Translations under genes and position numbers: made by a program
In this document: positions 1 through 64,000 of the stretch, one piece after another
How positions within the stretch are numbered: position 1 is the stretch's first letter
Layout: each line of letters opens with the position of its first letter
NCBI GenBank assembly: GCA_042408215.1
Contig: JAYFMW010000006.1
Span: 896,001-960,000 of the forward strand
Length of the DNA stretch: 64,000 nucleotides
Direction: 5' to 3'
Source: Microcoleus sp.
Lineage (GTDB): Bacteria > Cyanobacteriota > Cyanobacteriia > Cyanobacteriales > Microcoleaceae
Notes under the pieces: generated by a model
The model's input: only the letters and a program-made list of their open reading frames with translations
The model's database searches: none
What the model was told of the DNA's origin: nothing

Positions 1-949
1 GATATTCCGGGTCATCTGCTAAAATATGACCGTATTCTTTCAAAGTATGACCACAACCAGCCGCGTTGATAATCACAGCATCAACTCCCATGTTTGCAAA
101 ACTGTCAATCATTTGTCTTGCTAAAACTTTGGCTTGTCCAGTTTGTCCTTGGTGTTCGGGTAAAGCGGCACAACATCCCTGGGATTTGGGAATCACAACC
201 TCGCAGCCATTCGCCGTTAAAACTCTCACGGTTGCTTCGTTAACTGGCGAGAAAAATAGTCGCTGTACGCAGCCTAAAATCATCCCAACTCGATAGCGCT
301 TCTCTCCTTGGGCTGGAATGACATCCGGCAAATTATCCCGGAAAGACTCGATCGTAATTTCCGGTAAAATTGACTCCATCGCCGCCAATCGGGGAGATAT
401 TTTTGGCAACAAACCAGTCAAACGAACAAGTTTTTGCACTCCCAATTTTTGATAGAGAAACATCGGAGCGAGCAAAGGTCGCAATCGGTTAGGATAGGGA
501 AAGAAGTTAAACAGGATAGAGCGAATTAGTTTGTCGGAGAAAGTGCGAGCGTAATTTCTATCTATTTGATGACGAGTTGCGCCAATCAATTTATCGTACT
601 GCACCCCAGACGGACAAGTTGTCACGCAAGCCAAGCACCCCAAGCAAGTATCAAAATGCTGTGCGGTTGCTTCATTTAAAGGTGCTTCGCCCTCGTTAAT
701 CGCATCCATTAAATAAATGCGGCCTCTAGGGGAATCCATTTCTTTGCCAAGTACCCGATAACTCGGACAAGTAGACAAACAAAAACCGCAGTGAACGCAA
801 GTATCAATTAATTTAGGATTCGGCGGATTATTAGCATCAAAACCCTGTAGTTCTGGAGTTTGTAAATGGGGATTTTGTGCTAGAAAATTGCTTGACTTAG
901 CAGGTTTTAACTCGTCGCTGGAAACTGTAGATTTTTCGGAAGTTTGCAT
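1..949 (-). CDS. glcF: Glycolate oxidase iron-sulfur subunit (3' end runs off the window)
   Basis: Manual translation from ATG at 949: MQTSEKS...IDTCVHCGFCLSTCPSY...DSPRGRIYLM...CLGCLACVTTCPSGV, giving two 4Fe-4S motifs. Lies downstream of glcE. Confidence 0.9.
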   Translation of the reverse strand, partial: MQTSEKSTVSSDELKPAKSSNFLAQNPHLQTPELQGFDANNPPNPKLIDTCVHCGFCLSTCPSYRVLGKEMDSPRGRIYLMDAINEGEAPLNEATAQHFDTCLGCLACVTTCPSGVQYDKLIGATRHQIDRNYARTFSDKLIRSILFNFFPYPNRLRPLLAPMFLYQKLGVQKLVRLTGLLPKISPRLAAMESILPEITIESFRDNLPDVIPAQGEKRYRVGMILGCVQRLFFSPVNEATVRVLTANGCEVVIPKSQGCCAALPEHQGQTGQAKVLARQMIDSFANMGVDAVIINAAGCGHTLKEYGHILADDPEY

Positions 950-1124
950 ATATTTCCTAATTGTTTTGGTTTGCAGTAAAGACTTTAGTCCTTCAAACAC
1001 TTCTCTTCTTTTCTCTTCCTTCGCGGTCTTCGCGCCTTCGCGGTTCGTTAAAAAACAAATCTAGTTCACAAACGATTTAGACTGGGATTTAAGAAAAACT
1101 AAAGTCCTTACTAAAAATTTTCAA

Positions 1125-2504
1125 CTAAATGCCGCCAACAAAACGATGGGGATTCAAAATATTTTGCGGGTCAAACTGTTGTTTGATCCGCTGCATTAAA
1201 GCGATCGCACTTCCAGTATAGCCCCAAACATCCAACTCTTGCTTAAGAGCGATCGGCGCTGCTAAGACAGTCAGAAAACCGCCTTTCGCTTCGCAGCTTC
1301 TGCGTATTTGCCGGATCGTTTCCGCCGTCGCAGTCTCAAACCGTAAAACCCCCAAACCGCTACCTGCATGAATCAGAGCATCTTGTATTAGCAATTCGTC
1401 AATTAGTTTGACAGATGCCGACGGCCTGACTCCTATTTTACAAATAATCGCTGAGTTTTGGGCAGAATTCCAGATAGTTTCTGGTAATGTTTGCCATAAC
1501 TGATTCTCATCATTCTCGCCGCATATATTTGCTTGCAAACCCAACTTTTCGCCAACTTCCAGCAAGCGAGTAGATTGTTCTTTAACACTTGCTGCGATAC
1601 TTTGAAATCTTACTATCAATCCTTTGCCTTTTCCTAAACCTAATTTTGCTACTAAATCAGGTGATAGCAAATCAACGGCTGTGGGAGTCAAAGCAGAAGA
1701 TAATAAGATTTGAGTCGTTCGAGCTAAAGCATCAGTTTCCCCAATCAGCACGACTGTTGCAGAGGCGACCGGGAGGGGATAAACTCGGAAAGTGACTTGA
1801 GAAATGACGCCTAATGTGCCGTAGGAACCTGCAAATAGTTTCATCAAGTCGTAACCGGCGACATTTTTAACTACTCGCCCCCCGGATGAGGCAATTTTGC
1901 CGTCCGATCGCACAAAGCTAATTCCCAATAGTAGATCGCGAACGCCCCGATAGCGGTGTCGCAGGGAACCCGCGTCAGCAGCAGCGACTATGCCGCCCAA
2001 GGTTGCGTGTTCTGGATAGGCTGGGTCGATCGCCAAAAATTGACCTGATGCGGCCAAAATTTGCTGCAAGTCGGCAAACTTCATCCCCGCTTCCGCAGTC
2101 ACCGTTAAATCGCCGACAGCGTGTTCAATCAGTCGGTTGAGGCGTCCCGTGCTCACAGCGACGATCGCCCCTACAGAGCTTAACAAAGGCGGTTCTGAAA
2201 GCTCCCCGATGTGAGGGGGGTTGGGGGTGTCTAATTTAACTAAGCCGCCCCAATTGATTTTGCTGCCGTTGCCGCAAATTAATATACCCCCAGGATTTCG
2301 GGAAGCACAAGCGACGACTGCCGCGAGCTCTTCTTGGGTGTGGGGAAAAACAATGCAGTCTATGTCGGTGTCGGGGGCGATCGCACTTTTGAGCTTTTCT
2401 TGCCAAAAAGCCCCTGCATCTTGCCAGCAAGAGACGCCAGCAGCATCGACAATGCTTTCTAGTTCTTGGATCTGTGCCAAATTTACCGCAGAAATTGATT
2501 TCAT
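1125..2504 (-). CDS. glcE: Glycolate oxidase FAD-binding subunit
   Basis: FAD-binding PCMH motifs ATLGGIVA and GGRVVKNVAGYDLMKLFAGSYGTLGVI, C-terminal FDPQNILNP. Adjacent to glcF. Confidence 0.88.
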   Translation of the reverse strand: MKSISAVNLAQIQELESIVDAAGVSCWQDAGAFWQEKLKSAIAPDTDIDCIVFPHTQEELAAVVACASRNPGGILICGNGSKINWGGLVKLDTPNPPHIGELSEPPLLSSVGAIVAVSTGRLNRLIEHAVGDLTVTAEAGMKFADLQQILAASGQFLAIDPAYPEHATLGGIVAAADAGSLRHRYRGVRDLLLGISFVRSDGKIASSGGRVVKNVAGYDLMKLFAGSYGTLGVISQVTFRVYPLPVASATVVLIGETDALARTTQILLSSALTPTAVDLLSPDLVAKLGLGKGKGLIVRFQSIAASVKEQSTRLLEVGEKLGLQANICGENDENQLWQTLPETIWNSAQNSAIICKIGVRPSASVKLIDELLIQDALIHAGSGLGVLRFETATAETIRQIRRSCEAKGGFLTVLAAPIALKQELDVWGYTGSAIALMQRIKQQFDPQNILNPHRFVGGI

Positions 2505-2873
2505 TAATCTCGATCGAGGCAGCCGGTCTGACAGCCGACAGTACAAATGTTCAGAAAAATGTCTAAAACTATATTATCTTAAATTGCCCTTGCCTACTCT
2601 ATTTATTTTAAAAGTATTGAAGATGCGTTTTCCGGATCGCCCTTAATCCAAGTTAACGAAAACTTTATAAAATCGGGTATTTCCCTATAAATTATTGACA
2701 CTTATCCTCCGTGTAAACTGCTAAGTAGGAGCGCCTAATTAAACGCCGTTATGTAAATTATTGTAAATTTATGCCCAATTGGCAACCTAGTCTGTTTGCA
2801 CGGGTTTTTAATTTTAGATAGCCAGATTTATTTGCGTCTACCTACTTAGAGGATCTACAAGTGGCGGTAGTCG

Positions 2874-3545
2874 GTGTCACAAATTTACACATATATGAAA
2901 AACTTTATCGGTCAGGATTCAGGAAGAGCAATCGCATTTATAGATCGTCAAGTTAAAGATGAGCAAAGTTTGATGGCTGGGGTAAAACCGGGTACGGAAG
3001 TAGTCGTTTTGGATGGGCAGAAAAATTCAAATCTCATTGAAATTATACCGCACTAGCCAATCCGCGATCCCTTGAATCTCGGCATTGCCTGGGCCCTAAA
3101 AAATGAACTACAATCAGGTGGATTAAACGGTACTCTTTATGTTGATGCACTGAAAAACGCCCTTTCACTGCATCTACTGAACCGCTCTGTACAAAAACCG
3201 AATATTCGAGATTTTGAAGGCGGTCTTGTTCCGGGAAAATTGCAGATAGTTATTAACTACATAAATGACTACCTAAGCCGAGATTTACACTTAGCTGAAC
3301 TTGCTAAATTAGTGCAAATGAGTCCTGATTATTTTTGTCGTTTGTTCAAACAATCAACAGGAATAACTCCCCATCAGTACATGACCCAGTACCGGATTGA
3401 AAAAGCCAAACAGTTGTTAAAAATACCAGATTTATCAATAACCTATATCTCGCAGCAAGTCGGGTTTCACGACCACAGTCATTTTAGCAAGACTTTCTGC
3501 AAAATCGTCGGTGTGACTCCTAAGAAATATCGCGATCGACTTTAA
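2874..3545 (+). pseudogene. Chimeric remnant: DUF4347-like N-terminus joined to the C-terminal half of an AraC regulator, with an in-frame TAG at 3054-3056
   Basis: IAFIDRQVKDEQSLMAGVKPGTEVVVLD resembles a DUF4347 start. The same frame continues IEIIPH*PIRDPL...AraC HTH (LAELAKLVQMSPDYFCRLFKQSTG, VGFHDHSHFSKTF). Confidence 0.65.
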
Positions 3546-6500
3546 CAGGACTGATTATATCATTCTGGCCCGACCCTTCGTTCGTGCCGCGTAAACTCCG
3601 CGCAGAATCTCAAACCCTTGCAACAGGGTCTAGGGTTTGGTGGAGGCGGGTTTACGAGATGATCGATTGAGCGGCAATTATTGTTGGTAAAACCCGCCCC
3701 TACAGAACTAGGGCGTGTTTTCTTGACCCGAAGATCCCCCCTAACCCCCCTTAACAAGGGGGGAACTGGAAGCACTCTCTTTCGTCACCCCTACTCACAC
3801 CCTACTCCCTTCTTAAAAGGGATTTAGGGGGTTCAGAATCTGATGGGAAAGGCAAGAAACCAGCTACAAAAACCGAGTCCGTCGGCAGTGTTACAATTGT
3901 TCATCAAAATCCGAGAAATTTCGCAAGAAACTTGTATTTTTGGCCAGTTTTTCCCAAGATTTTACAATACAGCAGATCTGGTGATTTTGTAGACTTATTG
4001 GTATGACATGAACTAGGAGTGCCTGCTATGAACTCTCAAAATCAACAAGCATCTTACGGTCAAGTTCCCTTAATTTTTATTGCAAATACGGGACAAACAG
4101 ACCCTTCTGTAAAATTCCAGGTGAAAGGTGCCGGTCATAGCATCTTTTTTACTCCAAACGAAATTACTTTCATCGCTTTCCAGACACCCAATGAACCGGG
4201 GAAGGAAGCAACAAAGTCTTCAGTTGTACGCAGCAGCTTAGCCAACAGCAACCCCAACCCGACAATTTATGGGCTGGAAAAATTGCCGGGAGTTGCTAAC
4301 TTTCTGTTAGGCGAAAATTCGAGCCAATGGCAGACTAATGTACCTACTTTTAACGGTGTCGTTTATCAAAACGTCTATCCAGGAATTGACCGCGTTTTCA
4401 AAGGCACAGAAGGACAACTTAAGAGCGAATTTTTGGTAGCACCTTTTGCCGATCCGAGTCAAATTAAGATGAACTATACTGGTGTTAGCGACATCCGGTT
4501 GGGTGACGACGGAGCACTGATCTTAGAGACACCGCTAGGCGAATTAATTGATAACGCACCGATAGTTTATCAAGACATCAACGGACAGCGGGTGAATGTT
4601 CCCGCAGCTTACAATTTATTAGGAAACGGTCAAGTTAATTTTAGTTTTGGAGATTTTGACCGCACTCAACCCCTAGTTATTGACCCGGTTTTAGCTTACT
4701 CGACTTACCTAGGTGGCAGCGGCAATGACACCGCCAACCGCATGACCGTAGATAGCACCGGTGCGGCTTACATTATTGGCACTACTGTTAACAATTTTAC
4801 GACTACTCCTGGTGCATATAAAACTACACCAGCAGGTGGAACTGATTTCTTAGTTACCAAAATTAACCCCGAAGGAACTGCGTTAGTTTACTCTACTTAT
4901 ATCGGCGGTTCTGGTAATGAATACGGTTTTGGTATTGCGGTAGACAATCAAGGCAATGCTTATTTAACAGGACAAGTAGATCCTGGTTTTCCAACTACTA
5001 CCGGTTCTTATCAACCGACAGCAACTACTTACAATGCTGCGGCAACTAAACTCAATGCTGCCGGGAATTCTCTAGTTTATTCTACTTTTTTAGGCGGTAG
5101 CGGGACTGCCCTCGGCACCAGCATTGCTGTAGACAATCAAGGCAATGCTTATGTTACCGGGCCGACAGGCGACAATTTCCCCACCATACCTGTACCTGTA
5201 TACGGAGGCGGAATTGATCCGTTTATTGCTAACCAACCTGTATACGGAGGCGGAATTGATGCGTTTATTGCTAAAGTTAATCCAACGGGCAGTGATTTAG
5301 TTTACTCTACTTATTTCGGCGGTAGCAATCGCGAGGAAGGTCAAGCCATTGCAGTAGACAATAATGGTAAGGCCTACGTGACAGGCATTACTTATTCGAC
5401 TAACTTGCCGGTGACTATTAAGGCCGTTCAAAATACAATTGGAGGCGGTGAATATGATGCTTTTGTCAGTAAATTTGACGCGGATGGTGCACGTAGTTAT
5501 GCCACTTATTTAGGTGGCCGTGGCGGTGAAAAAGGTGGGGATATCGCTGTAGACAGTTCTGGAAATGCTTATGTTGTAGGAACTACCAATTCAATTAATT
5601 TCCCTAGAGTTAATCCAATTGAAGAGCTTCTTGCAGGTGTTGGCAATGATTTTTTTAGCAGCAGTAATGCTTTTGTCAGCAAGCTGAGTCCTAGCGGTAA
5701 TTCTTTGATTTATTCAACTTTTTTGGGCGGCAGCGGAGATGACAATGGCCATCGCATTACTGTAGACAGTGCGAATAATGTTTATGTGACGGGGGATACG
5801 ACTTCGACTAATTTTCCGACTAAGAATGCTATTCAAAGTGTCAGCGGCGGCGGGAAAGATGCTTTTGTCACAAGTATCAATTCGTCGGGTTCTGCCTCAA
5901 TAGATTCTACTTATCTTGGCGGCAGCGGCGACGACGCAGGTAATGGTATTGCGGTGAATAGTTCTGGTGAAGTTTATGTAGCGGGAGGTACTAATTCTAC
6001 TAATTTCCCTACTGCGAATCCTTTGCAAGTGGCGAATGGGGGAGGTGACAATGATGCTTTTATTACTAAAATAATCCCTGGCGGGCCACAGGTGAAGATT
6101 ATTGAGTCGGGGAGCAGCACTAATTTAGCTGAAAGCGGGACGACGGATACTTATACAGTGGTGTTGACTAATCAGCCTACTGCAAATGTGGCGATCGCAT
6201 TTACCGGCACTCAAATTCAACCGATTACTGCCCTTAATTTCACTCCAACTAATTGGTTTTTACCGCAAACGGTGACAGTCAGTGCAGTTGATGATAGCGT
6301 AGCAGAAACTTCGCCGCATAGTGGCCCGATCGCCCAGACAGCTACCAGTACCGATGTTAATTATCAAGACATCACGATTTCGCCTGTTAGTGTCGCCATT
6401 ACTGATAACGACAGCGCAGGGGTTTCTATTACTCCGACTAACACGACTGCAACGGAAGGCGGTGCAAATGGAAGTTATAGTGTTCAGTTAAATACTCAAC

Positions 6501-6741
6501 CGACAGCATCGGTTACGATTAACTTGGCTACAGGTAGTCAAATTCAACCCATTACTGCACTTACTTTTACCGCTACTAATTGGAATGTTCCTCAAAGCGT
6601 TACGGTTGCTGCTGTTGATGATACGGTTGTGGAAGGTGCACACAGCGGTAGCATAGCTCACAATGTGAGTAGCACTGATAGTAAGTATAATGGGATTGTG
6701 GTTCCAGGGGTGACAGTGGCGATCGCAGATAACGACACTGC

Positions 6742-6890
6742 ACCGACACCAGTCACGACAACGCCGACACCAGTCACGACAACGCCGACACCAGTCACGA
6801 CAACGCCGACACCAGTCACGACAACGCCGACACCAGTCACGACAACGCCGACACCAGTCACGACAACGCCGAGACCAGTCACGACAACAC
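6742..6890 (+). repeat. 21-bp tandem repeat (about 7 copies) encoding a PTPVTTT linker
   Basis: CCGACACCAGTCACGACAACG repeated in frame. Confidence 0.95.
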
Positions 6891-9800
6891 CAATGCCGGC
6901 AGGTAATTCCACCATAGATTTATCAAAAAACTGGTGCGGCGTAGAAGCTGGATTGGATAAACTTGAGAACATCCTCGACAACCAACTACAGACAATTAAA
7001 CTGCCAATCATCGGCCCCCTCAAAGACATTTATCCAAATTTTATTGACAACTTCAAAAGTAAGCTAGTCAATGCTGTAAAAAATGGGGAAAATCAAAGTC
7101 TGAGTCAATTAGAAAGTAGCATACGCAATACTTTAGGGCCAGATTTTGATGTCAAAGTAGATGGAAATTCAACTGCCGATGACAGCACCCTGCTAATTAC
7201 ACTTGGGAAGAAATACCAGTTCCCGGATATCAATCTCTCCAAAGATTTAGGAGTTCCAGCTCTAGGTTTAAACATCGATGGGAAAGCGAAATCAAAATAC
7301 GAATACAACTTGTCGCTAGGAGTTGGGAGCAGTAAAGATTTTGGCTGCTACATAGATACTGACAAAACCAAGTTAACCGCCAACATTGACTTGGGTTTAG
7401 ATGACCAATTCAAGGCTAAAGGCAACTTAGACTTTTTCCAAGTTGACCTTGCAAACGATACCAAAAACCCTACTAAAGTCGATGCCAACCTTGAAGTCAA
7501 GCTCAATGACTTAGATAATCTGGGCGGTACTGATGATGGCAATCGTTTAACTTTGTCTGAGTTGGACGGCAGTTATCAGTTACAAGACTTATTTCAATCT
7601 AGCTTAACCAGTAATGCCAATCTCGGCTTGCACGGCAAAACTAGCATCAACGGCGATGCTGCTTTTCCATCTTTTGACTTCGACTTAGCAGTTAATTGGC
7701 CGATCCTAAATTACGCTAACGGTCAATTAACCAGGCCGCAAAAACCCACAGTTGCGTTTAACAATATGCAACTAGATGTGGGGACATTTGTCAATAATTT
7801 TGCCAAACCAATTGTCGGTAAAATTTCCGATGTCATTCAACCATTTCGACCAGTTATTGAGTTTCTGAATGCCGACACCAAGTTACTGTCTAAAATAGGT
7901 CTAGCTGAGCCATTTTATCAAAATGGGGATGGCAAAGTCAGTGTACTAGAACTGGCAGCAAAAATCTCTGGTCGCGATATCGATACTCGCTTTTTAGATG
8001 CGGTTGCCCAGGTTGATAAAGTTGTTAATTTGGCAAACCAAATAGCAAATTTTCCCCGCTCAAATTGACTTGGGTTCCTACACTCTGGGTAATATAGATG
8101 TTGCCGATGAAAGTGCTAATCTTCAGAATACTTTACCAGTCCCAAAAACTTCTGTTCAGCAAACCGCTAACCAACAAATTAACTCCAAAACAAGCGGCAA
8201 AGTCAAGGAATTCTTAAATGCTTTACAAGATTGATGGCTTTGATTTGCCACTCTTGACCAAACCGGAAACCGCGATTCAATTGCTGATAGGTAAACCGGA
8301 TGTTCCGGTTTTAAGCTATCAGATGCCCAAACTGGGATTTGACTTTAACATTCGCAAAGATTTTCCGATTTGGGGGCCGATCGAGGCTTTACTTGAAGGC
8401 AAGTTTAGTGCTTCAGCTCATCTAGGATTTGGGTACGATACCTACGGATTAAGTGAGTGGAAAAACTCTAATTTTGCTGCGGGTTCTGCTGACCAAGTTT
8501 TGGATGGATTTTATGTGAGCGATCGCGAAAATGCTGACGGTACAGGGCCAGATGTTGACGAACTCAGTCTTGACGCTAGTATTGCCGCGGGTTTGGGGCT
8601 AGATGTGATATTTGCCGAGGGTTATCTCAAAGGTGGAATTCAAGGAAAAGTCGGCATTGATCTGATAGATATTGGAGAATTCCAGCCCAAACAAGGCGGT
8701 GACGGCAAAATTCGAGTATCAGAAATCACTTCCCGCATCAGCAAACCCTCGGAACTGTTTGATGTAACAGGACAAATCAATGCTTTTTTGGGTGCTGAAT
8801 TTAAAGTAGGATTTTGGAAATGGAAAAAAACAGTCTACGATAATAACTTTGCCACATTTGAGTTAGCTAGCTTTAGTTTAGGGCCGAGTTCTAGCACTAG
8901 GGGCAAAGCAATTAACGGTTACATGGCCGGGGCGACTGTCTTCTTCGATGCCAACTTCAATGGAGTAAAAGATGACAGCGAACCGTTCTCAATTACTAAC
9001 GCGGATGGCAGCTTTGACTTAGATGTCTCTCTTGACAATTTCGACAAAAATAATAGCGGCGACCTCGAACCGGAAGAAGGCAAAATTGTCATTACCGATG
9101 GCATAAATACCTCTACTTATTTGTCGCAGCAAACGCCTCTCTTTGCCACACCAGATGCTACTGTCGTCACTCCGTTAACTACCCTATTGACCGAGTTAGT
9201 CGAGGCAGGTACTGACCAAAATCAGGCGCAAATTCAAGTTAAATCTGCACTGGGATTGCCGTCAACAATTGATTTGACTGGCTACGATCCGCTACAGGCA
9301 ATTACTCAAAACGATCCGAACGGTTTGGCGGTTTATGCAGCGCACATTCAGGTACAAAACGTTGTTGTTCAGACGACAATTTTAATCGGCGGGATTTCAG
9401 CTAACTCTCAAACCGATATTGCCGATCGCATTATTTCCACCCTTGCCAATCAAATTCAATCCGGCCCTGTCGATTTAACCAATCCCGCACAATTGCCAAC
9501 CATCATTCAGTCTGCTGCGACTCAACTGCAAGCACAAAAAGCGTCCGATATTGCACCGGAAGCTGCTCGAATTATTGCAGAGGGGAATCAGCGGGTACGG
9601 GCGATCGCATCTAGCAACATCCCCCTTTCAGATGCAGCTACTAAACTAGCCAAAATTCAACAAGTCGCACAAGGAGAAGTAGCCCAAGATTTACAGTAAG
9701 TTGCAGCCGGAAATAAGACAATTCAAGAGGCGATCGCCGAAAATACAGGCACATCCTTAGACGCACAAATTCAATCAGCAACTGTCAATAACCCCACAAT

Positions 9801-10270
9801 TCGCAACAGTATAAATAGTGACTTCACTGCTGCCGAACCTTTCCCCGATAGTGGCATAGAATTAGTCAACAATTCCCCCAATCAAAAAATCGGTACGGAT
9901 GGCGACGATACTCTAGGCGGCGACAGCAGCGATGAGGTTTTAAGTGGCAAAAAGGGAAATGATTTGATCTTTGGTTTTAACGGCAATGACTGGATTAATG
10001 CCAATCAAGGCAATGACTTAATAAATGGCGGTTTTGACGACGATACCCTTTACGGCGGCAAGGGAATTGATACCATTACAGGTAGCGATGGTGGCGATAT
10101 TATCTTTGGCAACCGAGGCGACGATTTACTAGATGGCAGCACTGGCAATGATACTTTGCGCGGAGGCAAGGGAAATGATACTATTATTGGCGGTGAGGGT
10201 GACGACTTCCTATTCGGTGAAGATGGAGATGACAGTTTGATAGGAGGGAATGGGAGCGAGCGCTTTTTAT

Positions 10271-10565
10271 AAGAAATACCCTGAAAACCCTGCGACTTTA
10301 GTCCAGGGATGAAAGGGCGTTGCAGGATTTATCCTGCCTGCCCCATCTTGACAAACTGATTTTGGTTTGATAAAGTTGTTGAAACTTAGTTGGTGAAAAA
10401 CCCGACAGTTGCAAGCCGTTAGGCAAAAAAGTAGCCATAGACTCAGCCACTCGCTGTGTGGGTAGTGGGTATCTGACTTACCCTTTAAGAATTAAACTTT
10501 GGGCGGATTCATCCCCCAATGTTTGTCCTTAAGAATCCCCGCGTCTTCAGACCGGGGAGTGTCAA
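10271..10565 (+). mobile_element. ORF-less IS200/IS605-family miniature element (295 bp)
   Basis: Inserted 3' of TTAT with no target duplication. Left-end hairpin CCCTG...CAGGG; right end GAATCCCC...GGGGAGTGTCAA. Removing it restores CGC TTT TTA TTA TCT ACC (RFLLST). Confidence 0.85.
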
Positions 10566-10871
10566 TATCTACCAATTCTGGCATTGATACTATCTGGGAT
10601 TTTGAAGATGGAAAAGATTTGCTAACACTCGCAAACAATCTCACTTTCTCCCAAATGTCAATTACTCAAGAAAACAGTTCAACTTTAATTCGCTTGTCAG
10701 CAACAAGTGAAATTTTAGCCTCTCTCAATGGGGTGTCTGCCAGCCTGATTAATGTCGCCGATTTCAATTTAGCTTAGAGCAGTATTCTTGCGTCCCCCTT
10801 TGTAGGGGCGGTGCCCCCTGGCCCGCCCTAGGGCCGATCGGGAAGACTGTCAACTCAGACAGTAGAATAAA

Positions 10872-12215
10872 TCAAAGTTCTAAGGGAGCAACAGCGTTTA
10901 ATAAATCTTCTAGTATAAACCTGAGCAAAGATTGAGTTGCTAATACTAAACCTAATCGGGCTTGAGCGAGTTTTGGTGTTTCTATTTTCACTTCGCCCCA
11001 AATCCGGCACTGGCTGTAAAATGTCTGAAAAGCTGTGCTCAAATTATTAGCTAATTTGAAATAATTGACGGGTTTTTCGTCGTTGTAATGTTCAATAATA
11101 GGAGCTAAACTGTCTAGAACTGCTAACAGTTGTGAGATTAAATTGCTTTCTGCTGGATGTACTAATCGTAGTCGCCCATCTGCGTCGAGCCAGGGGATGG
11201 GGTTTGGATCTGAAAGCGACCAAATTTGGGGTGTTGGAGCCCGATCGAATTCGACGATCGCAATTATCCGATCGCGGTGGGCCATTCGCAGCAGAGAACA
11301 GCAGCGGGCGTGGCTGTATTGAATGGGAAACAGTCGATCGACCGGCACAACAGGAGATAATATTTGAGACTCTGGAAGTGGTAGCGCAGTTTGAGCTAAA
11401 CGCTGCAACCAGACGGCTAAAGCTACATCAGTCAACTCAAACTCAATGATCCCCGACGGCGCGACTGCAATGGTGAAATCTCCGTTGCACAGCGGTTCCA
11501 GGGTTTCGGCTAACTGTGTGGCGATGGCCTGGGGTGTCTGCTGCCACACTCTTTGATACTCTTGGATATCATACTCTGCCAATTTGAGGGCGATCGCAGA
11601 TACATACAGCACTCGCGTGCTATTTTTAGCCCGATTTAACGGAATTTCATGGCGACAGGTGTCTTTAGTCAGTTTTAACCCAGATGTTGCACCAATGTTA
11701 GTAACAGGCAAGATGCCTGTTCCACAAGAAATCAAGTTTTTTGTGGGGTGGGCTTCTAGCCCGCCACTGCCAGGCTGATAGACAATGCCGATCGCCTCGG
11801 AGTCAGTAACAGGCAAGATGCCTGTTCCACAAGAAATCAAGTTTTTTGTGGGGTGGGCTTCTAGCCCGCCACTGCCAGGCTGATAGACAATGCCGATCGC
11901 CTCGGAGTCAGTAACAGGCAAGATGCCTGTTCCACAAGAAATCAAGTTTTTTGTGGGGTGGGCTTCTAGCCCGCCACGCAAGATGCCTGTTCCAGAAGAA
12001 ATCAAGTTTTTTGTGGGGTGGGCTTCTAGCCCGCCACTGCCAGGCTGATAGACAATGCCGATCGCCTCTTCGATCGCATACCGCAGCCTCCTGTTCAACC
12101 AACTTTTGAGTGTGAGTTCCCGAAACTTCCAGTTATTGACTGTATTCATAACTCTGATACTGTTACCGCTTGCACTGTCTTTGTACGTCAAACTGCTGAT
12201 CCTCTTTGATCTCAT
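10872..12215 (-). CDS. DALR anticodon-binding domain protein (ArgRS-like) with in-frame repeat expansion
   Basis: QYSHARCCSLLR and FYSQCRIWGE...ARLGLV...APLEL match the ArgRS C-terminal DALR-like domain. Start position uncertain. Confidence 0.75.
   Translation of the reverse strand: MRSKRISSLTYKDSASGNSIRVMNTVNNWKFRELTLKSWLNRRLRYAIEEAIGIVYQPGSGGLEAHPTKNLISSGTGILRGGLEAHPTKNLISCGTGILPVTDSEAIGIVYQPGSGGLEAHPTKNLISCGTGILPVTDSEAIGIVYQPGSGGLEAHPTKNLISCGTGILPVTNIGATSGLKLTKDTCRHEIPLNRAKNSTRVLYVSAIALKLAEYDIQEYQRVWQQTPQAIATQLAETLEPLCNGDFTIAVAPSGIIEFELTDVALAVWLQRLAQTALPLPESQILSPVVPVDRLFPIQYSHARCCSLLRMAHRDRIIAIVEFDRAPTPQIWSLSDPNPIPWLDADGRLRLVHPAESNLISQLLAVLDSLAPIIEHYNDEKPVNYFKLANNLSTAFQTFYSQCRIWGEVKIETPKLAQARLGLVLATQSLLRFILEDLLNAVAPLEL
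11700..12068. repeat. 105-bp tandem units built from REP-like palindromes, inside the CDS
   Basis: Units start at 11701, 11806 and 11911, followed by a partial unit. They contain ACAGGCAAGATGCCTGT and GGGTGGGCTTCTAGCCCGCC hairpins. Confidence 0.9.
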
Positions 12216-12522
12216 ATTTTGATATCATCTCTGGCGTTCGGCATCAACAACCAGGGCTGTATCGAAATCATCGGCTATCTGGTCGCTGAGCTTAGTCGAA
12301 GCGTTTGCCAAATTGGCAAGAATTTTTGCTGGATTCAACTATTTAGATGTATTTTTTGCTACATTAAATTTTTAGGTAAAACTGACAAGAACAAGCAAAG
12401 CTGGTGCAAGCTCGATCGGGGGTTGGTAATTCTCACTTTGTATCGAGATGTTGGCGGTCGCTGCTCTTGGCTCTTTGATATCATCTATCTCTCACTGATT
12501 AAATATATCCCCAAGCCTCACC

Positions 12523-13287
12523 ATGCAATCAACTTCAACACCTTCAGAGACCATCGATCGACCGTTTATCACCTGGCAGCGAATTATAGACTGGGCCCAG
12601 GAACACTACCGCTGCCGGACTTTTAGCAAAGACGAGCGGATTCCAGCCAGACCGGGACTGCTGTATTTAGTGCAGAAGGGTTCCGTGCGGCTGGTGGGCA
12701 GTGCTCAAGTCAGCGCCACTGCCAAACCAGGGTCGAAATCCACTCTCACAACTACAGAAGAAGCTTTTTTGGGCTTCGTTGGGGCCGGCCAGCCCTTTGA
12801 ACTGGTGGCCCAGTCGCCGTTTACCCTCCAAGCTTACGCCCACGCTGACCAAACTCACGTAGTGTGGATGTACTGGCACGATTTGGATAATTGGCCTCAC
12901 TTCCGCAGAGAAATTTTGGATGCGTTTCGCTACCAGCATCAGCGGAAACTCCTCTGGCTAAGCACTTTGGGACAGCGCCGGACGATCGACCGCTTGCTGG
13001 GATTTCTCACTTTGTTGATTGAAGAGTTCGGGGAACCCTATGTAAGTGAGGCCCAACCGAATGTGGTTCGCGGCTATCGGTTACCTTGGACTCTGACTCA
13101 CTCTCAAATTGGCAGTGCGATCGGCTCGACGCGGGTGACGGTGACGCGGCTGATGGGTAAGTTGCGCTCGAAAGGCTTGATTAATACTGAGGACGATAAT
13201 TTAATCTGTTTGCCGGCTAACTCCGATCGACCTTCGCCAGCCAGCAAACAGCAGAAGGCAAAAGAAGCGATCGAAGAATCTGCATAA
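12523..13287 (+). CDS. Crp/Fnr family transcriptional regulator
   Basis: C-terminal HTH LTHSQIGSAIGSTRVTVTRLMGKL and an N-terminal cNMP-binding-like region. Confidence 0.85.
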   Translation: MQSTSTPSETIDRPFITWQRIIDWAQEHYRCRTFSKDERIPARPGLLYLVQKGSVRLVGSAQVSATAKPGSKSTLTTTEEAFLGFVGAGQPFELVAQSPFTLQAYAHADQTHVVWMYWHDLDNWPHFRREILDAFRYQHQRKLLWLSTLGQRRTIDRLLGFLTLLIEEFGEPYVSEAQPNVVRGYRLPWTLTHSQIGSAIGSTRVTVTRLMGKLRSKGLINTEDDNLICLPANSDRPSPASKQQKAKEAIEESA

Positions 13288-13463
13288 AAGCCAGCGGGCG
13301 ATCGCCAATCAACAGCCGTCTTTTGTTAGTTTTTTGTCGATCGCAGCGTCTGTCCCTCGACACTGTACCATGAGTTATGTAAACTTTTGCCGTGTTTTCA
13401 GGGTGCGATCGACAATGACGATCGTCAAGGTGCATCCAGACGTTTTAACTTGCTGAGCTCCTT

Positions 13464-13581
13464 GTGACTAATGACTGCTGACTACTGACTAATGACTACT
13501 GACTGCTGACTAATAACTAATGACTAATGACTGCTGACTAATGACTAATGACTACTGACTAATGACTACTGACTAATGACT
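13464..13581. repeat. Heptameric STRR tract (TGACTAA/TGACTAC/TGACTGC)
   Basis: Direct tandem heptamers. Confidence 0.9.
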
Positions 13582-13589
13582 TCTTCTAT

Positions 13590-14258
13590 ATGACCAAGGC
13601 TCAGCAAAAATCGACCATCCCCAACAATCCGAAACGGGTAGTATTCTGCGACTTTGACGGGACGATCACCGTTGAGGAAACTTTTGTGGGAATGCTCAAG
13701 CATTTCGCGCCGGAATTATCATCGCAACTGATGCCTGAAATGTATGCTAGAAGGCTGAGTTTGCGATCGGGAGTGCGGCAGTTACTGGAGTCGATTCCCT
13801 CGGAATGTTATGGGGAAATTGTCGAATTTTCCAGGGGGAAACTGATGCGATCGGGATTGGTGGAATTGCTGGATTTTTTGGATGCTAAAGGGGTGGATTT
13901 TGTGATAGTTTCCGGCGGTCTGCGGGTCATGGTAGAAACAGTAATGGGCGATTTGGTCGATCGGGCCAGCGCTATTTATGCTGTGGAACTGGACGCGACG
14001 GGCCCTCGCTTGCAAGTAAATGCAGAGTTTGAAGGGGATACGGAATTGGTGTCTAAGGTACGAGTGATGGGGCTGTACGAGGCCGAGTCACAGGTGGCGA
14101 TCGGAGATTCGCTGACCGATTTTAACATGGCATTGCAGGCTTCGCAGGTGTTTGCGCGCGATCGGCTAGCCGAATATCTAGACGAACAGCAAAAACCTTA
14201 TATTAAATGGGATAATTTTTTTGACGTGCTGGAAAACTTGTCCCAAACATGGAACTAA
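13590..14258 (+). CDS. mtnX: HAD-IB phosphatase, MtnX-like (methionine salvage)
   Basis: DFDGTIT, IVSGG and IGDSLTD motifs. Next to mtnB. Confidence 0.8.
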   Translation: MTKAQQKSTIPNNPKRVVFCDFDGTITVEETFVGMLKHFAPELSSQLMPEMYARRLSLRSGVRQLLESIPSECYGEIVEFSRGKLMRSGLVELLDFLDAKGVDFVIVSGGLRVMVETVMGDLVDRASAIYAVELDATGPRLQVNAEFEGDTELVSKVRVMGLYEAESQVAIGDSLTDFNMALQASQVFARDRLAEYLDEQQKPYIKWDNFFDVLENLSQTWN

Positions 14259-14434
14259 AACTCAATGTAAAATGTACAGTCCAGGACGCAACTGGCATAC
14301 TGAAATCAAATTGTAGGGTGCGTCAGGCGAATTTCTAGGGCGATTATTGAGGATTTAGGGATCTGACGCACCTTACTAAGTGTAACATTTGGCTTTAGTC
14401 CTAATATAGATAAAAAGCAGAGAATTGAAGAACA

Positions 14435-15061
14435 ATGAGTGTTGATTTGAGAGCAGATTTAATTGCCGCAGCTAAACATTTTTACGATCGAGGTTGGATG
14501 GTGGGCACAGCCGGCAATCTTTCGGCCCGCCTAGACGATGGCACTTTTTGGATTACTGCTAGCGGCCGCCAAAAAGGGCAGTTAACCGATCGAGATTTTA
14601 TCAGAATGAACTTAGACGGCGCTATTGTCGAACAGCCTGTTTCCGAGAGTCGCCCTTCAGCAGAAACCAGCATTCATTTAGCTGTTTACAATAGTTTTCC
14701 AGAGGCGCAAGCTTGCTATCACGTACACTCTATCGAAGCAAATTTAGTCTCTCGCTTAACACCAGGAGATGCAGTACCTTTACCCGGTATTGAAATGCTA
14801 AAAGGTTTGGGGGTGTGGGAAGAAAACCCCCAGGTGTCGATGCCCATATTTGCAAATTATTTGTCAGTGCCGAAAATAGCTGATGAGATTTCCCAGGCCT
14901 TGGCCGTTTCGCGGCCAGCAGTACCCGCTTTGCTAATTCGCGATCACGGCGTTACAGTCTGGGCCAACTCCCCCGAAGCCGCCTACAATTACATAGAAAT
15001 TGTCGAATACATTTTTCGCTACATGGTGACAGCTAGCCAAGTGATTCTATTTGAGATTTGA
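14435..15061 (+). CDS. mtnB: Methylthioribulose-1-phosphate dehydratase
   Basis: GWMVGTAGNLS, PSAETSIH, HVHS and LLIRDHG class II aldolase motifs. Confidence 0.9.
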   Translation: MSVDLRADLIAAAKHFYDRGWMVGTAGNLSARLDDGTFWITASGRQKGQLTDRDFIRMNLDGAIVEQPVSESRPSAETSIHLAVYNSFPEAQACYHVHSIEANLVSRLTPGDAVPLPGIEMLKGLGVWEENPQVSMPIFANYLSVPKIADEISQALAVSRPAVPALLIRDHGVTVWANSPEAAYNYIEIVEYIFRYMVTASQVILFEI

Positions 15062-15091
15062 GATTTTAGACTTTAGGAAGAGGCAACAGTT

Positions 15092-16126
15092 ATGGCTAAA
15101 TATACCAGAATTCTCTCCATAGATGGAGGCGGTATTAGAGGAATTATCCCCGCGCAAGTTGCAGTTAGCATTGAAGAAAAGCTGCAACAGAAAAGTGGCA
15201 ACCCCGATGCAAGAATAGCTGACTATTTTGATTTAATCGCCGGCACAAGTGCTGGAGGGATTTTAACTTGCATTTATTTATATCCCGATGCGGAAAATCC
15301 CCACAGACCCCGGTGGTGTGCCAAAGACGCTGTTAAATTTGCGATCGATAGTGGCCGCGATGTTTTTAATAGTTCCTTTTGGCAAAAAGTCAAGTCCCTA
15401 GACGGTTTGATCGATGAAAAATATCCGAGCGATCGCTTAGATTTATTTTTGGGGGAAACTTTTAGAGATTGCAAACTCAGCGAACTGCTGAAACCTTGTT
15501 TGATTTCCAGTTACGATATCGAAAGGAGAAAAGCTCACTTTTTCAATCAAATAGATGCTAAAACAAATCCAGAAGAAGAATATTTTATCAGAGATGTAGC
15601 CAGAGCCACATCGGCAGCTCCCTCCTACTTTGAAGTTCCCAAAATCCGCTCTTTGACGAAGGAATCCTATGCTTTAATTGATGGGGTAGTATTCGCCAAC
15701 AATCCCGCACTTTGTGCTTATGCAGAAGTGAGAAGTAAATTCAGGATTCCCGACGAACGCCCCGACAAAGGCCCGACTGCAAAAGACATGGTAATCTTAT
15801 CGCTGGGGACGGGTTCAGCTCAACAAAAATATCCCTACGAAGAAGTGAAAAACTGGGGTCAATTAGAGTGGGTTCAGCCTTTGATGAATATCCTGATGAC
15901 CGGAGTTTCAGAAACGGTCAATTATCAACTAATGCAAATTTTTGATGCGATTGAAAAGCCCAATCAATATTTGAGAATTCATCCAAATTTGACCAATGAA
16001 AAACCCCTACCAATCGATGAAGCTTCCGAAGAAAATATATCGGAACTGGTGAGAATTGGCCTGGAGCAAGCAGACAAGTATAATCAGGAGTTGGATCGGT
16101 TTATTGACTTGTTGCTGGCCGAATAA
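15092..16126 (+). CDS. Patatin-like phospholipase
   Basis: DGGGIRG, GTSAGG, SAAP and DGVVFANNP (DGG-variant) motifs. Confidence 0.9.
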   Translation: MAKYTRILSIDGGGIRGIIPAQVAVSIEEKLQQKSGNPDARIADYFDLIAGTSAGGILTCIYLYPDAENPHRPRWCAKDAVKFAIDSGRDVFNSSFWQKVKSLDGLIDEKYPSDRLDLFLGETFRDCKLSELLKPCLISSYDIERRKAHFFNQIDAKTNPEEEYFIRDVARATSAAPSYFEVPKIRSLTKESYALIDGVVFANNPALCAYAEVRSKFRIPDERPDKGPTAKDMVILSLGTGSAQQKYPYEEVKNWGQLEWVQPLMNILMTGVSETVNYQLMQIFDAIEKPNQYLRIHPNLTNEKPLPIDEASEENISELVRIGLEQADKYNQELDRFIDLLLAE

Positions 16127-16141
16127 TTAGTTAGGAATACC

Positions 16142-16175
16142 CAGATCCCCGACTTCTTTAAGAAGTCGGGGATCT
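16142..16175. repeat. REP-like palindrome or possible terminator
   Basis: AGATCCCCGACTTCT-TTA-AGAAGTCGGGGATCT after the patatin stop. Confidence 0.6.
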
Positions 16176-16220
16176 AACATTAGTTAGTATGCAGCAATCT
16201 CAAATATCAAATCTAAATCG

Positions 16221-17033
16221 TTGGTTAAAAAATACCAAGAAAAGGGCGATCGGCATTTAGATGAAACCTTTAACAACAGGTGGTTTCAGCGGTTTTCTGT
16301 CACCCTGTTTCTGGGAGGCCAAGTGCTATTGCGAATCCTGAGTGGCAAAATTGACCGCCGCAAAATCATGGAGCATTTAGTAACAGTAGGGTTAGATTCT
16401 TTGCGCGCTGTACTACTAATAGCCTTCTTTGCGGGCATGATTTTTACTATTCAATCCGCCAGAGAATTGATTCGGTTTGGGGCGGTAGGTGCGGTGGGAG
16501 GTGCTTTTGCTTTGGCATTTTGCCGGGAATTAGCACCTGTTTTAACAGCGGGCGTAGTGGCGGGACAAGTGGGTTCGGCTTTTGCAGCGGAAATAGGCGA
16601 AATGCAGGTGACGGAACAAATAGACGCCCTGTATATGTTGAGAACAAATCCGGTTGATTATTTAGTAGTGCCGCGGGTGATAGCTTGCTGTGTAATGCTG
16701 CCGATTTTAACGATTTTTTCGGTGGCGGTGGGGATTGTTGGTGGGCTGTTTGTAGCGGCTATTTTTTATGGTTTGGAACCGTCGGTATTTTTGGAATCGG
16801 TGCGGACTTTTTTGGGGCCTTGGGATTTAGTAACTGTGGTGATTAAGAGTTTTATTTTTGGGTTGATAATTGCGATTGTTGGTTGCGGTTGGGGATTGAC
16901 TACGACGGGGGGAGGAAAGGGAGTAGGACAAGCTGCGACGGCGGCGGTGGTGACTTCTTGGGTGTTCATTTTTGTGGCGGATTTCTTTTTGTCGCTGTTA
17001 ATGTTTCATGAGTTGGCGATTACTAGAAGTTGA
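16221..17033 (+). CDS. mlaE: MlaE family lipid ABC transporter permease
   Basis: RELAPVLTA...GSAFAAEIGEMQVTEQIDAL...PVDYLVVPR. Confidence 0.9.
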   Translation: MVKKYQEKGDRHLDETFNNRWFQRFSVTLFLGGQVLLRILSGKIDRRKIMEHLVTVGLDSLRAVLLIAFFAGMIFTIQSARELIRFGAVGAVGGAFALAFCRELAPVLTAGVVAGQVGSAFAAEIGEMQVTEQIDALYMLRTNPVDYLVVPRVIACCVMLPILTIFSVAVGIVGGLFVAAIFYGLEPSVFLESVRTFLGPWDLVTVVIKSFIFGLIIAIVGCGWGLTTTGGGKGVGQAATAAVVTSWVFIFVADFFLSLLMFHELAITRS

Positions 17034-17052
17034 TGACATTGGCGATTGAAAT

Positions 17053-17528
17053 CAACAGGATTTTTTTAACCGCAGATGAACGCAAATAAACGCAGATAAA
17101 ATCCCATCGGCGTTCATCCGTGTTCATCGGCTGATATCTGCGGTTACCAACTCTCAACTAATTTGATTTAATCACAACAGGATTTTTTTTAACCGCAGAT
17201 GAACGCAAATAAACGCAGATAAAATCCCATCGGCGTTCATCCGTGTTCATCGGCTGATATCTGCGGTTACCAACTCTCAACTAATTTGATTTAATCACAA
17301 CAGGATTTTTTTTAACCGCAGATGAACGCAAATAAACGCAGATAAAATTGCATCGGCGTTCATCCGTGTTCATCGGCTGATATCTGCGGTTACCAACTCT
17401 CAACTAATTTGATTTAATCACAACAGGATTTTTTTCAACCGCAGATGAACGCAAATAAACGCAGATAAAATTGCATCGGCGTTCATCCGTGTTCATCCGC
17501 TAATATCTGCGGTTACAAACTCTCAACT
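17053..17528. repeat. About 123-bp tandem array (about 4 copies) of a palindromic element
   Basis: Unit AACCGCAGATGAACGCAAATAAACGCAGAT...GCGTTCATCCGTGTTCATC...ATCTGCGGTT plus an identical linker. Confidence 0.9.
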
Positions 17529-18998
17529 TGAGATTTTAGATTGGAGAAAGGAGGGCGATACACTCGAATTGCCTGAATTGGCACTTTCCCGTTAGCTTCA
17601 GGAAGGATTTCAAGAATATGTTTGGAGTTGCTTAAATTCTGAGCCAATGTGGTATAATACTCGCGGGTTGAATCTGCTATTTGTGGCGGCATATATGAGT
17701 CCACAAACATCGGTTTTACCTGCCATTTAATCTCAAATCCTTTCGGTGTTGGCTGTTTAGAATATTCATAGGAATTTTGCAGCCACCAGTTGCTCGGTTC
17801 AATGACAACGCGGCCAGAATTTGATACAAATAATTGGTCGTTTGTTCCGCTACCATCGTCACCTGTTTGTGAACCTAAAATGTCAAATTTAAACTTGCTC
17901 CCGTCGCTGTTAATTTCTGTAATTACTGCTTTCCAATCTTCGACGATTAGCGGTTTCTGACTGGATACTTGGATAATTGCCGGCCAATCGACGCCCATAG
18001 CATTACTGGGGCGGGTAATGGCATAAAGTTCAGGAAATTCTGAGGGTTTTTTGCCGTCTATGGTAATGCTAGCAGCCGTTGCTTTGTCCTGGAAGGTTTT
18101 ATCTGCGATCGCATCTATTCTATTTCCTTCAAATTCTAACCGCAATTTGCCATCTTTCCACTTGACATCGCTACCAACTGTATAAGTTTTCACTAAATCT
18201 CGATCGGGTTTTTTAGGGAAATTTGGATTGTATCGCAGGTGTGGTTTGATGAGGGCTGCTAGCAGAAAGTTTCCCCAATCGTTGAGGTGAATGTCGTCGC
18301 TCAATAGCTGTTTTGGCTGCAAGCGATTTTCTTGCAAATACCGTCTCCAAGGTTCCCGAATTTCTGCGAGTTCGCATCCGTATTTATCGGCAAGTTGAGG
18401 CAACCATTGAGTAGAATGAGTGTTGTGCCATTCGTATGCTTTGAGGGCATCAGGATCGTCGCTGCTGTTGCCTTTAGGCTGCCAGGTAATGTGGTCTGAA
18501 TGCAAGCAGTATTTCGCTAGCAGTGCGGCGGCGGATATTGGCAATTATTGCTTCGTAATCTTCATCTCCTCCGTAGACGTGGAAAATTAGCAAGTCGGGA
18601 TAAAAAGGATATAAATCGTGTTCGCTGGGACGGATTAATAGTGGGGCGGCAAATCCTCCGATCGCCCGATTCTCAATGGTCAAATCTGCATATGGAAAGC
18701 GCTTTATGATATCGTTCGCTACATCTTGCGACCATTGTTGTTTAGTGATAGATTGACCGTAAAATAGGATTCGCACTGGTTTGCGATCCGTGGGAGTGCT
18801 GGTAGCAAGCAACCCCATTGTCCTTTGAATTTGACCTCCAAAATTAGCATTGTTCTGAAGGGGAGCAGGTAAGGGAAATGGCGTATCAGCAGCTATTTGT
18901 TTGAGGGCTGGAATTAACAGGAAACTCAAACACAAACCAAGCACCCACAAGTAGGTATACTTGTTTGATTTTTGGCTATTTTTTGGGTGTTTTGCCAT
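17513..18998 (-). pseudogene. SGNH/GDSL-hydrolase-like exported protein, frameshifted at about 18503
   Basis: GQSIT, AIGG and D-x-x-H (DDIHLN) motifs are split over two overlapping ORFs. RTASEILL/SDHITW joins after a 1-nt shift. Confidence 0.7.
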
Positions 18999-19207
18999 TG
19001 TTTTTATCCTGGTCAAAATTTCAGATCTTACTGCTTGCTTCCACAAAGGTCGATCGAACTTCTATCTGAATAGTCCTGGATGCATAAACTCTATCCTCCG
19101 GGTGCTTATGGGCGCACCTTACCGCTGTTAAATCTTAAATCTCAAATCTCAAATTGATTGATCGTGACAAACAATGATATAATGATTGCAGCTCGATCGC
19201 ACATTAA

Positions 19208-19552
19208 ATGGATTACAAAACAGCCCGTAGTTTTCTGATCGATCAGGGAACCGCCCTCGAAACCAAGAAAAACCCAGACGCCTTCCTGATGCGTCTCAAA
19301 CAAGGTCAACCTCCCGTACCCGGACAGGTGACATCGATTTTATTAGCTTTAAAAATATTGTTTGAAAGCTTGCAAGAATCTCCAATGCTCGATCGGCAAT
19401 TAATCTCGGCACTGCATTTACTGTCGGTAGAAAGTTTGCAGGAATTTGAAGCCGGATTTCGCAAAGGAGTTTCTTGGCCGCCGCTGCTGAAAGAAGACTT
19501 AAATCGCATTGCGATCGCAGTTAAGAATATCTTTTCCGGTGTCTGGAAATAA
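19208..19552 (+). CDS. Conserved cyanobacterial hypothetical protein
   Basis: Clean ORF with RLKQGQPPVPGQVTSILLALK, a recognisable cyanobacterial family of unknown function. Confidence 0.7.
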   Translation: MDYKTARSFLIDQGTALETKKNPDAFLMRLKQGQPPVPGQVTSILLALKILFESLQESPMLDRQLISALHLLSVESLQEFEAGFRKGVSWPPLLKEDLNRIAIAVKNIFSGVWK

Positions 19553-19769
19553 TTAGCTTAGTGCGAGGGCGAGGCGGTTTAAACCGCTAATATACAAACC
19601 AAGTCCCAGCAGAGGGGGACTAAGAAATCAGGGAGATATTTAAGCCGGATTTAGTATGAGGAGCAATCAGCGAGATTTTTTTTCGATTCACCCCGCTTCG
19701 GGAGAGACTTGTCTCCTTTATTTACTCGGTATACTCGCGATATTTAACAAGAAAAATTGTCAAACTCTA

Positions 19770-19967
19770 CTACTCGCGAAAGCTTTCCAGCGACGCCAAA
19801 ATATCTGGTAATTCCCCCAACGTCGCCGCTACCAAAGCTTCATCTTTATAAACTCGCGATCGAACCCGGTGGCTCGGATTTGCCGCCGAGGTTTTAGAAC
19901 CTCGGAATCCCCGATTTCCGGTTTTGACTAGATCTAAATTTCTGGCTTCTGGTGTCAAGCAAAACAT
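19770..19967 (-). CDS. Small hypothetical protein
   Basis: 65-aa ORF with GAGG upstream of the ATG. Confidence 0.35.
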   Translation of the reverse strand: MFCLTPEARNLDLVKTGNRGFRGSKTSAANPSHRVRSRVYKDEALVAATLGELPDILASLESFRE

Positions 19968-20120
19968 AGTAGTATCCTCAATTAATCCTAGGGTTGCCCG
20001 GAAAATTTCTCAGCGATTGCTCGATATCTCTATTATTGCCCATAATGGTAATAGAGATGAAACCATGAAATAATTATTCACGATCGACTGGGATCAATTT
20101 AAACTACATAACAACTCTTA

Positions 20121-21335
20121 TTAATTTGTTACAGGGAGCGTCCGTTTAATCCGATCGCCCGCGACGACACAGACACCAGCCACCAAAAAGGCGATCGCCC
20201 CCACAATCGCCGTTGTCACAGCAGGAATCGCCTTGGGTGCCACAAACACCAAAGAGTACAAACTCATCCCCAGGGAAAAACCACCAAAATACAACCCTAC
20301 GCCGAATCCTCCTCGGCGCGGAGGTACCAGAGACAAAACAAAAGGAACCGCACCAGTAGTAATCAAACTATTAGTAAAAATCACAGCCAAAACAGTCACC
20401 GCCACCATCACCAAGCCCTGACTAAAAACCATCACCAACAGCAAAACCGCCGTTGCTACCAATCCACCCAACAGCGTCCGCTGGTTTCCCAAACGCACCG
20501 CAATTACCCCAGCAAGCAAAGAAGCAACAGCTAAAGCCAAGGTAAATCCGGCCATTAACAACTTAACATTAACATCCGCGATTTGAGTTTGGAAAACATG
20601 GGGTAAAATCCGTTCTCCCATCGCCCGACTTCCCCAAGCAACAGCCATTCCCGTCACCGCAATTAACCCCAGCGGCATGATAGAAACTCCCTCAGAAATT
20701 GCAGTAGCCGGCGGCAATTCCGACACCGCAGCATCAGGATTAACCGATCGCAAAAAAGCCACCGCACCCAACAATACAAACGAACCAATAGCGAAGGCAA
20801 AAGCTGGGCCCAAACTCAGAATAAAATCGCCCGCAACAGGCCTTGCCGCCCCAACCAATCCCCCCACAAGCACTAATAAACTCATGGCTTGGGGCAACTG
20901 CGTTTGACTCGCATATTGGCCCAACAGCGACACTGCGGGCGATCGAAACATCGCCATTGCGATCGCCCAAGCCACTATTACCACAGGCAAAATCCAGTAC
21001 AGAGGCGAGACTGGATTGCCGAAAATAAAAATAGCAGGAATTGTAATAAATAGCACCGACGACAAGATAACACCCACAACAATCAGCGGAAAACGAGTTC
21101 CCATCCAGTGACGCTGCTTGTCAGAAAGCCAGCCCGCCGCAGGTTCGATCGCAATTGCCAAAATATCCTCCAGAATTGTGATTCCCCTGTCGAATCCGGG
21201 CAAACCAAATCCCTCTAAAAGTTTCGGCAAATATAGTCGGTAAAGCATCCAACTCAGAGTAATTGCTCCCTGCAAAGCCGCCACGCCCCCCACTTGTCGC
21301 CACAGAATTAAAGACTGAGGTTGAGAATTTTTCAT
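20121..21335 (-). CDS. MFS transporter
   Basis: About 12 hydrophobic segments and the GWLSDK...GTRFP loop motif. Confidence 0.85.
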   Translation of the reverse strand: MKNSQPQSLILWRQVGGVAALQGAITLSWMLYRLYLPKLLEGFGLPGFDRGITILEDILAIAIEPAAGWLSDKQRHWMGTRFPLIVVGVILSSVLFITIPAIFIFGNPVSPLYWILPVVIVAWAIAMAMFRSPAVSLLGQYASQTQLPQAMSLLVLVGGLVGAARPVAGDFILSLGPAFAFAIGSFVLLGAVAFLRSVNPDAAVSELPPATAISEGVSIMPLGLIAVTGMAVAWGSRAMGERILPHVFQTQIADVNVKLLMAGFTLALAVASLLAGVIAVRLGNQRTLLGGLVATAVLLLVMVFSQGLVMVAVTVLAVIFTNSLITTGAVPFVLSLVPPRRGGFGVGLYFGGFSLGMSLYSLVFVAPKAIPAVTTAIVGAIAFLVAGVCVVAGDRIKRTLPVTN

Positions 21336-21566
21336 GTTTTTGACGGTATTGTATGCGATATTTTATGCGATATTTTATGCGATCGGCTGGGGGCGGGTCG
21401 ATCTATACTATTAGTTACCTAAAATATATCTGGTGAAACCCGCGCCTTGTATTTTGAAAGAGGTAAATGGCGATTTATCGTGGCGCGGGGGCGGGTTTAT
21501 GAGATAATTGGTCTTAGGCACTGATGGTTGGTAAAACCCGCCCCTACAAGTTATCATTCTTTAGCT

Positions 21567-21974
21567 ATGTTTTTTGTACCACATCCCCTTGTAGCACCAA
21601 CAGTTATAGCTCAAATTAGACCGACTGTCGAAAGTTTACCCGATGGAGACTACCGGTACCGAGACTCCTTTGCGATCGATCGACCTTTTAGAGAAATCCA
21701 ATTTCGCAAACAAGACAGATACATCACCGGCAGCGATTCCGACAAAGCCACGGGTAAAAGCTACTGTTTTCGGGGAATTGCCCTACACAATAACATTATT
21801 AACATCACTGTAGCCACTGAAATTTATCTCAAAACCTCGCCCACACAGCAAACCGAGTGGAAATTGGAGCCGGGAAGCCCAATTAATTTCGACAAACTTT
21901 ATCCGCTGCAAGCTGGGCCCGGATTACAATTGTACAAATGTTTGACAGCATTTTTGCCAAAATTGAAAGATTAG
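21567..21974 (+). CDS. Hypothetical protein
   Basis: Open ORF (LPDGDYRY...CFRG). Start uncertain. Confidence 0.5.
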   Translation: MFFVPHPLVAPTVIAQIRPTVESLPDGDYRYRDSFAIDRPFREIQFRKQDRYITGSDSDKATGKSYCFRGIALHNNIINITVATEIYLKTSPTQQTEWKLEPGSPINFDKLYPLQAGPGLQLYKCLTAFLPKLKD

Positions 21975-22340
21975 TCATTAGTTATTAGTCATTAGTCATT
22001 AGTCATTAGTCATTAGTCATTAGTCATTGGTCATTGGTCATTGGTCATTAGTCATTAGTCATTGGTCATTAGTCATTAGTCATTGGTCATTAGTCATTAG
22101 TCATTAGTCATTAGTCATTGGTCATTAGTCATTAGTCATTAGTCATTGGTCATTGGTCATTAGTCATGCGTAATTCGTCATTAGTCATTGGTCATTAGTC
22201 ATTGGTCATTAGTCATTAGTCATTGGTCATTAGTCATTAGTCATTGGTCATTGGTCATTAGTCATTGGTCATTAGTCATTAGTCATTGGTCATTGGTCAT
22301 TAGTCATTGGTCATTGGTCATTAGTCATTAGTCATTGGTG
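21971..22340. repeat. Long heptameric STRR tract (TAGTCAT/TGGTCAT)
   Basis: About 50 tandem heptamers. Confidence 0.95.
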
Positions 22341-24279
22341 ATTGGTGAGAGATTATTAGTTATTGGTAGCAGCTAACCAATAACTAATAACCAATAACAA
22401 ATAACCAATAACAACATCCTAATAACCAGCATTTTTCAACTCTTCTTTGAGCATTTGTCGGTAGACTTTCGGCAAACTAGAACTCATAGAATTGTTCTCA
22501 ATGCCATAGCCCAAACTCGTCCAGGTTCCCGACAGCATCCGCAATACCTGACTTAATTTTTCCGATCGCAGCATCTCAGAAATATCAGCTTTCCAAAACT
22601 TGCGATCGCTCAACCAAGCATAAACCACAGCATCCTGATATTCTGGCTCAAAACTGTAATCTTGCCACATCATAAAATTAGCAGGTTTCGGGTGATAGCG
22701 CTTAGCCTTATCCTTCCAAGTCGAACTCAAAAATTGATACCTACCCGCCGCCGTAGTACAGTTACCCCGATTCGGGCCATTCACAATCGTCACGCACCAG
22801 TCAGGATGGTGACTCAAATCTAATATGTATTTGCCACCATAAACAACATGATAAGGTCGAGAAACATTCGACTCGCTAGCAGAAATAGTTCGCATCAGCG
22901 CCCGAATGTAAGGATCGCCCGCTTTCATAGCTAGTGGCGGCAATTTGCGAACCTCACTTGCTTGGGGAGATAACGGCGGCAAACCCCGCCAACTGACAGC
23001 CAAAAAAACAGCGCCGCCAATCACAGCGCCGATTAATATTAGAAATCCCAGGATTTGAATTTCCGATCGCCTCAGCAAACCCCCCGGTTGACGGCGGAAT
23101 TGTTGAGCTTGCAGCCAACTCATTTCCATTTCAGCAATTTCGGCCAATTTTGTAGCAGCCCGCATCCGGCGCACCCGGAAATCGTGTTGATATAGTGGCG
23201 CAGCCAACAGCGTCAAACTCGACAAAGCCCCAGCCAATCTAAGCAGCCAGAAATCGAATTCACCAGCTAATGCAACTTTTGCATTGGTCATTGGTCATTA
23301 GTCATTGGTCATTGGTCATTAGTCATTAGTCATTGGTGATTGGTGAGAGATTATTAGTTATTGGTAGCAGCTAACCAATAACTAATAACCAATAACAAAT
23401 AACCAATAACAACATCCTAATAACCAGCATTTTTCAACTCTTCTTTGAGCATTTGTCGGTAGACTTTCGGCAAACTAGAACTCATAGAATTGTTCTCAAT
23501 GCCATAGCCCAAACTCGTCCAGGTTCCCGACAGCATCCGCAATACCTGACTTAATTTTTCCGATCGCAGCATCTCAGAAATATCAGCTTTCCAAAACTTG
23601 CGATCGCTCAACCAAGCATAAACCACAGCATCCTGATATTCTGGCTCAAAACTGTAATCTTGCCACATCATAAAATTAGCAGGTTTCGGGTGATAGCGCT
23701 TAGCCTTATCCTTCCAAGTCGAACTCAAAAATTGATACCTACCCGCCGCCGTAGTACAGTTACCCCGATTCGGGCCATTCACAATCGTCACGCACCAGTC
23801 AGGATGGTGACTCAAATCTAATATGTATTTGCCACCATAAACAACATGATAAGGTCGAGAAACATTCGACTCGCTAGCAGAAATAGTTCGCATCAGCGCC
23901 CGAATGTAAGGATCGCCCGCTTTCATAGCTAGTGGCGGCAATTTGCGAACCTCACTTGCTTGGGGAGATAACGGCGGCAAACCCCGCCAACTGACAGCCA
24001 AAAAAACAGCGCCGCCAATCACAGCGCCGATTAATATTAGAAATCCCAGGATTTGAATTTCCGATCGCCTCAGCAAACCCCCCGGTTGACGGCGGAATTG
24101 TTGAGCTTGCAGCCAACTCATTTCCATTTCAGCAATTTCGGCCAATTTTGTAGCAGCCCGCATCCGGCGCACCCGGAAATCGTGTTGATATAGTGGCGCA
24201 GCCAACAGCGTCAAACTCGACAAAGCCCCAGCCAATCTAAGCAGCCAGAAATCGAATTCACCAGCTAATGCAACTTTTG
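22284..24279. repeat. 998-bp direct tandem duplication
   Basis: 22284-23281 matches 23282-24279. The stop codons at 22419 and 23417 are offset by 998. Confidence 0.9.
22419..23291 (-). CDS. 5'-truncated duplicate of the lysozyme-like muramidase gene
   Basis: Identical to the C-terminal 286 aa of 23417..24703. Its ATG is supplied by the STRR. Confidence 0.5.
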   Translation of the reverse strand: MTNAKVALAGEFDFWLLRLAGALSSLTLLAAPLYQHDFRVRRMRAATKLAEIAEMEMSWLQAQQFRRQPGGLLRRSEIQILGFLILIGAVIGGAVFLAVSWRGLPPLSPQASEVRKLPPLAMKAGDPYIRALMRTISASESNVSRPYHVVYGGKYILDLSHHPDWCVTIVNGPNRGNCTTAAGRYQFLSSTWKDKAKRYHPKPANFMMWQDYSFEPEYQDAVVYAWLSDRKFWKADISEMLRSEKLSQVLRMLSGTWTSLGYGIENNSMSSSLPKVYRQMLKEELKNAGY

Positions 24280-24703
24280 TCAGAGTAGATATTCCTGCTA
24301 GCAATTCCCCCGGATTAAGCGATCGCGCCTGCCAATAAAAAATCGCAACTTGCACCAGCAGCGACAGATTAAATGCCAGAAAGATTACTACTAGAGCATT
24401 CAAACCTTCCCGGAAGTGCGATCGAATACCAGTATGTCGGCGCTGGAACTTACCTGCTATGTGAAAGCGGCCAGGTAGCAGAGTTAGTATGGGATTTAAG
24501 ATGGTGACGGCTAAAAAGTGAACAACAAAGAACAAAGGTAACTGAATTAGCCAAGCAGTTAGCAATAGAGTCAAAAAGCTCAGATCGTCATTGACTAAAG
24601 GAATGCCCCTGTTCACTACAAAACTAAAACTCTGAGCGAGGACAAATGCCCTTAACCAGGAAATCGGATAGGGGAACCAAGCTGGCCACTTGAGAGTTTT
24701 CAT
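23417..24703 (-). CDS. Membrane protein fused to a lambda-lysozyme-like (GH24/GH104) muramidase
   Basis: N-terminal TM helices. C-terminal ALMRTISASE...TAAGRYQFLSSTW...FEPEYQD...WTSL. Confidence 0.8.
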   Translation of the reverse strand: MKTLKWPAWFPYPISWLRAFVLAQSFSFVVNRGIPLVNDDLSFLTLLLTAWLIQLPLFFVVHFLAVTILNPILTLLPGRFHIAGKFQRRHTGIRSHFREGLNALVVIFLAFNLSLLVQVAIFYWQARSLNPGELLAGISTLTKVALAGEFDFWLLRLAGALSSLTLLAAPLYQHDFRVRRMRAATKLAEIAEMEMSWLQAQQFRRQPGGLLRRSEIQILGFLILIGAVIGGAVFLAVSWRGLPPLSPQASEVRKLPPLAMKAGDPYIRALMRTISASESNVSRPYHVVYGGKYILDLSHHPDWCVTIVNGPNRGNCTTAAGRYQFLSSTWKDKAKRYHPKPANFMMWQDYSFEPEYQDAVVYAWLSDRKFWKADISEMLRSEKLSQVLRMLSGTWTSLGYGIENNSMSSSLPKVYRQMLKEELKNAGY

Positions 24704-24904
24704 GGAAAATCAATCGATTTGAGATTTGAGATTTGAGATGGGAGGCGGGCTTGCAACAGGCTGGACGGCCTGTTCCACAATACATTAGTTCGCGATCGCA
24801 TGGGGGCCGAGAAACCGGGTTTTTTTACGAAAAGACGGGTTGTAGCCCCCAGATTCAGTAAAAAACCCGGTTTCTTTAATCAAAGTGCGTCCAGGACTAT
24901 TCCA

Positions 24905-25564
24905 TCAAACCACACCCGCAAACAATTCCAGAAAACTCTTTTCCGTCGCCTCCGACTTCGCCACAATCTCCACAAGCTTATTGCGAGAAGCCGGCTCAAA
25001 TAGAGCCTCCACACACACTTGAGCTACCTTAGTGCGGGGAATACTACCATCTGATAGTTTGTCCGCTGACTCCATGACGATCGCATTAGAATTATCTTCA
25101 TTTTTGAGACCGCCTGGACGGACAATAGTGTAAGTTAGCCCACTTTTTTGCAAATATTCCTCAGCTTGCTTCTTCCAAACCAAAATCAACCAGAACAAAT
25201 TCAGCGGGTGGAAAAAGTTAGACACGCACAGAGAAGTCACCAGCACAAAATGCTCAATTCCCTTAGCCTTAGCTGCATCCACCAAATTTTTAGTTCCCTC
25301 AAAATCCACCCGATAAGGCGCTGTCGGGTCAAAACCAGGGGCTGCACCCGTCGCGCAGAGCAATACCGTACTATCACCGATGGCATCACTGAGAGATGTA
25401 GCATTTAATACATCTCCCGTGACTAACTCAGCTTCCGGGGGTAAAATTTGCCTAGCTGTCTCTAAATTACGGACTAGAGCACGTACGGGAATCCCGCGCT
25501 TTACCAATTCAGTGACAATTCGGCGTCCAGTCTGGCCTGTGGCTCCTGCTACAAATGCTTTCAT
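24905..25564 (-). CDS. NAD(P)H-binding atypical SDR (NmrA/Ycf39/Tic62-like)
   Basis: VAGATGQTG Rossmann motif, SGLTYTIVRPGGL, IPRTKVA. Confidence 0.88.
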   Translation of the reverse strand: MKAFVAGATGQTGRRIVTELVKRGIPVRALVRNLETARQILPPEAELVTGDVLNATSLSDAIGDSTVLLCATGAAPGFDPTAPYRVDFEGTKNLVDAAKAKGIEHFVLVTSLCVSNFFHPLNLFWLILVWKKQAEEYLQKSGLTYTIVRPGGLKNEDNSNAIVMESADKLSDGSIPRTKVAQVCVEALFEPASRNKLVEIVAKSEATEKSFLELFAGVV

Positions 25565-25919
25565 CAGAAAATTGGGTTTGAAACCCCGTCCTTTTAGGAC
25601 GGCTTTGCTTGATTTGATAAATTAGTTGCCTACCTCTTTCGAGGCGGAGGGGTATGGTTGCCCCTCCTTTGGAGATATGGTTGTCTCCAGTCCCTTTCGG
25701 GTAAAGTTCGCTTCGCCAATGTTATAAGAGCTTGTTAGGCTGAAAGCACTGTTCCAGTGACCTTAGAACTGTTTAACTAGCAGCGACAGAGCAAGGGACT
25801 AGCGTCGCATCCCAGGGTGTCGTGACTCAAATAACGTAGTCAGCTAAGACTTAGGCTGGTCAGAATGGCTTGTTCGATTACTCTTGCAAGCCCCGTCCCT
25901 TAAGGGCGGGGTTCCTGAC
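25565..25919 (-). mobile_element. Non-autonomous IS200/IS605 element carrying an IscB-type omegaRNA and no ORF (355 bp)
   Basis: The end TGGGTTTGAAACCCCGTCCTTTTAGGACGGCTTT is nearly identical to the left ends of the two tnpB elements. The other end is CAAGCCCCG...CGGGGTTCCTGAC. No target duplication. Confidence 0.85.
25670..25919 (-). ncRNA. HEARO / IscB omegaRNA scaffold (3' boundary approximate)
   Basis: Minus strand: GTCAGGAACCCC..GGGGCTTG..CTGACCAGCCTAAG..CTACGTT..CACCCTGGGATGC..CTAGTCCC..CTCTG..GTTAAACAG..AACATTGGCGAAG..TTACC. This block order is characteristic of HEARO RNAs. Confidence 0.8.
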
Positions 25920-26049
25920 AAATCGAGTTATCCTGAACTAGGGTATGTTTTGTTGCTACCAGCAAGTTTCCATTCTCAATTGTAGGGAGTTTCCTCCCTT
26001 GCCACATCCCCAACCCGAGTAATAGGCGTGTATTAAAGGAGAGCGAACC

Positions 26050-26763
26050 ATGAAGCAGGATTCCGCCGAATATCCAACCGTTGAGGCTTCCGATCAACTT
26101 TGGTATCCAGATTCGAGTTTCCAGCCAACGGAAAGTGAAGGTGCAGATGTAGCCGAGTCAGTTGAGCAGACTTGGTTTCGCACCCATTTTGAAGACAGCA
26201 TGGAGATGTATGCGGATGCTGAGACGGTGGCCAAGCATTTTAACAATCACAAGAGTTGGTTTAGTAAGTGCGCTTTGCCGATGAAGGCAGAATCGATCGG
26301 AGAAAATGGCTACGATTTATTAATCGGCCGTTTTGGTGCTTTCGGCTACCGCGTTGAAGTCAGAATTGGTTTAGAACTACTACCTCCTGATGCCGAAGGG
26401 TGCTATTTGATTAGAACAATTCCGGTTCCGAATTATACGCCACCCGGATATGAAGTTAATTTTTGCTCCGCGATGAATTTGGTGGAAATACCTGCTGACG
26501 AGTTTGCCACAAATTGGCCGACTTCCGAGCGTTCTAAGTTGCCACCTGTGATTACCAGTGCTGCGTGGAAGCTGGATTTAGCAGTAGGAGTTCACTTTCC
26601 GAAGTTTATTCTATCCATGTCTGAATCTTTAATTCAAAAAACCGGCGAGGGAGTTTTGGAAAAAATTATCAAACAAGTTAACCGCCGCTTGACTTATAAA
26701 ACTCAGCTGGTTTTTCACGAAAGTTTGGGAATTCCTTTTCCTCAAAAACCCAAAAAACATTAA
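26050..26763 (+). CDS. DUF1997 family protein
   Basis: WFSKCALPMKAE..GYDLLIGRFGAFGYRVE..LELLP, a cyanobacterial conserved family. Confidence 0.7.
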   Translation: MKQDSAEYPTVEASDQLWYPDSSFQPTESEGADVAESVEQTWFRTHFEDSMEMYADAETVAKHFNNHKSWFSKCALPMKAESIGENGYDLLIGRFGAFGYRVEVRIGLELLPPDAEGCYLIRTIPVPNYTPPGYEVNFCSAMNLVEIPADEFATNWPTSERSKLPPVITSAAWKLDLAVGVHFPKFILSMSESLIQKTGEGVLEKIIKQVNRRLTYKTQLVFHESLGIPFPQKPKKH

Positions 26764-26904
26764 TTTCGCTCCCTCTTAAATCTCTCAAACTAAGAGGGGT
26801 GATAGTTTTGATTTTTGAGTTTTGGTCAGGAGAATAATTTTGAGTTTTGAGTTTTGAGTAGATGAGAATTTTCCCTCATCCTTCTGACTTCTGACTTCTG
26901 ACTT

Positions 26905-27549
26905 TTAAGCTGCTGTCAAAATTTGCTCTCTCAACTTCCCAATCAACTCATTCACCCCCCCCGTATTCAAACGGTAACTCAAAGGATGGCCAATCAAATA
27001 AGCCGAACTTTCAAACAAAACGTCAATCTCCACCAAACCATTTTCCTGCAAAGTTTTGCCCGTCGCCACCAAATCCACGATCGCCTCCGACATTCCCGTG
27101 ATCGGCCCCAATTCCACAGAACCGTAAAGCGGCACAATTTCCACCGGCAAATTCAAATTGTGAAAATATTCCCTTGCACAGTGGACGAATTTAGAAGCAA
27201 CTCTACCATGAGGCGGCAAGTCCACAGTTCTGCGGTAAGAACTAGATTCTTTCACCGCCACCGACAGCCGACATTCACCAAATTTTAAATCTATTAAATT
27301 TGCAACCTTCGGCTGTTTTTCCCGCAAAACATCATAACCAGCAATCCCCAAATCCGCTTGACCGTATTCCACATAAACCGGCACATCATGGGTTCTGACT
27401 AGCAAAGCTTTTGCAGTTCCGGTAGGGTCGTAAATTTGAAGTTGGCGGTTAGATGAATCTAGAAAAGCACTGAAGTCTAATCCAACAGATTTGAACAGTC
27501 TAATGCTATCTGCTAACAGTCCACCTTTGGGAAGTGCTACGGTAATCAT
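26905..27549 (-). CDS. hisG: ATP phosphoribosyltransferase (short form)
   Basis: [48 protein letters not shown]. Confidence 0.95.
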
Positions 27550-27658
27550 AAAAATACTCGGTAAGTGGGAAACTCTGAGTCTTCAGACTTGAGAGGGAAA
27601 CGACTTTTTCCTAGACTACAATAGCACAAATTGTTCCAATCTAAAATCTAAAATCAGA

Positions 27659-28345
27659 ATGCGGATTCTTTTAGTTGATGATGAAGTTGAGTTGACTGAC
27701 CCCTTGAGTCGAGTTTTAACCCGCGAGGGTTATACGGTTGATGTGGCTTTTGACGGCGCAAGTGGCAGCAATTTAGCAAGGCTGGGCAATTATGATTTGC
27801 TAATTTTGGATTGGATGTTGCCGAAACAAACAGGATTGGCAATTTGTCAACAATTGCGATCGCAAGGACGGAATACACCAGTGCTATTTCTCACCGCTAA
27901 AGATACTCTAGACGATCGCGTACAAGGACTGGATGCCGGTGCTGACGACTATCTGGTCAAACCTTTTGAATTGCGAGAACTGCTGGCCAGAGTCCGCGCC
28001 TTGCTGCGGCGACCTCCTACTTTTGATGCCGATGTGACTGTCGGGCGGCTGCAAGTTGCAGATTTAGAACTCGATTACGACAATCAATTAGCTTATCGGG
28101 GCGATCGCACAATTGATTTATCAGAAAAAGAATGTCAGTTGTTAGAATATTTCATGCGTCATCCCGGTCAATTGCTGACACACGAACAAATTCACCAATA
28201 TTTGTGGAGCGAAGCCGAAAAACCGAGTAGCAATGTATTAGCAGCTCAGATTCGCCTGCTGCGCCGCAAAATAGAAGCTCCCGGCGAATCGGTGCTAATT
28301 CACACTGTTTACGGCAGAGGATATCGCTTTGGAGAAGGAAGTTAA
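27659..28345 (+). CDS. rppA: OmpR-family response regulator (RppA-like)
   Basis: Receiver domain (LVDDE, LDWMLP, GADDYLVKPF) plus winged helix (IHTVYGRGY). Confidence 0.75.
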   Translation: MRILLVDDEVELTDPLSRVLTREGYTVDVAFDGASGSNLARLGNYDLLILDWMLPKQTGLAICQQLRSQGRNTPVLFLTAKDTLDDRVQGLDAGADDYLVKPFELRELLARVRALLRRPPTFDADVTVGRLQVADLELDYDNQLAYRGDRTIDLSEKECQLLEYFMRHPGQLLTHEQIHQYLWSEAEKPSSNVLAAQIRLLRRKIEAPGESVLIHTVYGRGYRFGEGS

Positions 28346-28364
28346 ATAGGACTTATACCAATTT

Positions 28365-29265
28365 AATGGGTCGTTGCACATATTCCGATCCCCCTAAATC
28401 CCCCTTCTTAAGGGGAGTAGGGGTTGACTTTGATTGGACTCTTGTCCCCCCCTTAAGAAGGGGGGTTAGGGGGGATCGAATTCTATGCAGCTTCATAAAA
28501 AATTGGTATTACATAAAAAACCCGGTTTCTAGGAAAACTTGTGCAATGGGTCGTTGCACATATTCCGATCCCCCTAAATCCCCCTTCTTAAGGGGAGTAG
28601 GGGTTGACTTTGATTGGACTCTTGTCCCCCCCTTAAGAAGGGGGGTTAGGGGGGATCGAATTCTATGCAGCTTCATAAAAAATTGGTATTACATAAAAAA
28701 CCCGGTTTCTAGGAAAACTTGTGCAATGGGTCGTTGCACATATTCCGATCCCCCTAAATCCCCCTTCTTAAGGGGAGTAGGGGTTGACTTTGATTGGACT
28801 CTTGTCCCCCCCTTAAGAAGGGGGGTTAGGGGGGATCGAATTCTATGCAGCTTCATAAAAAATTGGTATTACATAAAAAACCCGGTTTCTAGGAAAACTT
28901 GTGCAATGGGTCGTTGCACATATTCCGATCCCCCTAAATCCCCCTTCTTAAGGGGAGTAGGGGTTGACTTTGATTGGACTCTTGTCCCCCCCTTAAGAAG
29001 GGGGGTTAGGGGGGATCGAATTCTATGCAGCTTCATAAAAAATTGGTATTACATAAAAAACCCGGTTTCTAGGAAAACTTGTGCAATGGGTCGTTGCACA
29101 TATTCCGATCCCCCTAAATCCCCCTTAAGATGGGGAGTAGGGGTTGACTTTGATTGGACTCTTGTCCCCCCCTTAAGAAGGGGGGTTAGGGGGGATCGAA
29201 TTCTATGCAGCTTCATAAAAAATTGGTATTACATAAAAAACCCGGTTTCTAGGAAAACTTGTGCA
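28365..29265. repeat. 180-bp tandem array, 5 near-identical copies
   Basis: Units start at 28365, 28545, 28725, 28905 and 29085. They contain the GATCCCCCTAAATCCCCCTT...AAGGGGGGTTAGGGGGGATC inverted repeat. Confidence 0.95.
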
Positions 29266-29378
29266 TCGAAGCGAGAGATATTGACACAGAAACCTGGTTT
29301 TTGGCCTCGCATAGGGTTAATCTGAGATCTTGTATGATGATCGAGAACAGGCTTTTCGGCCTGTTCCACAAAATTAAG

Positions 29379-30209
29379 TCATGGACAAATTAAAGTAATT
29401 ACTGTCACTTCCGGCGGACAAAATAGCCGGCCGGGCGGGTAAGTTCCCAAACCGCGATTCACGTACAGCAAATTACTGCCAACTTGATGCAAACCGCTGG
29501 CCCATTCCCAGTGAATAACTACTCGATCGCAAGCTGAGATCAAAGGAATCCACTTTCGCACTGGTTGAGGAATAGCATAGCCAATTTTTCTTACCCAAGC
29601 ATACAGAGGCCCGATACCGGGAATAACTATTTGACCACCGTGAGTGTGTCCCGACAATTGCAAATCAATCCGGTATTTTTGCAGATTTTCAGCAGTATCG
29701 GGATTGTGAGACAATACAATTCGAGGAATTTCTAGATCGACCGATGCCATGACAGCTTCAGGTTTGAAATCGCCCGACCAAAAATCCGCTAATCCGACTA
29801 AAGCTAATTCTGACCCCAAAGGATAGATTGCTTCGTTGTACAAAACTCGAATGCCGACACTATTTAAAGCATTAGCAACTTCGATTTTTGCCCCCGGGAA
29901 ATAGTGGTCGTGGTTGCCCAAAACAGCGTAAATTCCCAGCCGAGTTTGTAAGTGTTTTAATCGTTTTACTAAGCCGTAAATCGGCGCAGTTTCCCAAGTA
30001 ATAAAATCCCCGGTTAATAAAATTAAGTCTGCTTCAGCTTCATTAGCCGCAGCGATCGCCTCTTCTAGCAACCATTCCGACAGCCGCATCCCGTCATAGT
30101 GAAAGTCTGTCAGTTGTACGAGTTTAGTACCCGATAGATTTGCTGGAAGATTGGCGATCGGTATTGTTAAATGTTCTACCCGCAGTTTGCCAGTTAATAA
30201 CCTGTGCAT
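29379..30209 (-). CDS. Metallophosphoesterase (YkuE-like)
   Basis: DFH, GD, GNHD, SHNPD and GHTHGGQ motifs. Confidence 0.9.
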   Translation of the reverse strand: MHRLLTGKLRVEHLTIPIANLPANLSGTKLVQLTDFHYDGMRLSEWLLEEAIAAANEAEADLILLTGDFITWETAPIYGLVKRLKHLQTRLGIYAVLGNHDHYFPGAKIEVANALNSVGIRVLYNEAIYPLGSELALVGLADFWSGDFKPEAVMASVDLEIPRIVLSHNPDTAENLQKYRIDLQLSGHTHGGQIVIPGIGPLYAWVRKIGYAIPQPVRKWIPLISACDRVVIHWEWASGLHQVGSNLLYVNRGLGTYPPGRLFCPPEVTVITLICP

Positions 30210-30410
30210 AAATCTAAGGTTTTTGACAGAGTGCAATTTCTAGTTTAACAAATAATCGGAATGATTAAACCGCGAAGACACAAAGAGCGCGAAGGAAGAA
30301 GATGCTCCATTCTTCCTTCGCGTCCGCGTGCCTCGCGGTTCATTTAATCTTACTGCATATTCTTTTTTTTAGCCGTTGCCGATCAACTCTTCAATTCTCT
30401 AATCTCAAAT

Positions 30411-31370
30411 CTATTGACAGATTCCCATTAATGTGCATTCCCAAACCAATCGTGGCTGTACATAATTTAGCAAATATTGTCGAGCTTTTTCTAAGGGCTC
30501 TAAGGGCGATCGACTAATTTTCCCTGCTAAAAATTGCTGCCAGTAACAGTGCTGTAAATAATCGATTAACCATAACTGAGATTCAGTATCCAAAGTTTTA
30601 TCAATTTCCTTAGCCAATTCCAAAGCCGATCGCAGATTTTGAGGAAACTGCTTCACCTTTTGCAGCAAATCATCCGGCATAGATTGCAGTTGCTGCCAAA
30701 TAGCAATTGCCTCTCCAGGACTGCCCTGAGCCATTCCCATTACCTCGGAATGCGACAAAATTTCTCCGAATCCCCCTTGCTGCAATACCAGTGCCATAGC
30801 TGCGGGATTCAGTCGATTAAACTGGATTTTTTGACACCGCGAAATCAAAGTTGGCAGCAAAGATTCCACAGTCGGAGCAATTAAAATTAGCGCGGCTTTT
30901 CCCGGTTCTTCCAAAGTTTTTAATAGGCCATTAGCTGCCCCCTCACCCATTGTTTCTGCCTGTGACAAAACGACAATAGAACGGGCAGCTTCTAGGGGTG
31001 GTCTACTTAGAAAATCACCGATTTCTCGCACCTGTTCTAATCGAATTTGTGGTGGTGCTTTGCGCTTTAAACCAGTTGATTCAGCTTCCTTTATTGAAAG
31101 TCGCTTGCCTTGGTTCATGTAAGTTGGTTCTACCCAAAGCAAATCTGGATGATTTCGCTGCTGCACGCGATTTTGTACGGAGGCTATTAATCGTGGTTCG
31201 GCCAGATGGGCTGAGAATAATAGCTCTATAAAATACTTAGCAGCTAAACTCTTTCCGATGCCGTTAGAGCCGACAAATAAATAGCCGGGAGCAATGCGGT
31301 TTTGAGAGACTGCTTGAGTCAGCAATTCTACTGCTTGGTTTTGTCCAATTAATGATGCAAAATAATCCAT
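30411..31370 (-). CDS. holB: DNA polymerase III subunit delta'
   Basis: HPDLLWVEP, AANGLLKTLEEP, LLPTLISRCQ. Downstream of tmk. Confidence 0.92.
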   Translation of the reverse strand: MDYFASLIGQNQAVELLTQAVSQNRIAPGYLFVGSNGIGKSLAAKYFIELLFSAHLAEPRLIASVQNRVQQRNHPDLLWVEPTYMNQGKRLSIKEAESTGLKRKAPPQIRLEQVREIGDFLSRPPLEAARSIVVLSQAETMGEGAANGLLKTLEEPGKAALILIAPTVESLLPTLISRCQKIQFNRLNPAAMALVLQQGGFGEILSHSEVMGMAQGSPGEAIAIWQQLQSMPDDLLQKVKQFPQNLRSALELAKEIDKTLDTESQLWLIDYLQHCYWQQFLAGKISRSPLEPLEKARQYLLNYVQPRLVWECTLMGICQ

Positions 31371-31372
31371 AA

Positions 31373-32035
31373 TCAAGATGCAAAACTCTTTAAATATCCC
31401 CAAGCTGCTAAAGAGCGACTTAAAATAGCTTGAATTTCCTGGGCGACCTCATCTTCAGTGCGATCGGCATTGATGCGGATAATTCGATCGGGATTTTGTC
31501 GAGCCAACTCCGCAAAACCTTGCTGCACCCTGCGGTGAAACTCCACATCAGCTTGCTCGATGCGATCGCGCTCTCCCCTAGCCCTTACCCTCGCCAAACC
31601 CACCTCCACATTAATATCCAGCCAGAAAGTTAAATCACTTTGCAAGCCACCGGTAGCAATGGCGTTCAGTTGCTGAATTAAATCCAAGTCAAGACCGCGG
31701 CCGTAGCCCTGATAAGCAATAGTAGAATCAGTAAAGCGATCGCACAAAACCATCGTCCCCAAGGCCAACTGCGGTTTGAGAAAAGTTTCGACGTGCTGAG
31801 TGCGATCGGCAGCATACATCAGTAATTCCGCTCGATCTGATACTAATTCCCCCTCACCCTGATCCAGCAATAACCGTCTTAGTCCCTTTCCTAGCTCAGT
31901 ACCCCCAGGCTCACGAGTAGCAACCAAACTGGTGCTTAGAAAGCAGCTTGCTTGCAGCCAATGTATCAACCGCTGCATTTGCGTAGTTTTTCCCGCACCT
32001 TCAACCCCTTCAAACACGATCAGTCTCCCGTCCAT
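31373..32035 (-). CDS. tmk: Thymidylate kinase
   Basis: FEGVEGAGKTTQ, TREPGGT, DRFTDSTIAYQGYGRG. Confidence 0.95.
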   Translation of the reverse strand: MDGRLIVFEGVEGAGKTTQMQRLIHWLQASCFLSTSLVATREPGGTELGKGLRRLLLDQGEGELVSDRAELLMYAADRTQHVETFLKPQLALGTMVLCDRFTDSTIAYQGYGRGLDLDLIQQLNAIATGGLQSDLTFWLDINVEVGLARVRARGERDRIEQADVEFHRRVQQGFAELARQNPDRIIRINADRTEDEVAQEIQAILSRSLAAWGYLKSFAS

Positions 32036-32140
32036 TGCCTTGCCTTTCAATTTCAATAAAATAAATCGTTATTGTACCGTAGATCTCGTCTATGTTCGCT
32101 ATGATGATAAGGTCTAAATGCCTCACGGCTGGAGTTTTCT

Positions 32141-32488
32141 ATGGCTCGTTATACTGGTTTTTTTATCGTTGCTGTTCCCATCGACCATCTCCGTCAATCC
32201 TTGATTGAGATTTTAGAGTCATGCAATCTTGATATTATCTACAATACAGGAGATTCTCTCATGGCTCGCGAACTTCGCAGTCAAGTTTCGCTTCCGAAGC
32301 GAGTCACCGCAGAAGTCCTAATTAAGAAAAACACGAGCAGCGACTCAGAGGTTCGCATCAACTTCGTGATTAAAAACGAGGAACTGCCCTTCCAAACCAA
32401 CAACCACTGCCGTCAAATGTTCGATCTAGTCAGTGATTCGATTATCAACAACCGCAACTGGCGGCTCTTAGAAAGCATGGCACTTTAG
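32141..32488 (+). CDS. Conserved cyanobacterial hypothetical protein
   Basis: MARYT...KNEELP...NHCRQMF, with GGAG upstream. Confidence 0.7.
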   Translation: MARYTGFFIVAVPIDHLRQSLIEILESCNLDIIYNTGDSLMARELRSQVSLPKRVTAEVLIKKNTSSDSEVRINFVIKNEELPFQTNNHCRQMFDLVSDSIINNRNWRLLESMAL

Positions 32489-32900
32489 TCATTAGTCAGT
32501 AGTCAGTAGTCATTAGTGATTAGTCATTAGTCAGTAGTCATTAGTGATTAGTCATTAGTGATTAGTCATTAGTGATTAGTCATTAGTCAGTAGTCATTAG
32601 TCAGTAGTCAGTAGTCATTAGTGATTAGTCAGTAGTCATTAGTGATTAGTGATTAGTCATTAGTCATTAGTGATTAGTCATTAGTGATTAGTCATTAGTG
32701 ATTAGTCATTAGTGATTAGTCATTAGTGATTAGTCATTAGTGATTAGTCATTAGTGATTAGTCATTAGTGATTAGTCATTAGTCAGTAGTCAGTAGTCAG
32801 TAGTCAGTAGTCAGTAGTCAGTAGTCAGTAGTCAGTAGTCAGTAGTGATTAGTCAGTAGTCAGTAGTCATTGGTCATGAGTCATTAGTCATTAGTCAGTA
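32485..32900. repeat. Heptameric STRR tract (TAGTCAT/TAGTGAT/TAGTCAG)
   Basis: About 58 tandem heptamers. Confidence 0.95.
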
Positions 32901-33012
32901 TTTTTATTGAATTCAGCCTTCAGCATAAATACTTTCTGCCTTCTGCCTTCGGGAGGCATGAGTTCTGGGCTAATGACTAATGACTGAGGACTTTTACCTA
33001 CAATCGATAAAT

Positions 33013-35673
33013 TTAAGGCCGAAATCCCCGACGCAGTAGCAAAGAATTGGTAACAACACTAACAGAACTAAACGCCATAAATGCACCCGCAGCCGCAGGG
33101 CTGAGTAAAATTCCAGTTGCGGGGAGTAAAAAGCCGGCGGCCACCGGAATTCCGAGAGTATTGTAACCAAAAGCCCAAAATAGATTTTGGCGAATCTTAT
33201 TAAAAGTAGCGCGACTAAGTTCGATCGCCTCAACAACATCCATTAGAGCATTTCGCATCAGCACAATTTGAGCAGTTTCAACAGCTACATCAGTCCCACC
33301 GTGCAGCCCGATACCCACATCTGCTTGAGCCAAAGCCGGGGCATCATTAATTCCATCTCCCACCATCGCCACTTTTCGGCCTTGGGCTTGCAAAGCTGCG
33401 ATCGCCCTAGTCTTCCCGGACGGTCGAACTTGGGCCAAAACATCCGTCGTCGGCAAATCTAACTGTCTGGCGATCGCATCCGCCGCTTCGGGCCTGTCCC
33501 CCGTCAGCATCATCACCCGCAATCCCATACCCCGCAAACGCTCCACCGTCGCCTTAGCATCCGGTCTGAGAGTATCTTTTAGCCCGATTACCCCCAGCAA
33601 AACGCCCTCACAAGCCACGTAAACCGCCGTTTTGCCTTTGCAAGACCCCAACAACTGCGTTGCAATAGCGACCCCCTGCTGCGTCATCCACTCAGCATTC
33701 CCCGCGAACACCCGCCGGCCTTCCACCAAAGCCGAAACCCCTAATCCCGGTTCCGTGTAGAAATCCTCAGCAGCTAGCAGCGGCAAAGCTTGTTTTTCGG
33801 CTTCCAGCAAAATCGCTGCGGCGATGGGATGACAAGAACCCATTTCCACCGCAGCCGCAATTTGCAGCAATTTTGAGTCAATTGTGGAACAGGCATCTTG
33901 CCTGTTTCCAGAAATGTCATCAACTGTGGAACAGGCATCTTGCCTGTTGTTGCTAACATCAATTGTAGAACAGGCATCTTGCCTGTTGCTAACATTAATC
34001 TCTGATGTCAGATGCAGATCGGAATTCTCAAAAATCGGCAAATAATCTGTGAGTGTAAGATGTCCCGTAGTCAAAGTACCAGTTTTGTCAAAAACCACCG
34101 TATCTAATTGATGCACCCGTTCTAAAACATCACCACCGCGAATTAAAAGTCCCCGCTCCGCGCCGATACCAGAACCCACTAAAATTGCAGTTGGGGTAGC
34201 CAGTCCCAAAGCACAAGGACAAGCAATGACTAAAACTGCGATCGCCAATTTCAAACTTAATAATAAAGCAGATTGGGAATGAGTAATTGGGAATGGGAAT
34301 GGGTAATTGGGAATTGGGAATTGGGAATTGGGAATTAATTGATCTCCCATGCCCCATGCCCCATGCCCCATGCCCATTGCCCCATGCCCCATGCCCATTG
34401 CCCCATGTCCCATGTTAATTGCCCCATGCCCCAAAAGCACGGATGGCCAAATATGAGTTCCGGCAAAATACCAAAATAGAAAAGTTAAAGCCGATATCGC
34501 CATTACCCCATACACAAAATATCCCGCGACAGTATCGGCTAAATTTTGAATCGGCGCTTTTCGAGTTTGGGCTGCTTCCACCAAAGCCACCATTTGAGCT
34601 ACAGTTGTTTCCTTGCCGGTGCGAGTTGCCTGGATCACAATCGCCCCGGATTGATTGATAGTTCCCGCCGCGACTGCATCTCCTTTTTGCTTCAAAACAG
34701 GCATGGATTCGCCAGTCAACATCGACTCGTCTATTGTTGTTTTACCTTGGCAAACTTCGCCGTCTACCGGAATTTTGTCCCCTGGCAAAACTTGCAGCCA
34801 TTCTCCGACTCGGACGCGATCGGCTGGAATTTCAATGTATTGTGAATTGTAGACTGAAGATGTCGAGTTCTGAGGCAATTCTTCCGAGCCCAAATCTAAA
34901 ATTTCCAACTTAAAATCAACTAAGCGGGCAGTAGCCGGTTGCAATGCGATTAAAGCTTGCAGGGCTGATGCGGCACGGCGTCTAGCTTGCTGTTCGAGAG
35001 TTTTTCCCAATAAAATAAAGCCGAGAAGCATCACCGGTTCGTCAAAAAAGCACTCCCATCCCATCTGGGGAAACAGCAGCGCCACGTTGCTAGCGGTGTA
35101 AGCTGTGACAGCGCCTAAAGCTACGAGAGTATTCATATTGGGTGCATTTCGCCACAAACTGCGGCACCCGTCAACGATAATTGGGCGTCCAGGTAGCAGC
35201 AAAGCTAGGGTAGCGAGTCCCCAGTGAAACCAAATATTGCTTAAAATTGGGGCTTCCCGGCCCAATACGTGACCTAAACCGGAGAGAATAATTAAGATTA
35301 GGGCGATCGTCAATTGTCTTATTTGCTGTCGAATTTCTTGCTGTCGCCTTTCAATTGCCGCCGCCTCTACTTCCCGCTGATTTCCACCACAGCGAGACTG
35401 ACTGGGAAATCCATTATCAGTCAATTTTTTTGCTAAAGCTTCAGCATCGACGGCCCCCGGTTGGCACTCAACCGTTGCTACTTCCACAGCTAAGTTAACG
35501 CAAGCTGAAATTACCCCTGAGTATTGCATTAGCTGGCGTTCAACTGCCTTGGCGCAGCCTGCACACTTCATGCCGCCGACATCGAAAGTCACAATTTCAG
35601 GCGGCGGGGATTCTTTCACTGGTATGATTATTTCTGATTGAATTTCGGGGATTGTTTTGGGAATAAATTGCAT
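33013..35673 (-). CDS. Cu-transporting P1B-type ATPase (CtaA-like)
   Basis: GMKCAGC HMA, TGES, CPCALGLATP, DKTGTLT, HP, GDGINDAP, YN and MAFSS motifs. Confidence 0.92.
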   Translation of the reverse strand: MQFIPKTIPEIQSEIIIPVKESPPPEIVTFDVGGMKCAGCAKAVERQLMQYSGVISACVNLAVEVATVECQPGAVDAEALAKKLTDNGFPSQSRCGGNQREVEAAAIERRQQEIRQQIRQLTIALILIILSGLGHVLGREAPILSNIWFHWGLATLALLLPGRPIIVDGCRSLWRNAPNMNTLVALGAVTAYTASNVALLFPQMGWECFFDEPVMLLGFILLGKTLEQQARRRAASALQALIALQPATARLVDFKLEILDLGSEELPQNSTSSVYNSQYIEIPADRVRVGEWLQVLPGDKIPVDGEVCQGKTTIDESMLTGESMPVLKQKGDAVAAGTINQSGAIVIQATRTGKETTVAQMVALVEAAQTRKAPIQNLADTVAGYFVYGVMAISALTFLFWYFAGTHIWPSVLLGHGAINMGHGAMGMGHGAMGMGHGAWGMGDQLIPNSQFPIPNYPFPFPITHSQSALLLSLKLAIAVLVIACPCALGLATPTAILVGSGIGAERGLLIRGGDVLERVHQLDTVVFDKTGTLTTGHLTLTDYLPIFENSDLHLTSEINVSNRQDACSTIDVSNNRQDACSTVDDISGNRQDACSTIDSKLLQIAAAVEMGSCHPIAAAILLEAEKQALPLLAAEDFYTEPGLGVSALVEGRRVFAGNAEWMTQQGVAIATQLLGSCKGKTAVYVACEGVLLGVIGLKDTLRPDAKATVERLRGMGLRVMMLTGDRPEAADAIARQLDLPTTDVLAQVRPSGKTRAIAALQAQGRKVAMVGDGINDAPALAQADVGIGLHGGTDVAVETAQIVLMRNALMDVVEAIELSRATFNKIRQNLFWAFGYNTLGIPVAAGFLLPATGILLSPAAAGAFMAFSSVSVVTNSLLLRRGFRP

Positions 35674-35881
35674 GGGGATTTTTCTGGAATGATTACAATA
35701 TCTCGGAATTTGTCAAAGTTTTGTCACAGTGTTTAATGCACTCGACAAATGTCTCTATTTTGAGAATAAACAAAATTTTTGCCATCTCCCGAAAGTGTTA
35801 GCTTTTTTTAAGCCTTGGCACTTTTGAGTGGGGAAGTATAGATTACCTAAGATTTCAAAAAATATACCTTAATAGAAGCTT

Positions 35882-37186
35882 TCAAACTATTTTATTAATG
35901 GCCGGCTCTTGCACTGAATCGCAATTTTTTAATAGGGACAATCCGAAGAAAATTCGCAAACCCCAAATTTCAAACCAAGGCAAACCCCATCCCAATTTCA
36001 TCTTGAGGATAAAATACTTTTCAAATGCTGCTTTTGCCCAGTTTACCCAGCGTCCTTGCAAAGCATAAGAGTAACGCCGTTTACCTGTTTTTGGATCTGG
36101 TAAAACGGGGGCGGCAACATAGACAATGCCCGTATCGCCAAATTCAGCAAAACAAATCGCTTCCAAAGTTGGTGTTTTCCAACTATTTGCGATCGCACCT
36201 AATCTCACCCCAATATTGTTAGTCACGGCTAATCCCATTGCTTCCGTCATTTGTCCAGTTTTGGGTAATCCCAGCCCAGAGATTGCTTTGTTGTCGGGCA
36301 ATTCCACGCTGACACCAAGGGCATAAACTGAGGAAAATTGAGGATGTTCGTAGGTAGGTAATACGGGAATAAACCCTTTTTCATTTCCCAATCCAGGTAC
36401 TTTTTGGATAAAATCTACTCCTCGAAAAGCTGGCAGAATCATGGCATATTCAAAGGGAAGTTTTCGCCCATCAGCAAGCGCGATCGCTTCGGCATCAACT
36501 GAGGTAATTTGAGCGTTAGTTATTGCCTGAATTCCTCTTTTTTTCATCAGGTTTTCCGTGAATTCTTGAGAGTTACTTAATCCATCTAAACCTAAATGTC
36601 CCAGATAAGGTTCTGGTGTCACAAAAGTAATTGATACTTGCTCTCGCAAACCTCTGCGCCGCAACTCCCACTCTGCCATAAATAAAAACTCATAAGCTGG
36701 CCCAAAACAACTCACTCCTGCCATTGCTCCTACCACTAAATGACGGGGATTGTCTAAGAATTTTAGCCATGCTGTTCGCGCTTCTAAAGCATGATGGGGA
36801 GAGCAAACTGAGTGCGTATAACCCCCCTCTGGCCCAAGTCCGGGGACAGCATCAAATGCAAAAGAAGCACCTGTGGCGATCGCCACATAATCATAATCAA
36901 TAATCCGATTTTCTGCAACAGTGATGCGTTTAGTTTCAGGGTCAAAATCTGTGATTTTTCCTAGTATCCATTCAATCCCGTGTCGCTGAGTTAATTCAGG
37001 TACCTTTAATTGAATGTCTTCTAGGGGGTTAAGATTCAGCGCTACCCGGACCAACCCAGGAATAAAAGTAAATTCGGGGCGATCGGAAATTAACGTCACC
37101 TGATGTTCCTTCGGCAGCAGATGTCGCAGTTCGTAAGCAGTGGGAAGTCCCCCCAATCCCGCGCCAATTACAACCACTTTTGCCAT
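35882..37186 (-). CDS. sqr: Sulfide:quinone oxidoreductase, type I-like
   Basis: GAGLGGLPTAYELRH, HSVC, SCFGPAYEF, PKTGQMTE, AICFAEFGD, with three conserved Cys. Confidence 0.88.
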   Translation of the reverse strand: MAKVVVIGAGLGGLPTAYELRHLLPKEHQVTLISDRPEFTFIPGLVRVALNLNPLEDIQLKVPELTQRHGIEWILGKITDFDPETKRITVAENRIIDYDYVAIATGASFAFDAVPGLGPEGGYTHSVCSPHHALEARTAWLKFLDNPRHLVVGAMAGVSCFGPAYEFLFMAEWELRRRGLREQVSITFVTPEPYLGHLGLDGLSNSQEFTENLMKKRGIQAITNAQITSVDAEAIALADGRKLPFEYAMILPAFRGVDFIQKVPGLGNEKGFIPVLPTYEHPQFSSVYALGVSVELPDNKAISGLGLPKTGQMTEAMGLAVTNNIGVRLGAIANSWKTPTLEAICFAEFGDTGIVYVAAPVLPDPKTGKRRYSYALQGRWVNWAKAAFEKYFILKMKLGWGLPWFEIWGLRIFFGLSLLKNCDSVQEPAINKIV

Positions 37187-37390
37187 TTTTTTGATTTCCT
37201 TTTTCTGTGCGATGGCAAGCGTCGCAGCTTGCGGATTTTTGTAAAGGTAGTATTCCTTTTTTTGCTTTACTTCATATAATTATGACCTACAAAACGCACA
37301 TTAAACATAAATATGTTGTTGTGCTTTAGCGCTCTAAGGTATTGAGTATTTTTACTTAGTTCACCCCTAAAAATTAATTTTTTAACTTGC

Positions 37391-37419
37391 TTGACAATAT
37401 GACTATGTGGTTATATACT
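37391..37419 (+). promoter_or_regulatory. Sigma70-type promoter for the hdr cluster
   Basis: TTGACA-17 nt-TATACT, 55 nt upstream of the hdrC1 ATG. Confidence 0.65.
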
Positions 37420-37473
37420 GAGCAAATAGGCAACGGGCCTAACCTCAAGTAGCTCAAATAGGGGATATACATA

Positions 37474-38181
37474 ATGGGCAAGCTATTTAACGAGCTTAAA
37501 CAAGACATTTTGTACCAGCACGGCATGAATGCCTGCCTGAATTGCGGCATATGCACAGCAGTTTGTCCAGCGGCAGAGTTTTATGACTACTCTCCCAGAG
37601 AGGTGATGAACATTTGCCAATCTGAAGCTGACGATCTAATAGAAGAGTTACTTAAGTCAGACAAAATTTGGTATTGCGGGCAATGTTTTTCCTGTAAAAC
37701 CAGGTGTCCAAGAGGTAATAATACCGCCAATGTTATTCTGGCATTGCGCCGACTTTCCGTTCGTCACGGTTACTTTGCCGAGTCAGAAAAAGGCAGACAG
37801 CAATTGTTTGCCAAGCGAGTATTTGGGGAAAATATGCTGAAACGAGGTTATACCTTGCTGGCAGAAAATATCACCCCCGCCCACTTCCCAGAACTCGGAG
37901 AAAACTGGGAATACTATTACGAACACATGGCGGAAATGCGCGAATGGTGGGATGTGCCGATGGACTTGAAAAATAGTGCAGGTTCCCACCGAGTTATTCC
38001 TGAAAAAGACATGGAAGAATTGCGGGCAATTTATCAAGCAACCGGGGCGATCGAGTTAATGGATGCCGTAGAAAAAGGCATGGAAAAGAAACTCGGTAGC
38101 AAAGAAGAAGTCGAAAAATTCTGGGAAAACTGGGTAGAAACTGCTGATAGCAGAAACTACGAAATGGACGAAAATAAATAA
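37474..38181 (+). CDS. hdrC: Heterodisulfide reductase subunit C-like (HdrC1)
   Basis: CLNCGICTAVCP...SPR...IWYCGQCFSCKTRCPRG. Confidence 0.85.
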   Translation: MGKLFNELKQDILYQHGMNACLNCGICTAVCPAAEFYDYSPREVMNICQSEADDLIEELLKSDKIWYCGQCFSCKTRCPRGNNTANVILALRRLSVRHGYFAESEKGRQQLFAKRVFGENMLKRGYTLLAENITPAHFPELGENWEYYYEHMAEMREWWDVPMDLKNSAGSHRVIPEKDMEELRAIYQATGAIELMDAVEKGMEKKLGSKEEVEKFWENWVETADSRNYEMDENK

Positions 38182-38192
38182 GGAGAAAAATT

Positions 38193-39104
38193 ATGCAGAC
38201 CGTCAATAGCCTTAGCAATGTAAATAGCAGTCTTGATGCCACAGAAACGGCAGGACTCATCTATATGCGCGAAGAAGAAAAATTAGCGCATGATGTGTAT
38301 GTCACCCTGTACCAGCAGTGGGGATTGTCTACTTTTAACAACATCGCAAATAGCGAAAATCGTCACGAGAATAAGATTGAAACACTGCTCAATAGCTATC
38401 AGATTTCAGATTCAGTAGGTGATAATCCGGTTGGTGTTTTTGTCAATCCAGATTTACAACAATTGTACAACAATCTGGTAGCGCAAGGGAGTCAATCGCT
38501 GACTGAAGCCCTGAAGGTAGGAGTTTTAATTGAGGAGACTGACATTGCCGATTTGCAAACGCGAATTGCCCAAACAGATAACGCAGACATTCAACAAGTA
38601 TATCAACAGCTTTTAAGTGGATCGAATAATCACCTGAGTGCATTTACTTCAAACTTGACTGGCGAAACGGTTAATACCAACTCGTCTAGTTGTCCAACAA
38701 ATCAGACTCAGGGAACAACAACAGATGACACCCTAACTGGGGGGAGATGTAATCAAATGTTAGTTGGGAATCGTGGCGGCGATTTACTGACAGGAGAATT
38801 AGGAAATAATAACGTTGTTCGGGGTGGTGCTAACTCAAGATATAGCACAGATTTTTTGTTAAATTCGCCGAGTCAAATTAACAACTATCAAGTACAGGAA
38901 TTTGAGCAGAATTATCGAAATTTAGATCGGAATTTTGCGGCTCAAAACCTGCCCATTGGCTCATGCAATGCCGGGAGGAGCAGTAACTTATCTACGAACA
39001 ACTTGGGGACAGGCTTTTCTGCCAATCAAACCCAGATTGGTACTCTTAATATGAGGCCGACCAATGATTGTAATACCCAAGGTTTAATTTGCGTTAATTC
39101 CTGA
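38193..39104 (+). CDS. DUF2202 ferritin-like protein with a low-complexity C-terminal tail
   Basis: MREEEKLAHDVY, SENRH, IEETDIADL, SNNHLSAF. Confidence 0.8.
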   Translation: MQTVNSLSNVNSSLDATETAGLIYMREEEKLAHDVYVTLYQQWGLSTFNNIANSENRHENKIETLLNSYQISDSVGDNPVGVFVNPDLQQLYNNLVAQGSQSLTEALKVGVLIEETDIADLQTRIAQTDNADIQQVYQQLLSGSNNHLSAFTSNLTGETVNTNSSSCPTNQTQGTTTDDTLTGGRCNQMLVGNRGGDLLTGELGNNNVVRGGANSRYSTDFLLNSPSQINNYQVQEFEQNYRNLDRNFAAQNLPIGSCNAGRSSNLSTNNLGTGFSANQTQIGTLNMRPTNDCNTQGLICVNS

Positions 39105-39164
39105 ATTAACATCAACATCAACAGAAACTCCGAATCAAAAGACAATAAATAAGGACAAAACATA

Positions 39165-40211
39165 ATGAAAGTAACAAGACAAAATCTGGTTTGGGAAAAA
39201 CACCAAAAGCAGGTTCCAACAGTCGATGATGAAGGCGGCAAATTGTGGGGATGCTTCCGCAGTTGCTTTCTCCAAAGTGCCGCACCATACACCGAAGGGA
39301 TTGCCTATAAAATATTAAAAAACGATTTGGGCATGGACTTGCGGGAAGCACCCGGACATACTTCTTGTGGCGCAATTGGCTATCACGGAGATGTGTCAAA
39401 CCTCGAAACTCAAATGGTAGTTGCAGCGCGGAATTTTTCCGTAGCCCATCACGAATTAGGTGTTGATAATCTCTTCTCATTCTGTGTCACTTCTTTTGCG
39501 AATTACACAGAAATGATCAAACTCTGGGAAGAAGAACCAGAGTTGCGAGAATACACCGAAAAAACCTTAAAAGAAACCACCGGACGAGAATTTTGGGTTC
39601 CCCATGTTTCCGGGGGAAGACCATCTGTTGTTCATGCTTCCGATGTTTTCTATGCCAATCGGTATAAACTAGCCGCCAAAGCGAAATATAGCCTGAAGGG
39701 AATTAAAGCAGTCGATCACATCGGATGTCACTACGGAAAAATCTTTCCGGGTGAAGCAATGGGTGGGGTGGAATTTCCCCAAGTTTTAGTAGGATTACTG
39801 GCAGCTTTTGGTGCAGAAATTGTTGACTATCCAGAAAGAAGACATTGCTGTGGGATGGGTTTTCGCCAGTGTGCTTTTCCCGAAAACAGAGACTACACCG
39901 CAAGTAACGTCTACAAGAAAATGAAAGGTCTCAAAGAAGCGCACCCAGACTGCAATTTGATTCTCACTAACTGTCCCGGATGTACGGTATTTTTGGATGC
40001 TGAACAAGGAACGATTAAAGAAGTTTTGGAAGAAGAATTTAACGTCAGCGTTCTGGATTACGCACAATTGACTGGGTTAATGTTAGGCTATGACCCATTT
40101 AAGGATTGCGGACTGAATGCCAAGGCGGTTGAAATCGAGCCTTTGCTGGATAAAATCGGCATTCCTTACGATAAATCTAAGACTGCTGAACAACGCCGAA
40201 GACCATTTTAA
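39165..40211 (+). CDS. hdrB: Heterodisulfide reductase subunit B-like (HdrB1)
   Basis: CCG-domain motifs RSC, TSCG, HIGCH, HCCGMG, NCPGC. Confidence 0.85.
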   Translation: MKVTRQNLVWEKHQKQVPTVDDEGGKLWGCFRSCFLQSAAPYTEGIAYKILKNDLGMDLREAPGHTSCGAIGYHGDVSNLETQMVVAARNFSVAHHELGVDNLFSFCVTSFANYTEMIKLWEEEPELREYTEKTLKETTGREFWVPHVSGGRPSVVHASDVFYANRYKLAAKAKYSLKGIKAVDHIGCHYGKIFPGEAMGGVEFPQVLVGLLAAFGAEIVDYPERRHCCGMGFRQCAFPENRDYTASNVYKKMKGLKEAHPDCNLILTNCPGCTVFLDAEQGTIKEVLEEEFNVSVLDYAQLTGLMLGYDPFKDCGLNAKAVEIEPLLDKIGIPYDKSKTAEQRRRPF

Positions 40212-40335
40212 GAGGTGAGAAACCGGGTTTCTTCCTGGGCACAAAGTTTTCTGGTAAAACCTAACCATAAACCCGGTTTCTTTTCAACCAATCAAATAAA
40301 CCCGGTTTCTTTAATTAACTATAAAGGTAAAAAAC

Positions 40336-41406
40336 ATGAACAAACAAGTGGTCGTAATTGGTGGTGGTCCTGCTGGTCTAGCAGCGGCTGGAAAACTGCA
40401 AGACTTTGGCTATGATGTAGTTTTAATCGAGAAACAAGCCGAAGTTGGGGGACATTTAAACAAGTGGTATAAAGTGTTTCCTGATTTTACCGATGCTTCA
40501 GAAATTACCGCCAATCTCAAAGCTGGTTTAGGGAATACCAGAATTGTAAATAATGCTACGGTGACAGAGATTAAAGGTTCTGCTCCTAATTTTCAAGTGA
40601 CGGTATCAACGGGAGAAGAAATTGAGGCAGCGGCGATTTTAGTTTCGACAGGATATAAGCATTTTGATGCAACTTTAAAAGAAGAATACGGCTACGGAAT
40701 TTATGATAACTGCATCAATTCGGTAGAACTAGATGCCATGCTGAAGGCACAAAGCGTTAAAACCAGAAAGGGGAAAGTGCCGAAGAAAGTAGCGCTGATT
40801 CATTGCGTGGGTTCTCGTGATGAGAAGGTGGATAATAATTACTGTTCGCGAGTTTGCTGCACGAATGCCATTAAGGTAGGAATTGAGATTAAAGAACAGA
40901 ATCCCGATTGTGAAATTTACTGCCTTTATATGGATATTCGGGTGTTTGGTCGCGGTTATGAGGAACTGTACAGAACTTCTCAACAAGAGTTTGGAGTGCA
41001 GTTTCTTCGGGGTCGGCTTTCTGAAGCGGGTGAGAAAAATGATGGCAGTTTATTGTTGCGGCTAGAAGATACGTTAACGGCAAAACCGATGCGGTTGACG
41101 GTCGATCTTTTGGTTTTGATGGTGGGGATGGAGGGTAATACCGAGTTATCTGACGTGGCCGGTTTAACCTTGGGTTGCGATCGCTTCTATGCCACTGCCC
41201 ATCTGCAATATTCTAACAATCATTCTGCTCGATCGGGTATTTTTCTCGCCGGGGCAGCAACGGGGCCAAAAGCGATTATGGAATCCATTACCGATGGCCG
41301 ATCGGCGGCGGCAGAAATTGCCAGTTTTGTAGCGAGTAATCAAGCAAATTTGGCATCCAACCTGAATGGAAAAGCAGTAACAAAAATGGCAGCATCTCTG
41401 AAGTGA
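40336..41406 (+). CDS. hdrA: Short HdrA-like flavoprotein (FAD plus one 4Fe-4S; no ferredoxin inserts)
   Basis: GGGPAG, EK..VGG, HCVGSRD...YCSRVCC, YMDIR..GRGYEE, GIFLAG..GPK. Confidence 0.88.
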   Translation: MNKQVVVIGGGPAGLAAAGKLQDFGYDVVLIEKQAEVGGHLNKWYKVFPDFTDASEITANLKAGLGNTRIVNNATVTEIKGSAPNFQVTVSTGEEIEAAAILVSTGYKHFDATLKEEYGYGIYDNCINSVELDAMLKAQSVKTRKGKVPKKVALIHCVGSRDEKVDNNYCSRVCCTNAIKVGIEIKEQNPDCEIYCLYMDIRVFGRGYEELYRTSQQEFGVQFLRGRLSEAGEKNDGSLLLRLEDTLTAKPMRLTVDLLVLMVGMEGNTELSDVAGLTLGCDRFYATAHLQYSNNHSARSGIFLAGAATGPKAIMESITDGRSAAAEIASFVASNQANLASNLNGKAVTKMAASLK

Positions 41407-41417
41407 GGTAAACAACA

Positions 41418-42008
41418 ATGGCAACTAAGAATAAGAAAAAATTTGTCTTTGGTCTGAAAGTTGATCGTCAACTCGATGGCGATCAAATGAACTCCGATTT
41501 TATTAAGAAAGTTCTGGCTGAAGGTGGCCAAGGTGCGGCGATCGCGGCTTGTATGCAATGTGGCACTTGTAGCGGTGGCTGTACCAATATTGACCTGATG
41601 GATATGTCCCCCCGAACCCTAATTTTAATGGTGCAAAGAGGGGAATGGGAAAAGGTACTTCAAAGCAATGCTTTGTGGATGTGTAGTTCCTGCTACATCT
41701 GTACCTCTCGATGTCCGCGTGGGGTGCGTCCTTCTGATGTGATTGAAGCGGTAAAAGCACTCGCAATTCGCCAAGGAATCGAGAACGATTCTACCCGATT
41801 CAATCAGATATTTGTCGAGTTAGTTCAGAAACGAGGCATTTTGTTTGAACCGGAATTAATGCACAAATATGGCGGTTTACCAGCCATGATCGAACAAGCA
41901 GAATTGGGAATTAAATTAGCTTTAAAAGGCAAAATGTCACCATTCCCAGAAAACGTAAAAGATCCCAAAAAATTTAGTGAAGCATTAGAAAAGGCAAAAA
42001 AACCATGA
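41418..42008 (+). CDS. hdrC: Heterodisulfide reductase subunit C-like (HdrC2)
   Basis: CMQCGTCSGGC...LWMCSSCYICTSRCPRG. Confidence 0.88.
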   Translation: MATKNKKKFVFGLKVDRQLDGDQMNSDFIKKVLAEGGQGAAIAACMQCGTCSGGCTNIDLMDMSPRTLILMVQRGEWEKVLQSNALWMCSSCYICTSRCPRGVRPSDVIEAVKALAIRQGIENDSTRFNQIFVELVQKRGILFEPELMHKYGGLPAMIEQAELGIKLALKGKMSPFPENVKDPKKFSEALEKAKKP

Positions 42009-42883
42009 AATCAACCACGAAATATTCTTACTATCCCGGATGTAGTCTGCATACCACAGCTAAAGAGTTTGATATCTCAACTAGAGTGGTAATGCAGGAA
42101 TTAGGAATTGAACTAGAAGACCTCAAAGACTGGTCTTGTTGTGGCGGTTCCATCGCGGCGAGTGTTTCTCACGATGTTGGTATGGCAATGGCGGCGAGAA
42201 ATGTCGCTTTAGCCCAAAAACAAAATCTCGATTTATTAGCATCTTGTTCGGGGTGTTACAACAAGTCAGCAAGGGCGCTGAAGGCATTAAAAGAACCCAC
42301 CGAAAAAGATAGAATTATGGCTATTATGTCGGATATGGGGATCGATGTTTCTGACTATAACATCCGGGTCAGAAATGTGGTGGATGTGTTAGTAAATGAT
42401 GTGGATATTGCCTCGCGAGTAAAAAAGCCATTAACAGGTTTAAAAGTTGCCTGTTATTATGGATGTCTGTTAACTAGACCGGCAGATATCACGGGTTGGG
42501 ATTCGCCGATGTTCCCGACATCAATGGATAGATTATCTGAAATTTGTGGGGCGGAAGTAGTAGATTTTCGATCGAAAACTAAGTGCTGCGGTGGCCCGAT
42601 TCTGGTATCCAAAGAAGAGGTCGCGTTTGACCTTACGAAGAAACTCTTGGATGAGGCCCAATCTCTGGGTGCAGATTGTATTGTTTTGGCTTGTCCGTTG
42701 TGCGACACTAACCTAGAACTGCGCCAGTCGGATATCGAGAAAAAATACAACGTTTCTTACAATTTGCCAATTCTCTATATCACCGAAATCATCGGATTGG
42801 CTTTAGGAATGAAACCGAGTAAATTGGGGATGAACAAGCACATTGTTTCAGCACAACCCGTCCTCAAAAAATTGGGTTTATAA
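42005..42883 (+). CDS. hdrB: Heterodisulfide reductase subunit B-like (HdrB2)
   Basis: YYPGCSL, WSCCG, CSGC, YYGCLL, KCCGG, ACPLC. ATGA overlap with hdrC2. Confidence 0.9.
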   Translation: MKSTTKYSYYPGCSLHTTAKEFDISTRVVMQELGIELEDLKDWSCCGGSIAASVSHDVGMAMAARNVALAQKQNLDLLASCSGCYNKSARALKALKEPTEKDRIMAIMSDMGIDVSDYNIRVRNVVDVLVNDVDIASRVKKPLTGLKVACYYGCLLTRPADITGWDSPMFPTSMDRLSEICGAEVVDFRSKTKCCGGPILVSKEEVAFDLTKKLLDEAQSLGADCIVLACPLCDTNLELRQSDIEKKYNVSYNLPILYITEIIGLALGMKPSKLGMNKHIVSAQPVLKKLGL

Positions 42884-42892
42884 ACCATAAAA

Positions 42893-43188
42893 ATGAAACG
42901 TAAACAGCCAATAAATTTAACGATTTATCTTCGAGCAATTGTGACTTTAGGACTTTTAAGTGCTTGGAGTTTAGTCACATTCACCGGATTTCTGCTGTGG
43001 TTGATTCCCCGGGTCAAAAGGTAGGTCATGGCTTTCTATTTTGGGGATTAACCAGACATGGATGGGGTGATATTCATTTCATCATTAGCTTAGTTGCCTT
43101 CGGTTTGACCGTGATTCATATTATCCTGTATTGGCGAGCTTTAAGCAAATTAGTTCGATATTTAATCACGGTTCATACTTCTCTCTAA
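42893..43188 (+). pseudogene. DUF4405-like small membrane protein, frameshift at about 43010
   Basis: MKRKQP...FTGFLLWLIPR then (G)QKVGHGFLFWGLTRHGWGDIH in another frame. One G is missing in CCCCGGG, which may be a sequencing error. Confidence 0.65.
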
Positions 43189-43204
43189 CTTCGAGCTTGA
43201 CATT

Positions 43205-43759
43205 ATGAACAACTACAAACTCCAGAGAAACAATCATAGTACAGTTGTGAAGTGGGTTATAGCAGGAATTATAATCATCAGTAATGGCATCGTTTTTTCC
43301 TGCTTTTCCCCTTTAAAAGCACTGTCTCAAACTTCCTTAGACACTAAGACGCAACAGGCAATGATTGACGCGATTAATGATGAGTATCGCTCCAGAGCAT
43401 TGTATGATGCTGTCCTGCAAAAATTTGGGTCTCTCCGCCCTTTTAGCAACATTGTCCAAGCGGAAAATAACCATGTTAATCTTTGGATTTCCTTGTTTGC
43501 TAAGTATGGAATGGCTGTACCGACGGATTCTTTTGCCGGCAAAATGTCGGTTCCTAATACCTTACAAGCGGCCTGTCAAGCTGGGGTTGAAAATGAAATT
43601 GCTAACGTGCAAATGTACGATCGCTTTTTAGGTTTTGTCACCCAGCCAGATTTGCAGGCAGCTTTTACCCAACTGCGCCAAGTCTCTCAGGAAAAGCATT
43701 TAGCCGCCTTCCAGCGCTGTCATAATCGACCTGGTGTCGGTCAAGGTCGCAATTTTTAG
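43205..43759 (+). CDS. Exported/anchored ferritin-like (DUF2202-like) protein
   Basis: N-terminal hydrophobic segment; DEYRSRALY, AENNH, EIANVQMY, SQEKHLAAF. Confidence 0.75.
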   Translation: MNNYKLQRNNHSTVVKWVIAGIIIISNGIVFSCFSPLKALSQTSLDTKTQQAMIDAINDEYRSRALYDAVLQKFGSLRPFSNIVQAENNHVNLWISLFAKYGMAVPTDSFAGKMSVPNTLQAACQAGVENEIANVQMYDRFLGFVTQPDLQAAFTQLRQVSQEKHLAAFQRCHNRPGVGQGRNF

Positions 43760-43850
43760 TGATGACATGATTGTTCAAAACCGACTCAAATTTTAGCTTT
43801 TGATCGAATCGATCGGAAAAAATCTCTGTTCATTTAAACCAGTAATTATC

Positions 43851-44057
43851 ATGTTTAGCAATGTGGGAAGCCCAGATCGAATCGTTCGCTTTTTATTAGC
43901 AGCAATTCTGCTTTACAGGGGTTTGAGTATTTACCAAGGTACTGCCTTGGGAATTGGATTAGATATTGCCTCAGCTTTGCTGGCTTTCAGCGCTTTGTTT
44001 GGCTTTTGTGGCATCTATCGCGTGCTGGGGATTAGCACTTGCAAATCTCCCAACTGA
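43851..44057 (+). CDS. DUF2892 (YgaP-like) membrane protein
   Basis: NVGSPDRIVR...GFCGIYRVLGISTC. Confidence 0.8.
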   Translation: MFSNVGSPDRIVRFLLAAILLYRGLSIYQGTALGIGLDIASALLAFSALFGFCGIYRVLGISTCKSPN

Positions 44058-44111
44058 CTTGTGTAATTTTCCGTTAAATTCCGACAACTATCAACACTCT
44101 AAAAAACAATA

Positions 44112-44645
44112 ATGGATAATAGTTTTCCTCTCGAAAGTCCTTCCATGTCTCGCCGACAGTTGCTCAATTTTCTAACTGGTACTGTCGTTGCATCTACTGC
44201 CGGTGCCGCACTTTATCCAGTCGTGAAATATTTTATCCCCCCATCAGAAAGCAGCGAAGGGGGAGCGATTATCGCCAAAGATATCTTAGGAAATCCCATT
44301 CCCGCCAGCCAAATTTTAGCCGAACCTGTGGGAACTCGCGCTTTAGTGGCGGGGTTAGCTGGCGAACCTACTTACTTAATTGTTCAAAAAGATAGTATGA
44401 TCGATCCGGTGGGAATTGTTGATAACTGCACCCATTTAGGCTGTACTTTTCCTTGGAATGGAACTGACCAAGAATTTCAATGTCCCTGTCATGGTTCTCG
44501 CTACAGTGCTGACGGTTCTGTATTACGGGGCCCGGCTCCTCTGCCTCTAAAATTAGTTAATGTTGCCGTCAAAGAAAATGCCATTTTGATTTCTCCTTGG
44601 ACAGAAATTGACCCCCGCACCGGCGAAACTCCTTGGTGGGTTTAA
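44112..44645 (+). CDS. petC: Cytochrome b6f Rieske iron-sulfur subunit paralog
   Basis: Tat-like SRRQLLN, CTHLGC and CPCHGS boxes, GPAPLPL, C-terminal PWW. Confidence 0.92.
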   Translation: MDNSFPLESPSMSRRQLLNFLTGTVVASTAGAALYPVVKYFIPPSESSEGGAIIAKDILGNPIPASQILAEPVGTRALVAGLAGEPTYLIVQKDSMIDPVGIVDNCTHLGCTFPWNGTDQEFQCPCHGSRYSADGSVLRGPAPLPLKLVNVAVKENAILISPWTEIDPRTGETPWWV

Positions 44646-44694
44646 ATCCAGGAATTGAACAACAAATAAAATCATCAACAACCGGAAAAAATAG

Positions 44695-45138
44695 ATGTTT
44701 CAAAGCGTCACTGAATCCCTAGCTATTGGTAATGTTACCTCATCGGAAGAACTGAGCGAAATTTACCAAAAAGGCTACCGGACAATCATCGATTTATGTA
44801 CCGCGGCAGAAGGAAACCAACTCAATGCAGAGGAAGTTAAACAACTAGGGTTTGATTATATCAGCTTACCCGTTGATAGACAAAACCTCAAACCGGAAAT
44901 TCTGCAAGGATTTATGCAGGCTGTTGATTCCCAGAACCAGCCCATTTATACCCGCTGTGCATCAGGTTTGCGAGCGGGAGTAATGACTCTATTAACTTTA
45001 GCAAATCAAGAAAATTGGACGGAACAGCAGTATTTAGAACATCGGCAAGCTTTGGGAATAGAACACAAGCCGAATTGTCCTTTAGAAGCCTTTGCTCATG
45101 AGTATTTTATCAACTCACAAAATCAAGTTAAATCTTAG
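44695..45138 (+). CDS. DUF442/PTP-like putative sulfurtransferase
   Basis: GYRTIIDL and the CASGLRAG active-site loop. Confidence 0.7.
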   Translation: MFQSVTESLAIGNVTSSEELSEIYQKGYRTIIDLCTAAEGNQLNAEEVKQLGFDYISLPVDRQNLKPEILQGFMQAVDSQNQPIYTRCASGLRAGVMTLLTLANQENWTEQQYLEHRQALGIEHKPNCPLEAFAHEYFINSQNQVKS

Positions 45139-45149
45139 GAGGATTTGCC

Positions 45150-45656
45150 ATGAAAATCGCTGTAGCTAGTCAAAATAAAACAGCTATCACGGAACACGCC
45201 GGACATTGCCGTAAGTTTTGGATTTACGAAACCAACGCAACAGAAATTCTGGGAAAGCAACTTTTGGAATTATCTCCAGAACAATCTTTTCATAACAGTT
45301 CTGGCGACGAACCCCATCCTTTAGATGATGTGCAGGTTTTGATTTCTGGAGGTATGGGACGCGGTTTGGTGCGACGAATGGAACGAAAAGGAATTGAAGC
45401 CGTTATCACCAAAGAAACCGATTTAGAGAAAGCGGTAAGTGCCTATCTTGATGGTTCTTTAGTTAGGGGAGAACCGGAATGTCACGAACATGAAGGTGAA
45501 CAAAAGCATGAAGGTGAACACAAGCATGAACACAAGCATGAACACAAGCATGAAGGTGAACAAAAGCATGAAGGTGAACACAAGCAGGAAGGTGAACATA
45601 AGCATCAACATCGCCATCAACACGGTCATCAAGGCGAATCTAAGAGTGCCGTGTAA
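45150..45656 (+). CDS. NifB/NifX-family (FeMo-co/Fe-S binding) protein with His/Glu/Lys-rich tail
   Basis: MKIAVAS...HAGHCRKF...LISGGMG, followed by a tail of HEGEQK/HKHE repeats. Confidence 0.8.
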   Translation: MKIAVASQNKTAITEHAGHCRKFWIYETNATEILGKQLLELSPEQSFHNSSGDEPHPLDDVQVLISGGMGRGLVRRMERKGIEAVITKETDLEKAVSAYLDGSLVRGEPECHEHEGEQKHEGEHKHEHKHEHKHEGEQKHEGEHKQEGEHKHQHRHQHGHQGESKSAV

Positions 45657-45735
45657 TTCCCGTTATTACTGCTAGTTGGGTAGGGTGCGTGGCAGCCACG
45701 CACCCTACTATTGATGTTCATCTACTAATACAATT

Positions 45736-46191
45736 ATGTGGGCAAGTTCGATTACAGCTTATTTCCATTACTTAGGCTTCATGGTAGCTTTTGCGGCTCT
45801 CACAGTCGAGATTTTTAACTTCAAAAAAGAAATGACCCTTGATGAAGCTAAAAGAGTTGCTTTTGCCGATGCTGCTTATGGGATAGCTGCTACGGCAATT
45901 CTAATCACAGGGGTGTTGAGAGTTCTCTATTTTGGCAAGGGAACGGATTACTATTTAAATAATCCATTTTTCTATGCTAAAATGGGTGTGTTTATCCTCG
46001 TCAGTTTATTTTCCCTGTATCCAACATTTACCTTTATATCGTGGTTTAAAGACTTACAAAGTGGTCAAACTCCCCGATTAGAAATTGACCAAGTAAACCG
46101 ACTATCTTGGCTGATTAAAGGGGAATTATTCTGTTTTACTTTATTGCCACTGCTCGCAGCAGTTATGGCGAGAATTACCGGGTGGAGTTAA
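45736..46191 (+). CDS. DUF2214 family membrane protein
   Basis: AYFHY, DAAYG, TGVLR..KGTDYY..NPFFYAK, SLYPT, AAVMAR. Confidence 0.8.
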   Translation: MWASSITAYFHYLGFMVAFAALTVEIFNFKKEMTLDEAKRVAFADAAYGIAATAILITGVLRVLYFGKGTDYYLNNPFFYAKMGVFILVSLFSLYPTFTFISWFKDLQSGQTPRLEIDQVNRLSWLIKGELFCFTLLPLLAAVMARITGWS

Positions 46192-46203
46192 GGGAGAAAA
46201 ATT

Positions 46204-47208
46204 ATGCAGCTTTCCAAAAACAATCTACAAGAAAGACAAAACCAAATCTACGATGTCATTGTCATTGGTGGGGGTGCGGGAGGACTTTCGGCTGGTATTT
46301 ACTTGCAACGATATCGCCTTTCTAGCTTAATTATTGATAAAGGCAAAGCGCGGTCTTTTTGGATGCAAGAATTGCACAATTATTTAGGTTTGCCTCCCGA
46401 CACTCCGGGGCGAGTTTTGTTACAACGAGGAAAAGAACATTATGACAGTTTAAATGGTGATTTTCTCAATGGTTTTGTTGAAGAAGTTGTAGACGAGGGA
46501 GAAACCTTTGCTGTCAAGGTTAAAGTCGGTCGTCAAAATAGTAGTGAGGCTGTTTTTCGGTCAAAATACTTAATAGCTGCAAGCGGAATTATCGACCATT
46601 TACCGCCTTTAGATGATCTGCGGAATGTTTTCGAATATGCCGGTTATAACTTGCACGTTTGTATGGTATGCGACGGGTATGAAATGACTGACAAAAAATG
46701 CGGTTTCTTTGCAGGTAGTGAAGCAGCTATTGAGGAAATGGTGTTTAATTTAAGTTGGTTTACGCCCTATATTACTGTCTTTACTCATGGAGTGTTTACT
46801 GTCAGCGAACCCCTGAAAGCTAAACTGCGAGAACATGGTTATCCCCTTGTAGAAACACCGATTAAACAATTTCTAGGTCAAAATCACCAAATGACAGGGG
46901 TTGAGTTAGCAGATGGAGCAATAATAGAGTTAGAAACTGGCTTAATTTCAATGGGTTCTCGCTATCACAATACCTATCTCAAGGGAATTAACTTAGAAGT
47001 CAAAGGTAACAATTTACTTACTGATAAAATGTGCCAAACTTCTCACCCCAGAATTTTTGCGATCGGGGATTTAAAAGTAGGGTTAAATCAAGTTATAATA
47101 GCAGCAGGAGATGGCGCTTTAGCGGCTACGGCAATTTGGCGAGAAATCCGTCGTGCAGCAGGAGCTAAACCTTGGGTTGAAAATCTCCCTGCTGTGACAA
47201 ATGGATAA
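46204..47208 (+). CDS. Thioredoxin-reductase-like FAD/NAD(P) oxidoreductase
   Basis: GGGAGG, CMVCDG, TSHPRIFAIGD, QVIIAAGDG. Confidence 0.85.
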   Translation: MQLSKNNLQERQNQIYDVIVIGGGAGGLSAGIYLQRYRLSSLIIDKGKARSFWMQELHNYLGLPPDTPGRVLLQRGKEHYDSLNGDFLNGFVEEVVDEGETFAVKVKVGRQNSSEAVFRSKYLIAASGIIDHLPPLDDLRNVFEYAGYNLHVCMVCDGYEMTDKKCGFFAGSEAAIEEMVFNLSWFTPYITVFTHGVFTVSEPLKAKLREHGYPLVETPIKQFLGQNHQMTGVELADGAIIELETGLISMGSRYHNTYLKGINLEVKGNNLLTDKMCQTSHPRIFAIGDLKVGLNQVIIAAGDGALAATAIWREIRRAAGAKPWVENLPAVTNG

Positions 47209-49537
47209 TATTATGGCTGAAGATATTCGCGATCGCAAAATCACTGAAATCCCCCTTGCGGAAGCTACCAAGCAACTACAAAGAGAAATTAAACAACGGG
47301 AAAAAGCCGAAGCACAACTGAAACAACAAGAGCAAAAGTTATCACTGTTGTTCAATCAAACTGCTTTAGCCGCCATTGAATGGAATGCCAATTTAGAAGT
47401 TATCGCTTGGAATTCCGCCGCCGAAAAGGTGTTCGGTTGGAGTGTCACCGAAATGCTAAGTCTTCAGGCCTCCGATTTAATCTTACCCCAAAAAGTCAAA
47501 CCGCGAGAAATTCCAATTATTAAAGAGCCACTGACATCAATTGGCGGGACGCACAATATTAATGAAAATGTCACAAAAGATGGCAAATTAATTATTTGTG
47601 AGTGGCACAATACGCCGTTAGTCGATGAAGAAGGAAATATTATCGGTATTTTTTCCTTGGTGAATGACATTACGGAACGCTGGAAAATAAGAGAAGCGTT
47701 GCGGGAAAAAGAGGAGTTTTTACGCAGTATCTACGAAGGGGTAGATTATCCTATTTTCGTGATAGATGTAGATGCTCACGGAACTTACCGTTGCGCCGAT
47801 CTGAATCCAGTTGCTAAAAATATTTTTGGCATAAATTTAGATGAAATTCCAGCGGTGTTAAGTCCAGAATTATTTCTAAGAGAACTAGCAAAAGGTGGTC
47901 TGCATTCCTCGGATAAATGCGTTCATCACGGACAGACAATTCAATATGAAAAAGTCTTGAATATAGAGGAAAAAAAGACTTGGTGGTTAACAGTAATAAC
48001 ACCCCTAAAGGATATTGATGGACGCATTTATAGGTTAGTCGGAACTTGTACTAATATTACGCAACGCAAACAATTCGAGTCAGCTTTACAACAGTCGGAA
48101 ACCAGATATAGACAACTGGCACAGCGAGAATCTATGCTCAATTGTATGGCCAGTCAAATTCGCGCTTCCCTTGATTTTAATACTGTTGTAGAAACGGCGG
48201 TACAAGAACTTTATCAAGTGTTGCAGTTGGAAAGATGTGCCTTCAGATTATATTTACCAGAAGCTATTCCCCCAGTAGCTGAAGTGATCGCGGAAGCGAA
48301 AAAAACAGACTTACCTTCCTTAAAAGGGAATCGAGTTCCCACTGCCGAAATTGCCCCGTTAATTGCTAAGATTACACGCAAAGAAGTTACCAGAATCGAA
48401 GATACTCTAACTCTAGAAGATCCCGTAGAAAGACAATTTTTTCTTGAGACTTTAGACTATCGTGCTGTCGTGTTTATACCTGTTCACACTCAGTCAGGTA
48501 AAATGGGTGCAATTAGTTGCAGTCATAGTAGTAAAACCCGATGTTGGAGTGATAGTGAAGTACAACTATTAGAAAGGGTTGCGGATCAACTCGCGATCGC
48601 TTTAACTCAAGCAGAATTATACGAACAAAGTCGAGCGATCGCGGATTCTGAAGCCAATAAAGCCTTAGAATTGCAAGAGGCTTTGCTGAAATTGCAACAC
48701 ACCCAAACTCAACTGATCCAACAGGAAAAAATGTCCAGTTTGGGACAACTGGTAGCGGGAGTCGCCCATGAAATTAATAACCCAGTTAGCTTTATTTACG
48801 GCAATATTACCCCCGCGAAAACTTATATAGAAGATTTGCTTAATCTCGTGGAGCTTTATCAGGAATCCTATCCCAATCCCACCCCTGAGATTCAAACAGA
48901 ATTGGCAGAAATTGATTGGGAGTTTATGCAGAAAGACTTTCCTAGTCTGCTCGATTCTATGAAAACTGGTGCAGAGCGGATTCGACAAATTGTCCAATCC
49001 TTGCGTAACTTTTCCCGACTAGACGAAGCCGAGATCAAACCTGTTGATTTGCATGAAAGTATTGACAGCGTTCTATTAATTCTGGAAAATCGGTTAAAAG
49101 CTAATTTAGAACGTCCGGCTATCCAGGTAGTTAAAGAATATGGCAACCTGCCTTTAGTTGAGTGCTATGCAGTCGAAATCAACCAAGTTTTTATGAATCT
49201 ACTTCTGAATGCCATTGATGCTTTAGAAGAAGTTCCGTTGAAGCAGCCAAGGATTCGGATTGTTACGGAAGTATGGGAAACCGAAGAATTAGCGATTCGC
49301 CTTATTGATAATGGAGTGGGGATTCCAGCAGAGATAAAAAAGCGAATTTTTGACCCATTTTTTACCACAAAAATTGTAGGAAAAGGAACGGGTTTAGGAT
49401 TGTCGGTTGTGTACAAAATTATCGAAAAACATGGAGGAACTATAGAATGTATTTCCGCCGATGAAAAAGTAACGGAGTTTGCGATCAAAATTCCCCAATT
49501 TCTCAAAAAAATCACCCTGAATACACCCATTGACTAA
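47201..49537 (+). CDS. PAS-PAS-GAF sensor histidine kinase
   Basis: WNSAAEKVFG PAS, GAF, GVAHEINNP H-box, NAIDA, DNGVGI, GKGTGLGL. Confidence 0.92.
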   Translation: MDNIMAEDIRDRKITEIPLAEATKQLQREIKQREKAEAQLKQQEQKLSLLFNQTALAAIEWNANLEVIAWNSAAEKVFGWSVTEMLSLQASDLILPQKVKPREIPIIKEPLTSIGGTHNINENVTKDGKLIICEWHNTPLVDEEGNIIGIFSLVNDITERWKIREALREKEEFLRSIYEGVDYPIFVIDVDAHGTYRCADLNPVAKNIFGINLDEIPAVLSPELFLRELAKGGLHSSDKCVHHGQTIQYEKVLNIEEKKTWWLTVITPLKDIDGRIYRLVGTCTNITQRKQFESALQQSETRYRQLAQRESMLNCMASQIRASLDFNTVVETAVQELYQVLQLERCAFRLYLPEAIPPVAEVIAEAKKTDLPSLKGNRVPTAEIAPLIAKITRKEVTRIEDTLTLEDPVERQFFLETLDYRAVVFIPVHTQSGKMGAISCSHSSKTRCWSDSEVQLLERVADQLAIALTQAELYEQSRAIADSEANKALELQEALLKLQHTQTQLIQQEKMSSLGQLVAGVAHEINNPVSFIYGNITPAKTYIEDLLNLVELYQESYPNPTPEIQTELAEIDWEFMQKDFPSLLDSMKTGAERIRQIVQSLRNFSRLDEAEIKPVDLHESIDSVLLILENRLKANLERPAIQVVKEYGNLPLVECYAVEINQVFMNLLLNAIDALEEVPLKQPRIRIVTEVWETEELAIRLIDNGVGIPAEIKKRIFDPFFTTKIVGKGTGLGLSVVYKIIEKHGGTIECISADEKVTEFAIKIPQFLKKITLNTPID

Positions 49538-49541
49538 TGCT

Positions 49542-50369
49542 ATGAAAACCTCGTTTATCCTCACTGTTTTAGTGGAAAATACCTCTTCCGGTAGAGGATT
49601 ATTGGGAGAACATGGACTATCTTATCTAATAGAAGCCGGTGAGTACCGAATTTTATTCGATACAGGACAAGGATTGGCATTACAACATAATGCTAAAGAG
49701 TTGGGAATTTCTTTACATAATTTAGATGCTGTTGTCCTCAGTCATGGTCATTACGATCGTGCAGGTGGTTTAATCACAGTATTAGATGAATGTCATCTCA
49801 CCAAATTATTCCTGCATCCATCGGCACTGCCACCCAAATTTAGCAATCGAGGTGATATTGGTTCTCCTATCCAAGATAAAGATACTCTGGAAAAGAAATT
49901 TCGCCAGTTAATTTGGACAGATAAACCAACAGAAATTATCCCTGGAGTTTATGTAACTGGTACTATTCCTCGACTTCATCCTTTGGAGGATACGGGGGGT
50001 GATTTTTGGCAAGATTCCCAGCATGATCGAGTTGATTTACTCTTAGATGATCAAGCGTTATTTATTGATTCACCAGAGGGTTTAGTGGTGGTTTTAGGGT
50101 GCGCTCATGCGGGAGTAATTAACACTCTAAATTACATTGCACAAATTACTGGAAAAGACAAGTTTTATGCTATAATTGGGGGAATGCACCTTTTGAATGC
50201 TAGTCGCGATCGCCTGCAAGCAACGGCAGAAACCTTGACCAAATATGACGTGCAAATAATAGGTGCTAACCACTGCACAGGAATGACCGCCATAGCTTTT
50301 TTGTGGCATCAGTTGGCGGGAAAGTGTATCAGTTGCTCCGTTGGTACTCGCTTAAAATTTGGCATTTAA
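49542..50369 (+). CDS. MBL-fold metallo-hydrolase
   Basis: EHGLS, LFDTG, SHGHYD, GCAHAG, GGMHL, HCTG. Confidence 0.88.
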   Translation: MKTSFILTVLVENTSSGRGLLGEHGLSYLIEAGEYRILFDTGQGLALQHNAKELGISLHNLDAVVLSHGHYDRAGGLITVLDECHLTKLFLHPSALPPKFSNRGDIGSPIQDKDTLEKKFRQLIWTDKPTEIIPGVYVTGTIPRLHPLEDTGGDFWQDSQHDRVDLLLDDQALFIDSPEGLVVVLGCAHAGVINTLNYIAQITGKDKFYAIIGGMHLLNASRDRLQATAETLTKYDVQIIGANHCTGMTAIAFLWHQLAGKCISCSVGTRLKFGI

Positions 50370-50412
50370 AAGCGGTAATTTGACGAGTTTATTTAGTTTT
50401 TAGGACAAAGAT

Positions 50413-50874
50413 ATGCGAAGAATTTTTCTAAAATTATTGCTGGGGATGTTATTATCTATTGGGATTTTGTCGATCGCGCCCATGCCAGTCATAGCCGCAG
50501 GTTCGATGCCCCAAGCGCTATCAGACGCGATCGATAATTTTTTGACTTCTCTTCCAAGCGATTATTACACTGTGATGAAGATCGAGAACCTTAAAGAGAA
50601 GATCAAAACTGATAATCCTCTATTAATTGATGTCAGACAGCCTGCTGAATACGCCTCTGGACACATTCCCAATGCCATTAATATCTCCTTGCAAACCTTA
50701 GCCGAAAATCTCGATAAAATTCCCAAAGATCGCCCTGTAGTTCTCTATTGCACAAGCGGCTATCGAACGGGAATGGGAGTTATGACTTTGGAAATGTTAG
50801 GATATACTAACGTGCAGGCTTTTCCTCCTAGCATTCAAGGTTGGAAAGCGGCGGGTGAACCTTTGGAAAAGTAG
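50413..50874 (+). CDS. Rhodanese-like sulfurtransferase with signal peptide
   Basis: IDVRQPAEYASGHIPNA and YCTSGYR, with an N-terminal signal. Confidence 0.88.
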   Translation: MRRIFLKLLLGMLLSIGILSIAPMPVIAAGSMPQALSDAIDNFLTSLPSDYYTVMKIENLKEKIKTDNPLLIDVRQPAEYASGHIPNAINISLQTLAENLDKIPKDRPVVLYCTSGYRTGMGVMTLEMLGYTNVQAFPPSIQGWKAAGEPLEK

Positions 50875-50968
50875 GATGTACTCACATCTTGCCAATAGAT
50901 CAACCTAAAAGCCTAGATTTTTCCTTAAGAAACCCGGTCGATCAGGTTAATGAAAAAGAGGAATACTT

Positions 50969-51511
50969 ATGCTCAGATGTCGTGTCAGAAAAATATTTTC
51001 CCGATTCCTATTGCTGGGAGCCTTAGTGTTGAGTGTATTCCTGGGGTTAGGAATAGTAACTACTCCCCATGCAGCCGCCGCAATTCGACAACTAGAAGAA
51101 GCACCAGGGCAAGTGGTTTATCAATCCCGACAAACCCTCCAAGATCAACAAGGAAATACCTGGCAGGCGATCGCGTTCAAACGCATTCGTCCTCATGGTA
51201 AAACGAGTTTGGAACTACGTTTAGTTGGTTTCCCCGGTGTGGCAGAAATCGCTCGCGCTCAACCCCTATTGTTGACTAATTCACTGGGTAAAACGCTGAC
51301 GGCTGCCGATGTTTCCAGCGATATTTTCACTGATGGAACCGCTCCCCAACCTAATGTAGGACAGTATGATATTCAGCCGTTGTTACCGCAGTTGCAGGCA
51401 GAAATTCCCCTAAAGTTGACGCTACCAACGCGAGGCGGTGAAGCGATTAATCTATCAGTTCCACCATCTTTTGTACAAGAGTGGCAAACTCTTTTTTATT
51501 CAAGAGAGTAA
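50969..51511 (+). CDS. DUF3122 family protein
   Basis: QSRQTLQDQQGNTWQAIAFKR...LRLVGFPG...NVGQYD. Confidence 0.75.
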   Translation: MLRCRVRKIFSRFLLLGALVLSVFLGLGIVTTPHAAAAIRQLEEAPGQVVYQSRQTLQDQQGNTWQAIAFKRIRPHGKTSLELRLVGFPGVAEIARAQPLLLTNSLGKTLTAADVSSDIFTDGTAPQPNVGQYDIQPLLPQLQAEIPLKLTLPTRGGEAINLSVPPSFVQEWQTLFYSRE

Positions 51512-52688
51512 CCGCTTTACAAATGCTGGGATACGGCAACCTGCGAGGTTTTTTCCCAGCATTTAAAGTTGGAAAGCTGCGGCGAGAACCTACAGTCTGA
51601 ACTAACTCTGCCATCAACTCGGCAACGGGGATGATGCGATCGGCCCTTCCGGCGTTGCTGCCTGAAAAAACCAGCCCATTTTCCACATCACCCCGCGCTG
51701 CTTTGTCCAAGGCCCGAACAATGCAGTAAGATTCTCCGGACTCTCGAAAACGGCAAACATGTAGGCAGTTTAACACGCACCCTTTTTCTAAAGGGGCAGA
51801 ACCCGACATCGCCTTTTCCACAAAGGGGTTTCGCAGAGCCCGTCCCGGCAGTCCCACTGGGCTTTTAATCACCACTACATCTTCGGGTTGAGCGTGCAGG
51901 TGAAATTCTTTGTAACGAAGGTCGGCATCACATTCGTCTGTGGTGATAAAGCGAGTGCCGATTTGCACCCCACTTGCCCCTAACTCTAGCATCCTCACGA
52001 TATCTGCGCGATCCCAGACACCGCCTGCGGCAATCACCGGAATCGGTTGACCGAGTTCGTGATGTAAATAATTTACCAGTTCAGGAATCACCTGTTCTGG
52101 CTCTAATGCTGGATCATCTAGTTCCTCATACTTAGCACCTAAATGTCCACCTGCGGTATTGGGATTTTCCACCACAAAGGCATCTGGTAGCCGTTTGTAC
52201 TGGCGTTCCCATTTGCGACAGATAATTTTAGCCGCACGAGTAGTGGAAACGATCGGCACTAGGGCCACTTCTGGATACTCTGCGGTGTATTCCGGCAACT
52301 GAAGAGGCAAACCTGCACCGGAGATAATTAAGTTTACGCCCTGTTCAGCGGCAGTGCGAACCAGAGTTTCATAATCTTTTGCCGCCACCATCACATTCAC
52401 GCCGATGATCCCATCAGGACTGAGTTCACGGGCTTTGTTGATTTCGTCAATGAGTGCTAGTCGATTGGCTGCAAAAAACTCTTCTCGTCTGAGCCTCGCG
52501 TTGGGCTGGGTGATGTCGAAGTAGGGCGAGTTGATCCCTAATCCAACGGCGGAGATCACCCCAATCCCTCCAGCATTGGCAACGGCGGAGGCGAGATTAG
52601 CTCCAGAAATGCGGATACCCATACCTCCCTGGATGATGGGGTAACGGGCGATGTGTTGACCAATTTGTAGTGAAGGTAATGTTTGCAT
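51447..52688 (-). CDS. Nitronate monooxygenase / FabK-like flavoprotein
   Basis: PIIQGGMG, AGGHLG, PVIAAGG, GVQIGTRF. Confidence 0.85.
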   Translation of the reverse strand: MQTLPSLQIGQHIARYPIIQGGMGIRISGANLASAVANAGGIGVISAVGLGINSPYFDITQPNARLRREEFFAANRLALIDEINKARELSPDGIIGVNVMVAAKDYETLVRTAAEQGVNLIISGAGLPLQLPEYTAEYPEVALVPIVSTTRAAKIICRKWERQYKRLPDAFVVENPNTAGGHLGAKYEELDDPALEPEQVIPELVNYLHHELGQPIPVIAAGGVWDRADIVRMLELGASGVQIGTRFITTDECDADLRYKEFHLHAQPEDVVVIKSPVGLPGRALRNPFVEKAMSGSAPLEKGCVLNCLHVCRFRESGESYCIVRALDKAARGDVENGLVFSGSNAGRADRIIPVAELMAELVQTVGSRRSFPTLNAGKKPRRLPYPSICKAVTLLNKKEFATLVQKMVELID

Positions 52689-53049
52689 AGGTTTCTGGTG
52701 TTGGGAAAATCTTGCTGATTCGGGCAGTAAATATGTCTGATGGCTGATGAAGCCGTCACTTTCGCCGCTCTAGCTTGAGTATAAATACTTTTTGTTAATT
52801 GTACAACTAATTAAGAATATTATATATATAATGATTTAGTAGAATAAAGTGGTAATCCATCCTGCGGAGGTTAGCCATTATTCACTACCACTAGCAACTT
52901 GGGTGTTTTCATAACCTCTGTGCGATCGCCTTCAAAACCCAAGAGTTGTGTTGAATTGACCGGATGGGAGGAGTTACGAAAGGCTGAAGGCTTGATGGGA
53001 TTACCCCGCTTTAAACCGCATTGAACAGCGGTTAATTCAGCTTCAACAA

Positions 53050-53259
53050 GGAATTCGGGAACCGATCTTTGGCTCAATTCAGGGTCATCAAAATCCGATC
53101 GCCGCCGCAGTAGTGCCAACCTCAGCCGCGATCGGTTTGCATTTCTATCCAATTTGGGAAGCCAGTTCGATCGGACAAGGTAGCTTTTCTGAAGGAATGC
53201 TCTTGGGAATTTCTGGTACCTTCTATTTCATGCTTTCCCTACGGGCACAGCATATTTAG
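53050..53259 (+). pseudogene. psbA: Internally deleted remnant of an atypical psbA (D1)
   Basis: GIREPIFGS...[20 protein letters not shown] joined directly to [25 protein letters not shown]. No start codon. Confidence 0.85.
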
Positions 53260-53693
53260 TTGTTAGTTGTTGGTTTTTATCCTAAATTTTGTTGTATAGT
53301 CTTTTAGAATGAACCGCAAAGGCGCAAAGGCGCTGAGGGAAGAGTCAGAAAATAACAGGGGTAATCGTGGGTGATTTAGTCTTAGTTGTTAGATCGAGTC
53401 CGGTTAATTAGACATAATACTAAATCTAGGTTGATGATCTTCTCACTCTTCTTCCTCTTCTTTATAGCGGTTTTCAACCCCATGAGGTACAAGCCGATCG
53501 ATGCCCTATGCCCTATGCCCAATCCCCAAGTGTACCTCATTGAACTGAGAAGGGCTATATTCATGTCTTTGTGTCTTTGTGTTTCCCTAAAAAAGGGGGA
53601 ATGGTAGGGGATTTGATCTGCCCGTAGGGGCTGGTTCGCCAATATCTGCACGTAAGCGCGATCGCTCCAGAAAACCCGCCCCGGAGCAATACT

Positions 53694-55038
53694 TTGACAC
53701 TCCCCAGCCTAAAGGCGTGGGGATTCTTTGTTCATAGAGCTAACGTGCTGCGGACAGGATTTCTCCAACCAGAGTAGAGGTCAATTCTCCCAAAGCGTTG
53801 CTTGCGTTAAGCGCAAAGGTTCCGGTATGCCCTACCGTACCCAATCCTCGACTCAGGATATTTCTAGCTGCGTTAAAATCTCTATCCATTACACAGCCAC
53901 ACTTGCAAACGTGCGTCCTAGTGGATAGCGTTTTCTTCACAATTGCACCGCAGCTAGAGCATTCTTGGCTAGTGTATTGCGGATTTACCGCAACCGTAAC
54001 TCTTTCAAATACTTGACCGAAATATTCAATCCAGACACGGAACTGATACCAAGAAGCATCGTTAATAGACTTAGCTAGACAATGATTTTTCACCATATTT
54101 TTAATTCTCAAATCTTCGTAAGCTATCAAGTCGTTTGACTGAACTACGCACCGCGCTAATTTCACAGCATGGTCTTTGCGTTGCCTACTTATTTTGAGAT
54201 GGCGTTTTCCTAAAATCTGTCTAGCTTTGCCTCTATTTTTTGAACCTTTTACTTTCCTAGATACACGACGATGAGAACGTCTGAGAACTTTTTCACCTTT
54301 TCGTAAGAATTTAGGATTTTCAACCATCACTCCGTTGGAATCGGTGTAATATTCCTTCAATCCTACGTCTAATCCGATGGTATTTCCAGAAGGCTCTGTG
54401 TTTTCCTTTCGATCAACATCGACACAGAATTGGACATACACGCCGTCTGCACGTTTTACCAATCTTACCCGTTTTATTTGGGCGATTTGATAGAAATGCA
54501 AGTCGCGTGTGCCTTTCAACTTGAGTTTGCCAATTCCTTTTTTGTCGGTAAACTTTATTGATTTTCTGTCATCCGCAAGTTTCCAACCAGTTGATTTATA
54601 CTCAACAGAGCGACAGTCTTTCTGGAATTGTGGATATCCTTTTTTACCAGGAATTGACTTTTTGCAGTTCTCGTAAAATCGGGAGATAGCAGACCAGGCT
54701 CGTTCAGCACTGGATTGTCTAGCTTGAGAGTTAAGTTCGTCGGCAAACGGGAAATCACGAGCCAATACAGCACAATATTTATTCAAATCGTACTTATCTA
54801 TTTTTTTGTTGTCCATCCAATAGCGCAAACAGCTATTGCGGACAAATTGTGCTGTACGAATCGCTTCATTTACTGCTGCAATCTGACTTGATTTTCCGTA
54901 AGCTTTGAACTCAAAAACTAGCATCGCCTTACCTCCTGCCTTATACTAGATCTTTTAGCACAAGATTTGCTGGTATCGTAACAAAGGTTTACAATTAAAG
55001 CCGTCCTAAAAGGACGGGGTTTTAAACCCAATTTCCTG
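53694..55038 (-). mobile_element. IS200/IS605-family (IS1341-type, tnpB only) element
   Basis: Left end TTAT|CAGGAAATTGGGTTTAAAACCCCGTCC; right end GAATCCCC..GGGGAGTGTCAA. No tnpA. Confidence 0.9.
53740..54924 (-). CDS. tnpB: RNA-guided endonuclease TnpB
   Basis: RuvC D (GLDVG), E (AYEDL) and D (DRDFNAA), with Zn finger CSSC/CKC. Confidence 0.93.
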   Translation of the reverse strand: MLVFEFKAYGKSSQIAAVNEAIRTAQFVRNSCLRYWMDNKKIDKYDLNKYCAVLARDFPFADELNSQARQSSAERAWSAISRFYENCKKSIPGKKGYPQFQKDCRSVEYKSTGWKLADDRKSIKFTDKKGIGKLKLKGTRDLHFYQIAQIKRVRLVKRADGVYVQFCVDVDRKENTEPSGNTIGLDVGLKEYYTDSNGVMVENPKFLRKGEKVLRRSHRRVSRKVKGSKNRGKARQILGKRHLKISRQRKDHAVKLARCVVQSNDLIAYEDLRIKNMVKNHCLAKSINDASWYQFRVWIEYFGQVFERVTVAVNPQYTSQECSSCGAIVKKTLSTRTHVCKCGCVMDRDFNAARNILSRGLGTVGHTGTFALNASNALGELTSTLVGEILSAAR

Positions 55039-55171
55039 ATAATTAATTAACCCGACTCGATCTTAGTTCTTGGTGATTGGTAGTTGGTTGTTAGTAGGAA
55101 GACATAATTAAACGGAGAGTTGTATAATTGAAGCAGGATTGATATTTTCAAATTCCCATTGGCTCAAAACT

Positions 55172-55981
55172 ATGTCATTGACTACAACATCTAAATTTTC
55201 CTCAGTTTACGGCCCAGTCAAGTCTTGGCGCTACGGGCGATCGCTGGGTATTGACCCCATCGGGCCAGTTTCTACCTGTTCCTTTAACTGCGTTTATTGT
55301 CAACTGGGAGAGATAGAAGTTAAAACACGCGATCGTGCCATTTTTATCCCTACCAACCAAATCTTACAAGACTTGCAATCCTTCGCGCCTTGGGATGTAG
55401 ACATCATCACCCTCAGCGGTAGTGGCGAACCCACTCAAGCATTGAATTTAGGCGAAATTATCACCTCTGTCAAAGAATGTACCAAAAGAGCGATCGCAGT
55501 ATTAACTAATGCTACATTACTCAATGACCCACAAGTGCGTTTAGAATTAGCTTTCGCCGACAAAGTATCAGTAAAATTAGATGCAGTTAGTAGCGATCTC
55601 CTCCAGCGCGTCAACCGTCCCGTCGCCGGCATAGACTTACAAAGCATTCAGACAGGTTTGCAGCAATTTAGACAAGAATATAGCGGGGAATTTGGCATTC
55701 AAACAATGATTTTATCACCTTGGGATGCCGCCACTAAAACAGAATATATCCGCTGGATTAAAATATTATCACCAGCCGAAATTCAACTCAATACCCCCAC
55801 CAGGCCCAAACCTTTAACTCGCCAGTTAGACGGGCGGGGAAATCACACCCCTGAAGATCGCCCTTATCCCATAAAAATGCTCAAATGCTTGAGTTATAGT
55901 GAATTAGGAGCGATCGCCACCCAGATTCAGCAGGAAACTAACATTCCCGTGCGTTTTGCGCCCACAGATGGCCAGACCTAG
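55172..55981 (+). CDS. Radical SAM protein
   Basis: YGPVKSWRYGRSLGID, CSFNCVYC, SGSGEPT. Confidence 0.88.
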   Translation: MSLTTTSKFSSVYGPVKSWRYGRSLGIDPIGPVSTCSFNCVYCQLGEIEVKTRDRAIFIPTNQILQDLQSFAPWDVDIITLSGSGEPTQALNLGEIITSVKECTKRAIAVLTNATLLNDPQVRLELAFADKVSVKLDAVSSDLLQRVNRPVAGIDLQSIQTGLQQFRQEYSGEFGIQTMILSPWDAATKTEYIRWIKILSPAEIQLNTPTRPKPLTRQLDGRGNHTPEDRPYPIKMLKCLSYSELGAIATQIQQETNIPVRFAPTDGQT

Positions 55982-56087
55982 TACCTTTTAAAGATATAAT
56001 CATTAAGAAGAATTAGGCAGAAGAGAACCCCCAACTCTGTTAAAAAGAGGGCTATTGAGATTAGGGTCTAGGAAGGAACAAACACAG

Positions 56088-56665
56088 ATGAGCGTACAAT
56101 TAATTAAAGGTGGCAGATTCAATCTTTCTCAAGAAGTGCCGAACTTAAAAAGACTAGCGATCGCCTTGGGTTGGCAAGTCAATTCAATAGGCAAAAACTG
56201 TGAAATTGATGCTTCAGCATTTATGTTAGGCACTGATGGCAGAATCCCCCACGAAGACTACTTAGTATTTTATAATAATACTAAATCCCTTGACGGTTCT
56301 GTGAAACAATCCGGCACTGATAAATCTTCGCCCAGAAAAGGATACATTAACACGCTCTACAGCGTTGATTTATCTCTGATGGATGCCACCATTGAACAGA
56401 TTGTGCTGATTGTAACTATCCACGATGCTGAATCAGTAGGATTAAATTTTAGCCAAATTCAGAACGCTTTTATCAGCTCTATACGATCGCGATCGCAAAA
56501 CCGAACTGACTCGGTACGAATTAAAAGAGAATTTTACATTAGAGACAGCTTTGGAATTTGGACGTTTGTATAAAAAGAGCGGAGACTGGAGGTTTCAGGC
56601 CGTAGGACAAGGATATAAATCAGGATTGCGACAGTTTTGTTGAAAAATATTATGTAGAAAAGTAA
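56088..56665 (+). pseudogene. TerD family protein with two frameshifts
   Basis: LGW..DASAFML..LVFYNN. The C-terminal ETALEFGRLYK..WRFQAVGQG is in a second frame (shift about 56475) and FVEKYY in a third (about 56630). Confidence 0.75.
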
Positions 56666-56845
56666 ACAGGAGAATTGGTAATTGCGATCGGGATGTACAG
56701 CATTAAAGCCTGAACAGGAGTAACGCCGCCTTCTATGCGGTGCCATAACCGCCCGAAGGCGGCGTTACAAACTGTTTTGCCTAAGTCCTAAATAGCCGTC
56801 GCACTCGATTTAAGAAATCCTCAACATCTAAAAAAACTGGTCAAT

Positions 56846-58159
56846 TTATTTTTTCCACTGGATCAACTTGATGTAATCTCCTTCAAACTGCTCTCCTTTC
56901 AGCATCCGATTCCAATAAATCCAAGGCAAAGCAGTAGTTTTCATCTTCCACATAATCCAGCTTTCTTGCACAGGGTTGAGGGGAAAACTAGAAAGCACAG
57001 TACCACTATAACCATCAAATTCGGCCATGATTGTCTTGCCATAACCAGTGATTAAAGGACAGCAAGTATAGCCGTCATACTTATGTAATAATGGTTTGGA
57101 GTCTATTAAAGCTAGTAAATTTTCTGCTACGATCGGTGCTTGTTTGCGAGCTGCTGCTGCTGTCTTAGAAGTTGGCAGCGAAGAAGCATCCCCCAAGCTA
57201 AATACGTTGGGATATCGATTGTGCTGGAGCGTGTATTTATCTACATCTACCCAGCCATAGGAACTACCGGGAACGGCCAAAGGGCTTTGTTTAATAAAGT
57301 CAGGAGCGCTTTGCGGCGGTGTGACGTGAATCATTTCGTACTTGTGGGTGACCTCATCGACAACAGCACCGTTATCATCGAAAACATCAAAAACTGCTTC
57401 TTTGGTTTCAGGTTTAATTTCCTTCAAATTGTGCCGGAACTTAACATCAATTTCCCGTTGTTGGACGACTTTATCTAATAGTGATGAATACTCCGGTACG
57501 GAAAACATTTTGGTTGCTGGTGTGAGAAACATCACGTTAGTGCGCTGACGGACTCCCAATTTACTGCGGAAGGTATCATCTGCCATGTACATGACTTTTT
57601 GCGGCGCACCACCACATTTTACCGGAGTGTTGGGAAAGGTAAATAGAGCATTTCCACCTTGGAAATTTTTGATTAGTTCCCAGGTATAAGGTGCGTAATT
57701 AGGAGCATAATTGCTAGTAACACCATCTTTTCCGAGCGCTTCTCTCAGTCCTTTAATTAAATGCCAGTCCAACTGAATGCCGGGACTGACAATTAAGTAA
57801 TCATACTCAACCAGGATGCCTTCTTTGGTGAGGACGGCATTGTTTTCTGGGTCTAATTTAACCACTCGGTCTGCGATCCAAGTCGCTTGTCGAGGAATGA
57901 AATCTTTTTTATCCCTCACTGTATCCTCAATTTGGAATACTCCTCCGCCTGTCAGCGTCCAACCGGGTTGGTAATACTGCTTCTTCGATGGCTCGATGAT
58001 GGCAATATCTAGGGATTTGTTTTTTTTCAATAACATAGAGGCGGTGGGAAGTCCGGCAGACCCGCCCCCGATGAAAACGATTTGGTGGTGCAGTGTCTTG
58101 GTAATGGCGGGGGTTGCGGACGCTGGAGTCTGGGACTGTTGGGAATTTGAGGTGATCAT
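56846..58159 (-). CDS. sqr: Sulfide:quinone oxidoreductase, type II (SqrB/SQRDL-like)
   Basis: YQPGWTL, KCGGAPQK, PTSKTAAA, YDGYTCCPLITG, AEF. Confidence 0.88.
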   Translation of the reverse strand: MITSNSQQSQTPASATPAITKTLHHQIVFIGGGSAGLPTASMLLKKNKSLDIAIIEPSKKQYYQPGWTLTGGGVFQIEDTVRDKKDFIPRQATWIADRVVKLDPENNAVLTKEGILVEYDYLIVSPGIQLDWHLIKGLREALGKDGVTSNYAPNYAPYTWELIKNFQGGNALFTFPNTPVKCGGAPQKVMYMADDTFRSKLGVRQRTNVMFLTPATKMFSVPEYSSLLDKVVQQREIDVKFRHNLKEIKPETKEAVFDVFDDNGAVVDEVTHKYEMIHVTPPQSAPDFIKQSPLAVPGSSYGWVDVDKYTLQHNRYPNVFSLGDASSLPTSKTAAAARKQAPIVAENLLALIDSKPLLHKYDGYTCCPLITGYGKTIMAEFDGYSGTVLSSFPLNPVQESWIMWKMKTTALPWIYWNRMLKGEQFEGDYIKLIQWKK

Positions 58160-58230
58160 AAGTAGTTTTTTTCTTTGAGAATAGGTTGACCGATCGCTTC
58201 CTTAGTCAATAAGGTTCTAGCAGGTTGAGC

Positions 58231-58331
58231 AGGACTTACGCACGCGGGGCCAAAAACCCGGTTTCTGCGTCAATATCTCTCGAAAAAAGCGATGATTTTT
58301 CAAAGAAACCGGGTTTTTTTGCGTAAGTCCT
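58231..58331. repeat. REP/MITE-like palindromic element; related copies near 24800, 40220 and 60170
   Basis: AGGACTTACGC...AAACCCGGTTTC...GAAACCGGGTTT...GCGTAAGTCCT. Confidence 0.75.
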
Positions 58332-58568
58332 GTTGAGTAAATCTACTTACCCCCGCTGCTAACTTTTTTGTTGCTATTGTCAAATTGTACAACTTAGCTT
58401 ACTATATGGCAATATAGGCAATTAATAAATATGCACTACTCCCGTGGCATATTTGAAAGCTAAGGAGGCTCTGCCTTCTTTCCGAGTTCCCTGGCTCAGC
58501 CAGGGAACTAGATCGCGATCGCCAGACATTCCATTAAGCAGGTAAAAACTTTACAAGGAGCCAGAAAT

Positions 58569-59273
58569 ATGCTATTTCGCCAAATGTATGACAACGAAAC
58601 CAGCACTTATACTTATTTAATTGCTGACGAAAACACCAAAGAAGCTGCTTTAGTCGATCCGGTGATCGAGCAAGTCGATCGTGACTTAAAGCTAATTCAA
58701 GAATTAGGACTAACTTTGCGCTATTGTTTGGAAACGCACATTCACGCCGATCACATTACGGGAACGGGTAAGTTGCGAGAAATCACAAATTGTGATGGCA
58801 TAGTGCCAGAAAATGCCCAAGTTGCTTGTGCTAACCGCTTGATTAAAGATGGGGAAATATTACAGCTAGGCGAGATTGAAATTAAAACGATCGCCACTTT
58901 AGGACATACCGACAGTCATAACTGTTACCTAGTCAATCAAAACCTATTGCTGACTGGAGATTCTTTGTTGATTCGCGGTTGCGGACGGACTGATTTCCAA
59001 AGCGGTAATCCGGGTTTGATGTACGACAACGTTACGCAAAAATTATTTACCTTACCCGATGAAACTTTAGTTTATCCCGGTCACGATTATAAAGGACATC
59101 TGGTTTCTACAATTGGCGAGGAAAAGCAATATAATCCCCGGTTTGTTGGCCAAGATCGGGCGAGTTTTATCGAACAAATGAATAACCTGAATCTGCCCAA
59201 TCCGAAGAAAATTGCGGAAGCAGTACCGGCGAATCAACAATGTGGGAAAATACCTGTGATCGCAGAAGTTTGA
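58569..59273 (+). CDS. Persulfide dioxygenase (ETHE1/Sdo-like MBL)
   Basis: TYTYL, ETHIHADHITG, GHT, GCGRTDFQ, YPGHDY, EEKQYNPR, AVPAN..CG. Confidence 0.9.
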   Translation: MLFRQMYDNETSTYTYLIADENTKEAALVDPVIEQVDRDLKLIQELGLTLRYCLETHIHADHITGTGKLREITNCDGIVPENAQVACANRLIKDGEILQLGEIEIKTIATLGHTDSHNCYLVNQNLLLTGDSLLIRGCGRTDFQSGNPGLMYDNVTQKLFTLPDETLVYPGHDYKGHLVSTIGEEKQYNPRFVGQDRASFIEQMNNLNLPNPKKIAEAVPANQQCGKIPVIAEV

Positions 59274-59284
59274 GGATTTAGATC

Positions 59285-59713
59285 GTGGCAAATGTGAACT
59301 GGGTAACAGCTTTAATTGGTGGCATCTTAATTGGGTTAAGTGCCACCGTCTTACTGGCATTTAATGGTCGAATTGCTGGTATTAGTGGAATTGTCAATGG
59401 TGCGATCGCCTTTTCCAAACGAGAAGTCTGGCGGTGGATCTTCATCCTGGGTATGTTGCTGGGTGGCATATTATACGAATATGGACTAGCATCTCAATTA
59501 ACTCCCACCGCGACATTGACTCCTTGGGCAATGATTATCGGCGGTTTTCTGGTTGGTTTTGGCACTAGAATGGGTAGCGGTTGCACTAGCGGTCATGGAG
59601 TTTGTGGGTTAGGCCGATTATCTATGCGATCGCTAGTGGCAGTTATCACCTTTATGATTACCGCCATCCTCACAGTTTTTGTTGTCCGTCACCTATTGCA
59701 GTTGAGTATATGA
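59285..59713 (+). CDS. YeeE/YedE sulfur-compound transporter subunit
   Basis: GRIAGISG and GSGCTSGHGVCG. Confidence 0.9.
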   Translation: MANVNWVTALIGGILIGLSATVLLAFNGRIAGISGIVNGAIAFSKREVWRWIFILGMLLGGILYEYGLASQLTPTATLTPWAMIIGGFLVGFGTRMGSGCTSGHGVCGLGRLSMRSLVAVITFMITAILTVFVVRHLLQLSI

Positions 59714-60123
59714 AAGAGAAGCTAATAGCGTTATTGTCAGGAGTGTTATTTGGTCTGGGACTGGGGTTTTCGCAGATGATCGATCGCCAGCGGGTACTAG
59801 GCTTTTTGGATGTCGCCGGTGCTTGGGACTCAACATTATTATTTGTGTTGGGTGGCGCGGTCACGGTGACAGTAATTGCCTTCCGATTTGTGCTGCGTCG
59901 CCCTCACCCAATCTTTGCTGACAAATTTAATTTACCAACTAAGAAAGACATCGACAAACCTTTAGTAATTGGGGCAGCTATTTTCGGTATCGGTTGGGGA
60001 ATTTGTGGATACTGTCCAGGGCCGGGGATCACTGCTTTAGTATTGGGTAATTGGAATCCGATTTTGTTTGTGGTGGCGTTCATTGCTGGTTCGCTGACCT
60101 ATAAAAACTTATCTGAAAAGTAA
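59710..60123 (+). CDS. YeeE/YedE partner subunit (DUF6691-like)
   Basis: FGLGL..SQM..VLGFLD..WD and FGIGWGICGYCPGP. ATGA overlap with the upstream gene. Confidence 0.88.
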   Translation: MKEKLIALLSGVLFGLGLGFSQMIDRQRVLGFLDVAGAWDSTLLFVLGGAVTVTVIAFRFVLRRPHPIFADKFNLPTKKDIDKPLVIGAAIFGIGWGICGYCPGPGITALVLGNWNPILFVVAFIAGSLTYKNLSEK

Positions 60124-60335
60124 TTTTTATATGAGTAGGGGTAGGGACACGGCAATGCCGTGTCCCTTTACGCAAAAAAAACCGGTTTCTTTGAAAAATC
60201 GTGGGTCTAGCCGAGAAATCTTGACGCAGAAACCGGGTTTTTGGCCCCGCTTGCGTAAGTCCTGAAATACAGATGTGGAGATAGTTTCATGCCCGGTACA
60301 GAAATATTAACTAATTCATAGTTTGATTGACTGAA

Positions 60336-62108
60336 ATGTTTGATAAAAAGACAATGGTTGAGCGATCGCAAAAGCAAAAATGGTTGGATCAATGGAGTAG
60401 TTTTCTTCCGATTTTGGATTGGGGTTTACACTATCGACGGGACTATTTGGTAGGAGATATCACTGCCGGAATTGTTGTTGGCACTGTGCTGATTCCCCAA
60501 GCAATGGCCTATGCTTTGTTAGCAGGTTTACCTCCCCAAATCGGGCTATATGCTAGTATTTTGCCCCTAGTGGTTTATGCCTTTCTTGGCAGCAGTCGTC
60601 TGATTTCGGTTGCCCCGGTAGCATTGGATTCGCTGATGGTTGCGGCGGCAATTGCTCCTCTAGCGACTGAAAATACACCGGAATATTTAGGATTGGCATT
60701 GTTGCTGGCACTAATGATTGGGGTGATTGACATTTTAATGGGTGTCTTTCGGTTAGGGTTTTTGGTGAATTTTCTTAGCCAAGCGGTGATTTCTGGCTTT
60801 ATCAGTGCGGCTGCAATTGTAATTGGTTTTAGTCAGGTTAAACATTTGTTAGGCTTGAAGATTCCACAAACAGAATCTTTTATTCAGTTACTAACTTATC
60901 TAGGAAAAGGAATTAGTGCAATTAATTGGCTTACTCTATCCTTGGGTTTATTCAGCATTCTCCTATTAGTCTATTTCCCAAACTGGTTGGGAAAACAACT
61001 CAATAAACGCGGATTTCAAGAGTTAACAATTATGCCACTTACTAAAAGTGCGCCTCTCCTCATCGTAGTTAGTAGTTCGTTGCTAGTCTGGTGCTTTCAC
61101 CTGGATCGAGTTGCGGGAGTGAAAGTCGTTGGTGATATCCCCAAAGGCTTACCTTCTCTCTCTTTTCCTGCCCTTGATGGCAATACGATTACTACATTAT
61201 TACCGGCGGCTTTGGCGATTAGTTTTGTAGGTTTCATGGAAGCCTATTCAGTTGGTAAGTTTTTGGCTAGTAAGCGACGCCAAAAAGTTGATGCCAACCA
61301 GGAATTTATTGCTTTGGGAGCCGCAAATATTAGTGCAGCTTTGACTGGAGGGTATCCGGTTACAGGAGGCGTAAGTCGATCGGGTGTGAACTTTTCTGCT
61401 AATGCTAATACTCCTTTAGCCTCGATAATTACGGCATTAATTGTGGCGCTTACCGTCATGTTTTTAACGCCGTTGTTTTACTTTTTACCACAAGCTTGTT
61501 TGGCGGCAATTATCGTGATGGCTGTTAGCAGTCTTTTAGATTTTGCAACACTGAAACGTTTATGGATATATAATCGTTCGGATGCGATCGCCTGGATCTC
61601 TGCATTTCTTGCCGTCTTAATCACCAGTGTGGAAAAAGGTATTTTGTTCGGTGCTGCTGTATCAATTCTATTACATTTATGGCGTACTAGCAAGCCGCAT
61701 ATCGCGGTGGTCGGTAGAGTTGGAAACAGCGAACATTTTCGCAATTTTTTGCGACACGAAGTTAAAACTTGTCCTCACGTTTTGGCAGTTCGGGTTGATG
61801 CTAGTCTTTACTTTGTGAATACTAAATATTTGGAGGATTACCTGCTCAAAGCGGTGAGCGATCGCCCAGATGTCAAATATTTATTACTGGTATGTAGTGC
61901 TGTGAATTCCATTGATGGTAGTGCTTTGGAAACGCTCAAAAGTTTGATTCTTGACTTAAATAATCGGGGAATTGAATTCTATATGTCTGAAGTCAAGGGC
62001 CCAGTGATGGATGGATTACTCAAAATTGGGTTTGTCGAGGAGTTAGGAAAAGACCATATTTTCCTAACTACTGACCAAGCAATGCGTTTTTTGGAGTGCG
62101 GGAATTAA
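60336..62108 (+). CDS. SulP family anion transporter with STAS domain
   Basis: GDITAG..IPQAMAYALLAGLPP..GLY, NQEFIALG, STAS (LYFVN, IDGSA). Confidence 0.92.
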   Translation: MFDKKTMVERSQKQKWLDQWSSFLPILDWGLHYRRDYLVGDITAGIVVGTVLIPQAMAYALLAGLPPQIGLYASILPLVVYAFLGSSRLISVAPVALDSLMVAAAIAPLATENTPEYLGLALLLALMIGVIDILMGVFRLGFLVNFLSQAVISGFISAAAIVIGFSQVKHLLGLKIPQTESFIQLLTYLGKGISAINWLTLSLGLFSILLLVYFPNWLGKQLNKRGFQELTIMPLTKSAPLLIVVSSSLLVWCFHLDRVAGVKVVGDIPKGLPSLSFPALDGNTITTLLPAALAISFVGFMEAYSVGKFLASKRRQKVDANQEFIALGAANISAALTGGYPVTGGVSRSGVNFSANANTPLASIITALIVALTVMFLTPLFYFLPQACLAAIIVMAVSSLLDFATLKRLWIYNRSDAIAWISAFLAVLITSVEKGILFGAAVSILLHLWRTSKPHIAVVGRVGNSEHFRNFLRHEVKTCPHVLAVRVDASLYFVNTKYLEDYLLKAVSDRPDVKYLLLVCSAVNSIDGSALETLKSLILDLNNRGIEFYMSEVKGPVMDGLLKIGFVEELGKDHIFLTTDQAMRFLECGN

Positions 62109-63462
62109 TTGACACTCCTCGGCTATCAGGCACGAGGATTCTTGGTTCAGTCAGTCGGCTTGCCCGTTGATGTCACCACCAACGAGTAGAGGTCGGTCTG
62201 TCCCCAAGCGTTAATTTCGGTGTGCCCCACCGTATTTAAACAGATTTTTGTTGGTTTTAATCCTTTTGCCAGAATATTCAGAGCTGCATTGTGATCGCGA
62301 TCTAATACCGTGCCACAACTGCAAACATGAGTTCTAGTTGATAGCGTTTTCTTAACACTATTGCCACAGCTTGAACAATCTTGAGAAGTGTACTGAGGAG
62401 CAACAGCAATTACCGTTTTACCGTACACTTTTCCAAAGTATTGCAACCATTGAGCAAACTGCGACCAAGCTGCATCACTAATTGATTTAGCAAGCTTATG
62501 GTTTTTCACCATATTTTTCACCTGAAGGTCTTCGTAGGCTATGAAATCGCTAGATTTCACTACGCACAACGCCGTCTTGATGGCGAAGTCTTTGCGCTGC
62601 CTACTGACTTTTAGGTGTTTCCTTCCTAACTTATTGATGGCTTTTTTGCGATTACTGGAACCTTTCTTTTTCCGAGAAACTCGTTTCTGTAACCGCTTTA
62701 AAGCTTTTTCACTTTTACGGAGGTGTCGAGGATTAGAAACTGTTTCTCCGGTACTATCGGTGTAGAAATGGTTTAAACCTACATCTATTCCAATAGCTTT
62801 ACCCGTAGAAATAGATTCCTCTATCCGTTCTACGTTGATACACAACTGAGCGTAGTAACCATCGGCACGACGAATTACTCTGACTCGTTTAATTTCATCA
62901 GGTGCATAGAAGTGCAAATCTCTACTACCCAGCAACCTAAAATTTCCAGCAGCAAAACCATCCGTGAAAGTGAGACATCTTTTATCAGAAGAAAGCTTCC
63001 AACCTGAAGTCTTATATTCTACGGAACGAGTCTGCTTTTTGAATTGTGGGTATCCTTTTTTTCCTGGTTTCTTAGCTTTGCAATTAGCAAAAAAACGCTG
63101 GATAGCGAAAATGGCACGTTCCGCCGAAGCTTGACGTGCCGTTGAGTTAAGTTTACCTGCCCATTCAAACTCTTTGGCCATGATGGCGCATTGTTTGTAT
63201 AGATCGACCAACTTAACTCCTTGATTATCAATCCAATGTCTAAGAGTTTTATTTCGGACAAATTGAGCTGTGCGGATCATTTCGTCTATGACCCGATATT
63301 GCTGCGCTTTGCCTTTTAACTTGAACTCTAGTACAATCATGCCATTATTGTATCGTTTTTGCAGAACATTGTATTCACAAAGTGCATATATTTAAGAATT
63401 GTTTACACTTTGTAGAAATTAAAGCCGTCCTAGAAGGACGGGGCTTTAGACCCATGTTTTTG
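62109..63462 (-). mobile_element. IS200/IS605-family (IS1341-type, tnpB only) element
   Basis: Left end TTAC|CAAAAACATGGGTCTAAAGCCCCGTCC; right end GAATCCTCG..CGAGGAGTGTCAA abutting the sulP stop codon. Confidence 0.9.
62147..63340 (-). CDS. tnpB: RNA-guided endonuclease TnpB
   Basis: GIDVG, AYEDL and DRDHNAA catalytic triad, with Zn finger CSSC/CSC. Confidence 0.93.
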   Translation of the reverse strand: MIVLEFKLKGKAQQYRVIDEMIRTAQFVRNKTLRHWIDNQGVKLVDLYKQCAIMAKEFEWAGKLNSTARQASAERAIFAIQRFFANCKAKKPGKKGYPQFKKQTRSVEYKTSGWKLSSDKRCLTFTDGFAAGNFRLLGSRDLHFYAPDEIKRVRVIRRADGYYAQLCINVERIEESISTGKAIGIDVGLNHFYTDSTGETVSNPRHLRKSEKALKRLQKRVSRKKKGSSNRKKAINKLGRKHLKVSRQRKDFAIKTALCVVKSSDFIAYEDLQVKNMVKNHKLAKSISDAAWSQFAQWLQYFGKVYGKTVIAVAPQYTSQDCSSCGNSVKKTLSTRTHVCSCGTVLDRDHNAALNILAKGLKPTKICLNTVGHTEINAWGQTDLYSLVVTSTGKPTD

Positions 63463-63627
63463 GTAATATCAATTCCGGTAACACCGGAATGGTTGACTGT
63501 TGATTGTGATACCGTTTAGGGTTTTTTCGGAATGATTTAACTCTTCTAGGGCACAGAGTCCGCAGAGTTCGAGAAGAGAGAGATGAATAATTCTGATGCC
63601 AAGGAATTTGATCTAATATCGTTTCCG

Positions 63628-63743
63628 GTTGCATCGGAATGATACCGAGTGACAAGACAGTCGTGTCCCTACCCCATTAATTGTAGTTGCATCGGAATGA
63701 TACCGAGTGACAAGACAGTCGTGTCCCTACCCCATTAATTGTA
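63628..63743. repeat. 58-bp direct duplication next to a REP palindrome
   Basis: GTTGCATCGGAATGATACCGAG...CCATTAATTGTA occurs twice. Confidence 0.85.
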
Positions 63744-63794
63744 GGGACACGGCACTGCCGTGTCCTAATTAGATAATTTTTGTGTCGCTGACCG

Positions 63795-64000
63795 CTACTT
63801 AGGTTTGGGCTGTGCAGCGTTCGCTTTAGGTGGCGCAGCATTCGGTTTCGACTCAGCCTTCTGATTCCCTGTTTTACCAGTAACTTTGTTTGTCAAAACC
63901 TCCAAAGCTTTCGCGTACTGCGGATCTGCTGTCGTGCCAATTTTAGCTCGATCGCGCCTCAATTCCTCTTTTTGAGCATCAGTGAGTTCAACCTTAAAAT
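63795..64000 (-). CDS. C-terminus of a probable S41 carboxyl-terminal protease (partial)
   Basis: DFKVELTDAQKEELRRDRAKIGTTADPQYAKALEVL...KPK*, resembling cyanobacterial Ctp C-termini. Confidence 0.6.
   Translation of the reverse strand, partial: FKVELTDAQKEELRRDRAKIGTTADPQYAKALEVLTNKVTGKTGNQKAESKPNAAPPKANAAQPKPK

Follow-up and report, generated by a model that had tools for sequence, protein, structure and literature searches.

Stand-alone omega-RNAs of OMEGA-IscB systems are reported to act in trans, and the part of PMC10691335 available to us calls their biological role unknown; they also figure in PMC9581776, and both papers cite Altae-Tran 2021. In Geobacillus stearothermophilus, ISGst5 IscB elements and omega-RNA PATEs take their guide from outside the element, and excised sites are restored (bioRxiv 10.1101/2023.03.14.532601, in the available text). 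Because that guide lies outside, transcription must begin outside the element as well; TnpB-type elements are described there as transcribing their guide from inside. The same preprint reports a bias towards same-orientation upstream genes for iscB but not for tnpB, and leaves undecided whether it is generated or retained. According to the accessible part of PMC4810608, one left end is common to Isc-type and TnpB-type elements, whose genes are oppositely oriented.

Stand-alone omega-RNAs and the N|ATGA target have already been published; start-codon docking we did not find in print. The available parts of PMC13565253 and PMC9755519 make no mention of start codons, and literature searches at title and abstract level turned up neither start-codon docking set beside a same-end control nor the twin-loop module described below.

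A protein-less omega-RNA element directly before a start codon

The element lies on the minus strand of the 64-kb stretch of Microcoleus DNA that was analysed as a whole (the window). It is a 355-bp, ORF-less insertion of IS200/IS605 type, running from GTCA to TTTTCTG (Table 1), in which the longest ORFs reach 29 aa on the minus and 33 aa on the plus strand and tblastn found no match to IscB. The HEARO RNA model (RF02033) matches it from model position 1 to 211 of 211, scoring 164.6 bits (E = 4.5e-35; gathering score 83), and this is the sole Rfam match in the window. A preliminary description of the letters had proposed a stand-alone IscB-type omega-RNA; the covariance-model match and the absence of ORFs bear this out. 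Its span of 25565–25937 was right at the start but too long at the other end, where the element stops at 25919 and the further 18 nt are host flank, the would-be guide. Another 136 bases of the element, made up of the module and the left end, fall outside the HEARO model, and no HNH ORF follows the RNA.

Subterminal hairpins stand at both ends without terminal inverted repeats, the insertion is adjacent to a tetranucleotide and made no target duplication (as the exact empty site attests), and the genome holds 20 PF01797 (Y1 transposase) matches; all three are marks of a non-autonomous IS200/IS605 element (PATE). The iscB ORF that lies downstream of the RNA in an ISC transposon is missing. Searches for a group I intron, as in an IStron, gave no Rfam intron match, whether in the window (gathering score as cut-off) or in 13 loci (E ≤ 5), and at E ≤ 5 the 3′ module matched no self-cleaving ribozyme or riboswitch of Rfam in 13 loci carrying either of the modules described below. 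The element is a protein-less IS200/IS605 (ISC) mini-transposon with an intact IscB omega-RNA scaffold, a known kind of element.

Table 1. Features of the element and its host site (window coordinates)
Feature	Position	Strand	Evidence
ORF-less element, GTCA...TTTTCTG	25565–25919	-	exact empty site in 22/24 relatives; no ORF >33 aa
IscB-type omega-RNA scaffold (HEARO RF02033), pseudoknot included	25701–25919	-	164.6 bits; covariation, 33 copies in genome
Right-end subterminal hairpin (first RNA stem-loop)	25891–25911	-	sequence
Terminal GTCA	25916–25919	-	sequence
Putative DNA guide, right end	25887–25890	-	sequence; IS608 pairing rule
Short terminal hairpin closing the omega-RNA; the iscB start comes next in iscB-carrying copies	25692–25700	-	
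Module in the iscB slot	25633–25688	-	loop almost unchanged and first stem covarying among 49 distinct variants; no Rfam family
Twin hairpins sharing the 8-nt loop CAACCAUA	25671–25688, 25646–25667	-	
Tetraloop hairpin of the module	25633–25644	-	
Left-end subterminal hairpin (left-end region 25574–25602)	25586–25602	-	
Putative DNA guide, left end	25580–25583	-	
Small hairpin, scored weakly terminator-like, 9 nt before AUG	25574–25586	-	
Target tetranucleotide ATGA, made up of the start codon and one further base; predicted TAM	25561–25564	-	junction sequence; N|ATGA in available text of PMC4810608
Host leader bases forming the would-be guide, ~16 nt (inferred length)	25920–25935	-	
Candidate -10 hexamer TACAAT, present in most relatives; 59 nt separate it from the element; no match to a -35	25979–25984	-	read by eye
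Host gene, 219 aa, NAD(P)H-binding (SDR/NmrA-like), intact	24905–25564	-	

The IS608 pairing rule was the basis for calling TnpA DNA guides beside the hairpins. Across 140 complete left-type ends of the genome, the four hairpin-adjacent bases vary jointly, by eye, with the junction tetranucleotide (TTTC with ATGA, TTTT with ATAA, CTTT with GTAA, CTTG with GTCA and CTTC with GTGA), which agrees with TnpA DNA guides; covariation of subterminal guide motifs is described for such elements (bioRxiv 10.1101/2023.03.14.532601, available text). From the hairpin, the left end runs through a U-rich tail directly into the ATG. Judging by the junctions, ATGA is the predicted TAM of this genome's IscB. The last 10 nt of the would-be guide followed by ATGA occur nowhere in the genome for this copy, and a 10-nt seed plus ATGA recurs elsewhere for 2 of the 41 ORF-less copies with a called end.

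The gene opened by this ATGA encodes an NAD(P)H-binding protein matching PF13460 at residues 7–191. The preliminary description had the element exactly between a native ribosome-binding site, AGGA, and the ATG. The ATG side stands; the other side does not, since the supposed site reads AGCA in 20 and AGGA in only 3 of 23 readable relatives. AGGA lies 11 nt before the ATG and pairs weakly with the anti-Shine–Dalgarno (SD) 8-mer (-4.1 kcal/mol). A sigma-70-type promoter scan returned 0 sites.

Over 29 sites, the predicted energy for opening the AUG region had a median of 5.7 kcal/mol in filled and 5.9 kcal/mol in empty alleles (P = 0.31, Wilcoxon test), with 5.3 in a genome sample. SD-like pairing of -4.5 or stronger was found at just 76 of 300 sampled ATGA starts; in cyanobacteria, SD sequences occur in about half of the genes and start-codon accessibility is required for the rest (PMC3121790, available part). 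Unaltered AUG accessibility and the frequent absence of an SD would, on these predictions, explain how the host tolerates the insert. Translational coupling through a TGA overlapping the ATG was considered and rejected, there being no small-ORF start codon between scaffold and junction in this copy.

Two repeats were seen elsewhere in the window. At 22419–24703 (-), ORFs of 428 and 290 aa end in an identical stretch of ~285 aa, reflecting a ~1.4-kb tandem duplication or an assembly repeat, and the 428-aa ORF matches no Pfam family; at 28366–29325 (+), five near-identical 180-bp tandem units form an open frame of 60-aa repeats.

The empty site and recent insertion

At 22 of 24 same-genus loci, two of them at 99% identity, the leader joins the ATG directly. 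This is the element-free junction that the preliminary description had predicted, and the comparison likewise upholds its N|ATGA insertion point. The remaining two loci are filled at this very base by other elements: one is 385 bp long and has a divergent omega-like RNA scoring 32 bits, below the HEARO cut-off; the second is tnpB-like and exceeds 1.4 kb. The divergent RNA, with the same ends, was seen in L009 (2358–2551), L103 and L025 and was not found in this genome; we take it to resemble IsrB-type RNAs.

Contigs from sequencing runs X1, X2 and X22 skip exactly 355 bases (25564/25920), which is the empty allele, and contigs of run X21 span the two junctions of the filled allele, extending 33 and 42 bases across them. 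As both alleles appear in these contigs, neither is an assembly artefact. RNA-library contigs crossing the site carry the empty allele; their depth over the element was rejected as evidence of expression because it sums many paralogues.

The insertion appears to be recent on this comparison, the nearest relatives being empty here and at psb27, rpsP and ftrV. Orthologues of these three genes confirm both true starts and recent insertion: for psb27, 3 of 28 relatives are filled, by a different element; for rpsP, 0 of 28; and for ftrV, 2 of 29. Conversely, among six sites that are filled in near relatives and empty here, five open long ORFs, psbD among them; the ORF-less HEARO element concerned (L412, G005:C350) sits on the start codon of a PsbD-like gene (photosystem II D2, by eye) whose site is empty in G000.

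Two further sites had unusual junctions. The start of the divergent neighbouring DUF1997 gene (window 26050) is filled in 2 of 24 relatives (L023, L025), by a full HEARO element in one and a 123-bp internally deleted element in the other, and the leader there has a genuine AGGAG that the insertion splits from the ATG. At ftrV (G000:C7 near 267800, L249), a ~26-nt remnant beginning GTCA lies between the native leader and the element, so that the guide would mismatch a plain empty allele.

Sibling copies, IscB and transposase in the same genome

HEARO matches number 70 in this genome, 64 of them over the cut-off; 26 are next to iscB or its remains and 44 are ORF-less. That iscB and tnpA would be present elsewhere in the genome, as anticipated, proved correct. 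Several iscB copies are intact, with RuvC and HNH motifs; the one at C8 (G000:C8:37060–38328) encodes 423 aa with RRXRR and HNH domains and catalytic motifs, its best solved relatives are IscB structures, and its RNA is 85% identical to that of our element. Among the Y1 transposase matches, two abut the same end type (at a GTCA junction) and two abut the other end type with an ATGA junction.

We aligned 32 ORF-less copies and one iscB copy. In the structure derived from this same alignment, 95.8% of 1815 cells are paired, 28 of 55 pairs have changed on both sides and 0 of 500 shuffles scored as high; the pseudoknot helix is 84% paired, with 2 of its 4 pairs covarying. Because the structure comes from the alignment itself and the rows are related, the covariation supports selection on the scaffold but does not prove it.

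The ORF-less copy G000:C6:210182 and the frameshifted iscB copy C23:24201 have identical scaffolds. Copies combine scaffolds, modules and end types in differing ways, which suggests exchange between elements. Four iscB elements (G000:C30:110370, C5:414672, C5:441871 and C21:57733) have an RNA starting in GCTA and no hairpin left end, and end at a GCGATCGC-like sequence.

ORF-less copies are concentrated on start codons

After setting aside four composites, one copy of the other end type and one fragment, 38 of the 44 ORF-less copies were counted. Tabulating their insertion sites, as the preliminary description had proposed, revealed a strong bias: 29 of 38 open a host gene (27 by the ORF rule, PetL and PetM by Pfam), with starts called by a simple custom gene finder and checked against orthologues at four sites. 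Products of 26 of these 29 genes belong to a Pfam family, and they include rpsP (S16), rplS (L19), fusA (EF-G), petL, petM, ChlB, Psb27 and PntA. For five more copies a same-strand gene begins no more than 200 nt downstream, so that 34 of 38 are at a start or this close before one. Starts make up 2,479 of 15,871 non-disrupting ATGA sites (15.6%), against which the observed proportion is highly unlikely by chance (P = 1.5e-16, binomial test; P = 4.7e-11 against a background of 25%). Only 2 of 38 copies face an opposite-strand gene, compared with 47% of background sites. Of the four composites, three likewise abut an ATGA that opens an ORF, in one case at an internal ATG, and iscB-carrying copies were at starts in 9 of 16 cases and at a start or in a leader in 13 of 16 (16 with a called end, ten others without).

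The preliminary description had expected an ATGA preference to steer such elements to start codons. TnpB-type elements with the same left-end types and the ATGA junction sit at starts in 5 of 21 cases, which does not differ from background (P = 0.22), so ATGA alone does not explain the bias. The two classes differ clearly (76% versus 24%, P = 2.3e-4, Fisher exact test). In this comparison class and age are confounded, many of the TnpB-type controls being young copies that are nearly identical (five here and five in G049), and related copies do not count as independent. TnpB families with ATAA, GTAA or GTCA junctions, of which 2 of 102 opened an ORF, are unfit as ATGA controls.

Left ends also occur alone. 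The final 55 nt of the hisG leader (window 27550–27604, -) are a second-type left end that stands without a right end or RNA and runs up to the ATGA of the gene; of the partnerless ATGA ends in the genome, 5 of 6 are at starts. Persistence of such ends is what one would expect if host selection alone shaped the distribution, that is, if insertion at ATGA were random, omega-RNA elements in a leader did no harm or gave a slight benefit (an AUG left open and a 5′ end that is folded), TnpB-type elements were harmful through their own transcription against the gene, and neither IscB nor TnpB were needed to persist. The unaltered accessibility of the AUG and the tolerance of the insert by essential-type genes fit as well. 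Harmlessness, however, leaves unexplained why the copies avoid non-start sites, which make up 84% of non-disrupting ATGA sites, and why so few of them face opposite-strand genes, and the entire scaffold is conserved, pseudoknot included. We regard host selection alone as rather improbable.

The bias in other genomes

The bias recurs in other genomes but is not universal. A collection scan used an end pattern that did not contain ATGA, and ATGA followed 108 of its 115 end matches. With two ambiguous rows dropped, 23 of 32 HEARO-bearing ends opened an ORF compared with 4 of 14 TnpB-type ends (P = 0.009); the remaining classes gave 1 of 3 for iscB, 0 of 2 for other GTCA-ended elements, 8 of 22 unclassified and 16 of 33 with short context. 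Five further genomes, with 33 loci of which seven are in common with the collection scan, had 4 of 11 HEARO-type and 0 of 14 TnpB-type ends at starts (P = 0.026), and 3 of 8 unclassified. In the metagenome sample, 15 of 30 ends were at starts, or 12 of 25 after duplicates were collapsed by eye, with 12 ends uncalled. The bias was weak in G050, where 2 of 8 ORF-less copies were at starts and the six others mostly outside leaders; G041 has only one matching end and was unusable as a replicate genome.

Four of 23 external hits were on genes also hit here, when 0.35 to 1.46 were expected depending on the target set, and the ATG studied here has been hit by elements in three genomes of the genus. 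Repeated use of the same start codons by different elements, together with young lineage-specific copies that are already at starts, could point to a transposase that finds start-codon ATGA, in open promoter DNA or by wider context, by way of the GTCA-type right end or the RNA, with TnpB-type elements either unbiased or purged. Strong promoters and hot spots would explain such recurrence equally well. The left end with its DNA guide is moreover present in TnpB-type elements, which show no bias, and the accessible part of PMC4810608 reports termini and target common to both classes; such an insertion bias strikes us as unlikely.

Two RNA modules in the iscB slot

Where iscB would begin, this copy has a module of two hairpins with a common loop. 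Forty-nine distinct variants retain the CAACCAUA loop and the stems, so the twin-loop module is not a decayed gene. Of 119 metagenome pattern matches to it, 42 lie beside a HEARO RNA or an element end and 77 are unrelated. About half of the sister copies have a three-way-junction module of ~100 nt instead, with covarying stems and possible loop–loop pairing; it is present in many cyanobacteria (loci L159–L162, L164, L166–L168, L172–L174, L177 and others). Neither module matches Rfam.

Three resemblances were considered and rejected. A hammerhead core, CUGAUGA, is present at the junction, where the downstream host sequence is unconserved and Rfam gives no match. The three-way-junction module has a likeness to the hairpin ribozyme, of which the supposed catalytic positions vary as helix partners, again without an Rfam match. 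Mimicry of the initiator-tRNA anticodon by the CAACCAUA hairpin fails on loop size and register. Separately, the low-GC metagenome contigs L283 and L392 have in common an intergenic stretch of ~250 nt that is rich in GC. It includes a hairpin with the CAACCAUA loop, has no relation to HEARO and gives no Rfam match.

A module conserved in this slot across cyanobacteria, and the terminator-like hairpin 9 nt before the AUG, might suggest a domesticated regulatory leader in which the RNA fold, IscB binding or the twin hairpins control the downstream gene to the benefit of the host. We consider this very improbable, given that the site is empty in most relatives and polymorphic among near-identical strains, that the target genes are functionally unrelated and that the module also occurs in copies away from starts.

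Discussion

We lean, though not strongly, towards the view that a promoter-made guide, with IscB acting in trans to defend the element, explains retention at start codons. TnpA would insert before ATGA fairly indiscriminately; insertions within genes would be purged, and those without a promoter reading into them would make no guide and be lost by excision. The survivors would be sense-strand, non-coding, transcribed ATGA sites, most of which are start codons. There, as the preliminary description had proposed, a single transcript from the host promoter would probably contain guide, scaffold and mRNA. IscB made elsewhere in the genome would cut chromosome copies that lack the element, which would then probably be restored by repair from a chromosome that still has it; several chromosome copies are present in cyanobacterial cells. 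The left end, with its U-rich tail, would leave the AUG open and so keep the host gene expressed, in a setting where most starts have no strong SD.

More broadly, gene-less OMEGA elements of cyanobacteria may have adopted the start codon as a niche. ATGA would at once be transposase target, TAM and AUG; promoter capture would be combined with a gene-drive-like IscB defence within a multi-copy chromosome, a portable translation-start tail that would serve even ribosomal and photosystem genes, and an uncatalogued twin-loop module that would mature or protect the guide RNA within the mRNA. This wider synthesis is tentative, and we hold it as possible rather than probable.

With their matched filled and empty alleles, the two classes of copies described here make up a natural experiment on whether IscB elements preferentially insert or persist in transcribed sites. 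If the proposed account is true, about 30 housekeeping mRNAs per genome would have a folded leader of 350–500 nt that varies between strains, a little-noticed kind of leader variation, and each copy would be a natural single-transcript guide cassette.

As with the stand-alone omega-RNAs of OMEGA-IscB systems, these copies are mobilised without an effector or transposase of their own, and effector-bearing loci are present in the genome. They differ from those accounts (the available text of PMC10691335 contains 'start codon' 0 times) in that most copies dock on start codons and a hairpin module replaces iscB. The HEARO RNA RF02033 is matched over its full length; unlike it, the element has no HNH ORF and extends 136 bases beyond the model. 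Like IStrons (bioRxiv 10.1101/2023.11.20.567912, available part), it is of IS605 type and found at essential genes with low host cost, but those splice out of coding sequence, whereas this element has no intron match and would spare the host gene by its place just before the AUG. It resembles ISC1-1_MA and IS605B-1_MA of Microcystis aeruginosa (PMC4810608, available part) in its 5′-GTCA terminus, insertion at N|ATGA without duplication and subterminal hairpins; both of those encode protein, IS605B-1_MA numbers 46 copies in Microcystis NIES-843, and the available main text uses 'start codon' 0 and 'translation' 0 times. With ISGst5 and its PATEs (bioRxiv 10.1101/2023.03.14.532601, available text) it has in common protein-less copies with an external guide. 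The evidence there concerns the orientation of the upstream gene; here it is docking on the downstream AUG, set against a TnpB-type control with the same ends.

Follow-up and report, generated by a model that had tools for sequence, protein, structure and literature searches.

We have found that an accessory island of about 28 kb in Microcoleus sp. joins two sulfide:quinone oxidoreductases (SQRs), a persulfide-dioxygenase export module and a low-O2 Rieske protein with an Hdr complex that may oxidise SQR-made sulfane sulfur without O2, a reading to which we give a probability of about 45%. Apart from Hdr, the island is made up of known parts, namely SQRs of types I and II, a persulfide dioxygenase (PDO) with YeeE/YedE/SulP, and a DUF2892-petC-rhodanese block. 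Its least explained part is the cluster hdrC1-B1-A-C2-B2, which by sequence appears to encode an sHdr-like yet uncharacterised iron-sulfur enzyme, with a likely function in O2-independent turnover of SQR-made sulfane sulfur in either direction. The usual picture of cyanobacterial sulfide oxidation is SQR alone with S0 as the endpoint. According to the available parts of two reports, some cyanobacteria convert sulfide to thiosulfate or sulfite by an extra enzyme termed hypothetical (PMC5776472; PMC12694226); those exact strains are not matched to Hdr carriers.

The window analysed is a stretch of 64,000 nt, in which the island occupies 35812..63801 (~35.8-63.8 kb), its left end being placed to within about 20 bp and its right end to within about 500 bp. 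A copA-type P-ATPase gene flanks it on one side, and on the other a gene that we take to be CtpA-like from its N-terminal sequence. The site is empty in all four hdr-negative congeners tested (G168, G007, G010, G006), where matches to the window up to about 35,811 and from 63,802 onwards lie only 0.5-0.8 kb apart. The GC content of the island is 42.8% vs 45.1%, in the 3rd percentile of 28-kb windows, and another congener holds the sulfur and hdr modules together within 14.6 kb. The island is a single accessory unit, beyond chance grouping, as the first-pass annotation had proposed, and every gene which that annotation named was recovered in place and in family by profile and structure matches. 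The sulfur island that it described is grouped as claimed, but ~5.3 kb of other genes (51.5-56.8 kb) breaks it: a nitronate monooxygenase/FabK-like flavoprotein (51447..52688, -; in 3/31 related loci), a psbA relic, an IS605-family tnpB (53740..54924, -), a radical SAM gene and terD. A second IS605-family tnpB (62147..63340, -) lies near the right end. Further island genes identified by profile matches, all on the plus strand, encode a NifX/NifB-like domain with a His-rich tail (45150..45656), a DUF2214 membrane protein (45736..46191), a thioredoxin-reductase (TrxR)-like flavoprotein with a CxxC motif, CMVC (46204..47208), an accessory PAS-PAS-GAF histidine kinase (47201..49537; close ortholog, 81%, in 1/31 loci), an MBL-fold protein (49530..50369; 5/31) and a DUF3122 protein (50969..51511; 4/31). 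The first-pass annotation had not listed the NifX-like, DUF2214, MBL-fold and DUF3122 genes, nor a frameshifted DUF4405 gene and two genes of the ferritin-like DUF2202 type, and it had named the hdr cluster only in passing.

Both SQR types announced earlier are present, as assigned from similarity and Cys residues rather than from an SQR tree. The sqr at 35882..37186 (-) has Acidithiobacillus/Aquifex SQR as its closest structures (E 3e-88), shares 55-60% identity with the SQRs on plasmids of Synechocystis 6803 and PCC 7002, and carries C128, C160 and C345; its similarity to type I enzymes and the three conserved Cys place it as a predicted type I SQR. The sqr at 56846..58159 (-) matches human SQOR best (E 3e-113) and, with its two catalytic Cys (C182, C366/C367), is a predicted type II SQR. 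Divergent from it are genes for PDO (Sdo; 58569..59273, +; profile match and HIHADH motif), a yeeE-yedE split sulfur-compound transporter pair (59285..60123, +; PF04143, PF20398) and a SulP/STAS anion permease (60327..62108, +; TIGR00815 above cut-off). In PCC 7002, whose plasmid SQR is classed as type I, SQR serves detoxification and sulfane-sulfur signalling, and SQR with PDO takes persulfide to sulfite and then thiosulfate, according to the available part of PMC7042703; a type I SQR is thus no proof of anoxygenic photosynthesis, with which it had been connected.

The hdr operon (all +) consists of hdrC1 (37474..38181; two [4Fe-4S] motifs), a DUF2202 ferritin-like gene also found in 2/31 related loci (38193..39104), hdrB1 (39165..40211), a compact hdrA of 356 aa (40336..41406), hdrC2 (41418..42008) and hdrB2 (42005..42883). 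Behind it lie a DUF4405 membrane-protein gene (42893..43197, +) that is frameshifted in the assembly, as two tblastn pieces, with a 2-nt indel at 43014 in a near-identical strain, and a second ferritin-like gene (43205..43759, +; 7/31 loci) that weakly resembles the DUF2202 one (26% over 145 aa, E 2e-6). Assembled RNA-library contigs from four sediment metatranscriptomes span hdrC1 to hdrB2 of close relatives. In CCG-site alignments the first site of HdrB1 is degenerate (C34, S67-C68, C107-x-x-S110) and the second canonical (C188, C228-C229, C270-x-x-C273), as are both cysteine sets of HdrB2. HdrA has an FAD site and a single [4Fe-4S] motif, lacks a ferredoxin insert, and keeps Lys at the 5ODC K409 column, where 6TJR has Asn. 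NCBIfam equivalog scores for the island Hdr proteins are all far under cut-off.

An oxidative, sHdr-like function is suggested by the gene order, which is that of sHdr minus H, by a single end-to-end alignment of HdrA with 6TJR (3-330 vs 2-338, E 4e-62), by the TSC and CxTSF motifs that HdrB1 shares with the long proteobacterial B1, and by the sister clades in a quick HdrB1 tree. There the island-type clade is sister to, not nested in, an sHdrB1-type clade (SH-aLRT 98). This reference clade, with P0060 relatives and A. ferrooxidans WP_180830595, is one that we take to be of this type from motifs and host groups, and it includes no biochemically proven sHdrB1. The same reading is weakened because the sHdr-defining carriers LbpA and DsrE are missing. 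A PF01597 search of the island genome found no LbpA beyond one GcvH-family gene, between gcvT and gcvP in the gcv operon; 48/49 other hdr-positive genomes have a single full-length copy and one has none. DsrE/DsrE2 was not found in the island genome, and DsrE occurs in 12/49 others, mostly as weak matches, one of them within 10 kb of hdr. The one TusA of the island genome is on contig C3, away from hdr, so that no TusA or DsrE is linked. Only 11 bp separate hdrA from hdrC2, and no conserved gene fills this sHdrH place in 31 related loci. K409 and the canonical second B1 site, which reads HDTGC in proteobacterial B1, further weaken the oxidative reading, as do the degenerate hdr-side palindrome of the island (see below) and the presence of DUF442 (Rhd442-like; 44695..45138, +), a sulfurtransferase candidate with an RCASGLR loop, in just 7/31 related loci. 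So does kinship: outside cyanobacteria, Ca. Altiarchaeales and Bacteroidales hold the closest Hdr relatives, and island HdrB1 groups as sister to Ca. Altiarchaeales in the HdrB tree. Neither group is known for sulfur oxidation.

Hdr is tied to SQR across genomes. Any SQR occurs in 50/50 hdr-positive vs 107/351 hdr-negative genomes, type I in 30/50 vs 55/351 and type II in 42/50 vs 66/351, counts that overstate independence since the genomes are related; sqr lies within 10 kb of hdrB1 in 29/50 hdr-positive genomes. Hdr is dispensable for SQR, given the 107 SQR-positive genomes without it, and it supplements rather than replaces PDO, which is present in 47/49 hdr-positive genomes. PCC 7003 carries hdrC1B1AC2B2-sqr, the gap before sqr being 5 bp; at the same site in PCC 7002 sqr stands behind a decayed 3' end of hdrB2, and PCC 7002 appears from this to have lost hdr. 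Neighbours of hdr in relatives include psbA, acsF, ho2, hemN, bchE-like and cydAB, several of them low-O2 genes, and 6/31 related loci have neither sulfur nor low-O2 neighbours.

This co-occurrence fits equally well a reductive Hdr that in dark anoxia would turn stored S0 or polysulfide into H2S as a fermentation electron sink, in a diel shuttle of SQR by day and Hdr by night, which we consider somewhat unlikely. Canonical Hdr chemistry is S-S reduction, and all but one of the four CCG sites in HdrB1/HdrB2 are canonical. Relatives occur in anaerobes, the Bacteroidales-type operon running C1-B1-A-ferredoxin-610 aa protein (hydrophobic at its N-terminus) in most of 49 loci, and K409 is kept in 44/44 Bacteroidales-type and 5/5 Altiarchaeales-cluster HdrA. 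Contig C5 of the island genome carries what are presumably PFOR-, PFL- and AdhE-like genes and hoxEFUYH, and O. limnetica and M. chthonoplastes reportedly reduce sulfur in the dark, to judge from paper titles alone. However, an electron-input module is lacking (MvhD/FlpD absent from the island genome, no ferredoxin insert in HdrA, hox on a different contig), gene order and B1 site resemble oxidative sHdr, and linkage to PetC and psbA paralogs suggests light reactions. Co-occurrence is stronger with type II than with type I SQR, which would also suit thiol/persulfide homeostasis: clearance of excess sulfane sulfur or protein persulfide repair, with no energy conservation and the island as a detoxification kit. 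PCC 7002, which detoxifies by SQR and PDO and lost hdr, and the TrxR-like CxxC flavoprotein in the same gene run point the same way, but a five-subunit multi-Fe-S complex is costly where PDO and thiols suffice and the TrxR-like gene is in just 3/31 loci; we regard this function as improbable.

The Rieske gene had been described as dedicated to sulfide-driven electron flow. It lies at 44112..44645 (+), has intact CTHLGC/CPCHGS ligands, and is an extra copy as expected, a second petC (52% identical) being upstream of petA on contig C17. It stands outside any petC-petA pair, beside a 68-aa DUF2892/YgaP-like membrane domain (43851..44057, +) and with a single-domain rhodanese (50413..50874, +; profile match, YCTSGYR motif) whose hydrophobic N-terminus suggests export. 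Three sulfurtransferase-like genes had been counted; DUF442 and the rhodanese have an active-site-type Cys loop, but DUF2892 is a membrane domain only. A fully co-induced anoxygenic-photosynthesis toolkit with PetC tuned for sulfide-derived electrons is very improbable. In its favour, alternative PetC occurs in 43/49 hdr-positive genomes and at 16/31 related loci within the DNA examined, petC and DUF2892 adjoin sqr on pAQ7 of PCC 7002, and the palindrome precedes some petC genes as well. Against it, the b6f complex oxidises plastoquinol regardless of what reduced it, and the only island psbA is the 69-codon relic (53047..53253, +), D1 residues about 61-96 fused to about 163-190 with the remainder lost, and not assignable to a D1 group. 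In the island genome, tblastn gave no ortholog of Tll0287, TauE or BchE and no divergent full-length D1. In Acaryochloris and Synechocystis, DUF2892-petC-rhodanese forms the microoxic cluster, which low O2 by itself induces according to the available part of PMC5295598. By this analogy the island Rieske is probably the low-O2 paralog, its sulfide specificity being unsupported.

Co-regulation, likewise proposed earlier, finds some support in a shared TATA-N4-TATA palindrome, but no ArsR regulator gene lies within the island, the sole genome match being on contig C12. The palindrome is present in 16/26 hdrC1 upstreams vs 6/2,575 and 0/48 controls (0.8 expected by shuffling). Between sqrII and sdo, CTATAT-N4-ATATAG (58400..58417), a candidate repressor site, is the top match of the window and reaches the 99th percentile under each of two independently trained matrices. 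Upstream of hdrC1, a degenerate copy (about 37401-37418) overlaps a sigma70-like promoter (37391..37419, +; TTGACA-17-TATACT, 11/12 match, best of 17 kb scanned) and reaches the 97th percentile of 2,575 control upstreams with a matrix from other hdr upstreams and the 81st with a non-hdr matrix.

In the oxidative mechanism that we favour, both SQRs would move H2S electrons to plastoquinone and release polysulfide or persulfide, a reaction known for the family, with the catalytic residues seen in both island enzymes. With O2, Sdo would make sulfite from persulfide, then thiosulfate, and YeeE/YedE/SulP would likely export them. Without O2, DUF442 or glutathione would hand sulfane sulfur to HdrB1 at its degenerate site, and electrons would pass B1-C1-A-A'-C2-B2 as proposed for sHdr; LbpA being absent, they would leave from the canonical site of HdrB2 to a general S-S acceptor, be it persulfide, glutathione disulfide, thioredoxin or a housekeeping lipoyl arm, any H2S released being recycled into the quinone pool via SQR. 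At low O2 the alternative PetC would likely replace the usual Rieske subunit, and an unlinked putative repressor likely controls hdr and sqr/sdo via the palindrome. A more specific version, which we think unlikely, is a third, LbpA-free sHdr-like branch in ~1/8 of Cyanobacteriales genomes, shared with Ca. Altiarchaeales across domains, running a self-contained loop: the B1 arm would oxidise persulfide to sulfite and the B2 arm would reduce persulfide to H2S, which SQR would pass on to plastoquinone. If true, the loop would be the missing O2-independent step by which mat cyanobacteria gain over two electrons from each sulfide and excrete thiosulfate. An Hdr-like complex whose 50 carriers all have SQR is a concrete candidate for sulfite/thiosulfate formation or dark S0 reduction, and either step matters for the sulfur cycle of mats and for models of Proterozoic photosynthesis at low oxygen. 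HdrA has been named in both Sodalinema sp. and Coleofasciculus PCC 7420. Cultured carriers by source name (PCC 7003, PCC 7420, PCC 7424, PCC 7524) make the question directly testable, with PCC 7003 and PCC 7002 as a natural pair.

Among known systems, Cyanobacterium DS4 (PMC12060301) and Phormidium pseudopriestleyi (PMC8002359; L031 among our related loci) have the same five-gene set or hdrA/B/C genes, given in the available parts of these papers without substrate, SQR link, phylogeny, regulatory site or function. Methanogen HdrABC-MvhAGD (PDB 5ODC) shares the HdrA FAD/[4Fe-4S] core with K409, canonical HdrB2 and HdrC, but the N-terminal, ferredoxin and C-terminal parts are missing from island HdrA, which has Asp at E356, and there is no MvhD, unlike in bifurcating HdrABC-Mvh/Flx. 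Type I sHdr-LbpA (Hyphomicrobium denitrificans, Aquifex, Acidithiobacillus; PDB 6TJR), defined in the available part of PMC11094781 by syntenic shdrC1B1AHC2B2, resembles the island in gene order minus H, compact HdrA, degenerate first B1 CCG site, canonical B2, sister HdrB clade and DUF442/Rhd442 near some hdr loci. It differs in that the island lacks sHdrH, LbpA and DsrE, has TusA unlinked, keeps K409, and has a B1 that is shorter by about 100 aa and shows just 28-32% identity; sHdr is tied to Sox, whereas island Hdr is tied to SQR, with its nearest kin in Altiarchaeales/Bacteroidales. The low-O2 cluster psbA1-DUF2892-petC-rhodanese (Acaryochloris AM1_0448-0451; Synechocystis slr1181-slr1185; PMC5295598) likewise unites DUF2892, an alternative petC and rhodanese-type genes in a single run, but the island psbA is a relic and the block sits directly behind the hdr operon. 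SQR-PDO detoxification (PCC 7002, PMC7042703; heterotrophic bacteria, mitochondria) is matched by the type II SQR divergent from sdo-yeeE-yedE-sulP, from which sulfite and thiosulfate would be expected by analogy, and to this pathway the island adds a second SQR type and Hdr.

All of the genes named in the first-pass annotation between positions 35,882 and 62,108 were borne out by gene calls and family matches. Eighteen plus-strand genes, neighbours being no more than 124 bp apart, occupy positions 37,474-51,511. This run begins with hdrC1, a DUF2202 gene, hdrB1, hdrA, hdrC2, hdrB2, a frameshifted DUF4405 gene, a second ferritin-like gene and DUF2892, and continues with petC, DUF442, a NifX-like gene, DUF2214, a TrxR-like flavoprotein, a PAS-PAS-GAF kinase, an MBL-fold gene, a rhodanese and DUF3122. 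The type I SQR gene (sqrI) is divergent from the run. Between the run and the type II gene (sqrII) stands a 5.3-kb stretch of other content (an NMO-like gene, the relic of a psbA, an IS605 tnpB, a radical SAM gene and terD); sqrII is itself divergent from sdo-yeeE-yedE-sulP, and a second tnpB follows sulP. The GC content of the island is 42.8% vs 45.1%, and no integrase was seen within it. A single-sequence AlphaFold model of the ORF at 43205 had a pLDDT of 41, too low for use.

The window DNA was searched against five congeners, four without hdr and one with it. In the hdr-negative genomes (G168, G007, G010 and G006), 0.5-0.8 kb separate the copA side, which extends to ~35,811-35,827, from the gene starting at 63,802, and 28 kb are therefore missing. 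With this empty site in 4/4 hdr-negative congeners, the proposal that the genes form a single accessory unit holds. The fifth congener, G018, carries sqrII, sdo-yeeE-yedE-sulP-petC-DUF442-DUF2214, sqrI and hdrC1B1AC2B2 within 14.6 kb at a different site. Among same-genus genomes, a first draw of 24 gave one with hdrA, and none of the 24 in a second draw had hdrB1, sqrI or sqrII. The DNA contig of a near-identical strain covers 33,010-52,872, so the left part of the island is not a mis-assembly; the source genome (7.4 Mb) is 99.98% complete. The island is real, and comprises mostly known modules together with an uncharacterised, LbpA-free Hdr variant that is closely tied to SQR.

The known modules are those of SQR, persulfide dioxygenase (PDO) and low-O2 photosynthesis. 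SqrI shares 59.6% identity with the enzyme of Synechocystis pSYSM and 54.7% with that of PCC 7002, which is classed as type I (PMC7042703). Type I and type II sqr have been reported together in seven cyanobacterial genomes, and sqr near low-O2 psbA in 15 (PMC5061849), while a mat Phormidium transcribes both SQR types (PMC8651085); the co-occurrence of two SQR types was therefore already known, and we found it in 36/401 genomes of the order. The island petC shares 52% identity with another genomic copy, located upstream of petA; in alignments it clusters with its island counterparts at other loci and with the copy of PCC 7002 plasmid pAQ7. The clusters psbA1-DUF2892-petC-rhodanese of Acaryochloris and slr1181-slr1185 of Synechocystis are induced by low O2 (PMC5295598). 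On this grouping and these clusters, the island PetC is the low-O2 paralog, distinct from the petA-linked copy; its suggested tuning to sulfide-driven flow is not supported. Counted in hdr-positive genomes only, the alternative PetC occurs in 43/49 and PDO in 47/49.

Several side observations concern psbA and the assembly. The psbA relic (53047-53253, plus strand) fuses D1 residues ~61-96 in frame to ~163-190, the remainder being gone. Eight psbA copies lie in three tandem groups (C6:580493-585639, C3:410573-413007 and C14:3353-5788 of the source genome), and the three that were translated are identical. Frameshifts split petA (C17:157876-158884), one psbA copy (C14:3353-4433) and the DUF4405 gene (window 42893-43197), and may be assembly indel errors. 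The ORFs at 28366-29325 (61 codons repeated ~five times) and 10872-11400 (32 codons repeated ~three times, within a gene whose C-terminus resembles a tRNA synthetase) consist of tandem DNA repeats and are probably repeat arrays. Two neighbouring ORFs at 22419-24703 share an identical C-terminal stretch of 290 aa, either a recent tandem duplication or an assembly repeat.

HdrB1 matches were found in 50/401 genomes of the order (29/146 genera), and HdrA matches, one of them distant, in 18/401 genomes across the phylum. In the same 401 genomes of the order, sqrI occurs in 85 and sqrII in 108. At least one SQR is present in 50/50 hdr-positive vs 107/351 other genomes; these genomes are related rather than independent, and p-values for the co-occurrence were given no weight. 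An sqr gene lies within 5 kb of hdr in 22/50 and within 10 kb in 29/50 hdr-positive genomes, and in 15/50 the two are on different contigs. We also compared 31 hdr loci with flanks of up to 10 kb, drawn from the same collection and overlapping the 401-genome set. The order C1-B1-A-C2-B2 holds at all 31 wherever the genes are visible; sqr was seen at 17, petC at 16, sdo at 11, psbA at 6 and acsF at 5, with neither sulfur nor low-O2 genes visible at 6/31. Adjoining the operon at four of the 31 loci (L025:12646-15354; also L023, L042 and L050) is a 900-aa cNMP-binding, AAA and 4Fe-4S protein, a candidate redox sensor that was not found in the source genome.

On a plasmid of PCC 7003, sqr follows hdrC1B1AC2B2 at a distance of 5 bp from hdrB2. 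PCC 7002 pAQ7 (L141) has the same flanks without hdr, and ~200 bp directly upstream of its much-studied sqr (G0075; L141:13798-14000) correspond to a decayed hdrB2 3' end. This remnant makes hdr-sqr the older state at the site, and PCC 7002 appears, from its sequence, to have lost the operon. A clean excision of hdr leaving one promoter common to both strains was ruled out, as the two sequences cease to match ~195 bp ahead of the antiporter gene.

HdrA (356 aa) aligns in one piece with 6TJR, the sHdrA structure of a sulfur oxidiser, and in two pieces, without the ferredoxin insert, with methanogen HdrA. By the numbering of the methanogen structure 5ODC, K409 is kept and Asp stands at E356, where 6TJR has Asn and Glu; these two columns have a role in flavin bifurcation. 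HdrB2 has canonical CCG sites. In HdrB1, the first CCG site has Ser in place of two of its ligands (TSC, CVTS), as in the long proteobacterial B1; the second site retains an intact CPGC, unlike that protein. The closest named relatives of HdrA are from Kamptonema and Microcoleus, and identity falls from 64-94% in cyanobacteria to 58% in Altiarchaeales. Among 1.84 billion representatives, HdrB1 best matched a cluster named from Ca. Altiarchaeales (72%), followed by a Bacteroidales cluster (43%); the best 120 HdrB2 matches are all close (at least 70%), and the named ones are cyanobacterial. A quick maximum likelihood HdrB tree of 81 rows, 39 of them unnamed representatives hand-picked from the 150 listed and with fragments excluded, joined the cyanobacterial B1 clade (99) to Altiarchaeales (100) and then to the Bacteroidales type (99), this group being sister (98) to a clade containing the proteobacterial long B1. 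The HdrA tree unites cyanobacteria and Altiarchaeales weakly, at 84, and neighbouring accessions (ODS38557/38558 and ODS41743/41744) suggest that hdrA and hdrB1 are linked in Altiarchaeales. An HdrB-like gene on contig C14 of the source genome forms a separate long branch and is presumably an SdhE-type subunit.

The Bacteroidales-type operon has a small ferredoxin and a 610-aa protein in place of C2-B2 (49 loci of at least 9 kb, of 80). At 4/49 of these (L093, L101, L103 and L104), an SQR-like gene and two small conserved neighbours lie a few kb from hdrC1-B1-A, a hint of a sulfur link beyond cyanobacteria. Elsewhere, a small A. ferrooxidans plasmid (L140:9605-13308) carries an isolated hdrB1 of the long type, together with a GcvH-like gene, hemerythrins, a globin and hcp. 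Second hdrB1 copies (85-87%) occur away from the operon at locus L023, where the copy adjoins a NifX-like gene, and in genomes G256, G420, G485, G600 and G581. One record titled Actinomycetota (L041), whose hdr operon shares 82-92% identity with that of cyanobacteria, is likely a mis-binned contig.

TATA-N4-TATA ranked first among the dyads of 58 upstream regions. It occurs in 16/26 hdrC1 upstreams, and in 13 of these at a distance of 56-71 bp from the start, as compared with 6/2,575 upstreams of the source genome and 0/48 other upstreams of these loci; shuffling gives an expectation of 0.8. A matrix trained without the hdr regions scored 16/26 of them higher than the 95th percentile of controls; its converse, trained on hdr, recovered the sites of many of the sqrII, sdo and petC genes. 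In the window, the sqrII/sdo site (58,400) is strong; that of hdrC1/sqrI (37,401) is degenerate and overlaps an 11-of-12 promoter match. We take the pattern to resemble a BigR/SqrR-type ArsR operator. The portion of PMC10451225 that treats such regulation does not give the operator sequence. An ArsR gene adjoins the hdr cluster at 3/31 loci, with a homolog on contig C12 of the source genome (C12:30312-30656). Twelve RNA runs contain part of the sqrI-hdr stretch. In four sediment metatranscriptomes (X2-X5), the stretch from hdrC1 to hdrB2 is covered by contigs from close relatives, one of which bridges hdrB1-hdrB2 over 3.2 kb. These contigs show that hdr is present in RNA libraries, and neither level, co-transcription nor gene ranking; those of X2 and X3 do not cover sqrI or petC, gaps in assembled contigs being uninformative. 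Runs with a small share (X5-X12) were kept out of habitat naming.

With gene content, residues, island status, SQR coupling and the motif as observations, we propose that Hdr would act on SQR-made sulfane sulfur under low O2, and put the probability of some such role at about 0.8. In PCC 7002, SQR with PDO yields sulfite and thiosulfate, for detoxification (PMC7042703). That Hdr too is purely protective is improbable in our judgement, and that it reduces S0 in dark fermentation is also unlikely, if less so. We tentatively favour, at somewhat short of even odds, a function in the oxidation of SQR-made sulfane sulfur. The reasons are a layout and a B1 site like those of sHdr, the motif common to hdr and sqr/sdo, the association with photosynthetic paralogs of the low-O2 type, and the need of PDO for a partner that works without O2. 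A partnership of Hdr with a HoxYH lacking HoxEFU was ruled out, hoxE/F/U-like genes being present in the source genome. In some strains, sulfide oxidation proceeds to thiosulfate or sulfite, with the second enzyme still hypothetical (PMC5776472); the thiosulfate producer has been assigned to Sodalinema (PMC12694226), a genus from which an HdrA is named, if not from that strain. The 'USO' modelled in the latter study is a sulfide oxidase feeding b6f or plastocyanin, to which a soluble Hdr is no obvious match.

Earlier mentions of cyanobacterial hdr genes come without function in the relevant portions of PMC8002359 and PMC12060301; the portion of PMC13384644 on cyanobacterial MAGs reports only SQR, and a bioRxiv survey of HdrA makes no mention of cyanobacteria. 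The distribution text of PMC11094781 does not name cyanobacteria, which its HMSS2 table might include. The type I sHdr described there is encoded by shdrC1B1AHC2B2 with LbpA and TusA/DsrE. The H gene is absent from the island hdr cluster, the sole GcvH of the source genome sits in the gcv operon, and searches of that 99.98% complete genome did not find DsrE, DsrE2 or MvhD. Among 49 other hdr-positive genomes, the GcvH family has one full-length gene in 48 and none in 1, and 12/49 have a DsrE match, two of them strong. Whereas the type I sHdr-LbpA system has H, LbpA and TusA/DsrE, the island Hdr is without H, an extra GcvH-type gene and DsrE; by its gene content, it falls outside that system while resembling sHdr in layout.

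Follow-up and report, generated by a model that had tools for sequence, protein, structure and literature searches.

We describe a cluster of hdr genes in the filamentous cyanobacterium Microcoleus sp. whose products, judging from sequence comparisons, probably form a heterodisulfide-reductase-like (Hdr) complex of a separate lineage confined to cyanobacteria, a lineage without DsrE, sHdrH or the lipoate-binding protein LbpA. Tentatively, we propose that this complex oxidizes sulfane sulfur derived from sulfide:quinone reductase (SQR) and does so without O2, which would make it a candidate for the missing enzyme that carries cyanobacterial sulfide oxidation past elemental sulfur.

The cluster occupies positions 37474–42883 of the window, by which we mean the whole 64,000-nucleotide stretch of DNA that was analysed, and consists of six intact open reading frames in the order hdrC1, a DUF2202 gene (X), hdrB1, hdrA, hdrC2, hdrB2, all on the forward strand (Table 1). 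The initial annotation had described five intact, co-oriented hdr frames with HdrC, HdrB and HdrA motifs; coordinates and families both agree with that description. HdrC1 matches Fer4_8, Fer4_17, Fer4_9 and Fer4_10 of Pfam, scores 77–91 bits against HdrC models (under cut-off) and is 82–91% identical across cyanobacterial loci. Also under cut-off are the matches of HdrC2 (TIGR03290, 83 bits; QmoC, 72 bits) and of HdrB2 (TIGR03288, 204 bits; SdhE model, 198 bits), and HdrB2 aligns with 5odc_B at 174.9 bits with ten of ten cysteine positions matched. In HdrB1, the C-terminal CCG site is complete and the N-terminal site retains three of five cysteines, S67 and S110 taking the place of expected cysteines when the protein is aligned with methanogen HdrB (9sfi_C). 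Eight HdrB1 cysteines (C34, C68, C107, C188, C228, C229, C270 and C273) are invariant in 31/31 cyanobacterial homologues and kept in 45–46 of 46 metagenomic ones; against this metagenomic set, C30, C236, C263 and C315 are found in the cyanobacterial homologues only. HdrA matches Pyr_redox_2 and the HdrA/HdrA2 models, a domain search of it returned no Fer4 domain, and the cysteines of its CVGSRD...CSRVCC motif are invariant in all 22 aligned short HdrAs, which bears out the earlier picture of a 356-residue protein with one FAD site, one cysteine cluster and no ferredoxin inserts. By crude hydropathy all five Hdr subunits look soluble, and no NAD(P) or quinone acceptor site is readable from their sequences.

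Table 1. Features of the window, with positions counted from its first letter
Feature	Position	Strand	Description
accessory segment	35769-56052		20.3 kb; carries sqr, the hdr cluster and the downstream genes below
sqr	35882-37186	-	434 aa; type I sulfide:quinone reductase, divergent from hdrC1; Pyr_redox_2
sqr/hdrC1 intergenic region	37187-37473		287 nt, common to both divergent genes
hdrC1	37474-38181	+	235 aa; HdrC1-like ferredoxin subunit; two CxxCxxCxxxC motifs
X	38193-39104	+	303 aa; DUF2202 (ferritin-like), PF09968, 157.5 bits
hdrB1	39165-40211	+	348 aa; one Pfam CCG stretch
hdrA	40336-41406	+	356 aa; short HdrA; one FAD fold, one [4Fe-4S] motif
hdrC2	41418-42008	+	196 aa; HdrC2-like ferredoxin subunit; Fer4 domains
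hdrB2	42005-42883	+	292 aa; HdrB2-like; two classical CCG motifs (two Pfam CCG stretches)
DUF4405 (74 aa), 184-aa protein, YgaP-like TM/DUF2892 (85 aa)	42964-44057	+	small membrane/secreted proteins; Pfam, crude hydropathy
extra petC	44112-44645	+	177 aa; PetC paralogue, Rieske subunit of cytochrome b6f
Rhd442/DUF442-type gene	44695-45138	+	147 aa; sulfurtransferase-like; PF04273, TIGR01244
NifX/NifB-like (Nitro_FeMo-Co) gene	45150-45656	+	tail rich in His/Glu/Lys; 7/33 loci
DUF2214 membrane protein, thioredoxin-reductase-like flavoprotein (CxxC), PAS-GAF histidine kinase	45736-49537	+	domain searches

The SQR encoded head-to-head with hdrC1 is of type I: it matches, from end to end, 3sz0 from Acidithiobacillus ferrooxidans (E = 2.8e-88) and 3hyv from Aquifex aeolicus (E = 7.8e-82), both of them type I SQR structures. 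A consensus promoter had also been proposed, and TTGACA-17-TATACT at 37391–37419 (forward strand; 11 of 12 positions) is indeed the top match in the 10.5 kb scanned (37000–47500), a stretch that shows no general excess of promoter-like sites (26 found, 20.6 expected). No inverted repeat was found in the 287-nt intergenic region.

How widely is this arrangement kept? The synteny search called for in the initial annotation returned the order C1-B1-A-C2-B2 in all 33 cyanobacterial loci, and the window's HdrA forms one clade with 16 other cyanobacterial HdrAs (SH-aLRT 99). The postulated link to SQR holds both at the loci, where 18 of 33 have an SQR inside the fetched flanks (type I in 10, type II in 9), and across genomes: among 400 sampled cyanobacterial genomes, all 15 that bear Hdr encode some SQR. 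Type I is found in 11 of these 15 against 25 of the 385 genomes without Hdr, a roughly elevenfold difference that overstates the association because kin are not independent; the remaining four have type II, adjoining hdr in two. Homologues of the window's SQR (52–89% identity) adjoin hdr in nine other loci, and in L024, L029 and a Picosynechococcus plasmid sqr begins only 3–6 nt past the end of hdrB2. Other neighbours recur as well. A petC paralogue adjoins hdr in 17 loci, five of them without SQR in the flanks; the window's copy scores 296.8 bits with NF045928 (cut-off 250) and is 52% identical to the second PetC of the genome, on contig C17. In blastp comparisons with the proteins of the window, rhodanese, Rhd442-like and PDO-like genes occur in 8, 8 and 7 of the 33 loci, respectively (single-linkage clustering gives 10 for rhodanese), and clustering with Pfam adds SulP in 9 and psbA-like genes in 5. 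Rubrerythrin lies near hdr in 5 loci, DUF2214 in 9, the thioredoxin-reductase-like gene in 4 and the PAS-GAF kinase in 3; the family of the 184-aa protein, which has a hydrophobic segment at its N-terminus, is found in 8. Within the window, a hairpin with a 14-bp stem (45679–45709) follows the NifX/NifB-like gene on its 3' side.

Compared with the sulfur-oxidizing sHdr systems, the cluster is similar in plan and different in its particulars. As had been noted, it shares with sHdr the short HdrA and two unlike HdrB–HdrC pairs; HdrB2 is classical whereas HdrB1 is not, in keeping with the description of sHdrB2 and sHdrB1 given in PMC11094781. That paper describes type I sHdr as shdrC1B1AHC2B2, and the cluster falls outside this definition: the hallmark order with a hypothetical gene between hdrA and hdrC2, which the initial annotation had invoked, does not apply, as there is no sHdrH, hdrC2 starts 11 nt past hdrA and the extra gene lies elsewhere. 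X is a facultative insert and not the sHdrH gene, because it sits between C1 and B1 and does so in only 3 of 33 loci (the window, L018 and L025); RNA-library contigs from a relative cover this gene too. The suspicion of a distinct variant proved well placed. A GcvH-family search of the window's genome, which is 99.98% complete, gave a single gene flanked by gcvT and gcvP and no LbpA; no DsrE was found in the genome, and dnaJ and rsgA flank the one TusA gene it has. One full-length GcvH (Pfam GCV_H) was likewise obtained from every one of 15 other cyanobacterial genomes with Hdr. Since LbpA is reported as essential in the sole sHdr system tested genetically (PMC6067878), sHdr chemistry is not simply transferable to the cyanobacterial complex. 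Over its full length (residues 3–330), HdrA aligns with the sHdrA of Hyphomicrobium denitrificans, a protein of 349 aa (6tjr, E = 3.7e-62); over the same 242 residues methanogen HdrAs score 199–205 bits against 165.6 bits for sHdrA. The nearest non-cyanobacterial HdrAs carry an Altiarchaeales label (58%), followed by those from Bacteroidales and other anaerobe metagenomes, gut included (40–50%), and none of their hosts is a known sulfur oxidizer. Of 80 metagenome loci, five of Bacteroidales type (17 ORFs) and five more distant ones (22 ORFs) contained no sulfur-oxidation family by Pfam, and the C1-B1-A modules of Bacteroidales type in L066, L076 and L103 lie amid unrelated housekeeping genes.

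From these observations, we infer a subunit stoichiometry, a substrate, a direction and an electron acceptor. The five hdr genes would encode a soluble Fe-S flavoprotein complex built on a dimer of short HdrA, with HdrC1–HdrB1 as one arm (non-classical active site) and HdrC2–HdrB2 as the other (classical double non-cubane disulfide-reductase site), a two-armed plan that has also been proposed for type I sHdr. When sulfide is present and oxygen absent, SQR would produce sulfane sulfur, as persulfide or polysulfide, and rhodanese- or Rhd442-type carriers may hand it to HdrB1, which would oxidize it to sulfite without O2, standing in for the O2-dependent persulfide dioxygenase encoded nearby. Electrons would pass from HdrC1 through the HdrA flavin and HdrC2 to HdrB2 and on to a disulfide or the plastoquinone pool, and then through the b6f complex with its alternative Rieske subunit to photosystem I; sulfite and further sulfane sulfur would yield thiosulfate. 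The subunit motifs and families, the constant gene order, the single HdrA clade and the SQR linkage argue for this proposal, and the PetC, rhodanese, Rhd442, PDO-like, SulP and psbA-like neighbours speak for oxidation and a photosynthetic flow of electrons. A Sodalinema MAG encodes a cyanobacterial-type HdrA (68% identity), and a strain now placed in that genus, described in PMC12694226 as converting sulfide to thiosulfate and not to S0, would need such an enzyme. Additionally, RNA-library contigs (95–97% identical) span hdrC1–hdrC2 in one sediment metatranscriptome (contig word depth 530–3157) and hdrC1–hdrB1 in two others, although such contigs give neither expression levels nor conditions and RNA libraries can contain DNA. 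The missing LbpA, the relatives not known to oxidize sulfur, the higher HdrA scores with methanogens and the unreadable acceptor site all weigh against the proposal.

Could the complex instead run in reverse? The main rival to oxidation, which we judge unlikely, is that in dark anoxia the complex forms sulfide from S0, polysulfide or organic persulfides and disulfides, with electrons that fermentation supplies via ferredoxin or another low-potential donor; mat cyanobacteria would then have in the Hdr complex their missing enzyme of "sulfur respiration". HdrB2 retains the full ligand set of the methanogen disulfide-reducing site, HdrA is nearer to the methanogen protein than to sHdrA, and the closest outside relatives carry Altiarchaeales or Bacteroidales labels or stem from anaerobe-type metagenomes; the reported ability of Oscillatoria limnetica and Microcoleus chthonoplastes to reduce S0 in the dark, the thioredoxin-reductase-like and rubrerythrin neighbours and the strongest RNA-library signal, from sediment, fit as well. 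HdrA, however, has no ferredoxin-binding domains, co-transcription of hdrB2 and sqr would have the enzyme undo what its neighbour makes, and the commonest neighbours (b6f Rieske, psbA-like, rhodanese, PDO-like and SulP) suit light-driven oxidation better. Equally improbable, in our estimate, is a role in anoxic stress that leaves sulfane sulfur untouched: as a general thiol-disulfide or redox-balancing oxidoreductase, the complex might reduce a heterodisulfide or link ferredoxin to a thiol pool, for instance, and would share an island with SQR only because both serve in anoxic habitats. The housekeeping context of the Bacteroidales-type modules, the 15 loci without SQR in their flanks and the four Hdr-bearing genomes without type I SQR are consistent with such a role; against it stand the universal presence of some SQR in Hdr-bearing genomes, the kin-inflated excess of type I, the operons or divergent promoters common to hdr and sqr, and the recurrent sulfurtransferase genes.

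An ordinary type I sHdr–LbpA system with partners encoded elsewhere is far less probable still. The five core genes are indeed ordered as in type I, the alignment of the short HdrA with 6tjr is full-length, and an Rhd442-type gene lies close by, a domain type that PMC11094781 also places near hyphomicrobial shdr clusters; but the lone GcvH of each genome, the lack of DsrE and sHdrH and the position of the only TusA count against it, and the census table of that paper (397 assemblies, 353 mapped), in the portion available, has no row naming Cyanobacteria. A contaminant or assembly chimera, named in the initial annotation as what would overturn it, might be suspected from the lower G+C of the region (0.42–0.43 against 0.44–0.47) and its sparse HIP1 sites, and is all but refuted: HIP1 occurs inside hdrA (41177), hdrC2 (41538) and sqr, the island is joined on a long contig to HIP1-rich flanks whose genes on both sides are common to 20/20 congeners, congener G413 has the same island, and 13 public runs contain 50% or more of the words sampled from the stretch.

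The argument that HIP1 marks a resident locus survives in part. The DNA is cyanobacterial; nevertheless, HIP1 is depleted in 37187–47200 (2 sites against 8.7 expected, P = 0.008), the segment is absent from two congeners and the cluster occurs in 1 of 32. Window position 35768 runs straight into 56053 in congener G409, and in G407 a 332-bp spacer lies between 35715 and 56054. On the reading we favour, hdr genes would move among cyanobacteria as one part of a sulfide island whose other parts are SQR (type I, type II or both), sulfurtransferases and an additional Rieske protein of b6f. In Picosynechococcus PCC 7003, the cluster is plasmid-borne.

The six intact, co-oriented open reading frames (ORFs) reported in the initial annotation are borne out by ORF calling, and the five core genes, hdrC1, hdrB1, hdrA, hdrC2 and hdrB2, lie in one syntenic cluster in the order known from type I sHdr (see the table). 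When HdrB2 is aligned with methanogen HdrB (5odc_B), all ten cysteine positions of both non-cubane clusters are present; in HdrB1, S67 and S110 occupy the positions at which methanogen HdrB leads one to expect cysteines. This pattern of 3 + 5 cysteines in HdrB1 is invariant (31/31 cyanobacterial and 45–46 of 46 metagenomic homologues), and four extra cysteines, C30, C236, C263 and C315, are confined to the cyanobacterial proteins of the compared set. The Hyphomicrobium denitrificans sHdrA structure 6tjr_A aligns with HdrA residues 3–330, and the window's protein is a short HdrA without ferredoxin domains. A promoter-like site 55 nt upstream of hdrC1 is the best of the region scanned, and a search of the sqr–hdrC1 spacer for an inverted repeat that might serve as an operator found none.

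Features of the hdr cluster, its neighbours and the second sulfide module (window positions)
Feature	Position	Size	Characteristics
Accessory segment	35769–56052	20.3 kb	carries sqr, hdr, petC paralogue and neighbours
Type I sqr	35882–37186 (−)		divergent from hdrC1
hdr cluster	37474–42883 (+)		hdrC1-X-hdrB1-hdrA-hdrC2-hdrB2
HdrC1		235 aa	two CxxCxxCxxxC motifs; 4Fe-4S dicluster domains; HdrC models matched below cut-off
X	38193–39104		DUF2202, ferritin-like protein; between hdrC1 and hdrB1
HdrB1		348 aa	C-terminal site complete; N-terminal site with 3/5 cysteines
HdrA		356 aa	one FAD fold; CVGSRD...CSRVCC motif; no Fer4 match; cluster cysteines invariant in alignment
HdrC2		196 aa	two CxxCxxCxxxC motifs; 4Fe-4S dicluster domains; HdrC models matched below cut-off
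HdrB2		292 aa	two CCG domains; aligned with methanogen HdrB 5odc_B, 174.9 bits
Second PetC Rieske subunit	44112–44645		b6f Rieske subunit by NF045928 (296.8 bits, cut-off 250)
NifX/NifB-like protein	45150–45656
Strong hairpin	45679–45709		3' of the NifX-like gene
IS605 OrfB/TnpB	53740–54924
Second sulfide module	56846–62108		type II SQR, PDO-like MBL, YeeE/YedE-like ORFs, SulP permease
Type II SQR of second module		437 aa	human SQOR, E 2.8e-113
PDO/GloB-like MBL of second module		234 aa
Two overlapping YeeE/YedE-like ORFs	59285–59713 and 59602–60123		possibly one split gene
397-aa ORF	62147–63340 (−)

How close is this cluster to the sHdr system of sulfur oxidizers? The accessible text of one study defines type I sHdr as shdrC1B1AHC2B2 (PMC11094781). 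With the type I sHdr-LbpA systems of Hyphomicrobium denitrificans, Aquifex aeolicus, Acidithiobacillus and the Sulfolobales, the window cluster shares the C1-B1-A...C2-B2 order, a short HdrA that has a single FAD and a single [4Fe-4S] cluster and aligns over its full length with 6tjr, the pairing of a classical HdrB2 with a non-classical HdrB1, and nearby sulfurtransferase genes, including one of the Rhd442 type. Unlike those systems, however, it lacks sHdrH, LbpA, DsrE and a linked TusA, and clusters of its type are instead linked to SQR, a b6f Rieske paralogue and DUF2214. The hallmark order with an extra gene after hdrA, which the initial annotation had cited, does not hold here: only 11 nt separate the end of hdrA (41406) from the start of hdrC2 (41418), leaving no room for an sHdrH gene, and the extra gene sits between hdrC1 and hdrB1, encodes the DUF2202 protein and occurs at 3 of 33 loci. 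According to the accessible text of another study, hdr-like genes are 'inevitably associated' with LbpA (PMC6067878). The absence of LbpA noted for the window extends to the whole genome (99.98% complete), where PF01597 has one match, a GcvH flanked by gcvT and gcvP; 15 other Hdr-bearing genomes likewise have one full-length GcvH match to PF01597 each, with further partial matches of 21.6 and 22.1 bits (cut-off 22.2 bits) in two of them. The cluster is also free of TusA, as had been claimed, the genome's single PF01206 match sitting between dnaJ and rsgA on a different contig, and the DsrE family PF02635, a search separate from the DsrE2-specific family, has no match in the genome. Type II sHdr differs in a further respect, in that its shdrB3 is a C2-B2 fusion accompanied by etfAB-emo, whereas the window's HdrC2 and HdrB2 are separate proteins and no ETF domain was found among the 57 window ORFs scanned with Pfam.

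Over the same 242 residues, HdrA scores 199–205 bits against methanogen HdrA and 165.6 bits against 6tjr, whose overall score of 213 bits is lower than that of all of the best 150 cluster representatives listed (lowest 238.6 bits); these are indirect signs that the protein may lie outside the sHdr clade. In the accessible part of a GTDB-wide census table of sHdr (397 assemblies, 20 phyla, 353 mapped), the strings 'Cyanobacter', 'Oscillatoria', 'Phormidium' and 'Altiarch' do not occur (PMC11094781). With methanogen HdrABC (5odc, 9sfi), the window proteins share the ten cluster cysteines of HdrB2, the 242-residue HdrA core and the HdrC-type diclusters, but the window HdrA (356 vs ∼650 aa) has neither the N-terminal domain nor the two ferredoxin domains, and two dissimilar B–C pairs stand here in place of one. 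The PDB alignments of HdrA skip residues 236–318 of 9sfi_A, and HdrA is thus not of the long, bifurcating form. Additionally, no hydrogenase or formate dehydrogenase partner of Hdr is encoded in the window.

The nearest non-cyanobacterial HdrAs are an Altiarchaeales-labelled group at 58% identity, which is known as protein, another group at 52%, and Bacteroidales and anaerobe-metagenome sequences at 40–50%, which were seen with their gene order in metagenome contigs. In a tree made by a quick method with a midpoint root and without canonical sHdr sequences, the cyanobacterial HdrAs form one clade (SH-aLRT 99), the Altiarchaeales-type group is its sister (SH-aLRT 92, unstarred), the Bacteroidales-type sequences come next, and all short forms stand apart from the modules of long multidomain HdrAs (98). 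Among ESM Atlas clusters, which serve as leads, the one nearest to the protein is its own; several that are most frequent in Bacteroidota follow, and then a large one most frequent in Actinomycetota. Bacteroidales-type loci share the HdrC1-HdrB1-short HdrA order and the 3 + 5 cysteines of HdrB1; in the five examined, however, C2-B2 is replaced by a 106–114-aa ferredoxin and a ∼600-aa HdrD-like protein with N-terminal hydrophobic segments, one Fer4 and two CCG domains. What is conserved is therefore the C1-B1-A core; the second arm can be exchanged. The three such loci with scanned flanks sit among unrelated genes, with no sulfur genes nearby. The metagenome comparison covered the best 80 loci by likeness to an Altiarchaeales-type query; Pfam scans of 17 ORFs at five loci and 22 ORFs at five more distant loci revealed no canonical sHdr cluster and no match to GCV_H, DsrE or TusA. 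Locus L128 holds an Etf-linked short HdrA among acyl-CoA genes. Five contigs labelled human gut (L078, L086, L092, L098 and L104) carry hdrC1, hdrB1 and short hdrA followed by an HdrC-like ORF, and a sixth, the incomplete L115, shows only HdrA and the HdrC-like ORF; the ∼600-aa HdrD-like protein follows in metagenome loci L066, L076, L094 and L103, and a 754-aa ORF at the corresponding position in L086 has no Pfam match. The C1-B1-A module appears common in anaerobes.

Among cyanobacteria, the gene set is widespread. We found 31 genome loci with HdrA 67–93% identical, mostly under cyanobacterial titles; the hosts include Kamptonema, Oscillatoria PCC 10802, Phormidium pseudopriestleyi FRX01, Microseira, Floridaenema, Planktothrix, Snowella and Cyanobacterium, and the locus titled 'Actinomycetota MAG', in a 7.1-Mb genome, carries the cyanobacterial gene at 84% identity and was set aside as a search centre. 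Together with the window and a plasmid of Picosynechococcus sp. PCC 7003, these make 33 loci, and the synteny that the initial annotation proposed to look for, C1-B1-A-C2-B2, is present in every one. Searches with the window's proteins (blastp) placed near hdr a PetC (17 loci), type I SQR (10), type II SQR (9), rhodanese (8), Rhd442-like protein (8) and PDO-like protein (7), and clustering and Pfam added DUF2214 (9), SulP (9), psbA-like (5), rubrerythrin (5) and ArsR (3). The type II SQR, which in the window belongs to the second sulfide module, directly adjoins hdr in 9 other loci. An SQR of either type occurs in the fetched flanks of 18/33 loci, many of the remainder being short contigs, and 5 of the 17 loci with a PetC paralogue have no SQR in their flanks. 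The psbA-like (Photo_RC) ORFs lie a few kb from hdr (for example, at 3424–4506 of locus L011) and are 79% identical to the window genome's own psbA copies. In PCC 7003, hdrC1B1AC2B2 is followed after 6 nt by a type I SQR-like gene (55% identical) at NZ_CP016476.1 185219–190959, on a 253-kb plasmid typed MOBF and mobilizable; a tblastn search of PLSDB returned two records, this one cyanobacterial plasmid and Ilyobacter.

The association of Hdr with SQR can also be seen genome by genome. In a sample of 400 cyanobacterial genomes, HdrA at ≥70% identity is present in 15, and one more genome has only a long form at 34%. Type I SQR accompanies HdrA in 11 of these 15 genomes vs 25 of the 385 others; the direction of the association is plain, and the ratio overstates its statistics since kin are non-independent. 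In 5 of the 11 genomes with both, type I SQR lies within 5 kb of hdrA, and the four HdrA-bearing genomes without it all have type II SQR, which adjoins hdr in two. In the window, the divergent gene encodes a type I SQR by full-length similarity, with 300 bits to 3sz0 and 279 bits to 3hyv and far weaker scores vs human SQOR (52 bits) and 3h8i (85 bits), given the types to which we take these four structures to belong. An ArsR-type regulator beside sqr in another cyanobacterial locus (L006) was followed up as a candidate and set aside, its best match in the window's genome lying outside the window on contig C12.

Downstream of hdrB2, on the same strand, follow genes for a DUF4405 protein, a 184-aa protein whose N-terminus includes a hydrophobic segment, a YgaP-like TM protein, the PetC paralogue, an Rhd442/DUF442-type sulfurtransferase-like protein and a NifX-like protein; past the hairpin come DUF2214, a TrxR-like flavoprotein and a PAS-GAF histidine kinase, and farther on an MBL-fold gene and a rhodanese. 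The PetC paralogue is 52% identical to the genome's other PetC (contig C17) and may mark a variant of b6f used under sulfide. The NifX/NifB-like protein, of which only the first 111 residues were aligned by tblastn, carries a His/Glu/Lys-rich C-terminal repeat, HEHEGEQKHEGEHKHEHKHEHK..., and the composition of this tail suggests metal binding.

What might the Hdr complex do in such company? We infer its substrate, direction, acceptor and stoichiometry alike. For type I sHdr, the accessible text of one study proposes a dimer of HdrA to which one B1C1 and one B2C2 arm are attached (PMC11094781), and by homology this is most likely also the composition of the complex encoded in the window. The reading that we favour, tentatively and as a little short of probable, is that sulfane sulfur derived from SQR would be oxidized at HdrB1 without O2, the electrons leaving through HdrA and then the B2C2 arm. 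It is favoured by the neighbouring genes of sulfide oxidation (SQRs, rhodanese, Rhd442-like, PDO-like and SulP) and of photosynthetic electron transport (PetC and psbA-like), and by the fact that O2-dependent PDO is inoperable in sulfide-imposed anoxia. It is also favoured by what is seen in Sodalinema: a strain now placed in this genus makes thiosulfate rather than S0, according to the accessible text of one report (PMC12694226), and a Sodalinema MAG has a cyanobacterial-type HdrA at 68% identity. Two other readings, reduction of sulfur or polysulfide by the same complex in the dark and some redox function in which sulfane sulfur plays no part, strike us as unlikely to the same degree.

A more far-reaching form of the oxidation reading, which we regard as possible but rather doubtful, is that the complex is the sulfite-forming enzyme so far missing from cyanobacterial anoxygenic photosynthesis, acting without O2 and without lipoate. 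The four HdrB1 cysteines confined to cyanobacteria would then take the place of the LbpA dithiol, and electrons would pass via HdrB2 to plastoquinone and the dedicated b6f Rieske subunit. If sulfite were indeed formed in this way, at least six electrons per sulfide would reach photosystem I instead of two. The gene set is relevant, too, to models of primary production for sulfidic Proterozoic waters, in which it matters how many electrons each sulfide yields.

Cyanobacterial sulfide use is usually attributed to SQR alone, and we know of no enzyme for the O2-free, thiosulfate-forming step of some cyanobacteria or for cyanobacterial dark sulfur reduction; the hdr set is a concrete, widespread candidate for either. 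Picosynechococcus sp. PCC 7003 belongs to the transformable model-strain group, and with hdrC1B1AC2B2-sqr borne on its plasmid, the question is directly testable. Additionally, a relative of sHdr that is free of LbpA tests which parts of the proposed mechanism need lipoate.

The cyanobacterial gene set is already known from genome papers as HdrABC homologues; its link to SQR is new in the literature searched. For P. pseudopriestleyi FRX01, whose locus is among ours (L012, HdrA 86% identical), hdrA2B2C2 is listed and bifurcation mentioned (PMC8002359), and for Cyanobacterium sp. DS4 five genes are listed as hdrB-C-A-B-C, with the reaction left open (PMC12060301). In their accessible text, both papers present the genes as methanogen-type HdrABC, with the role left open or linked to electron bifurcation, and draw no tie to sHdr, LbpA, SQR or a Rieske paralogue (PMC8002359, PMC12060301). 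Searches of the open full-text literature yielded no functional study of the cyanobacterial hdr set and none of its link to SQR, and a tree that includes cyanobacterial HdrA may exist.

The cluster is an accessory part of the genome, HdrA having been found in one of the 32 distinct genomes of congeners. In congener G409, window position 35768 runs straight on into 56053, and in congener G407, positions 35715 and 56054 are linked via a 332-bp spacer; the 20.3 kb with sqr, hdr, petC and the rest are therefore an insertion–deletion polymorphism. A third congener, G413 (locus L007), has a compact island with hdr, type I sqr, DUF2214, Rhd442-like, PetC, SulP, PDO-like and type II SQR genes. This accessory state, a deficit of HIP1 sites in 37187–47200 (2 observed vs 8.7 expected, P = 0.008), the nesting of Geminocystis HdrA among Oscillatoriales sequences in the tree (SH-aLRT 97) and the plasmid copy together point to transfer of hdr among cyanobacteria. 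The IS605 OrfB/TnpB gene lies inside the segment and has at least three further copies in the genome at 94% identity; the region of the 397-aa minus-strand ORF has at least ten at 88–91%.

At least part of the stretch occurs in 19 of the 23 public sequencing runs listed, from 11 studies, and at least half of its sampled words occur in 13; six of the 19 runs are recorded as RNA. We compared contigs from four sediment metatranscriptomes (X14–X17), each under a different study. Contigs of X15, 95–97% identical, span hdrC1 to hdrC2 at a contig word depth of 530–3157, those of X16 and X17 cover hdrC1 to hdrB1 at 35–142, and X14 covers 36776–45518 at 2.5–9. These contigs are consistent with hdr transcription in nature, RNA libraries being able to hold DNA as well, and they carry no information on level, strand, start, condition or gene ranking. 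The upstream DNA of the relative differs, which is why the contigs of X15–X17 begin exactly at 37474; we rejected this position as a transcript start, these being loose ends, and the gaps over sqr and the genes past hdrC2 in the same libraries are uninformative. An X14 contig (depth 2.2) joins 47200 to 49529 and bypasses the PAS-GAF histidine kinase gene, which may be absent from a close relative. At 32486–34350, a region that includes a repeat-rich stretch of a P-type ATPase gene, X14 has numerous short contigs with two possible placements, as well as joints that omit ∼1.7 kb between 32606–32675 and 34346–34349; dispersed short repeats are the likely cause.
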